DNA of 64,000 nucleotides from a virus. The stretch lies in IMG/VR virus record IMGVR_UViG_3300025282_000024; one strand, given 5' to 3'. The notes under the pieces were generated by a model. That model worked only from the letters and a program-made list of their open reading frames with translations. It had not been told where the DNA came from and searched no databases. The position numbers and the translations under genes were made by a program. Shown one piece after another: positions 1-64,000 of this stretch. The stretch's first letter is position 1; each line of letters begins with the position of its first letter.

Positions 1-1229
1 CGGTCAATCTCTAGAGCAATTTGCTCAGAAAGAATCGACGTAAGCTCGACCTCCGCATCAAGATTATGATAAGCATTAAGATCTTGACCAAGTTCGGGGC
101 TCCACTTTGCCTTGAGCTTTTTGGTGATCGCCGTGACGGACACGGAATCGACCTTCAAGTCAATCTCAGGAATACCGACATTGTTTTCCAATCCCCAGCT
201 ATCTCTACCAACTACAGCACCAATTGCATTAGTGGTACCAGCAGCAGGTGTACCTGCAAAATCATCCGTAATGGGCCAAGAGAAATTGCAGCCAGCGACC
301 GCTTGCATTGAAGCGCTGACGGTTGCACCTGAACCTCCGCCTGTTTCCAAGCCGACCACACGCAGCACTCTGTCACTAGTAGTACCCGAAAGGGTCGTCA
401 AGCGGCGCGCCTGTTGCGCCGTAGCATCGAACATGCCGGCGCCGGCGTTGGTGATGGTGCCCGAAACCACAAAAGCAATCAAATCAGTAAAATTAAATTG
501 ACCTTGATCCCCCGTGGCAAGCAGAGTATAGTCCGCGATGGCGAAACTCGTACCAGTTCCGGCCGCGCCGGAGACCAATGCGGGATCCCATTGAAGCGTT
601 CGGTTAATATCAGCTACTGTCATCGTGGTTAATGCGTCAGCAGCGTCGAGTACCGCAGTACCAGCGCCCCAGGTTCCGGAAGCAATGATTGCACAGCCCG
701 CGGTGTCGTTGGGGCGAAGAACGGCCGAACCAGTTGGGGACGAGTATCCATTGTTCAAATTATAAAAACTCAACGAAGAATTCGCACCAGTAAGATCAAC
801 ACCGCCAGTGATAGCCTGACCAACTCGACCTCCACCATAGAGTGAGGTATTTTGATTCTGAGCCAGGCGGAATGCGTTAGCGTCCGCGCCAGGCGCAAAC
901 GTGAAATCCATAAAGAAAATGAGTCCCGATGGGAGACTCATAGGTTGAACACTAACGAGTTCATTGGCGATTAATCCGCCGAAAACACGACGAACAATTG
1001 GGAACGCAACGGCTGCAAAGCCCTCAACGTCTCCGGCGGCCATCGTGGAAGCCTCACGAAGAAGCTCCTTTGCTTGGTTCTCAAGAAGACGAGACATATT
1101 CTGTTTCGCAGTCTCCGAGCCAAGACCTTCTAGAAGTCCGGTTTTACCCCACTTGTTAAGTAAAGCATCTCCTTCCTTTTTCATATCGCGTTTAACGATA
1201 CCTTCTGTTAATTTTTGAAGTATAGACAT
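1..1229 (-). CDS. gp23: Major capsid protein, T4 gp23-like (3' end runs off the window)
   Basis: Not in the ORF track because the frame stays open to the edge. Manual translation from ATG at 1229 gives MSILQKLTEG...KWGKTGLLEGL...MSRLLENQAKELLREA...AFPIVRRVFGGLIANELVSVQPMSLPSGLIFFMDF...IPEIDLKVDSVSVTAITKKLKAKWSPELGQDLNAYHNLDAEVELTSILSEQIALEID, which are gp23 hallmark motifs. SD AGGAGG lies upstream. Confidence 0.97.
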   Translation of the reverse strand, partial: MSILQKLTEGIVKRDMKKEGDALLNKWGKTGLLEGLGSETAKQNMSRLLENQAKELLREASTMAAGDVEGFAAVAFPIVRRVFGGLIANELVSVQPMSLPSGLIFFMDFTFAPGADANAFRLAQNQNTSLYGGGRVGQAITGGVDLTGANSSLSFYNLNNGYSSPTGSAVLRPNDTAGCAIIASGTWGAGTAVLDAADALTTMTVADINRTLQWDPALVSGAAGTGTSFAIADYTLLATGDQGQFNFTDLIAFVVSGTITNAGAGMFDATAQQARRLTTLSGTTSDRVLRVVGLETGGGSGATVSASMQAVAGCNFSWPITDDFAGTPAAGTTNAIGAVVGRDSWGLENNVGIPEIDLKVDSVSVTAITKKLKAKWSPELGQDLNAYHNLDAEVELTSILSEQIALEID

Positions 1230-1267
1230 TGTTTTTTCTCCTCCTTTATATGTAATGAAATTAAAAT

Positions 1268-2653
1268 CTAGTCTTTAATCCCGGCAAGAGCTTTCATTCT
1301 CACCGTAAAGGGATCTACCCTTTTTTCCTCTTTACGAGGCATAAAGGCTGAAGAGCGTTTAGTCACAACTTCGTTCAGTGATTTTGGCTTACGACTAAGC
1401 GTATTAGCTCCCACTGCACTTTGAAGAGTTTCATATATAATTTTTGCTTCTTCAACTGTTTTTGCATTCATAATAGTTTCGACAATTCTATCTTTTTGTC
1501 GCTCATTCAACGAGGCGCTATCTAGAACACGGTTCTGGTATAACAACTTAGCATTTGTTAAGTTGGTTTCATTAAGCTTATCTTTAAGCTTATTAATGAC
1601 TGTGCCATATTTTTGTAATTTTTCCTCCAACAAACGGACTTTTTTGTTGAGTGTTTTTTGTTCTGTAATGAGAGTTTTATTCTTTGATTTTAAAGAGCGG
1701 CTCTCCTGTTGAAGCTGGACACTCTCATATGCCTCATATGCTTCATACATAGCATCTGGCGTGTCGTCTTCTTCCAGAGTATCCTTTTTGAAGTGGCCCT
1801 CATACGTATCATCGTCGTCATCTCCCTTGAGGCCCGACATGCCGGTATTTTTATCAGCCTCTTCTTCTAGGGTCTCATCAGCTTCTTCAAATATTTCGTC
1901 ACTCTCTTCTAAGAGAATATCCTTAATCATCTGGACGAGATTTTTTCCCTCCTTGACGTAATCTTTACCTTTGCCGGTATCAGACTTATCTCCCTTCCGC
2001 GATCCATCATCATGGGTGCCTTTGTCTGTTTTAGAATCTTCACCTGCTTTCCAGGTATAGTCTTTTTCGCCCCGATGAGTTTTAGACTCATCGCCCTTCC
2101 GCGATCCATCATCATGGGTGCCTTTGTCTGTTTTAGAATCTTCACCTGCTTTCCAGGTATAGTCTTTTTCGCCCCGATGAGTTTTAGACTCATCGCCCTG
2201 AGAGGCGCCTGTTCTTCCTGCTCCCGTCTCTTCGAGAGTTTCTTCCAATTCTTCTTCATCTAACACAAATTCTTCCTCCAAATATGCTGGATCTACGTCA
2301 TCTTCTTCTAACTGATGCCTAATTGACTCTTCTAATCTATCCAGATCAATGCTAACAAACGTGTCATTAGATGTAGTTGACGCATAAGGCAATTGATCAA
2401 CCACAAATTTGCCATTGTCTTTGGTGTTTTTAGGGGCTTCCAGGTCGACTGTTGGCGCGGCAGGTTCTGTGGGGGGAGCAGCACCAAAAAGGTCATCCAT
2501 TCCCTCCATTCCTTCCTCTTGTTCCAGAATCATATCAACAGCTTGCTTAATGTCCTTCGAAAAATGTTCTACAATCTTCTCTTCTGCGCTTTGGCGGGCT
2601 GCCTCTTTTAATGATTCAGCATCGACAATAGCCTGCTCTAACATGTGGGACAT
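1268..2653 (-). CDS. Prohead core scaffolding protein (gp22-like)
   Basis: Highly acidic 461-aa protein with a C-terminal coiled coil (LNETNLTNAKLLYQN) ending RMKALAGIK, located immediately upstream of the capsid gene; SD AAGGAG. Confidence 0.8.
   Translation of the reverse strand: MSHMLEQAIVDAESLKEAARQSAEEKIVEHFSKDIKQAVDMILEQEEGMEGMDDLFGAAPPTEPAAPTVDLEAPKNTKDNGKFVVDQLPYASTTSNDTFVSIDLDRLEESIRHQLEEDDVDPAYLEEEFVLDEEELEETLEETGAGRTGASQGDESKTHRGEKDYTWKAGEDSKTDKGTHDDGSRKGDESKTHRGEKDYTWKAGEDSKTDKGTHDDGSRKGDKSDTGKGKDYVKEGKNLVQMIKDILLEESDEIFEEADETLEEEADKNTGMSGLKGDDDDDTYEGHFKKDTLEEDDTPDAMYEAYEAYESVQLQQESRSLKSKNKTLITEQKTLNKKVRLLEEKLQKYGTVINKLKDKLNETNLTNAKLLYQNRVLDSASLNERQKDRIVETIMNAKTVEEAKIIYETLQSAVGANTLSRKPKSLNEVVTKRSSAFMPRKEEKRVDPFTVRMKALAGIKD
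1992..2199. repeat. Perfect 102-bp in-frame tandem duplication inside the scaffold gene
   Basis: 1992-2097 recurs at +102 nt and encodes GDESKTHRGEKDYTWKAGEDSKTDKGTHDDGSRK twice, followed by a degenerate third start GDKSDTGKGKDY. Confidence 0.97.
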
Positions 2654-2685
2654 AGTTCGCTCCTTTTAAAAACGGTTTTCCATCA

Positions 2686-2693
2686 ATAATTAG
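2686..2693 (-). promoter_or_regulatory. Candidate late promoter motif CTAATTAT upstream of scaffold and capsid genes
   Basis: One of seven intergenic CTANTTA(T/A) matches upstream of structural genes. Confidence 0.55.
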
Positions 2694-2746
2694 TAGACCA
2701 TAGGTGAAAATGCCCTTTTTATTGTTGAATGTTTAAAGACAAACAT

Positions 2747-3169
2747 TTAATCCGTAAGACCGGAACCCGTCAAAGCATACATCCGCTCTGTAGCGATGTT
2801 TGTTAAAGAGCCGTAAACTATAAAACCACTAGTGGCATTTAAAGAGTGGATCCATATTTCTTTACATTTAACATCAAAGGTGAAAGTCGTTCCCGCGGCG
2901 GAAATACCTAGGAGATGTCTCCCCGTGATGACGCCGGCGTCTGATCCAGTTGAATTAAAAGTGATACCAATCGCAGGATTAGAACCAGAGGCCATGACAG
3001 TTACTGATTTGGTAACAAATGGAAATACAACTTGTTTTTCTTCGCCGGCGTACATGGCGCCCGAACCGGTTAAATAGGGGTGTCCGGAAGCCTGATAAGA
3101 CCCAACATTTCTTAAACCAACTCCATGCGCTGGATAACTAATAAATTTACTATCATCAATCTCTGCCAT
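2747..3169 (-). CDS. Hypothetical virion (probably head-associated) beta-rich protein, 140 aa
   Basis: Strong SD AGGAAGGAG; lies in the head module; rich in TGS/SGS motifs. Confidence 0.7.
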   Translation of the reverse strand: MAEIDDSKFISYPAHGVGLRNVGSYQASGHPYLTGSGAMYAGEEKQVVFPFVTKSVTVMASGSNPAIGITFNSTGSDAGVITGRHLLGISAAGTTFTFDVKCKEIWIHSLNATSGFIVYGSLTNIATERMYALTGSGLTD

Positions 3170-3184
3170 TTTTTTCTCCTTCCT

Positions 3185-3192
3185 TTAATTAG
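3185..3192 (-). promoter_or_regulatory. Candidate late promoter motif CTAATTAA
   Basis: Matches CTANTTA(T/A); overlaps the bS21 stop codon and sits directly before the SD of the 140-aa gene. Confidence 0.4.
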
Positions 3193-3416
3193 TTGCCTGA
3201 TTCTTTAATCTTTTGATTATGAAGCTTTTCTAAAACCTTTTTTCTTCGCGCTTTTTGTCGGCGCCTTTTGTCAGAGGGCTTTTGATACCTCATATGTTCC
3301 CTATAAAGATCAAGAATTTTACTATTCTTTACTTTTTTCATGAATCTCTTGATCATCGTTCCCGGGTGTTCTTTTTTATTTCTTGGTCGAACCTCTACAT
3401 TAATTACTTTTCCCAT
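3189..3416 (-). CDS. rpsU: 30S ribosomal protein bS21 homolog (likely start ATG 3416; ORF track starts at GTG 3425)
   Basis: VEVRPRNKKEHPGTMIKRFMKKVKNSKILDLYREHMRYQKPSDKRRRQKARRKK matches the bS21 pattern (KRF.KKV...IL...R....Y.KPS..RR followed by a basic helix). Confidence 0.88.
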   Translation of the reverse strand: MGKVINVEVRPRNKKEHPGTMIKRFMKKVKNSKILDLYREHMRYQKPSDKRRRQKARRKKVLEKLHNQKIKESGN

Positions 3417-3427
3417 ATTATCCACCC

Positions 3428-3871
3428 TTAAATTAATTTATTCCACTTTGTATTGCTCAAAGCCATGATACCTGAAATATCTACTCCGGGATCGCCGGGA
3501 TCGACATCCGAAAGAGGACTATGATTCGGGGCGTTGTTCAAATCGCCTCCCGCTGACAACGGTTCAACGCCTTCAAATATTTCTGTTCCAAATCCAGCAG
3601 CATCTAAAACTTTTCGTTTGTGTTCCTTTAACATTCTTCTCTTCTCTTCATCAAATTCCGCCCTTTGTTGCTCCAAAAATTCTTCTCGATGGGCTGGCGC
3701 GCCGGGCTCAGGTTTTTGTGCTGCACCATGGTATGTTTCTGTTAAGAGAGGCTTAAATCCAGCTATAACTTCAGAAATAATACTAGATAAAACACCCTCT
3801 TCCAATAAAGCTTCTTTAACACATTGTTTAACCAACGGTTTAAGGATTTGTTTTAATTCTGATTTTTTCAT
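3428..3871 (-). CDS. Hypothetical head-module protein, 147 aa
   Basis: Tightly packed ORF; N-terminus MKKSELKQILKPLVKQCVKEALLEE contains L-x-E motifs like T4 gp21 substrates. Confidence 0.7.
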   Translation of the reverse strand: MKKSELKQILKPLVKQCVKEALLEEGVLSSIISEVIAGFKPLLTETYHGAAQKPEPGAPAHREEFLEQQRAEFDEEKRRMLKEHKRKVLDAAGFGTEIFEGVEPLSAGGDLNNAPNHSPLSDVDPGDPGVDISGIMALSNTKWNKLI

Positions 3872-3874
3872 TTA

Positions 3875-4510
3875 TCACCTTGTAAAAATATTATTTAGTG
3901 CGCGGTTAATCCTATCACCTTTTGTAAAGATTTTTGACAAACCTTTTCCTAAGCCTTCGTACATCTTAACTTTTTGGTCTAGTATATAGGCGTTTGGAGC
4001 AGAAGGCTCACTTACAGCATCAAAACATATTAACTGAAGATCATCTTGAACCATTTGTGCTCCGGAGCCTTTTGGGCACGGGCCCAAGGATCCTAGGGCC
4101 CTAGAAGAAAAGCCAAACTTGACGCCGCTGTTATAAAGGCCCTCCAAAATACCGCCGGAAGGCGTTTTTAAACATTGTATAATCCCATTAACATCATCGC
4201 CCTCCCACCAAATTCTAACAACTTTGTGAGATGCATTTTTAAGATTAATCACACTATCATCTGGATGGTCACATTCGCCAATTGCTCTTCCTTCGCTCAC
4301 CATCTTGGCATAATTTTCAATTTCCCTTTCTAAGACTGGTCGGCCATAGACACGGCCGTTCCCATTTTGCACATCGCATTGTTGTAGTTTTGCTGGAAAC
4401 AGCAAAAACCCATTGTTGATTAGCTTTTTTTCACCTTCGTTTAAAAGGTCTTTACATCCGCGTTCATCACATTTTAACTCGTAGTACTCTCTTAAAAGCG
4501 TCTTTGACAT
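3875..4510 (-). CDS. gp21: Prohead core protease (T4 gp21-like)
   Basis: NGNGRVY, AIGECDHP, NASH, GFSSRALGS and FDAVSEPS motifs. Confidence 0.95.
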   Translation of the reverse strand: MSKTLLREYYELKCDERGCKDLLNEGEKKLINNGFLLFPAKLQQCDVQNGNGRVYGRPVLEREIENYAKMVSEGRAIGECDHPDDSVINLKNASHKVVRIWWEGDDVNGIIQCLKTPSGGILEGLYNSGVKFGFSSRALGSLGPCPKGSGAQMVQDDLQLICFDAVSEPSAPNAYILDQKVKMYEGLGKGLSKIFTKGDRINRALNNIFTR

Positions 4511-4518
4511 TATATTTT

Positions 4519-4605
4519 TTACCTTTTTGCGGCTGCTAACCGCTTGATACTAGACCCGCTACAGCAGCGCCGAACGGGTTGTAATTTCCATTTCTTAATC
4601 AACAT
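4519..4605 (-). CDS. Small ORF, 28 aa (MLIKKWKLQPVRRCCSGSSIKRLAAAKR), below the ORF-track cutoff
   Basis: ATG at 4605 with SD AAGGAG just upstream and TAA at 4519-4521; fills the gap between the membrane-protein and protease genes. Confidence 0.55.
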   Translation of the reverse strand: MLIKKWKLQPVRRCCSGSSIKRLAAAKR

Positions 4606-4924
4606 TACAATCTCCTTCATTTTTATAAGTTATTTTAAACCCAAAATCATTCACTAAAACACCTAACAAATAACTAGTACCAGAACTTAAAGATCCCAGT
4701 ATTAACCCATTTGTGACACTATATCCAAAGGTAAATAGTTCCGTATACTCATTAATTCCAAACAAAAACACCCCAACCCAAAAGCCCATACACATGGGAC
4801 AATGGAACAACATGCCTAGGCCCCCTAGGGCGTTTTTCGATGGGCGAACCTTATTAAAAATCGACCCAAAAATTAGTATTTGAGTCATCCCATACGCAGC
4901 AAGAACAAAATATAATAAATCCAT
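4595..4924 (-). CDS. Small membrane protein with CPMCxGFW motif (DUF1360-like)
   Basis: Three hydrophobic segments and LFHCPMCMGFWVG. Confidence 0.65.
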   Translation of the reverse strand: MDLLYFVLAAYGMTQILIFGSIFNKVRPSKNALGGLGMLFHCPMCMGFWVGVFLFGINEYTELFTFGYSVTNGLILGSLSSGTSYLLGVLVNDFGFKITYKNEGDCNVD

Positions 4925-4941
4925 TTAGGCCTTTTTAATTA

Positions 4942-5547
4942 TTAAAATCCGCCGCGGCCGAAAAGACCATATTGGGCTGGGTACCCTGTATATTGATTAA
5001 TGGTACCTTGGTGCGGTTCATGAGGCACTTCACCAAGCTCAGTTGAATCTTTGTCATTAGGATCAAGAAGATCTTTTTCAAAGTCAATTTCGTATTTTTG
5101 AACTGCAAGGTAGTGGGGCTTTTCTTCTAAAAGAAACGCAACAACTGTATATAAAGACATTTGAATTGGATCAACCTTGGCTGGTTCCAACGGTACCAGA
5201 AGTGTCCCCTCCAGTGAGCCAAACACATTTCCGCCATGCACAGAAGAAGGGTCTACTACTCCACTTCTAGTTAGATGTTCGAACAATCTAGATTGAGTTG
5301 CATATACATGATCACCATATTGATTTTTGGAAAGCGCCAAAACTTTGTTTTGAGAAGGTGATAAAACAATATCTATCTCAGGGTGGTCAATTATTAATAT
5401 ATTGCCGTCCATTGTTTTTCTAGCTTTTAAATTAACTTTTGCAGCAATTGGATTTTCAACTGTGACTTTGAAACTAGCAACGGGTGGAGGGGGTACATCT
5501 AGTGTAAAACCCTTATTATCAACTATTTTTACAGTGATATCAGCCAT
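4942..5547 (-). CDS. Hypothetical protein, 201 aa
   Basis: ORF abuts the upstream gene with no gap; no recognised motif. Confidence 0.7.
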   Translation of the reverse strand: MADITVKIVDNKGFTLDVPPPPVASFKVTVENPIAAKVNLKARKTMDGNILIIDHPEIDIVLSPSQNKVLALSKNQYGDHVYATQSRLFEHLTRSGVVDPSSVHGGNVFGSLEGTLLVPLEPAKVDPIQMSLYTVVAFLLEEKPHYLAVQKYEIDFEKDLLDPNDKDSTELGEVPHEPHQGTINQYTGYPAQYGLFGRGGF

Positions 5548-6363
5548 TTAGCTTTGTACCTCTTTAACAACTAATTGAACTTTTAAAATAGATTGTAACA
5601 TATCTTTGTCTATGGGCTTCGTGCTAAAAGATTCTAAAAGTGCCGCGAGCTTTCCCATCTTTTCTTTCATTATACTGTCATTTTTTAGCTCTTCCAAGCC
5701 ATATGACTTTTTTACAACTTCTTTCAGTCTATAAATTTCTTCGTTTAAATACATTTTTAAATCTACACCATTGTCCAAAAATGAAAGAATATACTTATTG
5801 AGTAAAGTTTTTTGACTTTCTGTTAATGTTGCACCATATTGAGAATTAAATCGGCCGATAAATTTACTCACAACTAAATTATTTATTTTATCATTTTTAG
5901 CCATGGCTTTTGTTCTGTTGGCAATCTTAGACAGAATCCTTTCTTCCAAGAGGACGCGATGCTTGATATTAACATCTTCTCCAAATATTTGAGAAATGGT
6001 TGCAATGTCTTTATAGTTTGGAACAAAATTAGAAAACACAGATTTTGATATCTCTTTGTTTATTTTCTTAATAAGCGCGCTTTGCTCAGAAAAAATCTTT
6101 TTTTCATCTAATTTCTGATATTCTTTCTTTGTTTCTTGAATCAGCTTCTCTCCTATTCTAGAAGAGACGCCCTTTGTTTCCAATAGTGTTTTGAAAAGTC
6201 TCAACTCTTTTCCAATTTCACTTTTAGCAGTAAATGTTTCTTTTATAATCGCAATTACTTTATCTCTAACATCAGTATTTTTGTTTATAGTGCGCTTTAC
6301 AACCTCACGAACCAATGCCTCATAAAGAAAAGCTGTATTTCTCTTTTTATTATGTCTCGACAT
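5548..6363 (-). CDS. Hypothetical helical protein downstream of the portal, 271 aa
   Basis: Overlaps the portal stop; N-terminus HNKKRNTAFLYEALVRE. Confidence 0.75.
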   Translation of the reverse strand: MSRHNKKRNTAFLYEALVREVVKRTINKNTDVRDKVIAIIKETFTAKSEIGKELRLFKTLLETKGVSSRIGEKLIQETKKEYQKLDEKKIFSEQSALIKKINKEISKSVFSNFVPNYKDIATISQIFGEDVNIKHRVLLEERILSKIANRTKAMAKNDKINNLVVSKFIGRFNSQYGATLTESQKTLLNKYILSFLDNGVDLKMYLNEEIYRLKEVVKKSYGLEELKNDSIMKEKMGKLAALLESFSTKPIDKDMLQSILKVQLVVKEVQS

Positions 6364-8359
6364 TATCTTTGCTCTCCAAGCTGCTTATTAAATTTCTTAC
6401 TGTAGTATTCGTTTCAAACAATTTTTGTTCTTCGTCATTATAATTAGTCTCTTTAGACTCATAAATACCTTTTCCAAGCCCAAGCATTTCCTCTGCGCCA
6501 TCAGGCAAGTTCATCCGCAACTGTCTCTTGGGTAGCGTAGCAAATTCATGGCCATCTTTTGCTTTCATATTTCTCTTTCTAGCTCCACTTTGGCGCTTAT
6601 CAGCAGGAGTCGGGGTATACCACCCTTTTGATCTCTTTGACTTTGTTTGCTTAACTCCCCCAAAGGCGCTTCTTTTGACTTTTGCCTTAACCCATGCAGA
6701 ATCATCATCACGCTTGCCCGGGGCGGCTAATAAGGAGGTGTCCGCGTCGCCTTCTTCAGTCGTGGGCGGTGCCTCTTCTTCACCTCCCATCTCTAAATCC
6801 ATTTCGCCACCTAAATCGTCCTCCATGCCGCCGCCCATGTCAGCCAATTCTTCGCCGCCGAGGGCGCCCATATCACCTCCTCCGGGGCCCATGGCTTCTT
6901 GTCCTAACAGTTCTATAGACTGAGCAAAATATTTATCGTAATAAAGTTCTCTTTGATTTCGTAGGAATTCCTCCTCAGACATGTCAAACAGATTTCGAGC
7001 AATCCAGCGCTTGCTAAAATATCCCTCCGCAGCTTGGCCAGCGACACTAAATTTAGTATTCCAGTGTTCTAGTTCTTGAAGCTCGGAAATTTTAGATGGA
7101 TTGTTCAATTTAATTTTAAACGACAACAAATCATCTCCTCTATATCCTATAGTATAAAGATGAATAATACCAACCTTTTCTAGCTCAGTTGTAACGGATC
7201 TTTGAAGTCTCTGAATGGTTCTAGCAAATCTAATATCTTTTTGGGCCAAAGTAGCTTTGTCTTCATCAGCACCTTCTGAGCGAGACAGATAAGATGCTGG
7301 CACTTTAAGCGCTGAAAACAATTTATCTCTTAAATATTTAACATCGTCAATATCTCCGGTATAGGTGCCCCCTGGTAAACTTACAATTTCTGTGCCCACA
7401 CCTCCGCGAGTGGGGATAAAATAATCTTCCTCAATAGACATTGGGTTGTATCTTAAGTCAACCCTTCCTGTATCTTGATCAACAATTTGATTGCGTTTCA
7501 TCGAGGTGATAACACGCTGCATGTATTGCTCGACATCTTGGGGAGGGATATTCCCAACATCAACTTTAAACACCCTACGTTCTGGCGCTCTCACAATTCT
7601 ATATGCCATCATTGCATCTTCTAAAAGAATAAGCTGACGCCAGATTCTTCTCGCTGAATCTAAAACCGACGTCCCATATGGAGCGAACTTATCATTGCCA
7701 AGTATTCTAAAGTGTCCCATTTGCCAGTTTTCGAAAGTGACACCGCCGGAATTCCATTGATATTGTACATAATTTGGATTTGTTTTGTCTTCGCCCTCTA
7801 ATCTTTCTATTTGGTCGGTAGGAAGTCCAATAACTTGTTTGATTCCCGTGTTCGCATCAATGTCTAAATAAAGATAAAAATCTCCGTACTTACACATTGT
7901 ACGACACCAACCAAATAAATTAAATTCTATATTTAAAACATTAAAATATAAGGTATCTAAAATTCCTTTTATCTCTTCGTCATGACAATCAACATCAATT
8001 ATCTTTTTTATGCCAGTGTGTGTTGTCATTTCATCAGCGTAAATATCTAACGAAGAAGCAATTTCAGGCGTGTACTCCATTTGATCAAAATCCGAATATC
8101 TCTGCAGTCTAGACTGCGTACCCATCATATATGAAGAAAAATTATCAAAAGGATTATATCCAATTCTTTCAAATTTTTGACCCGCAACATCCTTAAAGGT
8201 GGTTGCATATTTGTCTAATCGGTTGCGCCTTAGTTGTCGAGTATTCTGAGACCGGTAATTAATCAAAGGTCCAGAGAATAATTTTGTTAATCTTCTGTAT
8301 AAATTTGAATCTGGATTTTTTGGGTTTTTGGTGCTTTTTACTTTTTGACTTGGATCCAT
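6350..8359 (-). CDS. gp20: Portal vertex protein (T4 gp20-like)
   Basis: LEDAMMAYRIVRAPERRVFKVDVGN, EDYFIPTRGG, GDIDDVKY and LKVPASYL motifs. Confidence 0.97.
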   Translation of the reverse strand: MDPSQKVKSTKNPKNPDSNLYRRLTKLFSGPLINYRSQNTRQLRRNRLDKYATTFKDVAGQKFERIGYNPFDNFSSYMMGTQSRLQRYSDFDQMEYTPEIASSLDIYADEMTTHTGIKKIIDVDCHDEEIKGILDTLYFNVLNIEFNLFGWCRTMCKYGDFYLYLDIDANTGIKQVIGLPTDQIERLEGEDKTNPNYVQYQWNSGGVTFENWQMGHFRILGNDKFAPYGTSVLDSARRIWRQLILLEDAMMAYRIVRAPERRVFKVDVGNIPPQDVEQYMQRVITSMKRNQIVDQDTGRVDLRYNPMSIEEDYFIPTRGGVGTEIVSLPGGTYTGDIDDVKYLRDKLFSALKVPASYLSRSEGADEDKATLAQKDIRFARTIQRLQRSVTTELEKVGIIHLYTIGYRGDDLLSFKIKLNNPSKISELQELEHWNTKFSVAGQAAEGYFSKRWIARNLFDMSEEEFLRNQRELYYDKYFAQSIELLGQEAMGPGGGDMGALGGEELADMGGGMEDDLGGEMDLEMGGEEEAPPTTEEGDADTSLLAAPGKRDDDSAWVKAKVKRSAFGGVKQTKSKRSKGWYTPTPADKRQSGARKRNMKAKDGHEFATLPKRQLRMNLPDGAEEMLGLGKGIYESKETNYNDEEQKLFETNTTVRNLISSLESKDNVET

Positions 8360-8364
8360 CTATT

Positions 8365-9951
8365 TTATCCTTTTAGTAACCATAGAAACTCTTTCATTTT
8401 TTCTTTTTCATCGATAGCTTGTTCAAACAGCTCTGTTTTTCGAGGTTTTTGCATTCCTGGTATTCTAGAATCAATATGAGTTTTATTTGTCATTATACAA
8501 TTTATAAACGCTTTTTTATACTCTATCTCTCTTTTATTTTCAATAAGTACCGTATCTCTTACCCAACAACCAATTGCACATGCCATAATTAAATCATCAT
8601 TATAACCTCTTTGTGCTTCTGGCTTACCGTTCCTCCAAATAAAAGTATCTAACTCATTAATTAGCCTTCTAGAATAAATAGTCAACATTTTGTTTCTTAT
8701 ATATTCTTCGAACTTAGCAACAATTAAGGGCCTTGTTTTCAAAGAAGTGGTAAATCCGGCAATTGCAGAAGAGTGAGTTTCGGCTTGGTATTGATCAATA
8801 TAATCATGAGAAGATTTAATCGAGTGATATAAATTTGGATATTCCTTATCTTTTAATTTATCCAACACTGCATAGCCAACGCTATTATTTTCTACCACCA
8901 CCATCGCATTTCCGTATTCTCGGCCCGCGCTGAAAACTATCTCCGAAAACAAATCAAGTGTTACTTTCCCCTGATATTCAGCAATAATTTCCATAGTTTC
9001 TAACTTAAAAATATGAAAAGTGCTTGAATCTGCGCCATCTCCGCGAGCCACATCTGCTACCAATAAATAAGAATTTCCAGGCTGCGCCTCTTCCCAGATC
9101 CAATAGTTCCGATCAAGCCCTGTTCTGTATTTTGGCTCCTGAATATTCTTTTTTAAGTATTGTATATCTCCACCATCAATAACGGTTTCACCAGACGTAT
9201 TGAAATTACATTCATACTCTTGAGCAATTTGTCGCTTGCTCATATTTTTAGTTTCAGTTTCAAACCACTCTTGATCTCTATCCGGATGTATATCCCAATT
9301 AAGCTTTATTGGAAAAAATTCATTTTGGCCAGCTTCAGCTTTAATATACGCGTCGTGAAACCAGTCACCCACGCCATTTGGCGTCGAAAGAGCCACGCAT
9401 CGACCACCTGTAGAAATTGTGGGGTAAAGACCAGTCCACAATTCAGATAAGTTGTCGATATGTGCTGCCTCATCAATAACCAATAACGACAATGATTCTG
9501 AGCGGCCGGCATCGCCGGATGTTGAAGATGCTTTTACTTGAGACCCATTACTTAATTCAAAGGAATTTTTGTTATCAACATCAATACTAGCAATCTTTAA
9601 CCAGTCAGGCAAGTGTTTAATAATTCCCTTAACTTTTCGCACAAGATTTGCAGCTGTATTTAATTTTGTCGCCACAACAAGAACATTTTTATCGCGATGG
9701 AATAACAGCATCCAGGCAACATAAGCACCCACAATTGTAGAGATACCTAACTGTCTTGCCTTAAGAATAACTGTAAATCGGTAATCATTAAAGTCATTTA
9801 AAAGGGCATCTTGGTAATCATATGTTTTAAACGGGATCAGGCCATGGCCAGGGTGTGGTATTTTTGCGTAGTTTCTTATGAAGTATCGTGAATCTTTGCC
9901 ACACTTTACCACTTCTTTTAATATTTCTTTCTTTGTTAATTTGTATCCCAT
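8365..9951 (-). CDS. gp17: Terminase large subunit (T4 gp17-like)
   Basis: Walker A LKARQLGIST, Walker B LVIDEAA, STPNG coupling motif, and nuclease motifs ADVARGDGADSS and NDDLIMA. Confidence 0.97.
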   Translation of the reverse strand: MGYKLTKKEILKEVVKCGKDSRYFIRNYAKIPHPGHGLIPFKTYDYQDALLNDFNDYRFTVILKARQLGISTIVGAYVAWMLLFHRDKNVLVVATKLNTAANLVRKVKGIIKHLPDWLKIASIDVDNKNSFELSNGSQVKASSTSGDAGRSESLSLLVIDEAAHIDNLSELWTGLYPTISTGGRCVALSTPNGVGDWFHDAYIKAEAGQNEFFPIKLNWDIHPDRDQEWFETETKNMSKRQIAQEYECNFNTSGETVIDGGDIQYLKKNIQEPKYRTGLDRNYWIWEEAQPGNSYLLVADVARGDGADSSTFHIFKLETMEIIAEYQGKVTLDLFSEIVFSAGREYGNAMVVVENNSVGYAVLDKLKDKEYPNLYHSIKSSHDYIDQYQAETHSSAIAGFTTSLKTRPLIVAKFEEYIRNKMLTIYSRRLINELDTFIWRNGKPEAQRGYNDDLIMACAIGCWVRDTVLIENKREIEYKKAFINCIMTNKTHIDSRIPGMQKPRKTELFEQAIDEKEKMKEFLWLLKG

Positions 9952-10511
9952 TATACCTTAACATTACTAGACTTTTTTGCTCCAGAATATTTTGGTTTAC
10001 CAGTTTGAAGCCACTTTTCAACAGCAGCTCTAAGCTTATCTTCTGCTTCTCCGGGGGAATTAACGCCTACGGCCTCTGTGTCTTTAAGGCCACCAATAGT
10101 ATAAACTTTCTTAGCCTGACACCAAGTCCTGATCTTAGACATATTTTGTAAAAGAACATCACAGGGCCCATCAGCCTTTAATGTCAAAGCGTCGCCAGTA
10201 ATTTTCTTATACTCTTTCTTTAAAAACTTAGCGATGTCAGCATAGGTCTGCTCAATTTCGCTATCCAGTTTGGTGTTGTGAAAAGACTTTATTGGCAACT
10301 CTGATTGATAAGTAACAATAAGTTTGGGGCCTGAGATACGCACCTTAAAACCATCGATTACCCTGGAGTCATTAATGGCACAACCATTTTCACGGGCAAG
10401 ACCGACTGGTTTATCTTCACCATCCACCACAAATCTTTTATCATGTGAGCCATCGTAAGCGTTGGCTGCAGCCTGATTTATTCCTTTTATAATTTCGTAT
10501 ACAGATGCCAT
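9951..10511 (-). CDS. Hypothetical protein, 186 aa
   Basis: Stop codon overlaps the terminase start (TAATG coupling). Confidence 0.75.
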   Translation of the reverse strand: MASVYEIIKGINQAAANAYDGSHDKRFVVDGEDKPVGLARENGCAINDSRVIDGFKVRISGPKLIVTYQSELPIKSFHNTKLDSEIEQTYADIAKFLKKEYKKITGDALTLKADGPCDVLLQNMSKIRTWCQAKKVYTIGGLKDTEAVGVNSPGEAEDKLRAAVEKWLQTGKPKYSGAKKSSNVKV

Positions 10512-10514
10512 TAT

Positions 10515-10838
10515 TTATTGCTCCTTTTGTATGGGTTCTGATTTTAGGCCAGCCGATTCAAGTGCATGCTTGATATCGTCTAGGGAAACATGCGACTTAT
10601 TTTTAAATGCACTTTCAATAACCGACAGTATCTTCGCCTTGTCTTCTTCTGGTAATGTTAAAGTTCTAAGGTCAGCCGGTGGCTCATCTTTTGTTTCAAT
10701 GTCTTTTGTTTTATCTTCAATCGGAGGAGGCCATGGCTTTTCCTGTGACTCTTCTTCTTCTGTTTCCTCTACATTTTCATGTAGAAAATAGCGGGGGTCA
10801 ATCCGTCTTGTGTTTTTTCTAATCACGCGTATTTTCAT
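10515..10838 (-). CDS. Hypothetical protein, 107 aa
   Basis: SD GGAG upstream; overlaps the previous gene. Confidence 0.65.
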   Translation of the reverse strand: MKIRVIRKNTRRIDPRYFLHENVEETEEEESQEKPWPPPIEDKTKDIETKDEPPADLRTLTLPEEDKAKILSVIESAFKNKSHVSLDDIKHALESAGLKSEPIQKEQ

Positions 10839-11214
10839 TTTTTGGTCTCCATCCGTCTAGCCACCGCTCTTCATTAAATTCAACATATTGAATATAACAA
10901 TTAAAGCAGCAATCAAACTTGTTCATATATAAATCGTCTTTTAACTTAAAAGAATATATTCCACATCCAGAACACTTTCTTTTATTTTCCTTAGTAATTA
11001 GATTCTTTGAAAGGAAAAAGCCGTCTTTTTCAACTTTCTCTTTTTGTGCATCTTTTTTATAAAACTTCTTAACTTCCTCAAGATATTCTTTTTCTTTTTC
11101 GTCAGTCCAAAAAGACTTGGGGTTAACAATTGTTTCTGCACCATATTTCTTAACCATGGCCTTTTCAATTCGTGCTATTTTATTTAAATCTTCTTCGTCT
11201 GCCACAACTGCCAA
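10819..11214 (-). CDS. Hypothetical protein with a probable Zn finger (start uncertain: TTG 11214 or GTG 11205)
   Basis: CSGC...CCFNC cysteine pattern. Confidence 0.7.
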   Translation of the reverse strand: MAVVADEEDLNKIARIEKAMVKKYGAETIVNPKSFWTDEKEKEYLEEVKKFYKKDAQKEKVEKDGFFLSKNLITKENKRKCSGCGIYSFKLKDDLYMNKFDCCFNCYIQYVEFNEERWLDGWRPKNENTRD

Positions 11215-11266
11215 CCCGGGTTGAAAACGTACTTATATTATAAGTTATAAAACAAATATTTTTAAC

Positions 11267-11297
11267 AAAAAAAAGGAGGGAGACAAGCTCCCTCCTT
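11267..11297 (-). terminator. Rho-independent terminator after the 940-aa fibre gene
   Basis: Minus strand reads AAGGAGGGAG-CTTGT-CTCCCTCCTT followed by a T run. Confidence 0.9.
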
Positions 11298-11317
11298 CCC
11301 AAGAAAAAGTAAATTAA

Positions 11318-14140
11318 TTACTTCTTGTTAATCTTGGCTTGAAGAGCTTTAATCTGTGCAGATTGCTCTTGAATTGCAGAAACAAGTACTGCAGTCAAGC
11401 GACCGTAATCCACACCGAACATGCCTTCTTCAGTACCATGAACAGCTCCTGGAATGACATCCTTCATATCCTGAGCCAAGAAACCGAAGTCTCTCTGACC
11501 ATCTTCCTTCCATGTGAAGTCGACAGCTTTAAGAGAATTAACAGTTTTGAGGGCATTTCGCATAGGCGAAACCTCTGACTTAAGTCTTTCATCCGAGAAG
11601 GTTACGAATGCCGAGGCGCGAATCTTGTTGATATTATTCGTGCCGGCGCTGCCGTTTCCAACATCAATCGCATAGTCAGTAGTGGCGTCTCCACCCATAC
11701 GAACAGTCTCAGTGCCACCATCTTTGATGATTAGCGCATTCTCAGATGCATCCCAAAGGACCTGATCATTTGCGTTAGTACCATAAAATATAACGTCTAG
11801 GCCGGAAGTGCTTGCACCGACTGTAACACGACCAGACAGCTGAGTGGCACCAGACACGTCAAGTGCACCATTAATATCAACTGTTGTACAATCCATATTA
11901 ATATCAGTTGTAGCCGCAAGATCAAGATCTGCAGCCGATGAAGCTTTAATGTATTGACTTGAGTCATTAAACTGAATCGCCATTGTGGAATTCAAGAGAA
12001 GACCAGTGTCAGCAACGTGAGTTAGGCTGACATCAGAATCAGCGCCAAAACCAAGCTTCGCACCATCTGAGTCTAACTCTAAGTCGTCACCAACATACAA
12101 GTCTGCAGCCACAGAAGCACCACCAGCAACGGTAAGAGCGCCTGACGTGGTACTAGAAGCCGCTGTAGTAGCAGTAATTGCAACTTGCTGTGAAGAGTCA
12201 ATTGTCATGGCAGTCGTTGTACCGTGCGCTGCACCAACACCGATCTCAAGCTTATCAGTACCATCATCAAGACCGATACGATAATCCTGAGCATTGCCGT
12301 CGAATACCAAGAAAGTATCTTCGGCGCCTGCATCACCAATGGTGAGCTTCGGCGTCGTGCCCTTAACGATAACGCCGGCTGCGCCGACATTCATATCAAT
12401 GCTTCCATCAGAAGTAAGATCAAGCGCGCCGTCAGCACCAGAATTGATGCCGACTCCGGAATCTCTGAATGTAATCGCCATGGCGCCATTCAGAAGAAGG
12501 CCCGTATCAGCAACGTGAGTGAACGAAACATCTTTATCTGCACCGAAGTTAAGAATTGCGCCGTCAGATAAGAGATCCAAATCATCACCGATAACAGCAC
12601 TCTTAACAACACTCAAACCGCCGTCAGTCTGTAAAGAACCGTCAGTTGTAGAAGTGGCTTCAGTTGTGTCGTCAGTTTTGAGTACGCCCCCTGACGTGGT
12701 GGCGCCTTGAACTACAAGAGTCGATGCGAGCGTGCAAGCGCCAGAACCAGAAATAGTGGTTGCCTTTAATGTAGACTGCGAAGCCGCTCCGATGGCAGTA
12801 CCATCGATAGCGCCAGAGTCAATATTGACATTGGTCATTGCTTCATCAGAGAAGTTGACAGCACCTGCCTGCTCATAAGCGCCAAGCTTGGTAACAGTCA
12901 AAGTATCAGTTGCAAAAGTAAAATCCGAATCGTCAATAAGAAGCCCGTTTGTGCTAGCAAATGGAACTCGACCGCTTGTTAAACTATCAGCAGTAAAAGT
13001 TGAGGCACGCAAGTCGTAAGCTCCAATATCAATATCAGCGGTCGCGGTAATCCCAGCCGTTGTAAGGGCCGTAATAGTTTGCGAAGTGGCTGTACCACCC
13101 ACAACACCATTAATAGCAGGAGCTGTTAAAGTCTTGTTGGTAAGAGTCTGCGTGTGGGCGTTAAACGTGAACTCATCAGCGCCGGTGAGCAATGGAAGCG
13201 TAACCGTTCTATCAGCAGTAAGTTCGCTGCCCGCAAACACATACTGATGATCAGAGGAGGCGTCATTGATTTGAGGTGTGGTTAATACGGGACTCGTTAG
13301 AGTTTTATTGGTAAGAGTCTGTGTACTTGTAGTTCCCACGAGCGGGACCAGAGTACCTACGATACCAACTTCCCAGAGATCCGTGGTCTCGTTCCACTGT
13401 AAAAGGGCGTCGGTCGAGCCATCACGGCCAACTTGGATACCAGAGTTTGCGCCGGCAGCTGCCGAACCATCGCTGTAGTTAAGCTGCATGATCGGATCTT
13501 CTACCTGTACAATTGAAGTGTCAAGAGTAGTTGTGGTACCTTGAACGGTAAGATCACCAGTAAGAGTCAAGCCAGTGAACTGAGGACTGTCGCCAGTTCC
13601 TACGCCCATACTTGTTCGAGCGGTTGCGCCACTTTCGTAAGCAAAAGCTCCAGCGCCGGTTGCAACGATGAATTCCCCATCAACACTTGCTGCGCCTAGA
13701 GTATTTAGATCTTCGAGAACTCCGTTGACATTGACTGTAAGGGTCTGACTGCCAGCGACGGTCGTGAGGCCGGTTCCTCCTGCGATATCGAAGGTCTGGC
13801 TATCAAGGTCGACGGCGCCCGTTCCGGAATCGCCTTGGAAGTCGAGGTCTGAATCTCCGACCTTGGAATCGACGTAAGCTTTAATTGATTGTTGTGTCGC
13901 AAGAGCGGTGGCAGAATCGGACGACATATTGTCCTGGTCAAGAACGGACGTGACTTCGGTTGAGCTATTAAGGTTAATTGCGGGGGTTAAGATACCCACG
14001 AGCGTTCTTACACGTTCGCTGGCGTCAGAGCCTGTGAGATAGATAGAGCCACTAGTGGCCGGGGCGGTGTTAGAATCACCATCGTAGTTTTGTAGGTCAA
14101 TATATGGACCATATTGGGTAACAGATGCGGGACTAGACAT
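11318..14140 (-). CDS. Trimeric fibre/spike protein with C-terminal peptidase S74 intramolecular chaperone, 940 aa
   Basis: G/T/S/A/D-rich repeats (TQTLTNKTLT x2; GDDL.L.SDGA.L.FGAD.DVS.THVADTGLLLN x2). C-terminus FSDERLK...FTWK...GFLAQD...VDYGRLTAVLVSAIQE plus a coiled coil. Confidence 0.9.
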   Translation of the reverse strand: MSSPASVTQYGPYIDLQNYDGDSNTAPATSGSIYLTGSDASERVRTLVGILTPAINLNSSTEVTSVLDQDNMSSDSATALATQQSIKAYVDSKVGDSDLDFQGDSGTGAVDLDSQTFDIAGGTGLTTVAGSQTLTVNVNGVLEDLNTLGAASVDGEFIVATGAGAFAYESGATARTSMGVGTGDSPQFTGLTLTGDLTVQGTTTTLDTSIVQVEDPIMQLNYSDGSAAAGANSGIQVGRDGSTDALLQWNETTDLWEVGIVGTLVPLVGTTSTQTLTNKTLTSPVLTTPQINDASSDHQYVFAGSELTADRTVTLPLLTGADEFTFNAHTQTLTNKTLTAPAINGVVGGTATSQTITALTTAGITATADIDIGAYDLRASTFTADSLTSGRVPFASTNGLLIDDSDFTFATDTLTVTKLGAYEQAGAVNFSDEAMTNVNIDSGAIDGTAIGAASQSTLKATTISGSGACTLASTLVVQGATTSGGVLKTDDTTEATSTTDGSLQTDGGLSVVKSAVIGDDLDLLSDGAILNFGADKDVSFTHVADTGLLLNGAMAITFRDSGVGINSGADGALDLTSDGSIDMNVGAAGVIVKGTTPKLTIGDAGAEDTFLVFDGNAQDYRIGLDDGTDKLEIGVGAAHGTTTAMTIDSSQQVAITATTAASSTTSGALTVAGGASVAADLYVGDDLELDSDGAKLGFGADSDVSLTHVADTGLLLNSTMAIQFNDSSQYIKASSAADLDLAATTDINMDCTTVDINGALDVSGATQLSGRVTVGASTSGLDVIFYGTNANDQVLWDASENALIIKDGGTETVRMGGDATTDYAIDVGNGSAGTNNINKIRASAFVTFSDERLKSEVSPMRNALKTVNSLKAVDFTWKEDGQRDFGFLAQDMKDVIPGAVHGTEEGMFGVDYGRLTAVLVSAIQEQSAQIKALQAKINKK

Positions 14141-14265
14141 AATTTAATTTCCTCCTTTGGTAGTTATGTTTATCATCTTCTCTAGAATATAAAGAAGTGC
14201 ATTTTATTTCCACAATCAATAAAGATTATGGAAAGCCCCACTCATATTGGTTGGGTGGGAGCAGC
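14141..14265 (-). promoter_or_regulatory. Structured 5' leader (2-3 hairpins) of the 940-aa fibre gene
   Basis: Stems at 14235-14262 and 14207-14234 (UUUCCAUAAUC/GAUUGUGGAAA), a weaker one at about 14174-14199, then SD AAGGAGG. Confidence 0.5.
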
Positions 14266-14273
14266 ATAACTAG
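14266..14273 (-). promoter_or_regulatory. Candidate late promoter motif CTAGTTAT, flanked by 10-bp direct repeats
   Basis: TGCTGCTCCC-TAGTTA-TGCTGCTCCC on the minus strand (14257-14282). Confidence 0.5.
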
Positions 14274-14302
14274 GGAGCAGCACCTCGTTTTTACTAAAAA
14301 TA

Positions 14303-15229
14303 TTAATTATTTTTTTTATTAATTAATTTATTTTTTAGATCCGCAACTGTCGTCTGTAGGCTAAGTATTTCTTCTTGTTGGGCTTTCACTGCCTCGACAA
14401 GAACTGGAACTAATTTGGTGTAGTCCATCCCATGAGCCTCTATATTTTCTTTTTTCCACTCAACAATCTCTGGCATATGCTTGCCAACATCTTCTGCAAT
14501 AAAGCCAATATCTTTTCTATTATTACTCTTCCAGTTAAATGTAACGCCCTCAATCTTGCCTAGGATATCAATTGGGCTCTCGATCTTAGATATATTATTT
14601 TTAAGAGCAACAGAGGAATAAGTTACAAACGCGTTGGCCTTTATTCTCCCTGTTTCATCTGCGGTGTCTGGAAGTGTGATTCCATGACTAACGCTAGCGC
14701 GGCTTAAATTACCTATGCCCAGCATTCCAGGCATTAATACTTTTGATGCTTGTAATTGGAGGCCCGTATTTGACCCAGAAATAATAAGATAGTCAGAAGA
14801 CGCCTCGTCGTATGTTATATAAGCATCAGCGTTTGTTCCAAAATTTATTTTTACATCGTCGGCTACTTTTAAATTAGAGCCATCGTAAGTAAAAGTTGAG
14901 ATGGCACCAAATTGACCATTATTATTAAACTGTAATTGAGTGTCTGCGCCGGCTGGTGTGTGAGAGGCAGTTAATTGAGACACCTGAATTTTTTTAACAT
15001 TGTTCGAATCATTGGCGTCTGCGAGTAAAAGCAAATCAGTCCCACCAACAGTGATATTGGTGCCATCGGTAGCGTCGTTAATATCGACCGCCAATGTTAT
15101 ATCACCGCGAGAGCCCCCACCAGATAAGCCATTACCAGCAGTAATAGCTGTGATATCGCCCTCGCCTTGCGCTGTTTTAGTTATGATGCGCATTAGCTGA
15201 TCCATTGATAAATTAGCTGGCCTAGGCAT
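14303..15229 (-). CDS. Short fibre protein with C-terminal peptidase S74 chaperone, 308 aa
   Basis: GDITAITAGNGLSGGG and PAGADTQLQFNNNG fibre motifs; YSSVALK...FNWK...GFIAED...MDYTKLVPVLVEAVK. Confidence 0.85.
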   Translation of the reverse strand: MPRPANLSMDQLMRIITKTAQGEGDITAITAGNGLSGGGSRGDITLAVDINDATDGTNITVGGTDLLLLADANDSNNVKKIQVSQLTASHTPAGADTQLQFNNNGQFGAISTFTYDGSNLKVADDVKINFGTNADAYITYDEASSDYLIISGSNTGLQLQASKVLMPGMLGIGNLSRASVSHGITLPDTADETGRIKANAFVTYSSVALKNNISKIESPIDILGKIEGVTFNWKSNNRKDIGFIAEDVGKHMPEIVEWKKENIEAHGMDYTKLVPVLVEAVKAQQEEILSLQTTVADLKNKLINKKNN

Positions 15230-15235
15230 CTTATT

Positions 15236-15700
15236 TTACTCCTGTGGTCTCACGGCATAAACAACCGCTATAGTTAGTGCGATTCCAACAATAATGCCCC
15301 CGGCAGTCCACCAAATTGTATAGTCGCGCTTTTTGGCAGCAATCTCAGTCAAGCGTTCAATTTCTTTATTTTTAATCCCAAGTAGTGTTTTATGTTTTTC
15401 CTGTAGTGAGGCATAAGTAACTTTTTGAGTCTCTATAATTAATTGCAGGCGGGCGGTTTCTTTTGCTAGTTCATATTTCAGCTTAAGCTGCCATTGCTTT
15501 TCAGAAAAGTTTCTATTTGTCAAGAGGCTAGCCGCGGCAATACTATTTAAAAGCACCCCAGAATAGGGAGCAGGCTGTTTATATCTCAATCCTGTTATTC
15601 TTCCTTTGGGGGGAAGCAACGGTGTTACCTCTGCAAAAACAATCGTCGGGACAAAAGTCACACAAATCATTAAAAATAAAACTAGTAACTTATTCAACAT
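15236..15700 (-). CDS. Envelope protein with signal peptide, coiled coil and C-terminal TM (possible spanin component)
   Basis: Hydrophobic N-terminus ending VFA-EV; C-terminal WWTAGGIIVGIALTIAVVYAV; follows the holin-like and i-spanin-like genes. Confidence 0.5.
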   Translation of the reverse strand: MLNKLLVLFLMICVTFVPTIVFAEVTPLLPPKGRITGLRYKQPAPYSGVLLNSIAAASLLTNRNFSEKQWQLKLKYELAKETARLQLIIETQKVTYASLQEKHKTLLGIKNKEIERLTEIAAKKRDYTIWWTAGGIIVGIALTIAVVYAVRPQE

Positions 15701-16109
15701 ATTCTAGCCCATATTTCTCTGCTAAAAGTTTTGCCAGCTCATCTGGCTTCTCATCATATTTTTCTACAAGATTTTTAATTTCTTTTTTCTTTTCTTTATC
15801 CAACTCTAGATTGTCTTTCTTATACTTCTCTTCTAAGTCGGTAACTATTTTGCCATAGTTTTCCAGAATTTTATCTTTTTTCTTGGTTTCTTGATCGTGA
15901 ATATCGTTAATGGCATCTATTTGTTTTTTATAGCTTTCGGTGCGCGTTTCTAAAACTTTCATCGCATCGTCTTTTCTTCTAAAGAATATCCACAGAACTA
16001 TAGTGTATATAACAATTAATGGAGCTTTCCAATTATGTTTAAGCCATGCCCAACATTTCTTTAAAAAAGTTTTTATGGCCAACCAACTCATTATTTGCCG
16101 TGCCTCCAT
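15690..16109 (-). CDS. Protein with N-terminal TM and charged coiled coil (i-spanin-like)
   Basis: APLIVIYTIVLWIFF followed by a K/E/D-rich helix; overlaps both neighbours. The real start may be the second Met. Confidence 0.5.
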   Translation of the reverse strand: MEARQIMSWLAIKTFLKKCWAWLKHNWKAPLIVIYTIVLWIFFRRKDDAMKVLETRTESYKKQIDAINDIHDQETKKKDKILENYGKIVTDLEEKYKKDNLELDKEKKKEIKNLVEKYDEKPDELAKLLAEKYGLEYVE

Positions 16110-16285
16110 CGAGTTGCAATATCTGCAAGACCTTCAATCCCAATATATGCTAAAGAAATGGCAACCCAATCTTCGCTAGCTAGTGAATCTCCAAATATCA
16201 TTAAGCACGTGGCAGTCACCCAAACCATGAGCTTTCTGGATAGTAATTTATTTAGCCCTTTATCAATAATTTGTTTAGTCATCAT
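16091..16285 (-). CDS. Holin-like small protein with two TM segments, 64 aa
   Basis: KLLSRKLMVW motif, two TM segments, YIGIEGLAD and a basic tail. Confidence 0.6.
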   Translation of the reverse strand: MMTKQIIDKGLNKLLSRKLMVWVTATCLMIFGDSLASEDWVAISLAYIGIEGLADIATRWRHGK

Positions 16286-16296
16286 AATACACCTCT

Positions 16297-16473
16297 TTAT
16301 GTTGTTACCGTGTAGGCCGGTGTCGTTATTTTACCTTTTATGGTGGGGGCTCCAACGTTATTCAAAAAAAACGGCACCTGCTTTACGCTGATGTCGTGAT
16401 CATTATTATTAGTAAGGTTTAGAATCTTATTAATAGTAAAAGTGGAACTAACTTTTTTATTTGGTTGTGCCAT
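16297..16473 (-). CDS. Small ORF, 58 aa, below the ORF-track cutoff
   Basis: SD AGGAG then ATG at 16473; MAQPNKKVSSTFTINKILNLTNNNDHDISVKQVPFFLNNVGAPTIKGKITTPAYTVTT; fills an otherwise ~200-nt gap. Confidence 0.7.
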   Translation of the reverse strand: MAQPNKKVSSTFTINKILNLTNNNDHDISVKQVPFFLNNVGAPTIKGKITTPAYTVTT

Positions 16474-16482
16474 AGTTTTCTC

Positions 16483-19400
16483 CTAAATGTTTATATGTGC
16501 AAATCCCTCTTTTTTATCAATAACAATTTGTTGGTCTACACAATCTTTCAAGCTGTCAAGATGAGAAATCAAAATAACAGTTTTAAAGTATGACTTAATT
16601 AGTTCTAAGATGGAAATAAATCCATCCATATTATCTGCGTCCAAGGCAGTGCCGGGCTCGTCTAAGATAAAAACATCTGATTTCGGCAGACTAGAAACTG
16701 AAAGAAGTGCCAATCGAATTGCCATAGCAGCAATAGTTTTTTCTGCTCCGCTACCCATTTCAATTGGGCGTGGTTCATGCTTGGGGTGTTTAATAAAAAT
16801 TTTCATATGTTTACCATCATTTTCAAAGAAGACTTCAAAATCAACAACGTTTGCTAAAACCTTTGCAATTTCATTATTAATAACTGGAAGCTTCTTTTTA
16901 ATAATATCATATGATATACCATTCGTATGCATGCATCTCATAAATAATTCATAAGCTGAATAATCCTCTCTAAGACTTTGTAGTTCTTCTTTTTGTTCTT
17001 TAAGAGATGTAAGCTTCTGCTCTAGAGAGCCATGTTCTTTATAAAAACCCATAAGAACATTTTGACACTCTTGCAATTCTGCCTCCTTCTCTAAGTAAAC
17101 TTTCTTTGCTTTTTTCAATTGTCTAATAAAGGATCCTTTATTTTCAATGATGTCTTTATTTTCGTAATAGAGTTGTTTTTGTTCTCCCAGGGAGACAATT
17201 TCACCATCAATTGATTTCAAATTAACTTCACTGCGCTCAATCTCAACTTTTATCTTAGATATTTCAAGCTCTGAGGACTCTTTTTTATCTACAACCTCTT
17301 TATACTTTTTAAGATAAGTTTCGATTTGTTCAGGATTTAAATCTTTTATTTCTTTGTCGAGGATTGTAGATTTTTTAGCGAGCAGTTTAGCATTGTCAGC
17401 AAGACCCGGCATACTATTAAAGGCACTATGAGCATCACAAATAAATTTACAATCAGGAAACTTACTTCCGCAAGGCACCTCTTTTAAAAGACTAATTCTC
17501 TTTTCTTTAGCTTCTTTCTCCTTCTCCAAGAAGCTTATTTCATCAGTAATTGTTTTAAGAGTTATTAATTTTTCAGCAACTTTGCTTTGTTTTTCATATA
17601 AATCCTCTGTATTAAAGTTTGAAATAAAATTATCAATTTTCTTGACAAGATTTTCTTTTTCTTTGAGGCTCTCCTGAAAATTAACAATTGCCGCAGTGAT
17701 ATCTAAATGTTGTTTTTCTTTTTCATTGAGCAATGCGATGACTGCTTCTATATCAATTAAGTCTGTGGGAATAGAGTCAATTGATTTCTGAATTTCATCA
17801 ACACTAGTTTGAGTGTCTAATAGTTCTTTTTTAATTGTTTCACAACTTTCAGAATGATCGCGAGTTGCAGCTTCATTAAAAATGATTTCTTTTTCTACAT
17901 TGAAAATGTCATCATCAAATTCTTGTCCTTCAAGTCTTTTGAGGGCCCCTCGAAGATCAGTGGCGTCTTCTTTGGCTAATTTAAACTTCTTGTCAAACAT
18001 CTCCAAATCAAGAAATTTTGCGAGTATTTCTTTTCTTCTTGTTGATCCCTCACTAATAAATTGTAATGCACCAAGCTGAGAAGACATAGACGTCATTAAG
18101 AAATCGTCTAAAGTTCCAAAGTGTTTTCTTATGATCTTGTCTGTTTCGTTTCTAGTGGTACCATTTAAACTTTGAGTCTGCTCAGTTACTGTATCATAAC
18201 ACTCAAAGTTTAAATCCGTTTTGGCCTCTACAGTTTCATCACCCTTTAATTTCTTTATATATTTATCGGCTTTTCTTTCGATAGTGTATCGTTTGTTTCC
18301 AACCGAGATATGGACTTTTCCACTTCCTGACTGCTTGTTCTGGTTGATAATGTTGAGGTTTTTCCGCTCGTTTTTGCTAGTAGAATTAAATAAAGTAAAC
18401 AAAACGCTGTCAATAATACTAGACTTGCCAGAAAAGTTTTTACCAAAGATACCCACGATTCCAGAGAGCTTTTGAAAGTCGACTATATTCCCCTCACCAT
18501 AATTAAAAAGATTATCCCACTCAAGCCTTTCAAGCTTCCAATTAATATTTCTGCCTACTTCTTCATTTTCTTCTACCACTGTATTATATTTTGAATTAAG
18601 TTTTAAGGCTCTTTCAACCAATTCTTCATCTGGCTGAAAATCTTTAATATATTCTCTTATAAATTCTTCTTGTACAGCAACGTCTCTCAGATTATCATTT
18701 GCTAGGCCGTCAGCAAACTCATCAATATTTCCTCTCTCGCCAGAAGCTCTATTCAAAAAAGTAATACTTTCTGGCTTAAAGCGATGCTTTGCAACCTCAA
18801 CTGCCTTTTTCATAATGCTTAGAGGTAAATTATTGTTTGAAACCAGGCGCACTCTGGCACCTTTGGGGATCTGAATCTTGTTTGGCATTCTCCCTTTTGG
18901 AGTCAGCTCTATTGTGATAAACGGTTTTGGGTTTTTAAGTACATGATGCGTGCATGTAAAATCATCTTTGTCTTTAATTTCCCAAATCAAAAACCCTTTA
19001 TCATTTGTTTCTCCGTGATTCTGTTGTATCGTTGAACCAGCATAACGAATTCTGCCAGCATGATCTAAAATTTGGTCTGTTTTGTGGATGTCTCCCAAAA
19101 AAGCAAAATCATGTCCTTGAAAAATTGATATATCATCTTCCCCATGCTCCATAATCCACCCCAAATCAGTGCGGCTATTACAAATAGCACCATGATAGAG
19201 AGCAATCTTAATCTTTGTATCGTCGGAAGGTAATACCCAATTATCGCGATCGAACACGCTAAGAACATTAAAAGTGAAATTTTCATCTAATTTGGTCTCC
19301 CCGCTATTCTTTAGCAGAAACAGATCTGGGTGATCTAAGGCTTCAACTATCGGCGTGATAGCATCTTGTCTGCTGCTGTTTTTAAGGTTCCCATCATGAT

Positions 19401-19635
19401 TCCCCAGAATTACATAAGTAGGGGCAATAGATGCTAAAGACGATAAAAAGCTCGAACACAAATCAAAGAATTCCGGCGACAGTTGTGTTTTGGTGTGTGC
19501 AATATCTCCACAATGAACAATGTAATCAACCTCTTCTTCACGCAATTTATCATAAAGTTGTTCGAACACTTCTTTGTATTCGTAATGATATTTTAAATTT
19601 TTGATGTGCGTATCTGCAATGTGTGCAAACTTCAT
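16483..19635 (-). CDS. Fused Mre11/SbcD nuclease and Rad50/SbcC ATPase (T4 gp47-gp46 fusion)
   Basis: Metallophosphoesterase motifs IADTH, CGDIAH, LGNHD, YHG and GDIH; Walker A GKNFSGKSS; long coiled coil; signature GSGAEK; Walker B FILDEPG; ISH. Confidence 0.95.
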   Translation of the reverse strand: MKFAHIADTHIKNLKYHYEYKEVFEQLYDKLREEEVDYIVHCGDIAHTKTQLSPEFFDLCSSFLSSLASIAPTYVILGNHDGNLKNSSRQDAITPIVEALDHPDLFLLKNSGETKLDENFTFNVLSVFDRDNWVLPSDDTKIKIALYHGAICNSRTDLGWIMEHGEDDISIFQGHDFAFLGDIHKTDQILDHAGRIRYAGSTIQQNHGETNDKGFLIWEIKDKDDFTCTHHVLKNPKPFITIELTPKGRMPNKIQIPKGARVRLVSNNNLPLSIMKKAVEVAKHRFKPESITFLNRASGERGNIDEFADGLANDNLRDVAVQEEFIREYIKDFQPDEELVERALKLNSKYNTVVEENEEVGRNINWKLERLEWDNLFNYGEGNIVDFQKLSGIVGIFGKNFSGKSSIIDSVLFTLFNSTSKNERKNLNIINQNKQSGSGKVHISVGNKRYTIERKADKYIKKLKGDETVEAKTDLNFECYDTVTEQTQSLNGTTRNETDKIIRKHFGTLDDFLMTSMSSQLGALQFISEGSTRRKEILAKFLDLEMFDKKFKLAKEDATDLRGALKRLEGQEFDDDIFNVEKEIIFNEAATRDHSESCETIKKELLDTQTSVDEIQKSIDSIPTDLIDIEAVIALLNEKEKQHLDITAAIVNFQESLKEKENLVKKIDNFISNFNTEDLYEKQSKVAEKLITLKTITDEISFLEKEKEAKEKRISLLKEVPCGSKFPDCKFICDAHSAFNSMPGLADNAKLLAKKSTILDKEIKDLNPEQIETYLKKYKEVVDKKESSELEISKIKVEIERSEVNLKSIDGEIVSLGEQKQLYYENKDIIENKGSFIRQLKKAKKVYLEKEAELQECQNVLMGFYKEHGSLEQKLTSLKEQKEELQSLREDYSAYELFMRCMHTNGISYDIIKKKLPVINNEIAKVLANVVDFEVFFENDGKHMKIFIKHPKHEPRPIEMGSGAEKTIAAMAIRLALLSVSSLPKSDVFILDEPGTALDADNMDGFISILELIKSYFKTVILISHLDSLKDCVDQQIVIDKKEGFAHINI

Positions 19636-19741
19636 ATTTATCCTATTAAATCCTTACGCATGCTTAAGCTAGCGAGCCCAACAGTCAATGATCTGGTTTG
19701 AGAGTCACTTTTATTGATCGTGCTTTAATATGCATATATAC

Positions 19742-19771
19742 ATAATATCACATTTTTTCATGTGTTGTCAA
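19742..19771 (-). promoter_or_regulatory. Sigma70-type promoter for the sbcDC-like gene
   Basis: TTGACA-N18-TATTAT with an extended -10 TG. Confidence 0.65.
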
Positions 19772-19783
19772 CAGTTTTTTTAT

Positions 19784-19811
19784 TGGTGGGTAGAAAAAAT
19801 TCTACCCACCA
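19784..19811. other. 12-bp perfect hairpin downstream of hsp20 (mRNA 3' stabiliser or atypical terminator)
   Basis: TGGTGGGTAGAA-AAAA-TTCTACCCACCA; no U tract follows it on the coding strand. Confidence 0.6.
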
Positions 19812-19819
19812 TATTATCT

Positions 19820-20251
19820 TCACTTAATTCCAATTTTAAAAGGTTCTGCCTCTGGTCGTGGAGGTACCTCCAAACGTAACAGGCCATCTTCAAATTGAGC
19901 CCTCACACTCTTAAGATCTAAATTATTGTCATAATTGACATAGGTCTTGTGAAAAGCTCGACGGGCAATTCTGCGAGACTTAAAGTTCGGCGTCTCTTCA
20001 TCACCGTGCGAATCTGATGAGACATGAATCTCCATCTTTTCAGGTAGAACTTCAACATGCAAATTCTCTTTTTTAAACCCAGCAAGTGCAAATTCCATAA
20101 CCGTGTTTCCCGAATCGTCTCGATAAATATCTGCGACGGGATAACCTTCGGTGGTGCGCTGCAGCCAAGTGTTTGGCATTGAATTAAAAATGTCATCAAA
20201 AACGTTCCAGCCAAGAACGCTAGTTCGGTAGCTACTAATTCCAGTACTCAT
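19820..20251 (-). CDS. Small heat shock protein (Hsp20/IbpA family); start corrected to ATG 20251
   Basis: YPVADI...MEFALAGFKKENL...RRIARRAF...AQFEDGLLRLEVP and a C-terminal IxI motif; SD AAGGAG precedes ATG 20251. Confidence 0.93.
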   Translation of the reverse strand: MSTGISSYRTSVLGWNVFDDIFNSMPNTWLQRTTEGYPVADIYRDDSGNTVMEFALAGFKKENLHVEVLPEKMEIHVSSDSHGDEETPNFKSRRIARRAFHKTYVNYDNNLDLKSVRAQFEDGLLRLEVPPRPEAEPFKIGIK

Positions 20252-20310
20252 ATTTTTTCTCCTTTTTAAGCAAGTACAAGTTAAACATCCCTTAAGGCAA
20301 TATTTAACCC
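20252..20310 (-). promoter_or_regulatory. ROSE-like RNA thermometer in the hsp20 5' UTR
   Basis: CUUGCU-UAAAA-AGGAG hairpin (20259-20274) pairs the SD with a bulged G; an upstream hairpin GUUAAAUAU...AUGUUUAAC precedes it. Confidence 0.65.
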
Positions 20311-20316
20311 TACACA

Positions 20317-20344
20317 AGTATAACAACTAAAATTAATTTGTCAA
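20317..20344 (-). promoter_or_regulatory. Sigma70-type promoter for hsp20
   Basis: TTGACA-N16-TATACT with an extended -10 TG. Confidence 0.7.
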
Positions 20345-20345
20345 G

Positions 20346-21278
20346 TTATATTTGCATTATTTTTTGTATCAACAGCGTTGATTCGTCAAACAGCATTGCA
20401 GCACTCTTCTTGATTTCAAACTCTTTTTTTGTCATGCTGCCAACATCTTCATATTCAGAAGTGTCTATCTTATAAACTTCCACACCATACGAATTCAGCA
20501 CGTTAACGATGCTTAGAGCCTTCTTCTCGGCATCTTGGTCCAGTGCCATGTATATGCGATTAGAATGCGTTAGAATGGCCTTAAATAGCCGAGAGCGGCT
20601 ATTGAGAGTTGACCCAAGAAGGGGAATAGAGTTGTCTGCATTCACTGCATCAAAAGCCCCTTCTACCAAAGTTACTGGTTTTTCCCAATCAATCGATAGT
20701 TCATTAAATACGATGTCCTTTGAAACTGGAGGATTTTTATACTTTAGCCAATCCTGTCTATAAGTCCTAGCAATGAAATAGTTGCAATATCCATCCAAGT
20801 TAAAAGAGGGTATAATAATTCTGTTTTTATATTCACCTGTTTCACAATAACCAATTTTCCACCTCAATATATCATAACTTGTCACACCACGTTTTTTAAG
20901 ATATTTTAAGGACTCTCGTGATGATGTGGGCAAATTTTTGTTGGCGAGGCAGATATATTCTGATGGTAGAGAAATCCTCTGCTCTTGCTCGAAAACCCCC
21001 TCTGCTTCAAAAAGATTGTCAAATTCTGATATATCCACTCGTTCAAAAAAATTGCTCCATGCTTTTCTGTGATTATAGTTTCCAAATCTTTTAACAAGGT
21101 AGAAAATATTTCTCCCACTAGTATCACACACCCAACATTTATAAGAATTCTTGGAGATGTTTACCGACATCTTTTTTTTATGATGATTACAAAAAGGGCA
21201 CGAAAACAAGCACTCCTCATTCGAGCGATAAAAGTCTCCTAAAATCTCTTGTAATATTTGAATCTTTTCAGAATCCAT
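20346..21278 (-). CDS. DNA primase (DnaG/T4 gp61-like)
   Basis: Zn-binding CPFC...CWVC, YLKKRG, RIIIP, KYKNPP and TOPRIM LVEGAFDA...ALDQDA. Confidence 0.93.
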   Translation of the reverse strand: MDSEKIQILQEILGDFYRSNEECLFSCPFCNHHKKKMSVNISKNSYKCWVCDTSGRNIFYLVKRFGNYNHRKAWSNFFERVDISEFDNLFEAEGVFEQEQRISLPSEYICLANKNLPTSSRESLKYLKKRGVTSYDILRWKIGYCETGEYKNRIIIPSFNLDGYCNYFIARTYRQDWLKYKNPPVSKDIVFNELSIDWEKPVTLVEGAFDAVNADNSIPLLGSTLNSRSRLFKAILTHSNRIYMALDQDAEKKALSIVNVLNSYGVEVYKIDTSEYEDVGSMTKKEFEIKKSAAMLFDESTLLIQKIMQI

Positions 21279-21284
21279 AAAGAT

Positions 21285-21313
21285 AGCCTAACAGAAACAA
21301 TACAAGAAGTCAA
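21285..21313 (-). promoter_or_regulatory. Sigma70-type promoter for primase (predicts a leaderless mRNA)
   Basis: TTGACT-N17-TAGGCT with an extended -10 TG; only 6 nt separate the -10 box from the ATG, and there is no SD. Confidence 0.5.
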
Positions 21314-21825
21314 GAACTTTTAAGATATGCTGCCTTCGCAATAACCCAACTATCGGCCTTATCATAACAATGTGGCTTGACGTTATTAAATTTTGTATAT
21401 TCTATTTGAATTTTAGGAACATTGTCTAAAATATATTCAATGACAACTTGTTTTGCTTTTGTTCCTCGTGGAACTGTAATACCACAAAGTTTTCTGGCTG
21501 ATGTGGCCGCTATATATTCCGGCTCAACTTGTAGTATTCCATATACCAACCACGACACCACGCCATTAAAACGAGCAAGAGTTGAAAGAGTTTTTGCAGA
21601 TGAGAATCCAGATCTAAAAGACTGGAGAGATTGCTCGATATATACCCTTTCGATTCCCGAATGTTTGTTACAAAGCTCTTTAAGATGTTGCTCAACATAT
21701 TCTACCTTCTTGAAGAAATTTTTAAATTTTCTAGTATCCCAGGCCTCATTATAAACAATATTGCCTTCTTTGTCAAGTACTGTTGCACCAGTTATACTGG
21801 TGGAGATATCTAATCCTAAAATCAT
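21310..21825 (-). CDS. ruvC: RuvC-like Holliday junction resolvase
   Basis: MILGLDISTSITG, VYIEQ and YDKADS carry the acidic catalytic residues. Confidence 0.85.
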   Translation of the reverse strand: MILGLDISTSITGATVLDKEGNIVYNEAWDTRKFKNFFKKVEYVEQHLKELCNKHSGIERVYIEQSLQSFRSGFSSAKTLSTLARFNGVVSWLVYGILQVEPEYIAATSARKLCGITVPRGTKAKQVVIEYILDNVPKIQIEYTKFNNVKPHCYDKADSWVIAKAAYLKSS

Positions 21826-23034
21826 TTATATATCTAATTTAACTTTAAAAGTATATGCGAGGGTCTCAAGCTTTTTAACTGGTGTTGCTAACTTAACAGT
21901 ACCAATTAATTTTCTTTGATCATCGAATATACCTATTGTACTAATAAATGTTTGTTTTTTAAAGGAAGAAGAATAATTGCATATAGAACCGCTGATGGTG
22001 TTCTTGATTGGTATAGAGTCATTCTCCGAAAAAGATGCACTACCATACTGGTATAAGGGTGCCGCAGACGAACTGGCATATAATTTATATGTAGGGTTGC
22101 TAGAATGATTTAGCAAGCCTTTTGGCGCAGTCATATACATATCTAATGTCGTCACCTCATTTGTTCCACGAAACTCCATCCTATAGCTCGCGGATGGAGC
22201 GAGGCCGCTATCGCCACTGTCATTTGCGCCGGCAGCAAAATCACACCATCTTGCTTGCCGCGTTGCATAGGTAAAATTATATGTTGCTGGCGTCAAATCC
22301 CAACTTCCTGTCAATAGCGCAAAGCCCTCATTATATAAAACGACGCCGGCTACGAGTCCAGAACCGTTTGTTTGAGCATACGTATCGCCAGCAGTTTGTA
22401 TTAATTCTCCATTTTTGTTTTTATCTGTTAATTGTGCTACAAGGGCACCAGAAATATAAAATTGTAGATTAACTGATCCGGGCTTTATTCCGCTATCAAA
22501 AAAGATTGATGGAATACTCACTAAATTAACTTCTTGTGTACCCTTATCTCCGTAAGAAGACGAAAAGGCATACTGATCAGTCAAATAAGTATAATAATTT
22601 AATGTGTTTTTCAGCCCTGAAACATGTGGTCGCGTTGTGCCAACTGCAAATCGTTCTCTACTGATGCTTGCAGAAAGAGGATATGAACCAGTTAAAACGT
22701 CACCATACTCATATGAAGTATTATATGTAGCATCAGTAACGGTGCCAATAGAATTAAAACCACCATCCTTAGTGGTAAAGGGAAATATCAACGCTTTGAC
22801 ACCAGAACCAACTTCCGGATCATAAGTGTGGGCGCTACTGTCCCGGTCGATATTTAGTTCATATAAACTAACATGGCCAGTGGGGACCATGGTATCATTA
22901 TTATTATATGCACCGCTAATCGCACTTAAAGAGTTTAAATAAATATTGCCACTTATAACATCAAAAACATACTGCGGGTGTGTTTTTAAAGTGTTACGAA
23001 GAATATTTTTGTCTTCAAGCTTATAGTATGGCAT
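21826..23034 (-). CDS. Virion structural protein (baseplate/fibre-attachment-like), 402 aa
   Basis: C-terminal ISTIGIFDDQRKLIGTVKLATPVKK...FKVKLDI is paralogous to the adjacent 363-aa gene. Confidence 0.7.
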   Translation of the reverse strand: MPYYKLEDKNILRNTLKTHPQYVFDVISGNIYLNSLSAISGAYNNNDTMVPTGHVSLYELNIDRDSSAHTYDPEVGSGVKALIFPFTTKDGGFNSIGTVTDATYNTSYEYGDVLTGSYPLSASISRERFAVGTTRPHVSGLKNTLNYYTYLTDQYAFSSSYGDKGTQEVNLVSIPSIFFDSGIKPGSVNLQFYISGALVAQLTDKNKNGELIQTAGDTYAQTNGSGLVAGVVLYNEGFALLTGSWDLTPATYNFTYATRQARWCDFAAGANDSGDSGLAPSASYRMEFRGTNEVTTLDMYMTAPKGLLNHSSNPTYKLYASSSAAPLYQYGSASFSENDSIPIKNTISGSICNYSSSFKKQTFISTIGIFDDQRKLIGTVKLATPVKKLETLAYTFKVKLDI

Positions 23035-23039
23035 AACAT

Positions 23040-24131
23040 TTAATAATCCAACCTCACGCGCAGAGTTAACTCATTGCTTGGAGTTTTCTTTAATGGCTCA
23101 GACAATTTAGCAACCGCTAAGAGTTCATTATTTGGCGAGTAAAGACCAATAGTTGTCAAATAAGACACTGGTTGTGCAAAAGGATTGTTTCCTTTAACTC
23201 TAATTTTACTAGCTGACAAATAAGTTGGATTAGAAGAATAATTATAATCTCCCGTGTTAGCTCGACAGAAATAAATTGTTGAATTAAGTTCTGTAGTATT
23301 ATTATATTCAATGTTAACAAGCCTATTTCTTAATCCATCGGCAAAAGTATCGATACTAGATTGTGATAATACGCTCCAAATCTCAGCTGACGTTCCTGGA
23401 ATGCCAAAGTAAACACGACTTCTGGGCGCAGTACTCACTGTCGAGGATCCTGTGGGATATGTGGAAAATATATAAGGGCTGATTACTGCAATGCCGGCTT
23501 GGTAATAAACATGCCCCACGGCTGAATCATTATTTGGCGTTGCAGATGAAGTATAGAGTAGGCCATATTCACCAGTGGGTGAATTCACAAGGAAGCTCGA
23601 TGATGCGCCATAATCCGATATCGTCATCGCGCCGGTCATTGAGGATCCATTGTCGGTTCCCGTCAAGAAACTCATAGAGAATGTGCCTTTCTTAATTTCG
23701 TCTTTAGTCAAAAGTCGAGCAAAATTAACGAAAACCGCCTCATTGAATTTTTCATCACCGGTCTCGTTTAAATTTCCGTTTTTATCAAAGGGTTGAATAT
23801 TTCCGCTAGTATCATAAGGAACCAAAACTTGAGCCATTTGATCATAAATATTCCTTTTCTTTGTATATTGCGCGGCGGTACTAAAATCAGCACTAGTAAA
23901 GTTAACAGATTCAGCGCTAATACCAACAGTAATATCAAAAATATGATTTGCAGAAGAACTTAAATAAGGATAATCATATACTGACTGAAACATGCCATGA
24001 GCATATGTTTTAATATTATTATCAGAATAAGTTCCTGAAGCAATCGTACCAGTAACTGGAATTGCCTCGTGAAGTAGCGTTCTTGTTGTCGCCACATCGT
24101 TATTCAAAAGTGTCTTAAATGTAGTTGCCAT
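23040..24131 (-). CDS. Virion structural protein (baseplate/fibre-attachment-like), 363 aa
   Basis: C-terminal LTTIGLYSPNNELLAVAKLSEPLKK...LRVRLDY; SD AAGGAAGG. Confidence 0.7.
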   Translation of the reverse strand: MATTFKTLLNNDVATTRTLLHEAIPVTGTIASGTYSDNNIKTYAHGMFQSVYDYPYLSSSANHIFDITVGISAESVNFTSADFSTAAQYTKKRNIYDQMAQVLVPYDTSGNIQPFDKNGNLNETGDEKFNEAVFVNFARLLTKDEIKKGTFSMSFLTGTDNGSSMTGAMTISDYGASSSFLVNSPTGEYGLLYTSSATPNNDSAVGHVYYQAGIAVISPYIFSTYPTGSSTVSTAPRSRVYFGIPGTSAEIWSVLSQSSIDTFADGLRNRLVNIEYNNTTELNSTIYFCRANTGDYNYSSNPTYLSASKIRVKGNNPFAQPVSYLTTIGLYSPNNELLAVAKLSEPLKKTPSNELTLRVRLDY

Positions 24132-24146
24132 GTTTTTCCTTCCTTT

Positions 24147-25121
24147 TTATTGCTTTTTGACAAAACGAACTGGTATGTCGATTCTGTATCCTGTTGTTGC
24201 CCCAGTAACTCTAACAATAGTATCAATATAATAGAACGTTGTGGCGTCAGGTGCACCCACCGCAAATGTGCTACCAAGCCTTTCAAATAAGTAAGTGCTA
24301 GTTCTCAAATTGGTTGAAGCTTTTATTTTAAAAGCGCAATGTGTTCCTCTTGGGCCAGCAATTGCCGTATTAATAAGGTCATTGGTAACTTGATCAGTGT
24401 CGGCGGCAAGAGGAGCTACATCAGTACTTTTCACAAAATCACCAGTCGACAAATAATAGCTAGCAACATTATCATCATCTATAAAAGAAAACGCTGTGGT
24501 TTTGCCAACCGTTTGTCCACCATCCAAAGTCTGCGGATCTGCAGTCGTTAGCGAGCCCAGCCTATTATCTATTTCTACAATGTATTGATTTTCCTGTAGC
24601 TCTGCGTCGATCTTATAAGCATTAGATATCTCTGTTGTGTTTAGCCCCTGATCAACGCGGATATTTGTAATTTTGTCAGATGGCTTGGCTCCCGGGTCAT
24701 TCCCTGGAATATAATTACCTAAAGCATTATTTGCAAATAATGTTGAGGTTGCCGCATCTACAGACACAACAAACGATCCGGACCCAACATTGGAATTCCA
24801 TTGTGTAAAATTCATCTTCTGATTTAATGCAACAACTGGCAAGTAAAGAATATTATTATTTGTTAGCGTAATCAGCTTAGATTTCATATTTGCAGTGTTG
24901 TTAGTAAAAGCTTCTAAAACCGGTGATTGGAGAATTTCTATATCGTAATAGGCAGAGCCGCTACTATTCGTCGCGTCGTAATTGCTATAATCAATTTCAT
25001 CATCTCCAAACGCATATTTTGTGATTCTGAAAGAACCATCGCCCTCGGCCAATCTTTTTCGACCCGCATCCGTTAGTACCGCATCCAATATGATATCGCC
25101 ACTATTATCTAAATATGCCAT
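24147..25121 (-). CDS. Virion structural protein, 324 aa
   Basis: N-terminal DAVLTDAGRKRLA...ITKYAFGDDEIDY is paralogous to the 361-aa protein; SD AAGGAG. Confidence 0.7.
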   Translation of the reverse strand: MAYLDNSGDIILDAVLTDAGRKRLAEGDGSFRITKYAFGDDEIDYSNYDATNSSGSAYYDIEILQSPVLEAFTNNTANMKSKLITLTNNNILYLPVVALNQKMNFTQWNSNVGSGSFVVSVDAATSTLFANNALGNYIPGNDPGAKPSDKITNIRVDQGLNTTEISNAYKIDAELQENQYIVEIDNRLGSLTTADPQTLDGGQTVGKTTAFSFIDDDNVASYYLSTGDFVKSTDVAPLAADTDQVTNDLINTAIAGPRGTHCAFKIKASTNLRTSTYLFERLGSTFAVGAPDATTFYYIDTIVRVTGATTGYRIDIPVRFVKKQ

Positions 25122-25142
25122 AATAATACTCCTTTTCCATAA

Positions 25143-25150
25143 TTAAATAG
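25143..25150 (-). promoter_or_regulatory. Candidate late promoter motif CTATTTAA
   Basis: Intergenic CTANTTA(T/A) match 21 nt upstream of the ATG. Confidence 0.5.
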
Positions 25151-25181
25151 TTACTTTTTGTTGTTTTTTCAATTCTTTATT

Positions 25182-28100
25182 TTAACATTTTCCTGAGCTG
25201 TGTATATTTGGCTCGCCACTTGAAGATTCATTTTCTTTTTGAATTTTAGCAACATCCTTCACAGTTAAATTCAAATCAAATTTCTTACCCGTCTTTTTAC
25301 TTGTAAATCTAAATTTAAATGTTTTGCCCCACACTGATTTATCCAGCTCAGGATCTCCAATCATTTTATCCAAGTCGCCACTATTAACTAGCCCAACTGA
25401 ACCATCCTTATAATTTTCTAAAGCATCCTCGTCAAGAACTCTTTGTTCCATGGTGGGCCCAATTCGAATATATTTCATAAAACTCTTTGTAGGATCATTT
25501 GCTTTTTTATCTTGCAACTCATTCATGAAAAACATTTTAAATATTGTATAAGGGGCCTCGCCATCTTTGTCTACAATTCTAGCCAAATATACTGGGGATG
25601 GATTAGAATAATTGCCATGTGTATCTATTTCTCTAAATATGTAATAATAATCTTTATTTGTTTTTAATGTATCATCGATATACCCAAGATTTGATAGACC
25701 TTCACCAACAGCCGCTATTCTTGTTTCACTAGTCGGCGTAAAGTCTTGATATGATTTGGGTTTTTTATCAATTCTTAATATTTCTATAGAGCCACAAAAG
25801 TCATCTCCAGAGTAAGTAATTGGCCCCTTCATTTTTCTCTGGTTTATTCTTGTCTTAACTTGTGTGGTTTCTTCATCTTTGTTCATGAGAATATGAGTTT
25901 TTCCCTCATTGCCTCCAACTCCAGGTACCAAAACTTTATCAAGAGATATGGGATATAAATCATATTCTCCAATATTAAAATTACAATTTATTAATACTTT
26001 GTCAGTTTCCCCATATAACGGCAGGAATGATACATCTGGAAATATTGGTGGCTTATCCCAAACCAGTGTTGTTTCGAGAGATGTCAAAAAATAAGATGCT
26101 TCGTAATTTGTGGCTTTCTCTCCCGGAAGATAAACAGTATTGTTGGCAGACGCAATTGTATTATAATACGGAACTCTAATTAAATGTACGTCTGGTTTAT
26201 AATTGTAGTATAAATCAAGACCTTGGCCTGGGAAAAGAAAATTCGGCCCACTTATGACTTCACTTTGATATTGTGTGCCAATGACAAAAGTGTGTGCATA
26301 AACTTGATAGTAATACCCCTTATCATATTTAACTTGTGTGTCAATATATTTTGCTGTATCGATGCCTGGAATATTTGGAATGAAAAAGCTTTGTATAAAT
26401 GATTTAGTTTTTGTATTGAGTTTTCCTGGGTTGGGGCCGCCCACCGGAGCATAAGAAAAATTCTCACCGGTCTTTTCTTCTTCAGAACTGCCCACGCTAT
26501 TGCCTGGAGAATATGGTGCTTCTTCAAAATCAGCATCTGTCCAAGCTTTATATTTGACAACTTCATAAAATAAAACTTCAGAATATGCTTTTTTGCCTTG
26601 ATATATATCTTTTACGCTTCTTACTCTTTCATTAATAAATTTATTTATTTTTGTCTTTGCAGCTATCCATTTTAAAAACGAGAGGGGAGCACCAGCAGAT
26701 TTAGGAGGAGCTTTTCCAAAAACAACAGGTTTTAATATGCTGATGTCGTCAGACAATACCCCTCCTTTTAATTTTTTTAATTGTGCGATATAGTCAGCAC
26801 CGCTACCTTCATTATTTATCCAATCATAATATTGAGGAGGGAGGCCTGCAAAATTATTTGCTAGCCTCTTCATCGTGTTTTTTGCCCATTCTCCATCGGT
26901 ATGGTATGCAGGGGATGCATCTAAATCCAACAAAAGGTCAGTTTCTAGAAAATCATTTAACCAAAGATGCAACAATGTTTCGTTAAACATTGTATTTTGT
27001 TCCGGTTGTACATCTCCTTTCACAATTTGATTATCTTTTCTTATTACACATGTTTCATTCAGGGTGGTCGATGCATAAAGTGTAATATCGTCATAAAATT
27101 TTTGGACTTTTTCAGTAAGCGCGTCTTCGCTAGCGTTACAAACGGTGTATGTGGCCGCCATAACATTTTGCATAAAAATATCAGTTAAGCCGCTCTCATA
27201 CAAAACGTTACCTACATAGCCGCTGTTGGCCATCGGTAAATTAATATCGACATAAAAGGGAAACATCTTTTTTAATTTATCTGCCTCATCTACAAAATCT
27301 TTCATTTTATATGCAGAGACGCCAACAACATTGTATTTCTTTTCTTTAATTGAATATTGAGAACCTTTAATGCCCCCCTTATAGAAGTTGGTACCACACG
27401 CATCTCCGGTATTATATTTATCGAAGGCGCCGCATGCAGGCTCATTTAATGTGCCCATAGTGCTTACCCAAGAGTTTAAATAATCAGCAATATTTTTAAC
27501 TGGTCCATTATTTGTATCTTGTTTCTTAGTACCTACAGACAGATATTGTCCCAAAGTGCCAGCTAAGAATTTATAGGTCGCAGGAGCAACTGGGATCGGT
27601 GGCCACGTTTGGTCTTCGTAAGGGCCATCAATATATAAAGAACCATTTTCTTTTTTACAATATTTAAACAGATCGGTAGGCATCCATGAACCCTGGTCAG
27701 AATAACGAAAATATTGTTCTTCAGAAATTTGATCATAAATCAAGGCATATATGTTTGGAAGAAGCTGTTCTGGTATAGGCGACAAATCGGCATCGCTAAC
27801 ATATGACTCATGAGGCACTTTTATTGGCATATTATCTGAGGTAGGATAATCAGAAATTGCTTTCTCATAGGGCAATAAATAAAAATTATAATGACCTTGA
27901 ATTTTCACTGGAGATGATAATCCCAGATCCTCGCCAACGTTTGCTTGGTATGCGTTTTCTAGAAATGGCTTTTTAATTTCAAAAGTCGCATCTCTATATG
28001 AGTGGCCGCTGTAGTTTTTTGGAGCAAGTATACTCAAAGCATCATTATTGTCGGGGTCAGGGGCAGACAATTTTTCCCATTTCTCCCCGTTCTCATTTCC

Positions 28101-28886
28101 ACTAAACTGTTTTAAGTTTTCGAAAGCAGGATTGTCCCCAGCATTATAAGTTTTAAGGCGAAGGAGTTCGTTCATCAATAGAAGTCTAGATTTATATTGG
28201 CCCGCCTGGTCGGGCCCGGGCTTGTGAAGCTTTGAGGAAGAATATAATCCGTTTTTCCATGCAGCCGAATTATTGTCTGCAAAAGATCCCAACGACTGAA
28301 GATCGTATGTATTAGATGCATGAGGGGCGCCAATACTAAGGGCACCAATTGGGGACTTTTCTACCAAATAAGATATTTTAGCGGCTGCTCGAAGCGGATC
28401 CGCAGTATCTGAGGGGGCCGGCGGATTAAAGATATCTACCTGATCGCTATTTTTATAACGTGTTTTGTTTTTTAGCATAGGAAAACCGCCCGGGAATTCC
28501 AATTCGCCTGCTGCCTGTTGCGCAACATCAAAAGCAACATATTCAAGAGAAGCAACATTTTCTGGATCCACAGACATATTCCATGGAAACCATGACTCCG
28601 CAAGGCCCGGAGGAACTTTCCAACCTTTTTTCCATGGAAAGGTTGCGAAGGGCCCTTTTACGTGGGCGGCGCCGGCGGCAGAAACAAGTGAATAATCTCC
28701 ATATATTTCGCCCACCGTTTCTTCGGGGTTGCCTCCCTCAAGATTCATAGTTCTAAAGGGCGTATTAAATGGCACCACCAATATAGTAGATTGTGGGGAC
28801 TTCATAGAAGAGAGCTGATTATCAGGTTTCTCAAAAAGATCAACCTCTACCATTTCGCCTGTTTCTGGGTCTTTGTACCAAGCCAT
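25182..28886 (-). CDS. Large hypothetical protein, probably virion, 1234 aa
   Basis: Long ORF in the baseplate module; C-terminal beta-rich motifs (YIDTQVKYDKGYYY, YYYIFREID.HGNYSNPS, FKFRFTSKKTGKKFDLN). Confidence 0.75.
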   Translation of the reverse strand: MAWYKDPETGEMVEVDLFEKPDNQLSSMKSPQSTILVVPFNTPFRTMNLEGGNPEETVGEIYGDYSLVSAAGAAHVKGPFATFPWKKGWKVPPGLAESWFPWNMSVDPENVASLEYVAFDVAQQAAGELEFPGGFPMLKNKTRYKNSDQVDIFNPPAPSDTADPLRAAAKISYLVEKSPIGALSIGAPHASNTYDLQSLGSFADNNSAAWKNGLYSSSKLHKPGPDQAGQYKSRLLLMNELLRLKTYNAGDNPAFENLKQFSGNENGEKWEKLSAPDPDNNDALSILAPKNYSGHSYRDATFEIKKPFLENAYQANVGEDLGLSSPVKIQGHYNFYLLPYEKAISDYPTSDNMPIKVPHESYVSDADLSPIPEQLLPNIYALIYDQISEEQYFRYSDQGSWMPTDLFKYCKKENGSLYIDGPYEDQTWPPIPVAPATYKFLAGTLGQYLSVGTKKQDTNNGPVKNIADYLNSWVSTMGTLNEPACGAFDKYNTGDACGTNFYKGGIKGSQYSIKEKKYNVVGVSAYKMKDFVDEADKLKKMFPFYVDINLPMANSGYVGNVLYESGLTDIFMQNVMAATYTVCNASEDALTEKVQKFYDDITLYASTTLNETCVIRKDNQIVKGDVQPEQNTMFNETLLHLWLNDFLETDLLLDLDASPAYHTDGEWAKNTMKRLANNFAGLPPQYYDWINNEGSGADYIAQLKKLKGGVLSDDISILKPVVFGKAPPKSAGAPLSFLKWIAAKTKINKFINERVRSVKDIYQGKKAYSEVLFYEVVKYKAWTDADFEEAPYSPGNSVGSSEEEKTGENFSYAPVGGPNPGKLNTKTKSFIQSFFIPNIPGIDTAKYIDTQVKYDKGYYYQVYAHTFVIGTQYQSEVISGPNFLFPGQGLDLYYNYKPDVHLIRVPYYNTIASANNTVYLPGEKATNYEASYFLTSLETTLVWDKPPIFPDVSFLPLYGETDKVLINCNFNIGEYDLYPISLDKVLVPGVGGNEGKTHILMNKDEETTQVKTRINQRKMKGPITYSGDDFCGSIEILRIDKKPKSYQDFTPTSETRIAAVGEGLSNLGYIDDTLKTNKDYYYIFREIDTHGNYSNPSPVYLARIVDKDGEAPYTIFKMFFMNELQDKKANDPTKSFMKYIRIGPTMEQRVLDEDALENYKDGSVGLVNSGDLDKMIGDPELDKSVWGKTFKFRFTSKKTGKKFDLNLTVKDVAKIQKENESSSGEPNIHSSGKC

Positions 28887-28890
28887 TTAT

Positions 28891-29100
28891 TTAGTAGGCT
28901 CCTCCATCATCATTTTGCATGTCTACGGGGTTAGTACCATAGCTTTCCTCATCAACGCCAATAAAATCAAAGCTAGCCATTTGTTCTTGAAGGCTTTTAT
29001 TGGTTTCGGGAACATCAAACATGAAGCCGGTGCAAACATATTCTGCTCCCATTTTCGCAAGCTCTTGCGGATTTTTTAAGTTTACTATACTCAAAGCCAT
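28891..29100 (-). CDS. Hypothetical protein, 69 aa
   Basis: Strong SD AAGGAG; fills the gap between two large ORFs. Confidence 0.65.
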   Translation of the reverse strand: MALSIVNLKNPQELAKMGAEYVCTGFMFDVPETNKSLQEQMASFDFIGVDEESYGTNPVDMQNDDGGAY

Positions 29101-29115
29101 TTTTAAACTCCTTTT

Positions 29116-32100
29116 TTAAAAATTGTAATTATCAGTGTTTGGGCTAGCTTGCTGGGCCTGATTCATTTCATTATCTGCGGCGTCGTTGACGGTAGGTTGC
29201 AGGGGCTCATTAGCATCAACTTCTCCGATGCCACCTACTGAAGGCGATAAATCTTTTAAAGATGTATCAACCATTTGCATTCCCGGCGCTCCAGCTGATA
29301 TTTTTTTGTCTGGAAACTTATCTATATATGCATTGCTTGCCAAATTTTCTATTTGATGTTGTGTAGTGAGAAGAAAGTGCCCATCATATACTTGCATATC
29401 TAAAACTTCATATGCCTTTGTGTTAAAAATATCATATTTCCTTTTAACTAGCCTACACAACAAATGAACACTAGAGCCTTTAGCCGTTGCCTGATCGACA
29501 GCTGCATTTATAGCATTTAATTTAGTAAGAGTCAGCGGCTCCCATATGGGGGCTTTCGCGGATGCATTAAACACTTCCTCATATTTTTTAGCGTTACCGT
29601 CTGGATTTGAAACGGATTTGGGAATATCTTTAACTCCCTCATAGCCAGCCAAATATTGCACTTCTACTACATTCATATGATTAAACCAAAATTGACCAAA
29701 CTTATCTATTTTTAGATCCTGATTTTGAATATCTTGGTTTGAGGGAACAATGCCAGCTGGCTTTTCATAAAGCTGTGGGTTGCCCCCATGTAAATAATAA
29801 CGAAAATCTGGATTTACTTGAAGCTCTTCGGCAGGAGAAACAAAGTTCTCCAAAGAAACCCTGCTTTCAAGGTTAAGATTCGCAATAAGAGCTAGCGCCT
29901 GGAAAGGTAATTCTTGAAGTTTTCCTGCGGTGTCACCCAGAACTTGCATGTAGAGGGTATCCAAAAAGACACCACCCACCCCAGGAGATTTATGAGCGAA
30001 TATACTATTATATAAGTTATTCACATATTTATATAAAATGCTTTTTTCTAACATAGGATCGAAAGAACCCAGTTTCGCATCTAAAACTGTTGGGGCAATA
30101 AAAGTCCCGTTAATCAAAGATAACAATAATTTTTCTTGACCATAATTTTGAGCCCATGGCACGTGCATAATTTTTAGTAGTTGATCTGATGGCATTGCAT
30201 TCTCTAAGTTTTCAAGCGTAGCATTACTTGGTAACGGATCATTCACACCACTATCCCAAGAAAATTGTTCATTGGGGGCGCCTTCAGCGTCACCTATTAA
30301 TTTATTTTCACTTGCGGCCAAATCAGTAGCTGTTAGTGGATCAACAACAGAATCTTGAGGAAAATATATTCCCCTATATGCCAAGGTTTGATATTCCTTT
30401 AATATTCTTTCCATCTGATCGTTGATACCCAAACTTCCATCTATTTTATCATCCGGCCCATATCCTAATTTATGGTCGGAGTTTGTATCGCCATATAATC
30501 CCATTTTATATCGAAGTATATTATTAACAACCATCCAATATTCATTCTCATTGTTGGACTGATGATCAACAATATATTTAGGCAAATGAGTTCCGCCAAT
30601 TGGAACCTTAAGGTGCATACCAATCGAAGGCATGAGATTTAAATTCAACTTTTGGTTTGATTGTGGGCCATGATAAGCTGGAATTTTAACCGGCAAAACA
30701 AATGGCCCTCCATTAAAATTTGGAAAATATTGATTAAATTCATTCAGGCATCGCGTTATATAATTATTAGATAACATCGCCTTAAGCCCAATTTGAGCTG
30801 TTGTCTTATTAGGTAAAGGAGAGGGCGTTGTCCCAACCAAAAAGTCATATCCTCCGTCAGAATGTGTGGTGTGCACCAGTTCTGTCGGTTTTTTAAAAGT
30901 ATGTTCTACTTTGATTTTTTTTGTTGGAGAAGAGTGTAGAGGCATGCCTCCGAAAGCTTTTGGCTCAGGATTAGAAAAAGAATGTACTTTAGGAATCTGT
31001 ACAGTAGAATATGAATTAATAATTGATTTTATTTTGTCAGCTACTAAAATTAATATTTCGCTAAATACATTAAAAGATTCCGGGCTTCCGGTATATACGT
31101 CTAGGAGGTCGGTCAAATCCTCAACTTGAAACATTGGCTTTTTTTGTGCAAGCATTGAAAAACTCTTAACAGCTTCAGCTGCGCTAATAATTGCGCCATG
31201 AGTATTTAGTGTGGACCACCCCTCTTTTTCAAATGTCTGTTGTGCTAACTTGGTAAACTGACCGGTCTGAGAATTGAAAATAGTATTTTGCCCAAATGAG
31301 CTGTGGATCGGATTGTAACCACCGTTAGCAAAACTAACCATAGGCTTCAATTTACTAATTGCAAAAGTAATTTGATTATAAAAATTGAAAAAATAATTTA
31401 ATGTTGGGTCAGTTACTTCAACCTCCAAAGAATATTCAAAAACTCCACGACTTATATTTTGAATATCATAATCTGTAAAAGTATAATAGGTTATGTGGGA
31501 TGCATTTGCGGCGCTGTTAGAAGTAGAATTTTCTATCTTTACTGGAGCCAGCGCTGATTTTACGGGGGGATCATATTCTAAAATAAGCTCTTCTTTTTTA
31601 ACATTAGCATTCCCCAGCTGTCCGGTATAATATATGTTAGGGAACCCATCATATATTAATTTTCTACCCGTATCATTGACCACATCACTTGAACCAACGG
31701 TGTCAACTCTTTTTCTATAAATCTTAAAAGATTTTATATTTGGTACACCATTATTAACTAAAAAGCCGGTCGCAAAAGACCCTCCGCCCAAGTTCGATAA
31801 TTTATCTAAAAGGCTTGGCATCATACAATATTTTTTTATTAACTTTCCCCAGTCAATAGAAAATAATAATTTACTTTGTCTTTTTGTATTGACTGTAGAT
31901 ATTAAATCTCCGAAGCAAGCCAGGTTACTAAAATCAGCAGCGGCGACTTGTGTGAGTTGATTATTAACATAATTCCCCCCAAAGATAAGACCTTTTTCAG
32001 CATCAAAATTAAAAATTTGTTTCTTTATTTCTGCTACCTGTCTGAAATCTTGCACACTACTATTGTTCACCATTACGTAATCTAAATAAGGTTGTGCAGT

Positions 32101-33069
32101 TTCCGGATCGTGCTGATTGCCAGCCATAAATCTGTCGTCATGTTTGTGGGCTCCTCCAAACCAAAGCGTCCCCATTATCTTGTCAAATTTATTGTTTTCT
32201 TGATCTGTTGATATAAAAAATACCATCCCTTGTTTCGGGATTGTAGAATTTTTAATGATAACAGAGCTAGCCACTCTTCCGTGCTTGGGATCCCAAAACT
32301 CAAACTCGCCTCCAGTAGCGTCTTCCAAATCCTCTAACATGCTCGATATATCCAACCTACATATTGCAATTGCTGCTAAATCAGATGGAAACGCAAGCCC
32401 TACTAATTCTTGTTTAATTTTAACTGGAATTTTATAGATTGTTCTTCCATCAGGCATAATATGTTGATATTTTTGTTTAATAAAATCTCTTTTGTTTTGG
32501 AGGCCGGCCTGAGCGTCTCCTAGTGTATTCATCGAATTTTCAACAATGTTGTCAAGTGTCCGGGAAGTGTATTTAAAATCCATATTATTGATTAATTGGA
32601 ATGGATGTGATGGTGGCCACTTAGGGCTTCCATCTTCTGTTTTATTGCCATCTAAATAAGCTAGCATGGTGCCTGGTATCGAAAAGCCAAATTTTTCTTT
32701 ATCTTTTTTTGATATATAATGTTGATAGGCTGCTTTGCCTTTTTCATTCTTAAAAGTTATAAGTTGAACTTTTACATATTTAAAAATGTCATCGACAAAC
32801 ATGCCCAAATCGTCAAATAATTCTTCCACTTCTAGAAGCAAATCATATGTTACAATCAATTTATTAGAAGAGGTAAAATCGGAGGCTGTAGGATCGCTAG
32901 TCCAGCCGCCGCTTCCTTCAGCCCTTTTATCAATATGCGCATCAATTGCCGACTCTCTATTTGCAGCAATCTCGTTTAAAGCGGCGCTCGCACCCTCAAG
33001 AGTAACTTTATTAATATAAATGTTTGGTAGTATAGAATTTACCAAGCCGTTAAAACTAAAATTTGCCAT
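29116..33069 (-). CDS. Large hypothetical protein, probably virion, 1317 aa
   Basis: Long ORF translationally coupled to the upstream gene. Confidence 0.75.
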   Translation of the reverse strand: MANFSFNGLVNSILPNIYINKVTLEGASAALNEIAANRESAIDAHIDKRAEGSGGWTSDPTASDFTSSNKLIVTYDLLLEVEELFDDLGMFVDDIFKYVKVQLITFKNEKGKAAYQHYISKKDKEKFGFSIPGTMLAYLDGNKTEDGSPKWPPSHPFQLINNMDFKYTSRTLDNIVENSMNTLGDAQAGLQNKRDFIKQKYQHIMPDGRTIYKIPVKIKQELVGLAFPSDLAAIAICRLDISSMLEDLEDATGGEFEFWDPKHGRVASSVIIKNSTIPKQGMVFFISTDQENNKFDKIMGTLWFGGAHKHDDRFMAGNQHDPETAQPYLDYVMVNNSSVQDFRQVAEIKKQIFNFDAEKGLIFGGNYVNNQLTQVAAADFSNLACFGDLISTVNTKRQSKLLFSIDWGKLIKKYCMMPSLLDKLSNLGGGSFATGFLVNNGVPNIKSFKIYRKRVDTVGSSDVVNDTGRKLIYDGFPNIYYTGQLGNANVKKEELILEYDPPVKSALAPVKIENSTSNSAANASHITYYTFTDYDIQNISRGVFEYSLEVEVTDPTLNYFFNFYNQITFAISKLKPMVSFANGGYNPIHSSFGQNTIFNSQTGQFTKLAQQTFEKEGWSTLNTHGAIISAAEAVKSFSMLAQKKPMFQVEDLTDLLDVYTGSPESFNVFSEILILVADKIKSIINSYSTVQIPKVHSFSNPEPKAFGGMPLHSSPTKKIKVEHTFKKPTELVHTTHSDGGYDFLVGTTPSPLPNKTTAQIGLKAMLSNNYITRCLNEFNQYFPNFNGGPFVLPVKIPAYHGPQSNQKLNLNLMPSIGMHLKVPIGGTHLPKYIVDHQSNNENEYWMVVNNILRYKMGLYGDTNSDHKLGYGPDDKIDGSLGINDQMERILKEYQTLAYRGIYFPQDSVVDPLTATDLAASENKLIGDAEGAPNEQFSWDSGVNDPLPSNATLENLENAMPSDQLLKIMHVPWAQNYGQEKLLLSLINGTFIAPTVLDAKLGSFDPMLEKSILYKYVNNLYNSIFAHKSPGVGGVFLDTLYMQVLGDTAGKLQELPFQALALIANLNLESRVSLENFVSPAEELQVNPDFRYYLHGGNPQLYEKPAGIVPSNQDIQNQDLKIDKFGQFWFNHMNVVEVQYLAGYEGVKDIPKSVSNPDGNAKKYEEVFNASAKAPIWEPLTLTKLNAINAAVDQATAKGSSVHLLCRLVKRKYDIFNTKAYEVLDMQVYDGHFLLTTQHQIENLASNAYIDKFPDKKISAGAPGMQMVDTSLKDLSPSVGGIGEVDANEPLQPTVNDAADNEMNQAQQASPNTDNYNF

Positions 33070-34154
33070 TATTCACACGCATCCTCTATATCCACTATAT
33101 TCTGATTCTCGGCAGTGCCATATATATTAACGGGAGTGCCTTGGGGGCCAAGTGTATCATTACAATTAAATATCTTATCGATAAAGATATTTTTAACTTT
33201 ATCTTGAGTGTTTTGCAGATGACAAAATTCTTCTTCATCAATTTCAAAATCAACATCAATATCAAAATAATATTCAACATTCTTATCAGTAATGGCCCCG
33301 TTCTCATTAACAAAATATAATCTTTCTAAAATTTCAGGGCTTGTACCAACTGCATTGGAGGTAACCATATAAACTTCTAATTCAAAATTTTCTTTTTTGA
33401 ATTCCGTATTTGCCTCTTCAACTTTTAACATGGCGAAATCACCCAAAACCATAACATAAGAATCATCCATGAGCTTATATGGAGTATTTAGTCCATCTTC
33501 CGATAGGTGCATCTCCGCCTCTGTGGGCACTAAATCATATATTTCTGCAGGGATTTCATCTAAGTCCTTATAATTGGGGTCTGGAGGGTAAAAGCATGCC
33601 TTATACTTAATATCACACCCTAATTGAGGAATAAAAGTTGTAGGTACTGTAGTTGAGCCAGTATAAGAAGCGTTTGCAGATCCTGTCCATGCATAATCTA
33701 CAGAAATTAATTCTGCTTTATAAAACCCCACATCCCAAGCAGCTATATTATTTGAATTATATGCGGAACTGCCAATTGGGTTCATATAAATATAAGAGCT
33801 ATCTGGCGTTTCAAGAAGAAAATCAGAAGCTTCTTTCTGAGATGCAGCAACCACTCCGGGCATCAAATTATTAACATGTGTGCCATCCTCAGAAAATACT
33901 CCGACTTCGGCGGCCCTATAAATACTTTGAGGATGCAACCTTGGAGTCTCCTCTTGAATTCTCCCTTCGATATTATTTTGTAATTCAGCATCTGGGCGGG
34001 TCGACCCTGTGCCAACAAACTGTATATCATAAATTATATCATCATCAAAAAAAGCATATTGATGGGGCTTAAGTTTTCCTAACGAAAGCAAATATCTACC
34101 ATAGGATGTTAATTCTAGATTTAATGTTTCTTCTTTTGGATTCGCATATATCAT
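33069..34154 (-). CDS. Virion structural protein, 361 aa
   Basis: N-terminal LELTSYGRYLLSLG...YAFFDDDIIYD is paralogous to the N-terminus of the 324-aa protein. Confidence 0.7.
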   Translation of the reverse strand: MIYANPKEETLNLELTSYGRYLLSLGKLKPHQYAFFDDDIIYDIQFVGTGSTRPDAELQNNIEGRIQEETPRLHPQSIYRAAEVGVFSEDGTHVNNLMPGVVAASQKEASDFLLETPDSSYIYMNPIGSSAYNSNNIAAWDVGFYKAELISVDYAWTGSANASYTGSTTVPTTFIPQLGCDIKYKACFYPPDPNYKDLDEIPAEIYDLVPTEAEMHLSEDGLNTPYKLMDDSYVMVLGDFAMLKVEEANTEFKKENFELEVYMVTSNAVGTSPEILERLYFVNENGAITDKNVEYYFDIDVDFEIDEEEFCHLQNTQDKVKNIFIDKIFNCNDTLGPQGTPVNIYGTAENQNIVDIEDACE

Positions 34155-34168
34155 TTGGATATCCCTTA

Positions 34169-34176
34169 ATAAATAG
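34169..34176 (-). promoter_or_regulatory. Candidate late promoter motif CTATTTAT
   Basis: Intergenic CTANTTA(T/A) match 14 nt upstream of the ATG. Confidence 0.5.
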
Positions 34177-34208
34177 GTCTTTTATTATTTTGTTTGTTTT
34201 TCAAAAAA

Positions 34209-37200
34209 TTATTTGAGCTTAAGATCGTCTGCAGTTATTGATGCAAAATTTTCTTGGGCTTGTGCTTGTAATATTATAAATTGTTGAGGAGAAGATATAA
34301 GTGGAAGACTGCCAAGGGCGTTCTTGATAAAAGTATCAGGATCAGTTTCAGTAACAGAATCAGAAACGGGGGGAATAGTCCACAAAACTTCAAGTGGAAG
34401 TATCTTCAACATATCTATTATTGTTGGTGTGCTGATAGGCTCTGTTCTTGGGGTTAGCGTGACTGTCTCATTTATTTTTGCTAACTCAATTAATGAAAAG
34501 AAATCATAAGGCCAATTATAGCTATAATCGAGAGGCTTTAACCCTGGGACCGGGGCGGGGCCCGCTCCTGGTGGAGGAGGGCCTGGCATCATATTAGTCG
34601 CAGTTATATCATGATAAGACCAAGAAGCCTTTTGTTTAACTTTAAAAACCATCCATTGAATATTTTTTGGAAAGCCTATACCAGCAGGGCCAATCTTATC
34701 TCCGGGCACATCATTTAAGAGATCAAAGCCTTTGTTTGCATCTAAGACGTCCTCGGCTTTTGGTGGCGCCGGAGCTGGGCCAGTGTTAGTGGGGTCTGGC
34801 TTCCAAACCTCTCCGGCTAAAAGATTCATGCCAAAATCAATTTCAGAAACTGCACATTGAATTCCGCTGGCCGAGTCCGTTCTCTTTTCTGAGGGGAGTA
34901 CTCCCTGCCACATTTTAACCAAGTCATCTTGAGTAAAGTGGTGATCAAATTCAAATATGACCATAGCCATGGGTTCTTGATTTTTATTCATCAAGAAATT
35001 AAACCCAGGCGGAATAACATATTTTTTCATTGCCTTCACTAGATTAACAACTGATGGCGCAGGTTTATATTTTACGGCACCATCAACAGAACTAAGATTT
35101 TTTATTAAATAATCAATATCTTTAATTTCAGGATTAAGCAGCTTCGATTGAGCCCAGTCGATAGTTTTCCTATCTATGTGGAAAAAATTTCTACTGCCTT
35201 GAGAATCTTCATAAAACGGTACCGCAACAATTGCTTCACTTATAGTTTTGCCCTCTATGGGGATTTGGCCCAGCTTTTTACTTGGATTTAAATTAAAGCC
35301 TAATTTTTCTGCAAGATTTCCTACGGTGTCGTTATCTTGAGAGCCGCTGACAGGTTGGATTTCTAAGAATACGCCGCTGTCGGCAGAAGGGATAGTTCCA
35401 TATTGATGCCACATTCCCTTTGCAATTGACCATTCTCGATTTACGGTCTCAATAGAAGCGGTGATATTGGTGAAATCTAATATTGGACATTCCCACTTAG
35501 GTTGAATTACCCAGCGTGTTTTGCTACCTTCTGTAACAACTTGATTCCAATTTATAGAAGCACTTAGTTGCATAGCTGCTTGAGCTGCCGGCGGAACTGT
35601 GTTCAGAACATCCGGGGGCCAGCTGATTGCGACGGCCGCTCCAGAAGTTATCATGTCTCTGTAATATGAAGCTGTTATAGCTGACATTACATCTGTTATT
35701 GTTTTATAGCCACTAAATTCCGGAGTATAAGATATCTCAATATGACTATAACCATTGTAATACGGAGGAGTATATGGCTCAAAACTGCCAGTGGCTTTGC
35801 CGGCCCAACCAATACCTGGCGCATAGGCAGTATGGCTGCCGGCATATATTGGGGGGCCAAAAGAAGACCCATAAACAGGAATATGTGTGGTGTTGACCTG
35901 TACACCAACTGTATGTGTTCCAGAGAACCATGGTACTACGCCGCGGTTGTAACCGCTGTCGGAGGCCGTTAGACTTAAATATTTGGTTTGGTAGGTTCTG
36001 TCGAACGCCCGGTTATACATCATAATTGTGGGTGGGTTATATTCATAAGATGCACTATTGTTATAGCGAAGGGCGCCTGCCACAGTTGATGTATCCTGAA
36101 GGGTAGCAAGATCACGTATTTCTGAGTGGGAGCACACTATTCTCATTTTATACGTTTTATCTGCCGTAAAATAAATGAAATTGCCCTCGGCTTTTGCGCC
36201 TAAAGGATCCTCAAATAATGGGGCGCTCCCTTCTAATGTTTCTTTAGACACAAAAGTTGTCATTGGGCCATAATCATTATCATTTTTTCCATCGGTGGCT
36301 CCCAAAAAGAAGCGCGGAACCTCTGATGTAAAGTTATTAATTGCCATATTATAAAGATCATTTGCAGGCTTTCCAAAACTTCCGGTACTATCTATCGAAG
36401 AGGAGCGGTGTGTTTCGGCGTCCACTATTTTCCCAATGTCACTGAGCCAATAATCAGGATTTACGAGAGCCTCAAAAGGTGCCCTTTTTGTTGGCGGAGT
36501 TGTGGCTATACCAACATAGTGGTCTATTGCGTTTGCGGTTATATAATCTGTGAGTGATCCAGTAAACAGAGGATAGTCAACTGCCAATCCGGATTTAATT
36601 GAATTATATAATATACCAGGAGCAAAAAATGGTGTCATTAGAGTGCGCCAATTAGCCTCTGAGCCTGTTAAATCAGCATTAGGAGCATAAGATTGACTAA
36701 ACAACGTTGCTAGCTGCACTGACCTTTCAGAAGGATAAAAACCATCATAAGGAAGGAATTTCATGAGTGCATTACATTTAAGAGTGAGATTCGTAGGCAT
36801 TGCAACGCTTGAAAAGTCGCTGTCAATCGGTTGAAAATATTTCAAAAAATCAGCATTGCTATATACTGTGTAAAAAGAACCAGAGCCAAGCAACGTAGTA
36901 TCAGCGCTGCTACTTATAACTGATCCTGTCAAAGTTAGCCAACCAGGATTATCCGCCAAAAATCCACCAGAAGAAGCCATATCAACAACATGATATTCCA
37001 TATGCTCACTAATTCTATATTCTGGAACAATACCATAATCTTTTCCAATGCTTCTAACATCTTCAGCATATTCTTTATAAGTATTATAGGAAGGGTTATA
37101 TCCCGATTGCTCGCCAGCTTCCCATTCAGTTTGGCCAAGATAAAATGCTACAAATGGGCTGTCGGTGTACACTTGAGGAATTCTTCTGTTATATGTTGCG

Positions 37201-40200
37201 CCGGCAATTGGAGAGATAAGACCTGAATCTACGGGCCCATGCCAAATACTATAAGAGTTCTGAAGTTCACCTTCAGAGCCAGAACTGTATAATTCATTAC
37301 CCATAGTACGGAGTTCGCCTAAATCATCGGCGTCTAGAGACCATATACTGGCTGTTCTCCAAAAAGCAGTGTGAGAAGCAGTAATATATCCTTGCGAGTT
37401 TATTGTCTTAAGGTTTCTGTCTGCGCGCAGATCTTTCCAAAAATTGTTAATGAAGTTGGGTCTTTCCCTAACTAAGGAAAGATAGGTGTAATGTTCTCTT
37501 GGATAAATTCCCTCGCTTATCTGCATATGGCGAAATTCGTCTATTGGATTGGCATCTCCACTAATATATGTGGGAGTGTTCCACAACAAATATTTCTTTA
37601 ACGTATCGTATGCTAATATTGTATTATCTGCAGCCTGTAGAGTTTCCCCAATCTGGCCGGCCCTCGACCATACCAAATTTGAATTATTTAAATCAAGAAG
37701 ATTACTAATTTTTGGATCTGGAATATTTGTAAAATATGCTTTTTCATTACCATAAGAAGCCCACATATTGGTTGGTTGATTGTTGGGTGGTACTGAAAAA
37801 GGTTGATCTGATTTGTAAGTATATTGATATTTGAGTGGATTAAATTTTGAAGTAATTGGTGGCTCAACTTGTGATACAATACCATTATTATAACCAATGT
37901 AATCGCCGTCTACAATGGACGATGTAACTTTTGTAAATGTTTGAATGTTGTTCTTGTAATTATAGCGCATTACAGGATTCTGGGCACCTCTAATCTGTTT
38001 CCACGAGGGCCAGCCGTATGGGCCCTGACGATGTAATACAAGACCATTGAATGCAATTGGAGTGGATAAACCGGCGCCGGCAAATACTTTATCAATACCT
38101 GTGTTAGATGACGCGCTCAAAGTATTCTCATACGGAATAACGGGATCGTAGATTATGGAATTAATACCTGCAAAGTCCATTGGCGCTCCGGTGAGACCTC
38201 CATGCAATGATGGACTCCATTCACTGGCTGAAAGGAATGTAATATCAGTAGAAGCCAAACTAGCGTTGCTGAAATTTGGTTGTTCAAAACCATAGTACGC
38301 AGAGCCGGTATACCCATATATCACACTAGCTGTAATCCAAGTATACTGTAAGCTTGTTTGCAACATTTGATGTTGCACAAACCAGTTATCATATGTGGAA
38401 ACGGGGCCAATATATACTGCACCCTCTAACTTTTTGACGAGGGCACCGTTGTTATCTATTACCATATTGCTGGAAACCAAAGTTCCATCCAGCGATCCAT
38501 ATTGTGCCGGCAACGTTAAGCCTGATGTCCAACCTTCGCCACCCCACCAGGCTATTAAACGAGAAACTCTAGAATGTTTGCTTAAGTCTCCTGGGCCTTG
38601 GCGCTCTAAATCAGGATCAAAATTTGTGGTTCCATAATATATCTCTAGAATTTCAGACGCAGAACACTCGCGATGGAAAACACTAAGTTCGTCCAGAAAG
38701 CCTTGCCATGCTCGGCCGAGGCCAGATCTATCTCCTAAAAAGCAATCAGCACCTGTAATGCCTACATATGTGCCGGCTGGCGTTGTATCTTCTGTAACAG
38801 CTAAAGATAACCCATTCACATATATTGTAGGATCGTTAGCAACAGAAGTGGCATCATAAGTAACAGCAATGTGGGCCCACTCATTGGTATCAATAGTTGC
38901 AACCGTAGACCATTCCCCCACTGTAGTATTAAATCTCGCCCTGAAGTAGACTTTACCTGTGGAATCTACAGATAATCGAACGCAATCGGCAAAATCAAAT
39001 ATATGTGGATCATTGTTGCCGCCGGCGTGGCCTAGATTCATTGGATTTACCCAAGCAGAAAGGGTAAATGTTTGTGTAGACCCGACCGCGGTTCCAATGA
39101 GAGCGTCCCAAATTGCTGGGGCCCCAATATTTACACTATAAGCGCTTGGGGCAGTGGCGCCATTGAAATAGAGAACTTTATTATTGTGGTATTCTATCGC
39201 TCCCAGCTTCTTTTTACTATTTCTATTAACTTTGTGGAAAGAACCAGTCCCATCATAATTTGAAGCTTCTACTGAGCTACTGCCGCCAATATAAGGGACT
39301 CCGGCTAATGCATATGCCGCCACAGTTTGTGCATCACTAAAATATCCAAATTGGTTTGTGTGGTCTGTATACCACTCATTAAGAGGTGTTCTTACATTTA
39401 AATTTCTCCATGGAAGTGCATTATAAACACTATATTCTGCAGCTGCAAGATCAAGCATTCCTTCGCCCATCGTTGCAGGACTTCCGGGTGCGGAAAAGCG
39501 ATTAACTATAATAGATTTAGTACTACCAGTTAAGTCTCTTCTAGGTATAGCAAAATCAATAACACCAGTAACATATGTAGAGGGGGCATATGTTGTTGGC
39601 AAATTGCCATCAGATTCGGCTAAATATCTATTATTAATTGAGCGCCCGTTGGTCATCACCAATTCATAATTGTGTGAATAATTTCCTATATTTGTAGCAT
39701 CCAAAACTTGATCGGGGCGGCCAGGAATAGTAGAGGAAGACCCAGTAAACATTTTAATATTTCTGATATTCACTGGGCGTTTTGTTGACTCTCCCCTAAG
39801 CATGCTCCCCTTTTCAAGAGAAGGATCTACGGTCATACTATTATTAAAACCAGAACCAAAAGCGTAAAGACTACTGGCCGAAAACATAATCCTCCACCCT
39901 TCAATACGATTTGCCGCTGTATCTGGGCTTGTGTTCTGCGGCCTTAAATTGCTATATATGTGTCGATAAACTTTTCCTCCTACAAACTTTTCAGTAAAGG
40001 GGGATTGTATAGGGCGCCCATAAAGCGGGCCATAAGTATCTTCATGAAGGTTGGTTATATCTATGCCAGCTTTAAAATTATTAGCAACAGCATCGTGATA
40101 TCCTCCCGAAAGGGAAGCGCTGTATATATCAAAAGGCGTGTATAAGTCTCCTTTTGAATTTAAATAAGACTTGTCTACTTCTGTTAATTTAAAATTTGTA

Positions 40201-43200
40201 ACACTAGAATTATAATTCTGCTTTCTTTTTCCGTCATTTAGTGCCAAGTCATCATTACAACTTTTAAAAGCTTTAACAGAGGCGCTAGGAATTTGTAAAT
40301 AACTTCCGCTGGTATTATATTTTATAAACGTCAGCAAGTCAGTCTGTTTGTTTACAAATTCATTTACTCCGCCTTTAATGAGCGGAGATTCATCAACTTT
40401 TAATCTGTAGGGTTTAGCCAATCTTCGTGTAACATATGTGGACCCAGCGTAAGTAGTTATTCCTGATGAACCAGAGGATCCTAAAGTGGGGGCGCTTGCA
40501 TTTGTCTCATTTATAATAGAATCGAGTATTGTTTGCTTGTTAGAATTAACAAAAGCATTGCTAGAGCTTAATGGAGGTGTCGATCTGCTAGTACGGTCTT
40601 TCCACCACAAACAATTGTTTGCTTGAGGGTTCTTACAAATGAAAGATGAAATAGTAGGATTATTTTGAGGAGAGCCTGTATATCCATTTCCCGAAGAATC
40701 AGTTCCTTCCAAATCGTTGAGTTTATAATAAGCTACCAAGTTACCAGGAAGCAAAGAAAACACGTTCGAATCACATCCGTTATTGTATAATAAAAGAGCC
40801 TCTGCTGCGCTTAACTCTTTATCAAACAAAGAGAAATTACCAATAGTGCCATCAGTATAATTTATGTCGAAACCACGACCAATTTCAAAAGCATGATTAA
40901 GATTTTCCATTGCTGTATACGTAACACTATTAAAAGCCGTCATCGCGAGGGCTATTCCGTTGATATAAATAGAAATACCATCAGCTGCTGTGGCTCCTCC
41001 TCCTCCGTCGTAAGTTACTGTCACATTGATAAGCTGGTCTTCATAAGCGGTTATGGCTGTAGAGCGAGCATGCGCTGTAGCTCCGGAGCTTTCATCTGTC
41101 AAATAAAGATCAAACCTATCTGAACCATCAGTAAAAAGCCAATATTCTTGATTACTTAGAGCACCATACTTAGAAAACAGGTTTAATGTTGTCATATCCG
41201 ATGTTTTAAGCCAGAAGTTGGCCGAAAAAGGACTATCTGTGGCGCCATCTCCGAAGCTAAATGCTGCAGCATCAGGAACAGAAAAATACTGACTTGACGC
41301 AGCTACAAATGTCATCATTCCAGCCGTATTTAATGGCGCATGGCCAAATTCCCAGTTATAAAGAAGCTCATTAATTCCTAAAATATTCCCTTCAATGGTT
41401 GGTGTTTTGTCTTCTAGCGTGGGATATTTCCATCTATATTTATTTCTTTGCAACACAGTATTTTCAACCATGGTGCGAACATTTGAACCATATTGATCAC
41501 TTATATCTGAAGACATTGGCACCAAATAACCTAAGAGAACATCTAACGTAAGGTCAATCCATTTATAAAAATCAACATATTTATCTAAACTTGGAGTGTT
41601 GCCGACTCTCTCATAAAACATTTGACGAAGCTTCGCCATATCTTTATAATCATCGCGATATTTATTTACTGGTTCGCCAACAAGATTATTAAAGTCTTTA
41701 ATTGTAGAGAACATCTTTATCATTTCATCAGAAATGGTTTGATACATACTCTTTTCAATTGACGTATAATAATTCGTAGGTCTTGCTATTTCGCCCTTAT
41801 TGAAAAATATATCATCGTCTGTTAAAATATTAACCATATCGGCACTATTGATCATTTCAGGCAATTGCTTTTTGGCCGAGCTAACATATTTTTTATTTAT
41901 TGGTAGTGTGGAGTTGGCGGGAAAATTAAATCCTTTGGGCAAATATTGTTTGCCAACAATCTCACCAAACTGTCCGTATTTAGAAACTTTTTGGGCTGAA
42001 CCAGAAGAATAATCAGCCCCAATAAATTCACCACTACCATCGGATCCGGTTACAGTATCAAAAGTCCAATTTAAAACTAACGTATCTATTTCAGGTATTC
42101 TTGTTCCAGTAAGTGCAGTTGGATATAAATAAGAGCTTCTATAAGGATGTTCAGCACCATAATTTTTTACATCTTGATTGTGTTGTTGTATGGTGCCTGT
42201 AGGTAAATATTTATACCAAACGCGAGTAGAAGAAATGTTTCCATCTGCTTTTTGCAGAAGGGTTCCAGAAAAATTAGTTCTATGGGCGCCGATATAAGGA
42301 GCCTTGGGATAATTTAGAAAACTGCTGCCGCCGTCTGCGCTAATGGTGCCTGTATGTAAAAATTCATTTTTAACATAATCCGCTATTTTTTCGACGCCAT
42401 AAAACTCAACTGCATATCCAGCATTGTCCACCGAGCCGGATGAACCATCTGGTAAATTTGCATTAGAATTTGGTTTAACGGAAACAGAAAAAGTCCAACG
42501 CGTGTCATCGAACACTTCATCAAAATAACTGCTGGAAAGTCCTAGAGCGCCAATAACAGAGCCTGCGGTACCAGTTAAAAGGAATTTAGACCTCTGTGAG
42601 TAATCAGACGCCTTAACCGCATAAACTTGGAAGTTGGCGCTATCGGTTGTTGCCCAAGTTAAATCATTCCCTGTGGCATCGTCTTTAACTTGATGCATAC
42701 CAAATAAAGATGCTGTCGTAAACGGCATATAAGTTCTAAATTGGCGACTTGGCCCTTCATCTGTTGTCGCCACCGTATTTGTATCGGCCATGGAATGTCG
42801 AATTGGAAAATGCACTTCCGACTCCATCGTAAAACCTATATAATCAGTCAGGCCATAAGTCCCTGAAATAATTGCCTTTGAGTTTGAATTTGTACTTGAA
42901 GAGTGCGGGAATACAGTTGCTTCTGAGCTTCCAGTCAAACCAAAGTTTACATATTTCTTATACTCAGCAACAGATTTATAATTATCTTTTAAAGTATAGG
43001 TTACTCTATTTCCATATGTGTTGATACGATAAATTTCATCGCCCACACCAAAACAATGAATTAAGTTTCTAAAGGATTTTTCTGTTCCCTTGGTTTTATT
43101 AATATAGACAATATTATCGTAGATGTTGTGATATATTCTGTTTTTTATATTATAGAGCTTTTCCTCGAATAAAGATCGATCATTCCTACTTTTAAAATAT

Positions 43201-44855
43201 TCTAATTCGGTTGCATCAGAAAATAATTCAGGAAAATATTCAAACCCAATTGATTGTAATAGCCTATCATTAAATGGAGCCGGCTTGTGATTGAAACCAA
43301 CATGTGATTTATACTTAAGCTTTGGAATAGAATTAATTTGTTCTGCTAGTGAATCAAAATAAGAGCCCACAATCTGAGTCAAGTTTTTTAGCGGTGAATA
43401 TTCTTTGTCTTCATCTTCTTCTATAATCCACGCCGGCAACGAATGATACATGGAAGAGTTATTAGCAAAATCATGAATCTCGCCTTCTTCTTTTTTGGTG
43501 TCCAAAGTCGATTGAACGTCCGGGTGGAAAGGATATAAAATTGGATCTTTAAACTCTTTAGTCACTAAACTAGAACTGACCATTGCAGAACCAACATTTC
43601 TTGACGCAGAATCATATCCAACGAAAGTACCATTACTTATTCTTCCTGAATAATCCAGCACTACACTATCGTAAGTGGTGTCTCCAACAATACCTTCATT
43701 AAATTTATAATAAACACCTAAAGCTGTATTTGCATCATCAGTGTTGGTGCCGCCGCCTACGGGTTCAATCATATATCTAATAACTTCAGCAGAGCTTCTT
43801 TCATCTTTCCAAAATCTAAATTCGTCTAATGAACCAGATAATTTACCCCATCCCAATGTTGGAGCAAAAGTTCCGGATGGCGCTGTTATGAGAGAGCCAA
43901 TTGTAGCATTTATATTTCCACTAACATAACCAATAGAAGATCCCGTGACAATCGTTTGATTGCACGCGCCATCAAAATAAAAATTAATTTCTACGTTGCT
44001 GCCGCTATTTTTTAATGCGAATGCATAATGATGCCAACTATCATCTGCTATGGATGATGTGGTTATCGAAGACCCAACAATCTCATCTGAGAAGCCGGCC
44101 GTTCCAGACATATATGTAACTCTAAAGGGGGACACGGCGGTTGTGCCGGTCATTTCAATTGTTAGGCGACCGTAATTTGCGCTTGAAGAAATAAAGTCAG
44201 ACGTACTAGCATCAAAAATAACTTCGCGGCCAGTTTTGGAAGTAACAAATTCAGATTTTTTCATCCAGAATTCTACAGTATTTCCGTCTATCCCTCCAAT
44301 TTTTAAATTACATTCTCTATTTTTAGATGGCTCCCAGACATTGGCATAGCCGCTTTTATAATCGCCGGAAGAATCAACAATATCTTTATCTTTTGATCTA
44401 TTTGATGTATTTGGGCCGCCTTTTGCAAAAATATATTCATATGAAGCGGTTGCGGGTGCACCATATCCATCGGAATCTGCAATTTGAGTACCCCATCCAT
44501 CTGCAGACAAAATAACATAACCATTTGTTCGAGGATATACTTCTTCAAAAACATACAAATCGAAAAATGAAGAACTTAATTCCCACTGAATTCTTTCTTT
44601 TAAAGAGCCATCATAGGGATAGGTTTCATAAATTCTATCAAATGCATCAACATAATATTTTTTTGCTGACCCAAATCTTGCAAAGTTTTTAAGATCAGAG
44701 AAGTCAACAGGAGGTCTATGTCTCTCCCTCTCTTTGAAATAATCTTTCAAATAACCAACAGATTCTAACGTACCATCTTCTACTAAAGACTCTGGATTGG
44801 CATTTGTTAAAATTATATCATGACTTTGATAAAGTTTTTTATAATCTATGGGCAT
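34209..44855 (-). CDS. Giant baseplate wedge/adhesin protein with multiple LamG (ConA-like lectin) domains, 3548 aa
   Basis: LamG motifs TVEFWMK..WHHYAF..YFDG..GSLDEFRFW, FSANFWLK..VTVTYDG..IYING and FTLSAWV..WAHIAVTYD..IYVNG..GFLDEL; gp7/gpI-type KTKGTEKSFRNLIHCFG motif. Confidence 0.8.
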   Translation of the reverse strand: MPIDYKKLYQSHDIILTNANPESLVEDGTLESVGYLKDYFKERERHRPPVDFSDLKNFARFGSAKKYYVDAFDRIYETYPYDGSLKERIQWELSSSFFDLYVFEEVYPRTNGYVILSADGWGTQIADSDGYGAPATASYEYIFAKGGPNTSNRSKDKDIVDSSGDYKSGYANVWEPSKNRECNLKIGGIDGNTVEFWMKKSEFVTSKTGREVIFDASTSDFISSSANYGRLTIEMTGTTAVSPFRVTYMSGTAGFSDEIVGSSITTSSIADDSWHHYAFALKNSGSNVEINFYFDGACNQTIVTGSSIGYVSGNINATIGSLITAPSGTFAPTLGWGKLSGSLDEFRFWKDERSSAEVIRYMIEPVGGGTNTDDANTALGVYYKFNEGIVGDTTYDSVVLDYSGRISNGTFVGYDSASRNVGSAMVSSSLVTKEFKDPILYPFHPDVQSTLDTKKEEGEIHDFANNSSMYHSLPAWIIEEDEDKEYSPLKNLTQIVGSYFDSLAEQINSIPKLKYKSHVGFNHKPAPFNDRLLQSIGFEYFPELFSDATELEYFKSRNDRSLFEEKLYNIKNRIYHNIYDNIVYINKTKGTEKSFRNLIHCFGVGDEIYRINTYGNRVTYTLKDNYKSVAEYKKYVNFGLTGSSEATVFPHSSSTNSNSKAIISGTYGLTDYIGFTMESEVHFPIRHSMADTNTVATTDEGPSRQFRTYMPFTTASLFGMHQVKDDATGNDLTWATTDSANFQVYAVKASDYSQRSKFLLTGTAGSVIGALGLSSSYFDEVFDDTRWTFSVSVKPNSNANLPDGSSGSVDNAGYAVEFYGVEKIADYVKNEFLHTGTISADGGSSFLNYPKAPYIGAHRTNFSGTLLQKADGNISSTRVWYKYLPTGTIQQHNQDVKNYGAEHPYRSSYLYPTALTGTRIPEIDTLVLNWTFDTVTGSDGSGEFIGADYSSGSAQKVSKYGQFGEIVGKQYLPKGFNFPANSTLPINKKYVSSAKKQLPEMINSADMVNILTDDDIFFNKGEIARPTNYYTSIEKSMYQTISDEMIKMFSTIKDFNNLVGEPVNKYRDDYKDMAKLRQMFYERVGNTPSLDKYVDFYKWIDLTLDVLLGYLVPMSSDISDQYGSNVRTMVENTVLQRNKYRWKYPTLEDKTPTIEGNILGINELLYNWEFGHAPLNTAGMMTFVAASSQYFSVPDAAAFSFGDGATDSPFSANFWLKTSDMTTLNLFSKYGALSNQEYWLFTDGSDRFDLYLTDESSGATAHARSTAITAYEDQLINVTVTYDGGGGATAADGISIYINGIALAMTAFNSVTYTAMENLNHAFEIGRGFDINYTDGTIGNFSLFDKELSAAEALLLYNNGCDSNVFSLLPGNLVAYYKLNDLEGTDSSGNGYTGSPQNNPTISSFICKNPQANNCLWWKDRTSRSTPPLSSSNAFVNSNKQTILDSIINETNASAPTLGSSGSSGITTYAGSTYVTRRLAKPYRLKVDESPLIKGGVNEFVNKQTDLLTFIKYNTSGSYLQIPSASVKAFKSCNDDLALNDGKRKQNYNSSVTNFKLTEVDKSYLNSKGDLYTPFDIYSASLSGGYHDAVANNFKAGIDITNLHEDTYGPLYGRPIQSPFTEKFVGGKVYRHIYSNLRPQNTSPDTAANRIEGWRIMFSASSLYAFGSGFNNSMTVDPSLEKGSMLRGESTKRPVNIRNIKMFTGSSSTIPGRPDQVLDATNIGNYSHNYELVMTNGRSINNRYLAESDGNLPTTYAPSTYVTGVIDFAIPRRDLTGSTKSIIVNRFSAPGSPATMGEGMLDLAAAEYSVYNALPWRNLNVRTPLNEWYTDHTNQFGYFSDAQTVAAYALAGVPYIGGSSSVEASNYDGTGSFHKVNRNSKKKLGAIEYHNNKVLYFNGATAPSAYSVNIGAPAIWDALIGTAVGSTQTFTLSAWVNPMNLGHAGGNNDPHIFDFADCVRLSVDSTGKVYFRARFNTTVGEWSTVATIDTNEWAHIAVTYDATSVANDPTIYVNGLSLAVTEDTTPAGTYVGITGADCFLGDRSGLGRAWQGFLDELSVFHRECSASEILEIYYGTTNFDPDLERQGPGDLSKHSRVSRLIAWWGGEGWTSGLTLPAQYGSLDGTLVSSNMVIDNNGALVKKLEGAVYIGPVSTYDNWFVQHQMLQTSLQYTWITASVIYGYTGSAYYGFEQPNFSNASLASTDITFLSASEWSPSLHGGLTGAPMDFAGINSIIYDPVIPYENTLSASSNTGIDKVFAGAGLSTPIAFNGLVLHRQGPYGWPSWKQIRGAQNPVMRYNYKNNIQTFTKVTSSIVDGDYIGYNNGIVSQVEPPITSKFNPLKYQYTYKSDQPFSVPPNNQPTNMWASYGNEKAYFTNIPDPKISNLLDLNNSNLVWSRAGQIGETLQAADNTILAYDTLKKYLLWNTPTYISGDANPIDEFRHMQISEGIYPREHYTYLSLVRERPNFINNFWKDLRADRNLKTINSQGYITASHTAFWRTASIWSLDADDLGELRTMGNELYSSGSEGELQNSYSIWHGPVDSGLISPIAGATYNRRIPQVYTDSPFVAFYLGQTEWEAGEQSGYNPSYNTYKEYAEDVRSIGKDYGIVPEYRISEHMEYHVVDMASSGGFLADNPGWLTLTGSVISSSADTTLLGSGSFYTVYSNADFLKYFQPIDSDFSSVAMPTNLTLKCNALMKFLPYDGFYPSERSVQLATLFSQSYAPNADLTGSEANWRTLMTPFFAPGILYNSIKSGLAVDYPLFTGSLTDYITANAIDHYVGIATTPPTKRAPFEALVNPDYWLSDIGKIVDAETHRSSSIDSTGSFGKPANDLYNMAINNFTSEVPRFFLGATDGKNDNDYGPMTTFVSKETLEGSAPLFEDPLGAKAEGNFIYFTADKTYKMRIVCSHSEIRDLATLQDTSTVAGALRYNNSASYEYNPPTIMMYNRAFDRTYQTKYLSLTASDSGYNRGVVPWFSGTHTVGVQVNTTHIPVYGSSFGPPIYAGSHTAYAPGIGWAGKATGSFEPYTPPYYNGYSHIEISYTPEFSGYKTITDVMSAITASYYRDMITSGAAVAISWPPDVLNTVPPAAQAAMQLSASINWNQVVTEGSKTRWVIQPKWECPILDFTNITASIETVNREWSIAKGMWHQYGTIPSADSGVFLEIQPVSGSQDNDTVGNLAEKLGFNLNPSKKLGQIPIEGKTISEAIVAVPFYEDSQGSRNFFHIDRKTIDWAQSKLLNPEIKDIDYLIKNLSSVDGAVKYKPAPSVVNLVKAMKKYVIPPGFNFLMNKNQEPMAMVIFEFDHHFTQDDLVKMWQGVLPSEKRTDSASGIQCAVSEIDFGMNLLAGEVWKPDPTNTGPAPAPPKAEDVLDANKGFDLLNDVPGDKIGPAGIGFPKNIQWMVFKVKQKASWSYHDITATNMMPGPPPPGAGPAPVPGLKPLDYSYNWPYDFFSLIELAKINETVTLTPRTEPISTPTIIDMLKILPLEVLWTIPPVSDSVTETDPDTFIKNALGSLPLISSPQQFIILQAQAQENFASITADDLKLK

Positions 44856-44861
44856 TCTATT

Positions 44862-46733
44862 TTACTCTACTCGAAACTTGTATTCTTCAGATTGTTCAAC
44901 ATATTGAGAATTCAAATAATATACGAATTTTATTGCATATACATTGTCTGACTCCAGAAGAGACATATCTAAATCAAAATAACTCCCGCTCTTATCAAAG
45001 GACAGTCTAGTATAGTTGGCGCTTCCTGTGCCATAAGATATTACTTCCAAATCATCGTTAACACGATAAAGTTTATAATAGACATCCTCAACTAAATCAA
45101 TTGGTGCTTTTTTTGAAGACACTGTATAGATGGTTGGACTCCAATCTTTTTTTCTTGTGTACAATCTAAATCTAGCTTTTGTATTTTGATTAGAATATGA
45201 TGGCTTTAAGTTAGTAATATTACTCACAAATTGCTGATTTGGGTTAAATGATTGTCCGGGCCAAACTTGAGTTAAACTTTTCGGCTCAATTGATCCTGTA
45301 TAATATTGAACGCTGGCGCTGTGCCACACATCATAAACAGTAGTTAAAGATGTCGAGCCAGTAAACGCAAAAGAGGCTGAATATATGCCGGTAGAAACAT
45401 AACCTCCCGTGACATTATAATCTCCAGATGTTACGACGCCCCCACCAACGCTTAAAGCTAACGTCGCGCCCGAAGGGGCAGTATTATCCGAAGAGCCGGA
45501 ATATAAACTAACCAATATAGCGCCAGTTCCAACTGCCGGAATGTTCTTTAATTGACCTCGTACATAATTGTAATAATAAATTGTATTTAAATTATCGGCA
45601 GCAGGAGCTAAAGAACTGCTGTAATAAAAGCTCCCTCTATCATCTTTTATAGAAGAATCCCACCGAGCTTCAATAATTGGTCTATAGAAAAAATATTGAG
45701 ACCCTCGTGCAAAAAACTTTTTAGTATAATAGGAAACAGAGTCAGATTCTTCAGTGGAAGACAATTTAACTCCGACACCATAATTTGATTTAGAGCCCAA
45801 TACATTTCCTGCACTATTAATCCATTGCTCAACTAGCGGAGTAATATCTAACTCCAAATCCTCGAAACCAGTATTGAAGGAAGCAGTAAAAGAGGAAGAG
45901 GCGTCTGAATAATAATCACCGCCCTCTGTTGTCCACAAAGTATAATCACTTCCGCCGCCAAGAGTTCCACTTAATCCACTATTGGCAACGCTGTCACTAC
46001 CCGTAACATCAAAAACGGCGGCGGCGCTAGAAGATATAGAATTTAAATTTCCTGCTGCTCCTGCGGCGGATGAAGTAATATAAACAATAGAACTAACAGC
46101 ATTTGCACTAAAGTCTGCGCTAGCTGACGTATTTATTATTGTAACTATATTGGTGGCGCATGCAGCAGTGCTGCCTCCAATGTGAAAAAAGTCGGGCGCC
46201 GGGGTTGCATCATTTATAGAAGTAAACAAATAATTCGCTGTTGCTCCAGTTAAATGGAGTGTGTTAGCGGCTGTATTCGCTCGTACAGTTATAGATGCGC
46301 TAGCGGCAATATCCGTATCTGTTGTGTAAAGCCAGTTTGATGGCTCTTCATTAGAATAATTTTCCATATCTAAGCCATTGCCCTCTTGCCAAGATTGAGA
46401 AATCGCTGATACAACTAGATTAAAATCCTTTGGCGTTGTTTGGGAATGTCTTGCGTTGAACATTCTTAAATAAAAGGAAACGCTTCCGGAGGCCGGGATA
46501 TTTCCTTGAGTGCGATCATATGAAATATAATTCGCGGCAGTCCCAGTGACCGGAAATTTAATTAAAATTCTAGCATATTCAGTTGATGAAGCTGATTCCT
46601 GTGCATATATGGAAAATGATTCTACTATGTCTGATTGGCCCATATTGCCACTGACGCCGCGTTCGGTTAAATTAGCTTTATAAGCATTAGTAATTGTATT
46701 GTCTGCGTCTGCAGTGTATCTTTTAATAGCCAT
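44862..46733 (-). CDS. Virion structural protein (baseplate region), 623 aa
   Basis: S/T/A/G-rich; contains SQSWQEGNG...W and WTTEGGDY motifs; coupled to the gp6-like gene. Confidence 0.7.
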   Translation of the reverse strand: MAIKRYTADADNTITNAYKANLTERGVSGNMGQSDIVESFSIYAQESASSTEYARILIKFPVTGTAANYISYDRTQGNIPASGSVSFYLRMFNARHSQTTPKDFNLVVSAISQSWQEGNGLDMENYSNEEPSNWLYTTDTDIAASASITVRANTAANTLHLTGATANYLFTSINDATPAPDFFHIGGSTAACATNIVTIINTSASADFSANAVSSIVYITSSAAGAAGNLNSISSSAAAVFDVTGSDSVANSGLSGTLGGGSDYTLWTTEGGDYYSDASSSFTASFNTGFEDLELDITPLVEQWINSAGNVLGSKSNYGVGVKLSSTEESDSVSYYTKKFFARGSQYFFYRPIIEARWDSSIKDDRGSFYYSSSLAPAADNLNTIYYYNYVRGQLKNIPAVGTGAILVSLYSGSSDNTAPSGATLALSVGGGVVTSGDYNVTGGYVSTGIYSASFAFTGSTSLTTVYDVWHSASVQYYTGSIEPKSLTQVWPGQSFNPNQQFVSNITNLKPSYSNQNTKARFRLYTRKKDWSPTIYTVSSKKAPIDLVEDVYYKLYRVNDDLEVISYGTGSANYTRLSFDKSGSYFDLDMSLLESDNVYAIKFVYYLNSQYVEQSEEYKFRVE

Positions 46734-48529
46734 TACTCTACGGTGCCTCCAATATCTAAATCTGGATATTTTATTTCAAAAATAGTATCCGTTGGTGGAA
46801 ATAAAAATCTACCATCAGGAGAAAGAGCCTCTTCTATAGATATTGGAGCATCAGCATAACCATCGCCAACCTTTACTTTTAATTTAACATCCACAACATC
46901 CATAAGGTCTGGAATGGATTTTAATATTTGATATATATCTGTAATTATTATGGGCTCTCCAATATAAAACGTCTTAGTGAAGGCATTTCTTAACGTATCG
47001 TTGGCCTCAACTAAAAGATCATATTTGTTTGTGCCAGGAAATGGTACGATTTTAAACTCTATTCCAATATTGCATATCTTTGCATCTAAAATGTCGATTG
47101 TATCATTGACCATCTTATATTGATTTATCCATGTTTTTAAGTTATTTTTAAGTGTGGTATTAGCAACCACCAAATCTCCATCGGAATTTTCGGCAAGTAC
47201 ATAATAATTTATATTACGCTGGTTATATGAGTCAGTATCTAATTCCAAAGCTGCCCTTTTAATTTTTCCAAATTTTGATGGCATGTTATAGCCCAATGCT
47301 ATATAATCTTGTTTGGTCACTGCCCTGTTTTGAGAAGCAAAGTTGGCCATGGCCCTTTCTTTTATTTCTTCAATGCTTATAAGGCCAACGTCGCCAGTAA
47401 CAGGCGCTTCATTTAAAACGGCCAAACTATTTTGTACTCCAGATATTGTAGCTTCGTTTAATAAGCCTTCTTGTTCGGCCAAGAATGAAAAATCTGCAGT
47501 GCCGATTCTTGTTATTGTTTGTGCGGCTGCATTAACATTTTCATTTGTGTTAATTCTATAAATAATAGTTAATGTAGTGCTGGATGGTGACACTCCTAAT
47601 TTATCAGTTTTGTTTAAGATAGAAGGGTCAAAAGAGGTATCTGTAACATAATCTTTTGCATGCAATTGTAATATAACCTCAGACGGATCTTTGACTTCAA
47701 CAGGAGTTTCTTCACTTCCTTGACCAAATTGTAAAAATAGGCCATCAGGGGTAGAATCAACCCTAAATCTCCTAGAAACAGAAACAGGCTTTAATATATA
47801 TGGAACGGTATTATTGTCAGGATTTCTATTTATTACAGGGACATGAAGAACGTCCTGGCTCAAATAATCAACTTCAAAATACTGATTTCCATTATCATCA
47901 AACACTGAGATTATTTCACTTATATTTTCACCAACCATGGAAACCCTTTGAAATGGAGTATATTCTCCAACGTATACTTCTTGTACTGCTAATTCACCAG
48001 AAATTATTTGACCCGCTGTCCTGACTGCATAGGAAGTTGGATTTCCTGTGGTGGCATCCTGATTTGCAACTACAATTGGATTATCAGAAAGCGCAAAATT
48101 TACATCCTCTAACAAAGAAAAAATTGTATCGTTTGTTGATATAAAAGTCGATCCCTTGCGTAAAATGGGCATATATTTTTCATCAGGTGCCTGAGAGGAG
48201 GCTTCAGCCGGAACGGTAATATAAAAATTGCACACGCCAAACGAAGACGGATATGGCTTATATTTATAGCCCATTTGTCGACTTAGCTTGAGTACATTAT
48301 CAAATTCAATGGCAGTGTCTAAAAAAGATTCGTTGGCTTGGTAATCCGTGTAAAACGAAAGCATATCCCCAACATAAGCAACGGTATCCAACATTATAGA
48401 ACCAAAAGATGCTTCAGTGAAATCTCTATAATTATCTGGGTAATATCTCTTGACATATGATTCTAATTCACTTCTAATTGAAGTAAAATCGCGATTAGTA
48501 TAATTTATTGCTGGTTTTTTCGTTGCCAT
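46733..48529 (-). CDS. gp6: Baseplate wedge subunit (T4 gp6-like)
   Basis: INYTNRDFTSIR, YVGDMLSFYTD..ANESFLDTA, MGYK, LQFG and QNRAVTKQDY motifs. Confidence 0.9.
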   Translation of the reverse strand: MATKKPAINYTNRDFTSIRSELESYVKRYYPDNYRDFTEASFGSIMLDTVAYVGDMLSFYTDYQANESFLDTAIEFDNVLKLSRQMGYKYKPYPSSFGVCNFYITVPAEASSQAPDEKYMPILRKGSTFISTNDTIFSLLEDVNFALSDNPIVVANQDATTGNPTSYAVRTAGQIISGELAVQEVYVGEYTPFQRVSMVGENISEIISVFDDNGNQYFEVDYLSQDVLHVPVINRNPDNNTVPYILKPVSVSRRFRVDSTPDGLFLQFGQGSEETPVEVKDPSEVILQLHAKDYVTDTSFDPSILNKTDKLGVSPSSTTLTIIYRINTNENVNAAAQTITRIGTADFSFLAEQEGLLNEATISGVQNSLAVLNEAPVTGDVGLISIEEIKERAMANFASQNRAVTKQDYIALGYNMPSKFGKIKRAALELDTDSYNQRNINYYVLAENSDGDLVVANTTLKNNLKTWINQYKMVNDTIDILDAKICNIGIEFKIVPFPGTNKYDLLVEANDTLRNAFTKTFYIGEPIIITDIYQILKSIPDLMDVVDVKLKVKVGDGYADAPISIEEALSPDGRFLFPPTDTIFEIKYPDLDIGGTVE

Positions 48530-48549
48530 ATTTTTAAAAAATCCTTTTC

Positions 48550-48557
48550 ATAATTAG
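48550..48557 (-). promoter_or_regulatory. Candidate late promoter motif CTAATTAT
   Basis: Intergenic CTANTTA(T/A) match 20 nt upstream of the gp6-like ATG. Confidence 0.5.
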
Positions 48558-48561
48558 ATAT

Positions 48562-48957
48562 TTAAGCTGTAAAAGTAATAGCTAATGTGTCGTCTAGGCC
48601 CACACTGGGAATTGTATAGTGAATTTGTAATCCTAGAGAGTTTGTAGGCTCGTTTTCGCCCGGGCTATCCTGAAGGTCTATCACATTAATATCTGTAACT
48701 CGAACAAAGGGAACATATTTTTTTACCTGCTCCATAATTTTGCCCCTAAGTGATGTATGAGTAACCATTTTAGTATCAAATAAATAATTACGAACCCCAA
48801 CTCCAAAATTAGGATCCATCATTCTTTCACCTGGGCACGTTAAAACAACCATCTTAATGTTCTGCTTCATAACGGCGCCTATAGTTTTATTTAATTTGTA
48901 ATACCCATCAACAGGATCGTGTTGCAGTGGTAATTTTGGAGAATAACCGATTCCCAT
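48562..48957 (-). CDS. gp25: Baseplate gp25/gpW-like protein
   Basis: KQNIKMVVLTCPGERMMDPNFGVGVRNYLFD. Confidence 0.92.
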   Translation of the reverse strand: MGIGYSPKLPLQHDPVDGYYKLNKTIGAVMKQNIKMVVLTCPGERMMDPNFGVGVRNYLFDTKMVTHTSLRGKIMEQVKKYVPFVRVTDINVIDLQDSPGENEPTNSLGLQIHYTIPSVGLDDTLAITFTA

Positions 48958-48975
48958 TTATTTAATCTCCTCTAG

Positions 48976-48983
48976 ATAAGTAG
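48976..48983 (-). promoter_or_regulatory. Candidate late promoter motif CTACTTAT
   Basis: Intergenic CTANTTA(T/A) match 18 nt upstream of the gp25-like ATG. Confidence 0.5.
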
Positions 48984-49027
48984 AATTTAAACATGTTTTC
49001 ATTATAAAATAATTATACATTTCAACA

Positions 49028-52000
49028 TCATCCACTGTCTGTTTGGGGGGTGCCATCTTCACATTCTTCTTCTTCTTCTGTAAGTTTGTCTTTATCTTTG
49101 TCTGGAATCTGCGAAATCATTTTTGCTATTATTCCAACAGGAGTTAGTGGTCCAGGGAAAAACCATGGTGTTTTCCAGGTCGGGTCAACAGTGTTCGCTG
49201 CCATTTGAACAACTAACTCAAAAAATTGTGCAGCCACATCTTGAGACGATGGCGCTGACATGGCTAACTTTTCTTCCTGGGGGACATCTTCAACTGCGTC
49301 GTTAACATATGAATAATCACCCTCTAATATTTTAATAGATTGAGTTATGAAAGAGTTAATTAATAGCTTCGTAGGAAAAAATAGATTTTGCAACTCAGGA
49401 TAAGCACTAATCATAGCATAACGGTATAAAAGTGCTGTAGAAAACACAGTTTGTCTAATGGGCAACACCTCCTCAAGGAGTTTAGACCCTTTTGTCTTTT
49501 CCATTATTTTGTTTTGCAACGTATGCACAATTTCTTCCCGCAAAGGGTTGGGGCTTGATTCGGCATCATCAGTTGTGCGGTTATGGGGGGCTAATGAGGT
49601 ATTAAGAAGTTTGCACGCCGCCCAAAGAGTGGGCCGCACAGGATTATTATTAGATGCTGTATTGACATAATACGTACTTGGCTCTTTATTTTCCTGCATG
49701 TAGGCCACATTTATCTTAATTGGGCAAAATAGATTATTATATAAATTTGCTTTATTGTTAATCGATGGGCCGCGGGAGAAATTATATTCAAGGGCACCTT
49801 GCTCCAACCCAAGATCAGAAATTTTGCCCATAATTAAACTCCATGGATTTTCTTTTAATGGTGGAGTAGGCGAATCGATAAAAGCAGAAGAAACAGAGTC
49901 AGACCCAAACGTCGTCGGAGATCCCGCGGGGTGTAAATTTTTATGTACATCCTCCCAATATTTTCTCAGATCATATTCTGTAGCTTCTAGTGGTAAACAC
50001 AACCAGCGGCGTACTTGGTTGGCTGGATCTGACAATAAGAACGTTTTATCTAAAATATAATCTCTATCAATTTTTATATCCGGTAAATAAGGCTCCACAT
50101 CTCTCAATTCGGATATAAGATTTTCTATATAATCTGAATCGATATCTTGTCCTTGATATGGTACCACCAAATTCAGCCTCATACCCAGGGAAATATCAAA
50201 CCAGTGATCAAAAGGCGCCTCAACAACAACTCTTTTTAACCACTCATAAATCCCACATAAATAATCAATGTTTAAATTCACAAAGCTGTCACCAAAGACG
50301 GTATCGGGAGCAAGACTTTCAACGGTGATACCATCAGGAAGTGCAGAAAAATCATCAAAACCATGACGATCCATAAACTGGGCAATTGCCAATAGATAAT
50401 TTTTATTAAAAGAGTTCGAAATATTCTTCGTAGCGACGGCGCCGACGTCGGCGTCATTAACACCGATATTTGTCTCTTTGGCACCAGAAAAAATATCAAT
50501 AATTGAACCATTCCATTTTGAAAAACTAGCATCAGCTATCTCAGAAAAATTGTAATACCCCATTGAGTCAAAATTTATAACCCCCCTATTGCGAAAATTA
50601 CTTCTGGCCTCTGGGATGACCCCATTGGGGTAGTGCTGCCAATAATAAAAAGCATTATAAAACGCAGCTGGGCCGGCACCGCCGGTAATACCCTCCTGGA
50701 ATGCCTGTGTTATTGTATCCAATGAACTTACAGTGCTTTGAAATATTAATTTATAAATGGAACTAGTATCGGAGGGCTTATTAAGGTCAGAAGCCCAACT
50801 CCACAGCGCGCCATCCTTGTCTACTGGTGAAAAGAAAGTTAAAAAGAAATCCCAAAAAGTAGAAAGTTTTCCGCCCTTTACCGCTATAGGAGCATCGAAA
50901 ATGAGTAAACCATGGGCCTCATATTCTTCTTCCACTTTTCCTATGACCTTCCTTATAAAATTATGTATTTTCCTAACAACTTCTTCATAGTTAGGCACCT
51001 GTACTCCAGGTTGACCATATGATTGAGCGCCTGTTGGGCTATGGCCCGGAAGTGGAAAAATGTTTTTGTATAGTGGGTTGCCGCCGTCGCGTGTGAAAAA
51101 AGTGTTAATAATTGGCTCACCAGTTTCTACTGACTGATTGTGGGGGACGTCTTGTAGGGTGATGCCGGGAGCTGCTCCATACGTCATCCCATATGCATTA
51201 ACATCATCATAAGCTCTAAAAATAGCGCTTTCCCAAAGCGCAAAAGCTTCTTTAAACTTTCCCCAAAAACTATAAAAATATGGTTCTGCATCCTCCAAAG
51301 ACGAGGGTTCGTTATAGGTTGTAGCTAATTTAGACTTCATTCTTACATAGGGTTCAAAGAAGAGGCCCCCTTCGAGATCAGAAGGGAAAGGCTTTTGTCC
51401 ATCAATCTGCCAACCCTCGTTTTTATCAATTAACTCGAAGAAGGGCATCTTATTTTTTTCTAAACTATTTGGATCTCCAAGTGTTTTTGGGCGCGATGGA
51501 TACATTGCCTTATTCATTATTTCATTATGTATAGCATACTTGAAAAAATCATTTTTAAAATATTCTCCCTCCCCCAGCGTGATAAACTCATCTTTCCAGT
51601 TGGGGTTAGTGTGATAGCGTATACGACTATCCATTAAAGAATCAACTTCTAGAGCCTCTTCCATAATAAGAATATCTAAGCTTTCTTCTGGAGTTTTTAC
51701 TTTTAGTTCTTCGGCTTTTGCTACATCGTCGAGGGGGGCGCCATTTTCGTCTACCATGGCGTCTACATCTAATGTTAATCTACGTGCATTTACTATTTTT
51801 TCAGAATATTCTAAAAGAGGGCCATATCCTGTCGATAAAACACTCTCAACTGAAGATTTAACATTTTTCTTTACAATGCCCATATATGCTTCATCTTCGA
51901 TGATGTCAGATATATTCGCAAATGAAAACATAAAAATATTTTTAAGAAACTCTTCTACAATACAAACTTTTATTAGCATTTTATATAATCCAAACAAATT

Positions 52001-55000
52001 TGCAATCTGAAGTGCGTCTGGTGTGGCAAACATACTAACTACGCATTCTAGGCTTTTTCTAATATCATCTACGTCTAATTTATTTTTATCAGGATTTAAT
52101 AAGGGTGTCGCGTCTGTGTCAATACATTTAGATTCAGTTTCTTGATTAGTTAGCGGAAGCGAATTAAAGTTCTTAGCTTCAAATAATTTATTTTTAGATG
52201 TATTATTCCAAACAGTCTCAAGAATTAAATTTGAAGCAATCGGAAAAATGCCTTTAAATATGGAGGCTGGATTATCTCCAGTGACGGCCGTCATGAACAT
52301 CATTTCTGGAAGAACTTTGCCAGTTGGTATAGACGGGCTTTTAAACCAATACTTAAAAAGCCCGTTCTCAAAATCATTCATATCAAAAATTTCACCTTCT
52401 TCTTCATCTTTCTTAGATTTTTCAGGAGGTGGATATTCATAATCTTTAATATCCCCATTAAAACAAAGTACTTTAATTTGTGGGGATTCGATAGATGTTC
52501 CTTTAAAACCCATCGGATTGCCAGAAAAATTAAAAACCATATATATGATATACGGCGTATTAGGAATATCATATTCAAATATTGCTATTTTATTCTCTGG
52601 TTCATATTTTATTAATTGATTCATGCCGCCGTTATCAGAAGTTGTAATTTCAGCAATCATATTCCGGAATTTCTTGGCAACAAGCTTCTTTCCTTCAGAA
52701 TCGGTGTCCGATTCATAAGCGTCCACAGACGCTGCCAGCATAGTATTGACAGCGCTCTTATACGCAGCCGAAGGATCCTCTGGATCGACTTCCACATTGG
52801 ACAGCTGATTAATCAAAATATTAACTGCATCGCCGCTCATAACTTCTTTTATTAATGGTTTATAGGCGGAGAGGTTATTATTAAAAACGTCATCAATGGT
52901 TTTGTATGTACGATTATTCAGCCTTTCCTGCATAAAAAGCTGTGTTGGATCAGATTGATTAGGCATCATCGGCTTCATTCCAACTTGATTTGGAGAACAA
53001 GGGCCGCAAAAAAGTGGAGGATATAGATCTTCCATCATCTGCTTATCCATTAACGGTAAAATTGCCGACAAATCATCTAAAACTTGTTGTTGATCTCCTT
53101 CAACTAAGGCTATAATATCGTCTGGCGCGATGGACTCACCAAGATTCTCCACATTAATGGGGTCGCAAAGACTTGAAAAAGCACTTTGTAGGGCGTCATA
53201 TTCATCAATAACTGCGTCATATGTATCCGGATCAATTAACTTTCCCAAATCAAACAAAAAAGCATGTGCTTGAGTTGGAGAAATAAATCCGATTGGGAAA
53301 GGCAATTCGACAATTGCGCCCGAGTCAGGATCCTCTTTTTTATATGTCTGGTTCTCTTTGGTAGGATCATATCCAGTTTGTGCAACAATTGCGGCTAGAG
53401 ATAGGCCTGGAAATTGTTGTAATATAGTCATACTCACTTCGTCGCCCATTAATATTAGTGCCGGCTCTTCATAATTTCCATCAAAAGAGCTGTCATTGCA
53501 TTCAGTTGTAAATAATCTTTTTAATTCGCGGGGCGAAAATGCATCTCCTAGCTTTTCAAACCCATCTACCAAAGTTTGAATGTCCTGGTTGAAAAAATGT
53601 TTTTCTTTAAGATCTTTAAACTTGTCCCAAAGTTCTTGTTCTCCCTTGTCTTTATATACTTGAGAGTCCATTATCCAATCTTTGGGGCTCGCAAAACCAA
53701 AGGGGCTATCGGTGCCATTACATAAATCTTTAGTTAAATTCCCACTAAACTCATCCTTAACATATTTTAAAACAACCATTGTGGTAGCAAAAACGAGATT
53801 CATTCCCATATCTTTAAGACCATTTGCAAACGCGTCTTTGAAGCCTTTCATTTTATCCTCGGACTTCAGATACTTTTTAATAGGATTAATCATTCTGTCT
53901 AAAGCTAAAGTTCCATCCTGATCCGAATCATATAACTTATCTTTTGCTGCGGTTGTCATCCCATCTATCATTTCATCAGAGATATCTTGGAATTCATCGA
54001 GTAAACGAGTGACTGGCCCGTATAAAGTTAATACACAATCACATATGGCATCGCTAGCTTGATCATCAGCCCATTTTGCTAATTCTTCATTAAAGTCATC
54101 TGGGGCTCTTCCAAACTTCTTTTGCATATATGGGTCAGAACAATAAGCAGAAGTTAATTTAGACACAACCTGAATCTCTGTCCATGGAGTCGCTGGGTCG
54201 GGTGGAAATTTCTTGGGGTATCTAGCGGATGCAATTTTGTAAAGCTCGCCAACTCGGCCTGTAATCTTTCCTTCCAATTTTGCAATTGCCATTTCGCCTG
54301 GTGCACCCAGATTTCTTAAACATGGATAGAGTTGTTGTCGAATTTCTGCTATTGGCACCTTCTTCAATATCGTTTGGCATAAATGTCTTTTCATGTCGCT
54401 GTTTTTGACACATTTAAACAGAAGCGTTGCAGCTATTTTTATTAATTCAGATATTGGAATTCTGTTTAGCAACTTATCAAAAAGAGCCGTCATGGACTTT
54501 ACCTCTCCACTGAGGGCTTTCAATAAATTATCGTCGCCAGCATACATGTTAGTAACATTTGATGCCCCAACAACCATATTTTTAACGTCCGGACTCATTA
54601 GTTGGAGGGGATCTTTTATATATTTCCCAGTAAACAGAAGGTCTTTAAATATCGGATTTTTTAACTGGAGTATATCCAAAGGCGTGCCTGGCATGGATCC
54701 ACCCTGGCCAGAATAATGTACTTCTGGGGGAGGGTAAATATATGTATGGACAAAATCTAACCATGATTGTTCCATGGAAAATAAATCAGTACTATAATTG
54801 CCCCCATCTTTTAAATATCGCGCATACCTTCTATTAATTTCTGGCAATAAATGTATAAAATTATTAATTCCCGGGAGGGCAAATGGACCATTTCCTTTTA
54901 TGGCATTAAGGCCTTCTTTAAGAATATAGGGGGTTAAATCCGCGCCCTCTTCACACAAACAATCTGCAACTTCACTAAAAGAAACATATTGTAAAATATA

Positions 55001-56059
55001 ATCTTTTGTAAAACCAAACTGCAATGCTGACAGTGGGGTAGTATCTTTTAACTCTTCTAAGCTAGGGTGGCCATTGGTTCGCATTAGGCCATCAAGTATC
55101 TGATAAATTTGACTTATGGAGCCGGCTGCACATTTAGCATCAAAGTTGACTTCCACCCCTTCTCTAGCAAAAGCAATATTCATCTGTGCGTCAAAGTGTA
55201 GTAAAATATTTTCTAAATTTTCTAAATTTTGCTTAAGATCTTTAACTAAAATTAATACTTCCCTATTGGTGACACTATAATCTATATTAGGAGCATTCTG
55301 AGATAATGAATCTACCCACCCTCGATCAAACATAACTTTAATCCATAAAGTCTGATATTCTGGAAGCCTAGGCACAATGTGCCAAGATTGTGTTGTTGAC
55401 ACCTCTTTTGGCTTGCCCGTAACTGGATCATTTGATCTTTTAACTTTTCTATTTTGTGGTATAAAACCAAAGTCTTTTGACCAATTTTTAATTTGGTCTT
55501 TGCGGATTGTCTTGTCTAAATCCTTTTCTAATTTTTTTAGTGCCCAAAATTTACAATTATTAACAAATTCCTCATTGCCAAGAAGGCCGACGCCGGGGGC
55601 TCCTTTTTTAGAAGCGGGATATCCAATATTATATTTATTGAGCCCATCTTTATAATTAACCAAATTTGGATTTTTGGTCATGTTCTCAAAAACCAATGGA
55701 ACTATATAATATTTGCCATCAGCTGATAAATGTGCTTTTTCTCTCTGCCACCAGAGTTGCTTATTCCCAATATTTTTCTTTTCATAATCTCTATTTTTTT
55801 CGTTCCCAAAAGTTACAGACGGTCCAATGCCATAAGATTTCTTTATCACGCTTATTTTATATGCCCAACTAAAATTTTCTTCCGGAGGGAACAAATTAGC
55901 ATCATTCATTTTCTTTTTGATGATACCCATGAATCCCTCAAGAGTCGGAGAATATTTGCCGCTTACTGCAGTCAAAACGACAACGCCTTTTTCTGGTTCC
56001 TCTTTTAATCTGTTATATAATTTTTCAATTATTATATCTAAAGCTGTTTTGTTAGCCAC
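49028..56059 (-). CDS. Very large hypothetical protein, largely helical, 2343 aa
   Basis: Uninterrupted ORF with a GTG start and SD GAGG, lying between the spike-like and gp25-like genes. Confidence 0.8.
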   Translation of the reverse strand: MANKTALDIIIEKLYNRLKEEPEKGVVVLTAVSGKYSPTLEGFMGIIKKKMNDANLFPPEENFSWAYKISVIKKSYGIGPSVTFGNEKNRDYEKKNIGNKQLWWQREKAHLSADGKYYIVPLVFENMTKNPNLVNYKDGLNKYNIGYPASKKGAPGVGLLGNEEFVNNCKFWALKKLEKDLDKTIRKDQIKNWSKDFGFIPQNRKVKRSNDPVTGKPKEVSTTQSWHIVPRLPEYQTLWIKVMFDRGWVDSLSQNAPNIDYSVTNREVLILVKDLKQNLENLENILLHFDAQMNIAFAREGVEVNFDAKCAAGSISQIYQILDGLMRTNGHPSLEELKDTTPLSALQFGFTKDYILQYVSFSEVADCLCEEGADLTPYILKEGLNAIKGNGPFALPGINNFIHLLPEINRRYARYLKDGGNYSTDLFSMEQSWLDFVHTYIYPPPEVHYSGQGGSMPGTPLDILQLKNPIFKDLLFTGKYIKDPLQLMSPDVKNMVVGASNVTNMYAGDDNLLKALSGEVKSMTALFDKLLNRIPISELIKIAATLLFKCVKNSDMKRHLCQTILKKVPIAEIRQQLYPCLRNLGAPGEMAIAKLEGKITGRVGELYKIASARYPKKFPPDPATPWTEIQVVSKLTSAYCSDPYMQKKFGRAPDDFNEELAKWADDQASDAICDCVLTLYGPVTRLLDEFQDISDEMIDGMTTAAKDKLYDSDQDGTLALDRMINPIKKYLKSEDKMKGFKDAFANGLKDMGMNLVFATTMVVLKYVKDEFSGNLTKDLCNGTDSPFGFASPKDWIMDSQVYKDKGEQELWDKFKDLKEKHFFNQDIQTLVDGFEKLGDAFSPRELKRLFTTECNDSSFDGNYEEPALILMGDEVSMTILQQFPGLSLAAIVAQTGYDPTKENQTYKKEDPDSGAIVELPFPIGFISPTQAHAFLFDLGKLIDPDTYDAVIDEYDALQSAFSSLCDPINVENLGESIAPDDIIALVEGDQQQVLDDLSAILPLMDKQMMEDLYPPLFCGPCSPNQVGMKPMMPNQSDPTQLFMQERLNNRTYKTIDDVFNNNLSAYKPLIKEVMSGDAVNILINQLSNVEVDPEDPSAAYKSAVNTMLAASVDAYESDTDSEGKKLVAKKFRNMIAEITTSDNGGMNQLIKYEPENKIAIFEYDIPNTPYIIYMVFNFSGNPMGFKGTSIESPQIKVLCFNGDIKDYEYPPPEKSKKDEEEGEIFDMNDFENGLFKYWFKSPSIPTGKVLPEMMFMTAVTGDNPASIFKGIFPIASNLILETVWNNTSKNKLFEAKNFNSLPLTNQETESKCIDTDATPLLNPDKNKLDVDDIRKSLECVVSMFATPDALQIANLFGLYKMLIKVCIVEEFLKNIFMFSFANISDIIEDEAYMGIVKKNVKSSVESVLSTGYGPLLEYSEKIVNARRLTLDVDAMVDENGAPLDDVAKAEELKVKTPEESLDILIMEEALEVDSLMDSRIRYHTNPNWKDEFITLGEGEYFKNDFFKYAIHNEIMNKAMYPSRPKTLGDPNSLEKNKMPFFELIDKNEGWQIDGQKPFPSDLEGGLFFEPYVRMKSKLATTYNEPSSLEDAEPYFYSFWGKFKEAFALWESAIFRAYDDVNAYGMTYGAAPGITLQDVPHNQSVETGEPIINTFFTRDGGNPLYKNIFPLPGHSPTGAQSYGQPGVQVPNYEEVVRKIHNFIRKVIGKVEEEYEAHGLLIFDAPIAVKGGKLSTFWDFFLTFFSPVDKDGALWSWASDLNKPSDTSSIYKLIFQSTVSSLDTITQAFQEGITGGAGPAAFYNAFYYWQHYPNGVIPEARSNFRNRGVINFDSMGYYNFSEIADASFSKWNGSIIDIFSGAKETNIGVNDADVGAVATKNISNSFNKNYLLAIAQFMDRHGFDDFSALPDGITVESLAPDTVFGDSFVNLNIDYLCGIYEWLKRVVVEAPFDHWFDISLGMRLNLVVPYQGQDIDSDYIENLISELRDVEPYLPDIKIDRDYILDKTFLLSDPANQVRRWLCLPLEATEYDLRKYWEDVHKNLHPAGSPTTFGSDSVSSAFIDSPTPPLKENPWSLIMGKISDLGLEQGALEYNFSRGPSINNKANLYNNLFCPIKINVAYMQENKEPSTYYVNTASNNNPVRPTLWAACKLLNTSLAPHNRTTDDAESSPNPLREEIVHTLQNKIMEKTKGSKLLEEVLPIRQTVFSTALLYRYAMISAYPELQNLFFPTKLLINSFITQSIKILEGDYSYVNDAVEDVPQEEKLAMSAPSSQDVAAQFFELVVQMAANTVDPTWKTPWFFPGPLTPVGIIAKMISQIPDKDKDKLTEEEEECEDGTPQTDSG

Positions 56060-56083
56060 TTTCTGACCTCTTTTTTTGTAAAC

Positions 56084-57073
56084 TTAAGTTGTAGATACTT
56101 GGCCACTATTAATATAGTCACTGCTAAATTGTTCTAATCTTTGTATCTTAATACCGGAGCCTCTCATTCCGTGTAACATAAGGCTTTTCTTGCAAGATAG
56201 CGCACTTGTTATGGCGTCAAAGCCAGCAGTCATGCAATCAAAAGACATTAGGGTTTCTCCCCCCGCAAGAGAAGTTGGGTTTCCAGTTGCAAGGGTACCA
56301 ATAGCCATGCTAGTTGGAGATGGATGTTTGTGGCTCATAAGTGCAGTATTAAATTTATGCTGAAACATTAAAAAATTATCCACAACGGTTGCCAATTCAT
56401 TAATATTATCAACTATGTCATTTAGCGCCCTTAATACATTATTTCCTTTTGGGATAGGTTGGGGCTTGCCGCCGCCGGCAATTAAATTAATACTGCCAGG
56501 TCCCCAAACTGGAAAGCCCAATGAATTTTTAAGATCTATTCCGCTGCAAATTTTAATATTTTCACGTCCAATAATACGGAGCTGATCTGCCTTCACAACT
56601 GCAGCAGATTTCCCAGCCACCGACCCAATATTGCCGCCAGGGACTGCAAACATATCATCAACATCACATTTAGCAGAGACATAAATTCTAGCAGCATCTT
56701 TTTTTGCATTTGGATTAAGTGGCACTCCGGGAACTTTGCCCTTCGCTGTGCCATGTGAATCTAAACCTGCATATATATCGACCGCAGAACAGCCAAAAGC
56801 GCCGACTCCCCCATAACCGGCGCCATGTATATATGGTTCACCAGTTTTGGGATCCGTTTTTTCATTCATTCTGTCTAGACCGATTCTTATCCCAGAACCA
56901 TAAGACCCTTCAATGTGATTTTCGCCTTTGGCATATCTAGATATATTAGGCACCCGATGGGGGTTGGGATCGCCATCAATGCCACTATAAAATATGCTTG
57001 TACTTCGGTCTAAATTTAATCCAGTTTGATCAAAAAATAAAGCTCTATTTCTAAGGGGAATACTTAACGTCAT
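56084..57073 (-). CDS. Baseplate spike-like protein (C-terminal part of a gp5/gpV-type spike), 329 aa
   Basis: Gly-rich short beta strands (IEGSYGSGIRIG, KADQLRIIGRENIKI), a helix, then an HKH motif typical of metal-binding spike tips. Confidence 0.55.
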   Translation of the reverse strand: MTLSIPLRNRALFFDQTGLNLDRSTSIFYSGIDGDPNPHRVPNISRYAKGENHIEGSYGSGIRIGLDRMNEKTDPKTGEPYIHGAGYGGVGAFGCSAVDIYAGLDSHGTAKGKVPGVPLNPNAKKDAARIYVSAKCDVDDMFAVPGGNIGSVAGKSAAVVKADQLRIIGRENIKICSGIDLKNSLGFPVWGPGSINLIAGGGKPQPIPKGNNVLRALNDIVDNINELATVVDNFLMFQHKFNTALMSHKHPSPTSMAIGTLATGNPTSLAGGETLMSFDCMTAGFDAITSALSCKKSLMLHGMRGSGIKIQRLEQFSSDYINSGQVSTT

Positions 57074-57087
57074 TTTATTATTTTCCT

Positions 57088-60000
57088 TTATGCGGAAGCT
57101 TTGTCCTTTTTCTTCACTACCGGCTTCGCTGTTTTAAGGTACACGGTTCCGGCCCCCCCTTGCGTCACCCAGGCGCGCCATGCTTTCGGTGAACTCTTAT
57201 GGGGGCCGGTGTATGAACAACCATTTTTCTTTAATCTCGCACGTGCCCATTTAAAGTCTGCTCCATGTACTTTCAGCATTGAAGAGGACCAAGGCCTGTT
57301 CAATCTCACGTGATAGTGGTTAGCGTGAGCGGGTACCATACTAAACATTTTCAGTATTTTTTTCCTTGTTGCTCCCCCATCTCCTACAAAAGCTTTAAAT
57401 AACTTTTTAAACGCAGGATCGGGGGTACCAAACCAAAGATCATATTGTTGTTTTTCCAACTCCAACATTCGTTTTTTTAGCCAGGGCCCAAATCTGGAGC
57501 CTTTTTTGTTGTTTACTCCAAAATATATTGCAGAGCCAGGAAAATATTTAAGTGTAAGAAGCCCCAACGCAATAGTTTTATCATAGTCTACAACCATGCC
57601 CTTGTGTTTTTTTGCTTTGTCAGGGCTCTCATAAAGTCGTTGAAAACGGCGGGGGGAGGCGCCTGGCCCCGACAGAACTAGGCTGGTACCAGGAGAGTTT
57701 TTATAATCAATTGGCAAAGTCATATCAAAATCATTACCCTCTCTGTGAGAATTGTGGCCTCGCACCATATCAATACCATTGGCCCATTTTGGGGAAACAT
57801 CTCCTATCATCCATTGTATACCTGATTTTCCTTTTTGGGATCCTCTAACTATAGTAGCATATGCGCCGCTCTTAGCAGGTTTGGCAGCTTTACCCCATAT
57901 GGGATTTTCTAAGACTTTATCTATAAATTCTCCTACTTTCTTATTACCATAAGAATAGTTATAAACTTGTCTCCTTTGAGCAGTATATTTTTTACCTTTT
58001 ACAAAAGCTGATATATTAATTAATCCTAAAGGATTTGGGCCGCACTCTACTTTTCCAGAAGGGACGCTTCCCTTGGCGCCCTTTTTCTTGCCCTTAATTC
58101 TCGCTCTGCAATCTTTCTCACAGGCTTTCAATTGTTTTCGCTTAACTGTATTGGCTCTTTGTCTTGCTTTCTTGCCCTTTGCACATTTTACATTAGGGTC
58201 AGCTAATTTATGTTTATCAGGGAGTGGCTTTCCTTCGTAGTTATAAGCATTTCCATCATCGTCATATGAAACAGGAACTTCTGCTGGTTTTACTTTTATA
58301 GCCGGAGCTTTTATTGGAATTCCATCAACTTTTCCACTTTCTAATAAAGAAGGTGTGCCGAATCTTTTTTCTAGTGGGCCATAGTGGCCACCTGCGGTAT
58401 TCAGGTCCAAATATAATCCTTCTAATTTAGTCAGATTATCTGCTGGAGGGGGCTGAATATCTTTACATCCATTAAATTGTTTACCGCCGGGAAGACCTTT
58501 GGGGTCACAAGGATTTTGTGATATAAATCTTTTAATATTTGGCTTAACAACGGTCAATGTTTCAGCCTCTTTGGGCGTATAAATGTGTATCTCCAAATCT
58601 TTCCCTGGATTAAAGCCACTTTTGTTATTCACAAAAATCTTTTCAAAAACTGGATCAATCGCGAAGGAGTAAGAAGAGTCGAGATAATCTATTCTTTTAA
58701 GCTTAGTACTCCCAATTGTGTTACTAGATAATTGCTCCACTAAACCAGCTAGAGAATAACCACCTCCAGAAAATGATTTAATATTTATAAATTTGGGATT
58801 GGCTGTTGCACCTAAACCTTTCTTAAGGTCGGTATTCTTTATTTTATCAACCACTTCTTTATGAAAATCCGCAAAAGTGGCGCCCGAGTCAGAGCCAAAA
58901 GTAGCTTTTTTAACCCCGATCTTAGAATAAACATTCAGCTGGGTCGTTACATATACTATATTTCTTTTTTGTTTGTGAACCATTTCATACAAAGACTCTT
59001 GAATTTTTTTTCTAAATCCCATCCCCCGCCAAAGAGTTTCTCCCGGAGAATCACCCTGGAGCCCATGGAGAAAATATATTAACTCATAAGGTTTCGTTAA
59101 ATCAGCTCCCTGCGGGACGACAATTGCGGTCTTGCCTTTCTGTGCTTTAGTTTCTGAAGAATTATATAATAAAGTTTTTCCCTTAAACTCTGAAAAGAAA
59201 CTTTTATCTTGGGCTGAAATTTCGGCACTGTCACCCTCAGACTTAATAACCATGCCGGGCGTTTTTAAGACTTCGGTTGCAGAAACTGCGGTTGGAGCGC
59301 TGGCCTCTTCCCACCATGTAATCCAGTCAAAACTGAGCGGGGCCGAAACTCCTCTGAAAATAAAATTCACCCATCGACCAGACAATCTTAAAGTTTTTGC
59401 TTTGTTGCTCTCAATAAATTTTTTGCCACTGTCGTATTCACCTTTGAGTTTCTTATAGTCCGGTTCGTTTTTGGCCAATTGGGTGCCCCCCTTCTTATAA
59501 ATCAGGGCGCCCTCATAAAACTTTTTTAGTTCATCAATGGCTTGATTTAAGGGATCTTTAGACGAAGCTAGCGTCATAGTAGTCAGCCATTCTATAGTGA
59601 ATGAAGAGGTGCGACCGATGTATGCAGCAACAGCATTTTTAGGCAAGTCTGGGGCTTTATCTGATAAGTGATATTCAACTTCCACTTTGTTGGGATCAAT
59701 GGCAATCATAATATCCTTTATGTCATTGTCGTGCCAATGATTGGCCTCGGTAGAACTATAATCCGCGTCCCATAATTGTATTTTTTTCAAATTTTTAAAC
59801 TTACCGAATTTTTTTATTCGAGCTAAGTTGGAAATTGCAATAGCGCCATAACGATCCGCAACCAAAGTTGTTTGTTGAATTTTTTTCTTTTGAATTGAAA
59901 ATTTCTCACTTAAAACTTTATTAACTGCCCCAACTAGTTTTTCAATATGACCTGCAACTCCTGCGCCTATGGACTTTTGTTCATATGACATTGTTTGTCT

Positions 60001-61152
60001 ATTAAATATTTTTGATGTACCATCGAAGTTCCATACCGGCCATTGTCTATCTCCGTATGTCGTGAGTTTCGTGTTTGGCTTCGATGTGGCGCGGGGATAT
60101 CCATTATTTTTGGTCATTTTCTCCTTTGACCACATCATTTCAGGCATTACAAAAACAAGATTCCGGCGGGCCCCATCAAATTGAGGATTTTTTTTGGTCA
60201 TTTGAGTTATTGTTTTTCCAATCTCATTCCACTCTTTTGAATCATTTGCAAATTTTCCTTGATCATGGAAAAAATAAATTACTTCAAGGCCTTTATTTGG
60301 ACTAACACCAGTTGGCATATATATTAGTACACTGCGACCCTCTCCTTCGATCATCTGCAACCCGTCTTTTGTGCCGTTCCCCTCTAATTTACCAATATAA
60401 ACAATTCCTTTAAAGTTATCATTGCTTTTGGGATCCACTAATTTTGCTAGCCATTTCGGCGCTTCAGCTCCTGGGGCGCCATTTATTAATTTGTTTTCTT
60501 GATGGCCGGCGTCTGTAGTTAAAGGTATGACATCATCCAACTTAGATGCCTTCTTGTTTTTATTAATGCAATCTCCAACTGCCCCTTCGCCAGTATAACT
60601 TTTTTTGCAAGCGTCTATGCAATCTTTTAGTTCTTGTACATTAGCTTTTATGTTTTTAGGATCTACAGGACCTGCAAAATACAGCCGGCTGATGGCCCCC
60701 TTATTTGCCAACTCTACCTTCACTAAGTCGCCAGGGGCGGCCCCTTGGCGCTGTACTAATGTATCGATTGCTTGTATTGTCGGGTATGCATCAATTGCCA
60801 GCTTATCTTGCCTGGTTTCTTCCGGAAGATTATCCGGTTTTGTTAACATAAAATGTAACTCAGGGACACAAACTTTATACGTATTTAAGCTGTATTTTGC
60901 AGAGGCGCCTGTGTTGGAATTTAATGCAACTGCACTATCCTGGGGGGTGCATTCGTTATCAACCCTCAACAATACACCAATAAGAGTGCCAGAGGTTTTA
61001 AACTTATTTGGGGTAAAAACCCTATCCTTCATCCGAGCTATTATAGACTGAGGTGTCTCAGACTGAGAATCAATGCTCTCTTGATCTACATCATCAACAT
61101 TAAAATCATTAAGATATCCTGGCTGAATATCCAATATTGGAGGCCTGCTCAT
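57088..61152 (-). CDS. gp5-like baseplate hub with two alpha/beta-hydrolase-like domains and a C-terminal MepA-like (M74) murein endopeptidase
   Basis: N-terminal YKVCVPELH...PGDLVKVE; IYFFHDQG and IYFLHGLQG...SFSGGG...YLDSSY; C-terminal IGDVS...GHNSHREGNDFD...HANHYHVR. Confidence 0.7.
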   Translation of the reverse strand: MSRPPILDIQPGYLNDFNVDDVDQESIDSQSETPQSIIARMKDRVFTPNKFKTSGTLIGVLLRVDNECTPQDSAVALNSNTGASAKYSLNTYKVCVPELHFMLTKPDNLPEETRQDKLAIDAYPTIQAIDTLVQRQGAAPGDLVKVELANKGAISRLYFAGPVDPKNIKANVQELKDCIDACKKSYTGEGAVGDCINKNKKASKLDDVIPLTTDAGHQENKLINGAPGAEAPKWLAKLVDPKSNDNFKGIVYIGKLEGNGTKDGLQMIEGEGRSVLIYMPTGVSPNKGLEVIYFFHDQGKFANDSKEWNEIGKTITQMTKKNPQFDGARRNLVFVMPEMMWSKEKMTKNNGYPRATSKPNTKLTTYGDRQWPVWNFDGTSKIFNRQTMSYEQKSIGAGVAGHIEKLVGAVNKVLSEKFSIQKKKIQQTTLVADRYGAIAISNLARIKKFGKFKNLKKIQLWDADYSSTEANHWHDNDIKDIMIAIDPNKVEVEYHLSDKAPDLPKNAVAAYIGRTSSFTIEWLTTMTLASSKDPLNQAIDELKKFYEGALIYKKGGTQLAKNEPDYKKLKGEYDSGKKFIESNKAKTLRLSGRWVNFIFRGVSAPLSFDWITWWEEASAPTAVSATEVLKTPGMVIKSEGDSAEISAQDKSFFSEFKGKTLLYNSSETKAQKGKTAIVVPQGADLTKPYELIYFLHGLQGDSPGETLWRGMGFRKKIQESLYEMVHKQKRNIVYVTTQLNVYSKIGVKKATFGSDSGATFADFHKEVVDKIKNTDLKKGLGATANPKFINIKSFSGGGYSLAGLVEQLSSNTIGSTKLKRIDYLDSSYSFAIDPVFEKIFVNNKSGFNPGKDLEIHIYTPKEAETLTVVKPNIKRFISQNPCDPKGLPGGKQFNGCKDIQPPPADNLTKLEGLYLDLNTAGGHYGPLEKRFGTPSLLESGKVDGIPIKAPAIKVKPAEVPVSYDDDGNAYNYEGKPLPDKHKLADPNVKCAKGKKARQRANTVKRKQLKACEKDCRARIKGKKKGAKGSVPSGKVECGPNPLGLINISAFVKGKKYTAQRRQVYNYSYGNKKVGEFIDKVLENPIWGKAAKPAKSGAYATIVRGSQKGKSGIQWMIGDVSPKWANGIDMVRGHNSHREGNDFDMTLPIDYKNSPGTSLVLSGPGASPRRFQRLYESPDKAKKHKGMVVDYDKTIALGLLTLKYFPGSAIYFGVNNKKGSRFGPWLKKRMLELEKQQYDLWFGTPDPAFKKLFKAFVGDGGATRKKILKMFSMVPAHANHYHVRLNRPWSSSMLKVHGADFKWARARLKKNGCSYTGPHKSSPKAWRAWVTQGGAGTVYLKTAKPVVKKKDKASA

Positions 61153-61155
61153 CTA

Positions 61156-61461
61156 TTATTTATCTCCACTCTGGATTATATCAAAAAGATGCTCCTTATC
61201 TTCATCATTTAATTCTAAAGAGTCGTCCCGCCTTTTGTTTAAAATTGCAGTAATTTTAACTAACTGCTCATTAGAGCGCTGCAGGGTTTCAACATATTTA
61301 GAAGCAATCATGCCTAATTGTTTGTGGTTCTCTAAATCAGAGGTTTTTTTCATCTCCAATAAAAGATCTGTTAATAAGGTACTTGTTATCGCTCGATCAT
61401 TTCTAATGTTTTTTATTGACTCTTCAATATAGTCATTAATGTCCTCTACTCTTCTTCCCAT
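61156..61461 (-). CDS. Hypothetical helical protein, 101 aa (possible small terminase subunit)
   Basis: Two amphipathic helices; overlaps the end of the sigma-like gene. Confidence 0.6.
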   Translation of the reverse strand: MGRRVEDINDYIEESIKNIRNDRAITSTLLTDLLLEMKKTSDLENHKQLGMIASKYVETLQRSNEQLVKITAILNKRRDDSLELNDEDKEHLFDIIQSGDK

Positions 61462-62135
61462 TTCTTTCTAAAATCCCTATACTTAATCCTTAATTTGTTT
61501 AAGGAGCTTACGACTTGTTTGGTGTTTAAACCAGTAATCTCTCTGATGTATAGGTAAATAGCTTTCTTATTAAAAATTTCTATATTTTCAGATTCTTCAA
61601 AAAGAATTTTTACGGCTTGAATAACTTTTTTATCATTTGTTCTTGTTGCCACCACTTCCCATGCAACAATATTGTTCCTAAAGTGCGCCCAAAATTCTCT
61701 TTTAATTGCATCTTGCATTGAAGTATTATAAACAACAAGGGGGTGACTATTATTAATATTCTCACTCTCAGGCACACAATAATTTTCAATTAATACTTCT
61801 CGCCTATATCTCTGTGATGTTTTCTTGACTTTGTGTATAAACCAATTTTTTGTTATGACACTAAAATAAGAAAAAGCCTTTGAACCCTTGCTTGGGTCAT
61901 ATTTATCTAATATAGTGATCAGCCAATTTTTACAGTCTTCTTTTAAATAATCAATATTGGGAAGGCTAGTAAACTTGTAAGTATAAACAATTTTATCAAC
62001 CATTTCGTCAAAGGCCGGGCCGATGAGTGTTGCGTATAAAGAATTTCTTGTTTTTGGATCATTCGTATTACAATATTCAATTATTGCATTTTCATGTACT
62101 TTTGTAAAATACATGTTTTTTCTTTTACGAGCCAT
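61446..62135 (-). CDS. Phage RNA polymerase sigma factor (T4 gp55-like late sigma)
   Basis: YFTKVHENAIIEY and region-2 motif KYDPSKGSKAFSYFSVITKNWFI; C-terminal HTH-like IREITGLNTKQV. Confidence 0.8.
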   Translation of the reverse strand: MARKRKNMYFTKVHENAIIEYCNTNDPKTRNSLYATLIGPAFDEMVDKIVYTYKFTSLPNIDYLKEDCKNWLITILDKYDPSKGSKAFSYFSVITKNWFIHKVKKTSQRYRREVLIENYCVPESENINNSHPLVVYNTSMQDAIKREFWAHFRNNIVAWEVVATRTNDKKVIQAVKILFEESENIEIFNKKAIYLYIREITGLNTKQVVSSLNKLRIKYRDFRKKWEEE

Positions 62136-62138
62136 TGT

Positions 62139-62438
62139 TTATATGTCTTCCTCATTATGCCCTTCTTCATCAGCATAATTAATATCATAAGTGGCCCTAA
62201 AATTTTTAGCGCTTTCCGAAAGAAGCTTCGAGTGCCGCAAAAGATTCTCCAACGTAGTATCCCCATAAAATCTTTCTAAATTATATACAATATCAACATG
62301 CTCAGAGTACTCTTCTAAACTAATAAATAAGCCTTCTAGTTCCTCAGATATATTAAGAAAACGCTTTACTAACTGTACTATATACCAAACTAATAATCCA
62401 TTGATTACAACGGAAATTCCTAAAAATATTTCAATCAT
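62139..62438 (-). CDS. Protein with N-terminal TM and coiled coil, 99 aa
   Basis: IFLGISVVINGLLVWYIV followed by an acidic helix; ATGA overlap with the upstream gene. Confidence 0.7.
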   Translation of the reverse strand: MIEIFLGISVVINGLLVWYIVQLVKRFLNISEELEGLFISLEEYSEHVDIVYNLERFYGDTTLENLLRHSKLLSESAKNFRATYDINYADEEGHNEEDI

Positions 62439-62686
62439 CTTTTATCCTTCAGCTCCTCTTTGTGTTGATCAAGCTCTTTTTTAGAATTCTTAATGAATTC
62501 TTCAACATGTGAACCAACTTTTGGTTTGTCGGGTTCCGGGCTCTTAGAGAGATTGTGAAAAATACTTGGCTTGCGATAAATATTTTTAGACTTACAGCGT
62601 TTGCAGTCTTCGGCCTCTTCAGTCATGCCATGATTTTCTTTCCATTCTTCACAGCAATCATCACATGCATAGACATATATGGGCAT
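62435..62686 (-). CDS. FmdB-family zinc ribbon protein
   Basis: MPIYVYACDDC...CKRC.S. Confidence 0.85.
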   Translation of the reverse strand: MPIYVYACDDCCEEWKENHGMTEEAEDCKRCKSKNIYRKPSIFHNLSKSPEPDKPKVGSHVEEFIKNSKKELDQHKEELKDKR

Positions 62687-62687
62687 T

Positions 62688-62921
62688 TTATGCCTTGTTG
62701 TCTGTATCTGTGGTATCTACATTTTGTTGTAAACTTTCTTCAAAATTATCATCAAATTTAACAAGCGGAGGATTTATAACCACCAATCCATGTGGGGAAT
62801 CTTTTATCTTAAAGCCGCTCAATACCGGAACAATATCAGATTGCTCCATTAAACTTTTTTGTAGCGCCATCATAACAGCTCCCACGGCTTGATCTGACAT
62901 TCGCATTTCTTTTAATTTCAT
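62688..62921 (-). CDS. Hypothetical protein, 77 aa
   Basis: SD AAGGAG; overlaps the gmd stop. Confidence 0.7.
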   Translation of the reverse strand: MKLKEMRMSDQAVGAVMMALQKSLMEQSDIVPVLSGFKIKDSPHGLVVINPPLVKFDDNFEESLQQNVDTTDTDNKA

Positions 62922-63895
62922 TTAATTTCTCCTTTTATTAAATTGTAATCATGATCATACATCATTTCGGCTAAACCTTTAAATGTTATACTTGGGCCCC
63001 AATTTAGTTTCTCTTTTGCTTTTGTATAATCTCCCAAAAGCAGCGGCACCTCATGAGGTCTGTAAAATTGAGGATCGATATCAACATAAAATTCAGGATT
63101 TCCTAGGCCTGCGTGATGGAATACATAATGTAAAAACTCTTCCACGGTATGTGCTTCATTTGTAGCAATAACATAATCTCCTGGCTTATCTTGTTGTAAC
63201 ATAAGCCACATGGCTTTAACATAATCGCCGGCGAAACCCCAATCCCTTTTAGAATGTATATTTCCTAATGAAAGTCTTTTCTGTAATCCTAATTTAATCC
63301 TCGCTGCAGCCAGAGTAATCTTTCTAGTTACAAAGGTCTCTCCTCTTCGTGGGGATTCGTGATTAAAAAGAATCCCACTTGAAGCATGGATACCATATGA
63401 TTTTCTATAATTCCTCACAAGATTGTGTGCAAACACTTTTGCACAGGCGTAAGGAGAGGCCGGCATAAGCTTAGACTCCTCATTAAAAGGAATGTTGACA
63501 TTATCGCCAAACATTTCAGAAGATGAAGCCTGATAAAAGCGGGCATGTGGTACAATGTGGCGCATGGCCTCCAATAATCGTAATGTCCCCATGGCCACGC
63601 CGTCTACGGTATTTATCGGCACGTCAAAAGATACTCTAACATGAGATTGAGCAGCTAAATTGTAAATTTCATCTGGTTTATATTTCAAAAATAATGACCA
63701 CATGCATGAAGAATCATTTAGATCAAAATATTCTAAAATAAAATTTTCATTATTATAAATATGATCAACCCTTTCAGTGCGAATAGTAGATGTCCTTCGT
63801 TTCGCACCGACCACTTTATACCCCTTTTCTAACAATAACTCTGCTAAATAAGAACCATCTTGACCAGTTACTCCTGTAATAAAAGCTGTTTTCAT
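62918..63895 (-). CDS. gmd: GDP-mannose 4,6-dehydratase
   Basis: ITGVTGQDGSYLAELLL, YNLAAQSHVRVSF, YQASSSEMFG, SPYACAK, GILFNHESPRRGETFVTRKIT and RDWG. Confidence 0.98.
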   Translation of the reverse strand: MKTAFITGVTGQDGSYLAELLLEKGYKVVGAKRRTSTIRTERVDHIYNNENFILEYFDLNDSSCMWSLFLKYKPDEIYNLAAQSHVRVSFDVPINTVDGVAMGTLRLLEAMRHIVPHARFYQASSSEMFGDNVNIPFNEESKLMPASPYACAKVFAHNLVRNYRKSYGIHASSGILFNHESPRRGETFVTRKITLAAARIKLGLQKRLSLGNIHSKRDWGFAGDYVKAMWLMLQQDKPGDYVIATNEAHTVEEFLHYVFHHAGLGNPEFYVDIDPQFYRPHEVPLLLGDYTKAKEKLNWGPSITFKGLAEMMYDHDYNLIKGEIK

Positions 63896-64000
63896 ACCCC
63901 TAACTCTCTAAAACATTTATCAATAGCATCACGTGCGTTAATTTTAGCATACCAACCAATATTTTTTAAAGGTATTGTGCCGGCTAAAGTATGTTTGACA
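63892..64000 (-). CDS. C-terminal fragment of a probable NAD-dependent epimerase/dehydratase (5' part outside the window)
   Basis: Reads VKHTLAGTIPLKNIGWYAKINARDAIDKCFRELGV*, resembling extended-SDR C-termini; ATGA overlap with gmd. Confidence 0.5.
   Translation of the reverse strand, partial: VKHTLAGTIPLKNIGWYAKINARDAIDKCFRELGV

What the first reader, a model, noticed from the sequence alone, without database searches (positions are those of the whole stretch)
21826..46733. Pervasive [ST]-[GAS]-[ST] tripeptide in a subset of virion proteins: candidate phage O-glycosylation sequon
Seen: TGS/SGS/SAS/SSS/TAS/SGT/TGT, usually after a hydrophobic residue, recurs densely in otherwise dissimilar proteins. 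Examples are the 402-aa (LTGSYPLSAS, FSSS, LTGSW, ISGS), 363-aa (VTGTIASGT, LSSS, LSAS), 623-aa (ASSSFTASF, YSASFAFTGS, HSAS, YTGS) and 3548-aa proteins (dozens of copies). It also occurs in the 140-aa head protein and the capsid insertion (PTGS, ASGT, VSGT, LSGT). It looks scarce in SbcDC, primase, portal and the 1234-, 1317-, 2343- and 1354-aa proteins. Established: some phages glycosylate virion proteins, and Gmd starts GDP-fucose/GDP-rhamnose synthesis. Inference: a motif shared across different folds points to a modification signal, so the phage may glycosylate surface-exposed virion proteins at a defined sequon using its own sugar pathway, which begins at the right edge of this window.
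Basis: partly seen in the sequence, partly recalled or inferred. Interest (0 to 1): 0.82.

Follow-up and report, generated by a model that had tools for sequence, protein, structure and literature searches.

The report
Ser/Thr-Gly/Ala-Ser tag on outer virion proteins
The outward-facing baseplate, fibre-like and capsid-surface proteins of this uncultured marine T4-like phage and its whole clade carry the ordered motif hydrophobic-Ser/Thr-Gly/Ala/Ser-Ser three to five times more often than chance; it may be where a phage-made sugar coat attaches, but no chemistry shows this and a purely structural role is nearly as likely.

Summary
[ST][GAS][ST] occurs 67 times against 27 expected in the 3548-aa protein and 21 against 10 in the 623-aa protein. 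It is weaker in the paralogous 402- and 363-aa proteins. TGS and SAS are the two most over-represented of all 8000 tripeptides. The excess survives local shuffles, is order-specific and is not a DNA word or a tandem repeat. The refined motif is hydrophobic-[S/T]-[G/A/S]-Ser: 47 observed against 8.5 expected. Asn and Asp cannot substitute.

All 93 long representatives of the 3548-aa family share the excess (2.3-6.5x). So do the cultured Flavobacterium phage immuto and Microcystis phage Mel-JY01. T4, S-PM2 and P-SSM2 do not.

The sites lie at strand ends and hairpins of Ig-like and ConA/LamG-like domains. Most sites turn over between lineages.

Every clade member examined has a soluble tandem GT4 pair followed by a hypervariable sugar island, placed just upstream of the late sigma and baseplate genes in the marine relatives mapped (about 20 kb of other genes intervene in immuto). 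This is a single phylogenetic event, and outgroups show no link between glycosyltransferases and the motif.

My odds are about 0.4 for a glycosylation acceptor and 0.35 for a structural idiom. The scan has reported the same motif on other DNA of this clade several times.

The parts
34209..44855 (-). 3548-aa giant distal baseplate (wedge) protein. It has ConA/LamG/pentraxin-like jelly rolls and three Pfam Laminin_G_3 domains. It is the main carrier of the motif.
   Evidence: 67 [ST][GAS][ST] vs 27 expected; with a preceding hydrophobic residue 38 vs 8.9. Pfam PF13385, E 1.6e-35. AF2 model plus Foldseek matches pentraxin and LamG folds. All 93 long representative orthologues are enriched 2.3-6.5x.
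44862..46733 (-). 623-aa baseplate protein in the gp7 position, directly downstream of gp6. It is built of tandem Ig-like beta-sandwiches and carries the motif.
   Evidence: 21 vs 10.4 expected; with a preceding hydrophobic residue 12 vs 3.3. 27 of 28 orthologues are enriched; L032 has none. AF2 pLDDT 62, Foldseek Ig-like. Sites lie at strand ends and starts.
23040..24131 (-). 363-aa fibre-like protein, paralogue of the 402-aa protein, with a modest motif excess.
   Evidence: 10 vs 4.7 expected, p 0.015. Its C-terminal domain is shared with the 402-aa protein and with Mel-JY01 and immuto fibre-like proteins.
21826..23034 (-). 402-aa fibre-like protein, paralogue of the 363-aa protein, with a modest motif excess.
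   Evidence: 9 vs 4.5 expected, p 0.034. With a preceding hydrophobic residue, 6 vs 1.5, p 0.003.
33069..34154 (-). 361-aa protein between the 3548- and 1317-aa genes, with a marginal excess.
   Evidence: 3 vs 0.9 expected. With a preceding hydrophobic residue, 2 vs 0.3, p 0.04.
2747..3169 (-). 140-aa head-module protein with four [ST]G[ST] sites.
   Evidence: 4 vs 0.7 expected, p 0.005. The positions are kept in the G001 and G007 orthologues.
3..1229 (-). Major capsid protein, cut off by the window edge. All six sites lie in the insertion domain (residues 166-305 of the fragment).
   Evidence: PHROG 138, major head protein. [ST]G[ST] 5 vs 1.2 expected, p 0.008. The G001 full-length capsid protein has 12 vs 4.5, ten of them in residues 162-300.
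62918..63895 (-). GDP-mannose 4,6-dehydratase (Gmd). It is the last gene of a sugar island that lies mostly beyond the window edge.
   Evidence: PF16363, E 6e-125. In relative G001 the orthologue sits inside an island of about 20 kb holding glycosyltransferase, sulfotransferase and carbamoyltransferase genes.
61446..62135 (-). gp55-like late sigma factor. It sits between the sugar genes and the baseplate hub, in the same orientation and tightly packed.
   Evidence: PHROG 234; ORF map.
46733..48529 (-). gp6-like baseplate wedge protein. It serves as an internal negative control.
   Evidence: PHROG 219. 1 vs 2.4 expected. All 32 orthologues have 0-5 copies, at or below expectation.
49028..56059 (-). 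2343-aa virion protein. It serves as an internal negative control.
   Evidence: 2 vs 5.6 expected. The orthologues are not enriched.
11318..14140 (-). 940-aa tail fibre with a T4-type distal fibre C-terminus. It is rich in Ser, Thr, Gly and Ala but not enriched, so it is a negative control.
   Evidence: 12 vs 15 expected. PHROG tail fibre families.

Best explanation
The motif hydrophobic-[Ser/Thr]-[Gly/Ala/Ser]-Ser-hydrophobic is a selected surface tag on the outward-facing domains of the virion. These are the gp7-position protein, the giant LamG/ConA-like wedge protein, two fibre-like paralogues, the capsid insertion domain and a small head protein.

The most likely mechanism is inferred, not shown. 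Late in infection, soluble phage glycosyltransferases would read the motif in the cytoplasm as an O-glycosylation acceptor at exposed strand ends and hairpins. The candidates are the clade-conserved tandem GT4 pair, with sugars supplied and extended by a hypervariable island that includes Gmd. The result would be a strain-specific glycan coat on baseplate and capsid.

Shown: the motif, its specificity, its clade-wide maintenance with site turnover, its location on beta-sandwich edges, and the conserved GT pair plus variable island beside the baseplate genes.

Inferred: that the two are connected, which enzyme starts the chain, and which hydroxyl is the acceptor.
For: (1) The signal is ordered and hydroxyl-specific.
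- Hydrophobic-[ST][GAS]S occurs 47 times vs 8.5 expected (z 13.9).
- The same frame with Asp or Asn in place of either hydroxyl residue is at expectation.
- In 93 representatives (285,000 residues, 3314 instances), Ser is 4.0x favoured after hydrophobic-[ST][GA]. Thr is 1.4x. Asn and Asp are not favoured.
- Generic type I'/II' turn preferences would include Asn and Asp. The GT-poor phage Atu_ph07 shows just that generic pattern.

(2) Only a subset of virion proteins carries it.
- The same phage's 940-aa fibre, its 2343-, 1234-, 1317- and 1354-aa proteins and gp6 are not enriched.
- The baseplate and fibre proteins of T4, S-PM2 and P-SSM2 are not enriched, even though they are rich in Ser and Thr.

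(3) Density is maintained while sites turn over.
- In the N-terminal ConA-like domain of 142 representatives there are 6.85 copies per sequence vs 2.63 expected.
- They are spread over 74 alignment columns, and only 3 columns are occupied in more than half of the sequences.

(4) The fold does not need the motif.
- The L032 orthologue of the 623-aa protein aligns throughout but has 0 copies.
- The LR756508 orthologue has 1.

(5) All 13 clade genomes and contigs examined carry the tandem GT4 pair, with GT2 genes nearby.
- In the five whose neighbourhoods I mapped (G001, G002, G003, immuto, Mel-JY01) the order is PD-(D/E)XK nuclease, then the tandem GT4 pair.
- In the three islands I annotated (G001, G003, immuto) a sugar island of different content follows. 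In the marine relatives it is co-oriented with, and directly upstream of, the late sigma and baseplate genes.
- The islands encode no multi-pass membrane proteins, so there is no flippase, polymerase or priming transferase.

(6) Published LC-MS of immuto DNA found canonical dA, dC and dT plus fdPreQ1. Its glycosyltransferases are therefore not bulk DNA glycosylases (PMC10516641).

(7) There is a precedent: mycobacteriophage capsid and tail-tube glycosylation, as cited in PMC12619734.
Against: - No mass spectrometry or glycan staining exists for any member of the clade.
- The middle Gly or small residue is often the best-conserved position. Several sites sit at two-residue hairpins, or at the fold-wide LamG glycine before the L-D-E-F-R strand. 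A structural reading therefore fits many sites.
- Glycosyltransferases are universal in the clade, so co-occurrence amounts to one phylogenetic event.
- Outgroups show no association. P-SSM2 has GT1, GT2, GT25 and epimerase genes but no motif. Atu_ph07 has none of seven sugar families, yet the motif with a preceding hydrophobic residue occurs 19 times vs 6.7 expected in one giant protein. G008/L032 keeps the GT pair but its 623-aa orthologue has lost the motif.
- Non-target proteins do not avoid the motif: 20 vs 18.7.
- Motif Ser/Thr are only moderately more conserved than other Ser/Thr: 0.78-0.85 vs 0.65.
- The AF2 models are of modest confidence (pLDDT 62 and 55).
- The sugar islands could instead feed host surface-polysaccharide pathways. 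That is the usual reading for marine myophages (PMC12801897).
Confidence: 0.4

Rival explanations
1. The motif is a lineage-specific structural idiom. Hydrophobic-[ST]-G-S would cap beta-strands and form tight hairpins (an ST-turn plus glycine). Hydrophobic-S-A-S-hydrophobic would be an amphipathic strand with a small inward residue. The idiom would then have been inherited and propagated within the Ig-like and ConA/LamG-like domain families that build this clade's distal baseplate. No enzyme reads it.
For: - Sites map to strand ends, two-residue hairpins or strand interiors in both AF2 models.
- At aligned sites the Gly/Ala is the most constant position. The third position drifts to Ala, Asn or Gly at some sites, for example site 250: SGT, SGS, SGA, SGN, SGG.
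- Site 340 overlays the conserved glycine that precedes the LamG C-terminal strand.
- Many sites in the 623-aa family are positionally conserved.
- A GT-poor phage, Atu_ph07, shows a weak excess.
- Non-target proteins do not avoid the motif.
Against: - Asn and Asp, which are classic turn formers, are excluded, and Ser is preferred 4x over others.
- The excess is absent from other beta-rich, Ser/Thr-rich tail proteins of the same phage and of T4, S-PM2 and P-SSM2.
- Orthologues keep the fold without any copy.
- Most sites are occupied in fewer than half of the lineages, yet density is held at 2.6 times expectation.
- The motif recurs in protein families with no detectable homology to one another, and in the capsid insertion domain.
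Confidence: 0.35
2. The motif is read by something other than a glycosyltransferase. Candidates are another hydroxyl-directed modification (phosphorylation, sulfation, acylation), a shared assembly chaperone, or a decoration protein that docks on exposed Ser pairs.
For: - The specificity arguments are the same as for glycosylation.
- The island of relative G001 also encodes a sulfotransferase, an APS kinase, a carbamoyltransferase and methyltransferases.
- Another reader noted a GT2 fused to kinase-like and nucleotidyltransferase-like domains just beyond the window (finding e1-5704287; I did not verify this).
Against: - No conserved kinase or chaperone candidate was identified across the clade.
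- The only enzymes I found conserved next to the module are the GT4 pair and a nuclease.
- The modifying enzymes in the islands vary between phages, whereas the motif is constant.
Confidence: 0.13
3. The excess is an artefact of composition, of local Ser/Thr/Gly-rich loops, of tandem repeats or of internal duplication.
For: - The carrier proteins are rich in Ser and Thr (18-23%).
- One relative's tail spike (immuto, 1053 aa) does contain tandem [ST]AS[YF]Ax arrays.
Against: - The excess survives shuffles within 10-aa blocks, and permuted patterns are not enriched.
- There is no preferred spacing between sites in the window, immuto or Mel-JY01 proteins, apart from that one tail spike.
- BLAST finds no internal repeats in the 3548-aa protein.
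- There is no codon or DNA-word bias.
- 93 of 93 clusters at 50% identity are enriched.
Confidence: 0.02

Closest known systems
Virion glycosylation of mycobacteriophages by phage-encoded glycosyltransferases (Freeman et al. 2023, Cell Host Microbe). I know this work only through citations in PMC12619734 and PMC12801897; the paper itself is not held.
   Same: In both cases a tailed phage carries its own soluble glycosyltransferases, and the proposed or shown acceptors are virion surface proteins glycosylated in the host cytoplasm.
   Different: - There, the glycans sit on C-terminal tails of the capsid and tail-tube subunits, and they were shown by mass spectrometry. Here the candidate sites are a short ordered motif dispersed through folded beta-sandwich domains, mainly of baseplate proteins, and nothing has been shown chemically.
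- The hosts differ: Gram-negative or cyanobacterial here.
- The sugar island here is far larger and hypervariable.
GtfA/GtfB O-GlcNAcylation of serine-rich-repeat adhesins in Gram-positive cocci (from established knowledge).
   Same: Both involve a cytoplasmic pair of adjacent GT-B/GT4-type proteins, and acceptors of the form Ser-small residue-Ser (S-A-S, S-V-S).
   Different: - Serine-rich-repeat acceptors are long low-complexity arrays. Here the sites are single and dispersed.
- Pfam finds no GtfA-specific DUF1975 domain in the phage GT4 proteins.
- The best PDB sequence match of the conserved GT4 is chlorovirus NY-2A B736L, not GtfA.
Giant-virus capsid and fibril glycosylation by virus-encoded machinery (chloroviruses, mimivirus; from established knowledge).
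   Same: Both have virus-encoded nucleotide-sugar synthesis (including Gmd) together with many soluble glycosyltransferases, acting independently of host secretory machinery. The glycans differ between strains.
   Different: - Those are eukaryotic viruses.
- Chlorovirus capsid glycans are N-linked at atypical sequons.
- There is no homology between the acceptor proteins.
LPS and cell-surface auxiliary gene clusters of marine cyanomyophages (P-SSM2, S-SCSM1, S-SCSM2R; PMC12801897).
   Same: Both are large clusters of GT1, GT2, GT10, GT11 and epimerase genes in marine T4-like phages.
   Different: - Those clusters are interpreted as host-surface or DNA modification.
- The baseplate proteins of P-SSM2 lack the motif.
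- Here the island sits at a fixed locus next to a conserved GT4 pair and the baseplate module.
Type II' beta-hairpins and ST-turns (a general structural motif; from established knowledge).
   Same: Both have glycine at the first loop position after a strand, flanked by small polar residues. Several of the sites here map to two-residue hairpins.
   Different: - Generic turns accept Asn and Asp as readily as Ser and Thr, whereas here they are excluded.
- The [ST]-A-S sites lie inside strands.

Membership tests
Phage virion O-glycosylation system (mycobacteriophage type) | Phage-encoded glycosyltransferases are present in the genome. | tested here: met
   The window itself holds only Gmd. All 13 related genomes and contigs examined hold GT1 and GT2 family genes. 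G001 has at least 7 glycosyltransferase-like genes next to its Gmd orthologue.
Phage virion O-glycosylation system (mycobacteriophage type) | Glycan is covalently attached to virion proteins, shown by mass spectrometry or glycan staining. | not testable with these tools
   I found no proteomic or glycan data for any clade member.
Phage virion O-glycosylation system (mycobacteriophage type) | Acceptor sites lie on C-terminal extensions of the capsid and tail-tube subunits. | tested here: not met
   The sites are dispersed through folded domains, mainly of baseplate proteins, and lie in the capsid insertion domain rather than at C-termini.
Bacteroidota general O-glycosylation sequon D-[ST]-[AILVMT] | The three-residue sequon is enriched in target proteins. 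| tested here: not met
   22 observed vs 20.0 expected in the four carrier proteins. That system is also periplasmic (from established knowledge).
N-glycosylation sequon N-x-[ST] | The sequon is enriched in target proteins. | tested here: not met
   57 observed vs 59.9 expected.
GtfA/GtfB serine-rich-repeat glycosylation | Two adjacent GT-B (GT4) proteins are present. | tested here: met
   A tandem pair of about 420-480 aa and 336-455 aa GT4-like proteins (fused to a GT2 domain as a 664-aa protein in G001) is conserved in G001, G002, G003, immuto and Mel-JY01.
GtfA/GtfB serine-rich-repeat glycosylation | The GtfA-type DUF1975 insertion is present, and the acceptors are long serine-rich repeat arrays. 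| tested here: not met
   Pfam finds only Glycos_transf_1-type domains. The motif sites are single and show no periodic spacing.
Generic beta-turn / ST-turn structural motif | The motif is located at strand-loop boundaries or tight hairpins. | tested here: met
   The DSSP secondary-structure assignment of the AF2 models puts many [ST]G[ST] sites at strand ends or two-residue hairpins. Model confidence is modest.
Generic beta-turn / ST-turn structural motif | Ser/Thr can be interchanged with Asn/Asp at the flanking positions. | tested here: not met
   Hydrophobic-[ST][GAS][DN] occurs 15 times vs 10.1 expected, and hydrophobic-[DN][GAS][ST] 13 vs 10.3, against 47 vs 8.5 for Ser. Asn and Asp are not favoured in 3314 instances.
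ConA-like lectin / Laminin_G_3 superfamily (for the 3548-aa protein) | Profile match and jelly-roll fold. | tested here: met
   PF13385, E 1.6e-35, three stretches. Foldseek matches pentraxin, neurexin LNS and laminin LG domains with probability 1.0.

The most novel reading that the evidence does not exclude
A very large clade of aquatic T4-like phages would coat the outer face of baseplate, fibres and capsid with O-linked glycans. The clade holds at least 694 protein clusters at 50% identity and includes cultured Flavobacterium and Microcystis phages. The glycans would attach at a defined short sequon, hydrophobic-[S/T]-[G/A/S]-Ser. A conserved cytoplasmic GT4 pair would start the chain, and a hypervariable sugar island would diversify the glycan from strain to strain, much as O-antigen loci do in bacteria. 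This would be the first sequon-directed protein glycosylation system of phages of Gram-negative bacteria and cyanobacteria.
Probability: 0.35. Interest if true: 0.85.

Novelty: new variant of a known kind. Interest (0 to 1): 0.58.

Why it matters
If the tag is a glycosylation site, abundant marine and freshwater myophages would display strain-specific sugar coats on the very parts that touch the host. That bears on adsorption, host range, stickiness to marine polymers, grazing and decay.

It would also give a function to the large sugar-gene islands of aquatic phages, which are currently read as host-surface modification. And it would supply a short portable sequon with its enzymes for glyco-engineering.

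If the tag is structural, it is still a clade-diagnostic sequence signature of a family of giant baseplate proteins that has no other annotation.

The question can be tested directly, because two cultured phages (immuto and Mel-JY01) carry both the motif and the gene pair.

Tried and rejected
- **DNA-level cause.** The nine-base words at the sites are all different, and codon usage at the sites equals general usage. Rejected.
- **Tandem repeats or periodic spacing.** None in the window, immuto or Mel-JY01 proteins. Only the immuto 1053-aa tail spike has arrays with 6- and 9-residue spacing.
- **Internal duplication of the 3548-aa protein.** No self hits.
- **Independent enrichment in non-homologous C-terminal regions of orthologues.** These tails turned out to be mostly homologous, shuffled cassettes, so the test has little power. 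The small unalignable parts are still mildly enriched.
- **Avoidance of the motif in non-target proteins.** Not seen.
- **T4-type late promoter TATAAATA upstream of the sugar genes.** The word is not enriched and not intergenic in this window, so timing could not be inferred.
- **DNA glycosylation as the role of the conserved GT pair.** Unlikely for immuto, given its published nucleoside analysis. Not excluded for the marine relatives.
- **Co-occurrence test inside the clade.** Uninformative, because every member has glycosyltransferases.
- **Independent contrasts outside the clade (T4, S-PM2, P-SSM2, Atu_ph07, LR756508).** No association.
- **Annotation of the carrier proteins.** PHROGs, Pfam and PDB sequence searches gave nothing for the 623-, 402- and 363-aa proteins. 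For the 3548-aa protein the PDB sequence search gave nothing and Pfam found only Laminin_G_3.
- **A fold-matched control.** The giant proteins of S-PM2 and P-SSM2 contain no LamG_3 domain, so I could not make a control matched for the ConA-like fold.
- **The window's own genome.** It is not held, so the genes beyond the right edge were read only through relatives.

Full report
**1. Context**

All genes in the window lie on the minus strand. They belong to an uncultured marine T4-like myophage.
- Head and packaging: capsid protein, portal and terminase.
- Replication and repair: SbcC-like protein and primase.
- Tail: gp6-like wedge protein and T4-type fibre C-termini.
- Regulation: gp55-like late sigma factor.
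- Sugar metabolism: Gmd at 62918-63895.

The whole genome is not held. A search with gp6 found 32 related IMG/VR contigs at 38-100% identity, including one complete 190.6-kb genome, G001. The nearest cultured relatives, at about 32-34% gp6 identity, are Flavobacterium phage vB_FspM_immuto and Microcystis phage Mel-JY01.

Yes. Counts against 1000 composition-preserving shuffles:
- 3548-aa protein: 67 [ST][GAS][ST] vs 27.4 expected (z 7.8).
- 623-aa protein: 21 vs 10.4 (z 3.6).
- 363-aa protein: 10 vs 4.7.
- 402-aa protein: 9 vs 4.5.

Further properties:
- The excess is unchanged when residues are shuffled only within blocks of 10, 20 or 40.
- It depends on order. The permuted patterns and [ST][DN][ST] are at expectation, while [ST]G[ST] alone is 32 vs about 9.5.
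- Among all 8000 exact tripeptides in the four proteins, TGS (20 vs 3.4) and SAS (19 vs 4.5) rank first and second. Codon usage at the sites is ordinary.
- The flanks are hydrophobic at -1 (1.8x) and +3 (1.6x). Nothing is conserved further out.
- There is no preferred spacing between sites.
- Refined motif: hydrophobic-[ST][GAS]-Ser occurs 47 times vs 8.5 expected (z 13.9). With Thr in the last place it is 14 vs 6.5. With Asp or Asn in either hydroxyl position it is at expectation.
- Known sequons are not enriched: D[ST][AILVMT] and N-x-[ST].

- The 402- and 363-aa proteins are paralogues. They share a C-terminal domain with a family of fibre-like proteins in Mel-JY01 and immuto.
- The proteins called scarce are at expectation, not depleted: pooled, 20 vs 18.7.
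- The head proteins show a modest but reproducible [ST]G[ST] excess. The 140-aa protein has 4 vs 0.7. The capsid has 5 vs 1.2, all in the insertion domain. The full capsid protein of G001 has 12 vs 4.5, ten of them in residues 162-300.

**3. How widespread is it?**

- Every orthologue of the 3548-aa protein is enriched, down to about 40% identity. So is every orthologue of the 623-aa protein except the most divergent one, L032.
- gp6 and the 2343-aa protein are never enriched in the same contigs.
- An exhaustive HMMER search with the N-terminal ConA-like domain found 694 clusters at 50% identity. All 93 long representatives are enriched, 2.3-6.5x with a median of 3.9x for the form with a preceding hydrophobic residue.
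- Across their 285,000 residues, Ser is 4.0x favoured after hydrophobic-[ST][GA]. Thr is 1.4x. Asn and Asp are not favoured.
- In the two cultured relatives, most of the proteins downstream of gp6 are enriched.
- T4 is not enriched in gp6, gp7, gp8, gp10, gp12, gp34, gp37 or Hoc.
- The giant baseplate proteins of S-PM2 and P-SSM2 are not enriched either.

The motif is therefore not a general property of beta-rich, Ser/Thr-rich tail proteins.

**4. Where do the sites sit?**

- The AF2 model of the 623-aa protein (pLDDT 62) consists of tandem beta-sandwiches. Its only matches are weak, Ig-like ones.
- The first 1100 residues of the 3548-aa protein (pLDDT 55, with well-predicted domains) contain two jelly rolls. 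These match pentraxin, LamG and ConA-like folds at probability 1.0. Pfam finds three further Laminin_G_3 domains.
- [ST]G[ST] sites typically have the first hydroxyl residue as the last strand residue. The Gly-Ser then lies in a two-residue hairpin or loop. [ST]A[ST] sites often lie inside strands.

**5. Conservation against turnover**

- In the 623-aa family many sites are positionally conserved.
- Motif Ser/Thr are retained somewhat more often than other Ser/Thr: 0.78-0.85 vs 0.65.
- In the ConA-like domain of 142 representatives there are 6.85 copies per sequence vs 2.63 expected. They occupy 74 different alignment columns. Only three columns are occupied in more than half of the sequences.
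- At partly occupied columns the alternatives are near-motif variants such as SGA, SGN, TGA and LGS. The Gly is usually the most constant residue. One nearly universal site (SGS or SAS at residue 340) overlays the glycine that precedes the C-terminal strand of the LamG fold.
- The L032 orthologue of the 623-aa protein aligns along its length yet has no copy. The fold therefore does not require the motif.

**6. The sugar genes**

In the window, Gmd is followed by three small ORFs, the sigma gene and the baseplate hub. These are co-oriented and abutting.

In G001 the syntenic stretch is an island of about 20 kb. It holds:
- Gmd and three more short-chain dehydrogenase/reductase (SDR) sugar enzymes;
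- GT11, GT10-like, GT2 and GT47/RXYLT1-like transferases;
- a sulfotransferase with an APS kinase;
- a carbamoyltransferase, a methyltransferase and an aminotransferase fragment.

The island is bounded by a tandem GT4 pair and a PD-(D/E)XK nuclease.
- The nuclease and the GT4 pair are conserved in G001, G002, G003, immuto and Mel-JY01.
- GT1 and GT2 hits are present in all ten marine relatives tested, as well as in immuto and Mel-JY01.

The DNA after the pair differs between phages.
- G003 has a CMP-sugar cytidylyltransferase, GT2, GT77-like and GT47-like transferases, FkbM-type methyltransferases, a radical-SAM enzyme and an aminotransferase. It has no Gmd.
- immuto has aminotransferases, a PglB-like acetyltransferase, an epimerase and glycosyltransferases.
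- None of the islands encodes a multi-pass membrane protein.

The best PDB sequence match of the conserved GT4 is the chlorovirus NY-2A glycosyltransferase B736L, at E 2e-8. Published nucleoside analysis of immuto DNA shows canonical dA, dC and dT, with dG replaced by fdPreQ1 (PMC10516641). Bulk DNA glycosylation is therefore not the role of its glycosyltransferases.

**7. Does the motif travel with the sugar genes?**

Inside the clade this cannot be tested, because no member lacks them. Outside the clade I found no association.

| Phage | Sugar genes | Motif |
|---|---|---|
| T4 | no GT1/GT2 | none |
| S-PM2 | no GT1/GT2 | none |
| P-SSM2 | GT1, GT2, GT25 and five epimerases | none |
| Atu_ph07 | none of seven sugar families | weak excess in one 4449-aa protein: 34 vs 20; 19 vs 6.7 with a preceding hydrophobic residue |
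| LR756508 | a remote sugar cluster | orthologue of the 623-aa protein has no excess |

- In Atu_ph07, Asn is favoured as much as Ser. This is the generic turn pattern, and the protein has no detectable homology to the 3548-aa protein.
- G008 (L032) keeps the GT pair although its 623-aa orthologue has lost the motif.
I could not reproduce such a contrast with the genomes I reached.

**8. Weighing the explanations**

For an enzyme-read tag:
- strict order and hydroxyl specificity;
- exclusion of Asn and Asp;
- restriction to outward-facing proteins of several unrelated families, including the capsid insertion domain;
- density maintained while sites turn over;
- dispensability for the fold;
- a conserved soluble GT pair plus variable sugar island next to the baseplate genes (directly adjacent in the marine relatives mapped), with no export machinery.

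For a structural idiom:
- location at hairpins and strand ends;
- glycine as the best-conserved position;
- overlap with a fold-wide LamG glycine;
- no avoidance elsewhere;
- no association with glycosyltransferases in outgroups.

My odds are about 0.40 for O-glycosylation, 0.35 for a structural idiom, 0.13 for another modification or binding partner, and 0.02 for an artefact. The rest is unassigned.

**9. Comparison with what is known**

- The closest precedent is mycobacteriophage virion glycosylation, which I know only through citations. There the sites are C-terminal tails of the capsid and tail tube, not a dispersed sequon on baseplate domains.
- The tandem cytoplasmic GT4 pair and the Ser-small residue-Ser acceptor recall GtfA/GtfB and serine-rich-repeat adhesins. 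However, the GtfA-specific domain and the long repeat arrays are absent.
- Large glycosyltransferase islands in marine cyanomyophages are known and are read as host-surface modification. P-SSM2, which has one, lacks the motif.

**10. Status within the scan**

The same motif has been reported several times on other DNA of this clade. Follow-up agents reached similar, chemically untested conclusions. Those are AI notes, not independent evidence.

This report adds:
- the Ser-specific refinement, with Asn and Asp excluded;
- the site-occupancy spectrum over 142 representatives;
- the published immuto DNA chemistry;
- the hypervariable-island comparison;
- a set of outgroup contrasts that do not support a link between glycosyltransferases and the motif.

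Noticed in passing
L041:5425-19998 and L042:44-7253 (G001 = IMGVR_UViG_3300030419_007436); L049:7394-19679 (G003); L053:3965-15945 (immuto): A hypervariable sugar island follows a conserved gene trio in this phage clade, in the order PD-(D/E)XK nuclease, GT4, GT4-like, variable island; in G001 and G003 it then runs straight into the late sigma and baseplate genes. Its content differs completely between relatives: GDP-fucose type with sulfation and carbamoylation; CMP-sugar type with a radical-SAM enzyme; and amino-dideoxyhexose type. No membrane proteins are encoded.
   Followed up: partly
L044:35287-38448 (immuto 1053-aa 'tail spike'): This protein has tandem [ST]-A-S-[YF]-A-x hexapeptide arrays and SGSF-x-GDGS-x-LTG repeats. 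They are followed by YadA/Hep_Hag-like head repeats, as in trimeric autotransporter adhesins (best PDB match BpaC, E 6e-10). It is the densest motif carrier I saw: 67 vs 34.5 expected.
   Followed up: partly
window:44862-46733 (residues about 135-265): The 623-aa family has a swappable inserted domain. About half of the orthologues lack it, and at least two unrelated versions exist.
   Followed up: no
window:11318-14140 and 14303-15229: The 940-aa and 308-aa tail-fibre proteins share a C-terminal domain of about 150 aa (30% identity). This domain matches T4-type distal fibre families. Neither protein carries the motif excess.
   Followed up: no
L042:877-2418 (G001): A 513-aa protein fuses a metallo-beta-lactamase-fold domain, an SCP2-like domain and a Rieske 2Fe-2S domain. 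It sits inside the sugar island, next to the GT4+GT2 fusion protein.
   Followed up: no
window:62139-62921: Three small ORFs (99, 83 and 77 aa) are packed with overlapping or abutting ends between Gmd and the late sigma gene. I did not examine their function.
   Followed up: no
L062:7979-21328 (Agrobacterium phage Atu_ph07, 4449-aa virion protein): This protein shows a weak generic excess of hydrophobic-[ST][GAS][ST], 19 vs 6.7 expected, in a jumbo phage with none of seven sugar-gene families. Asn is as favoured as Ser after the Gly. It is a useful baseline for a purely structural effect.
   Followed up: partly
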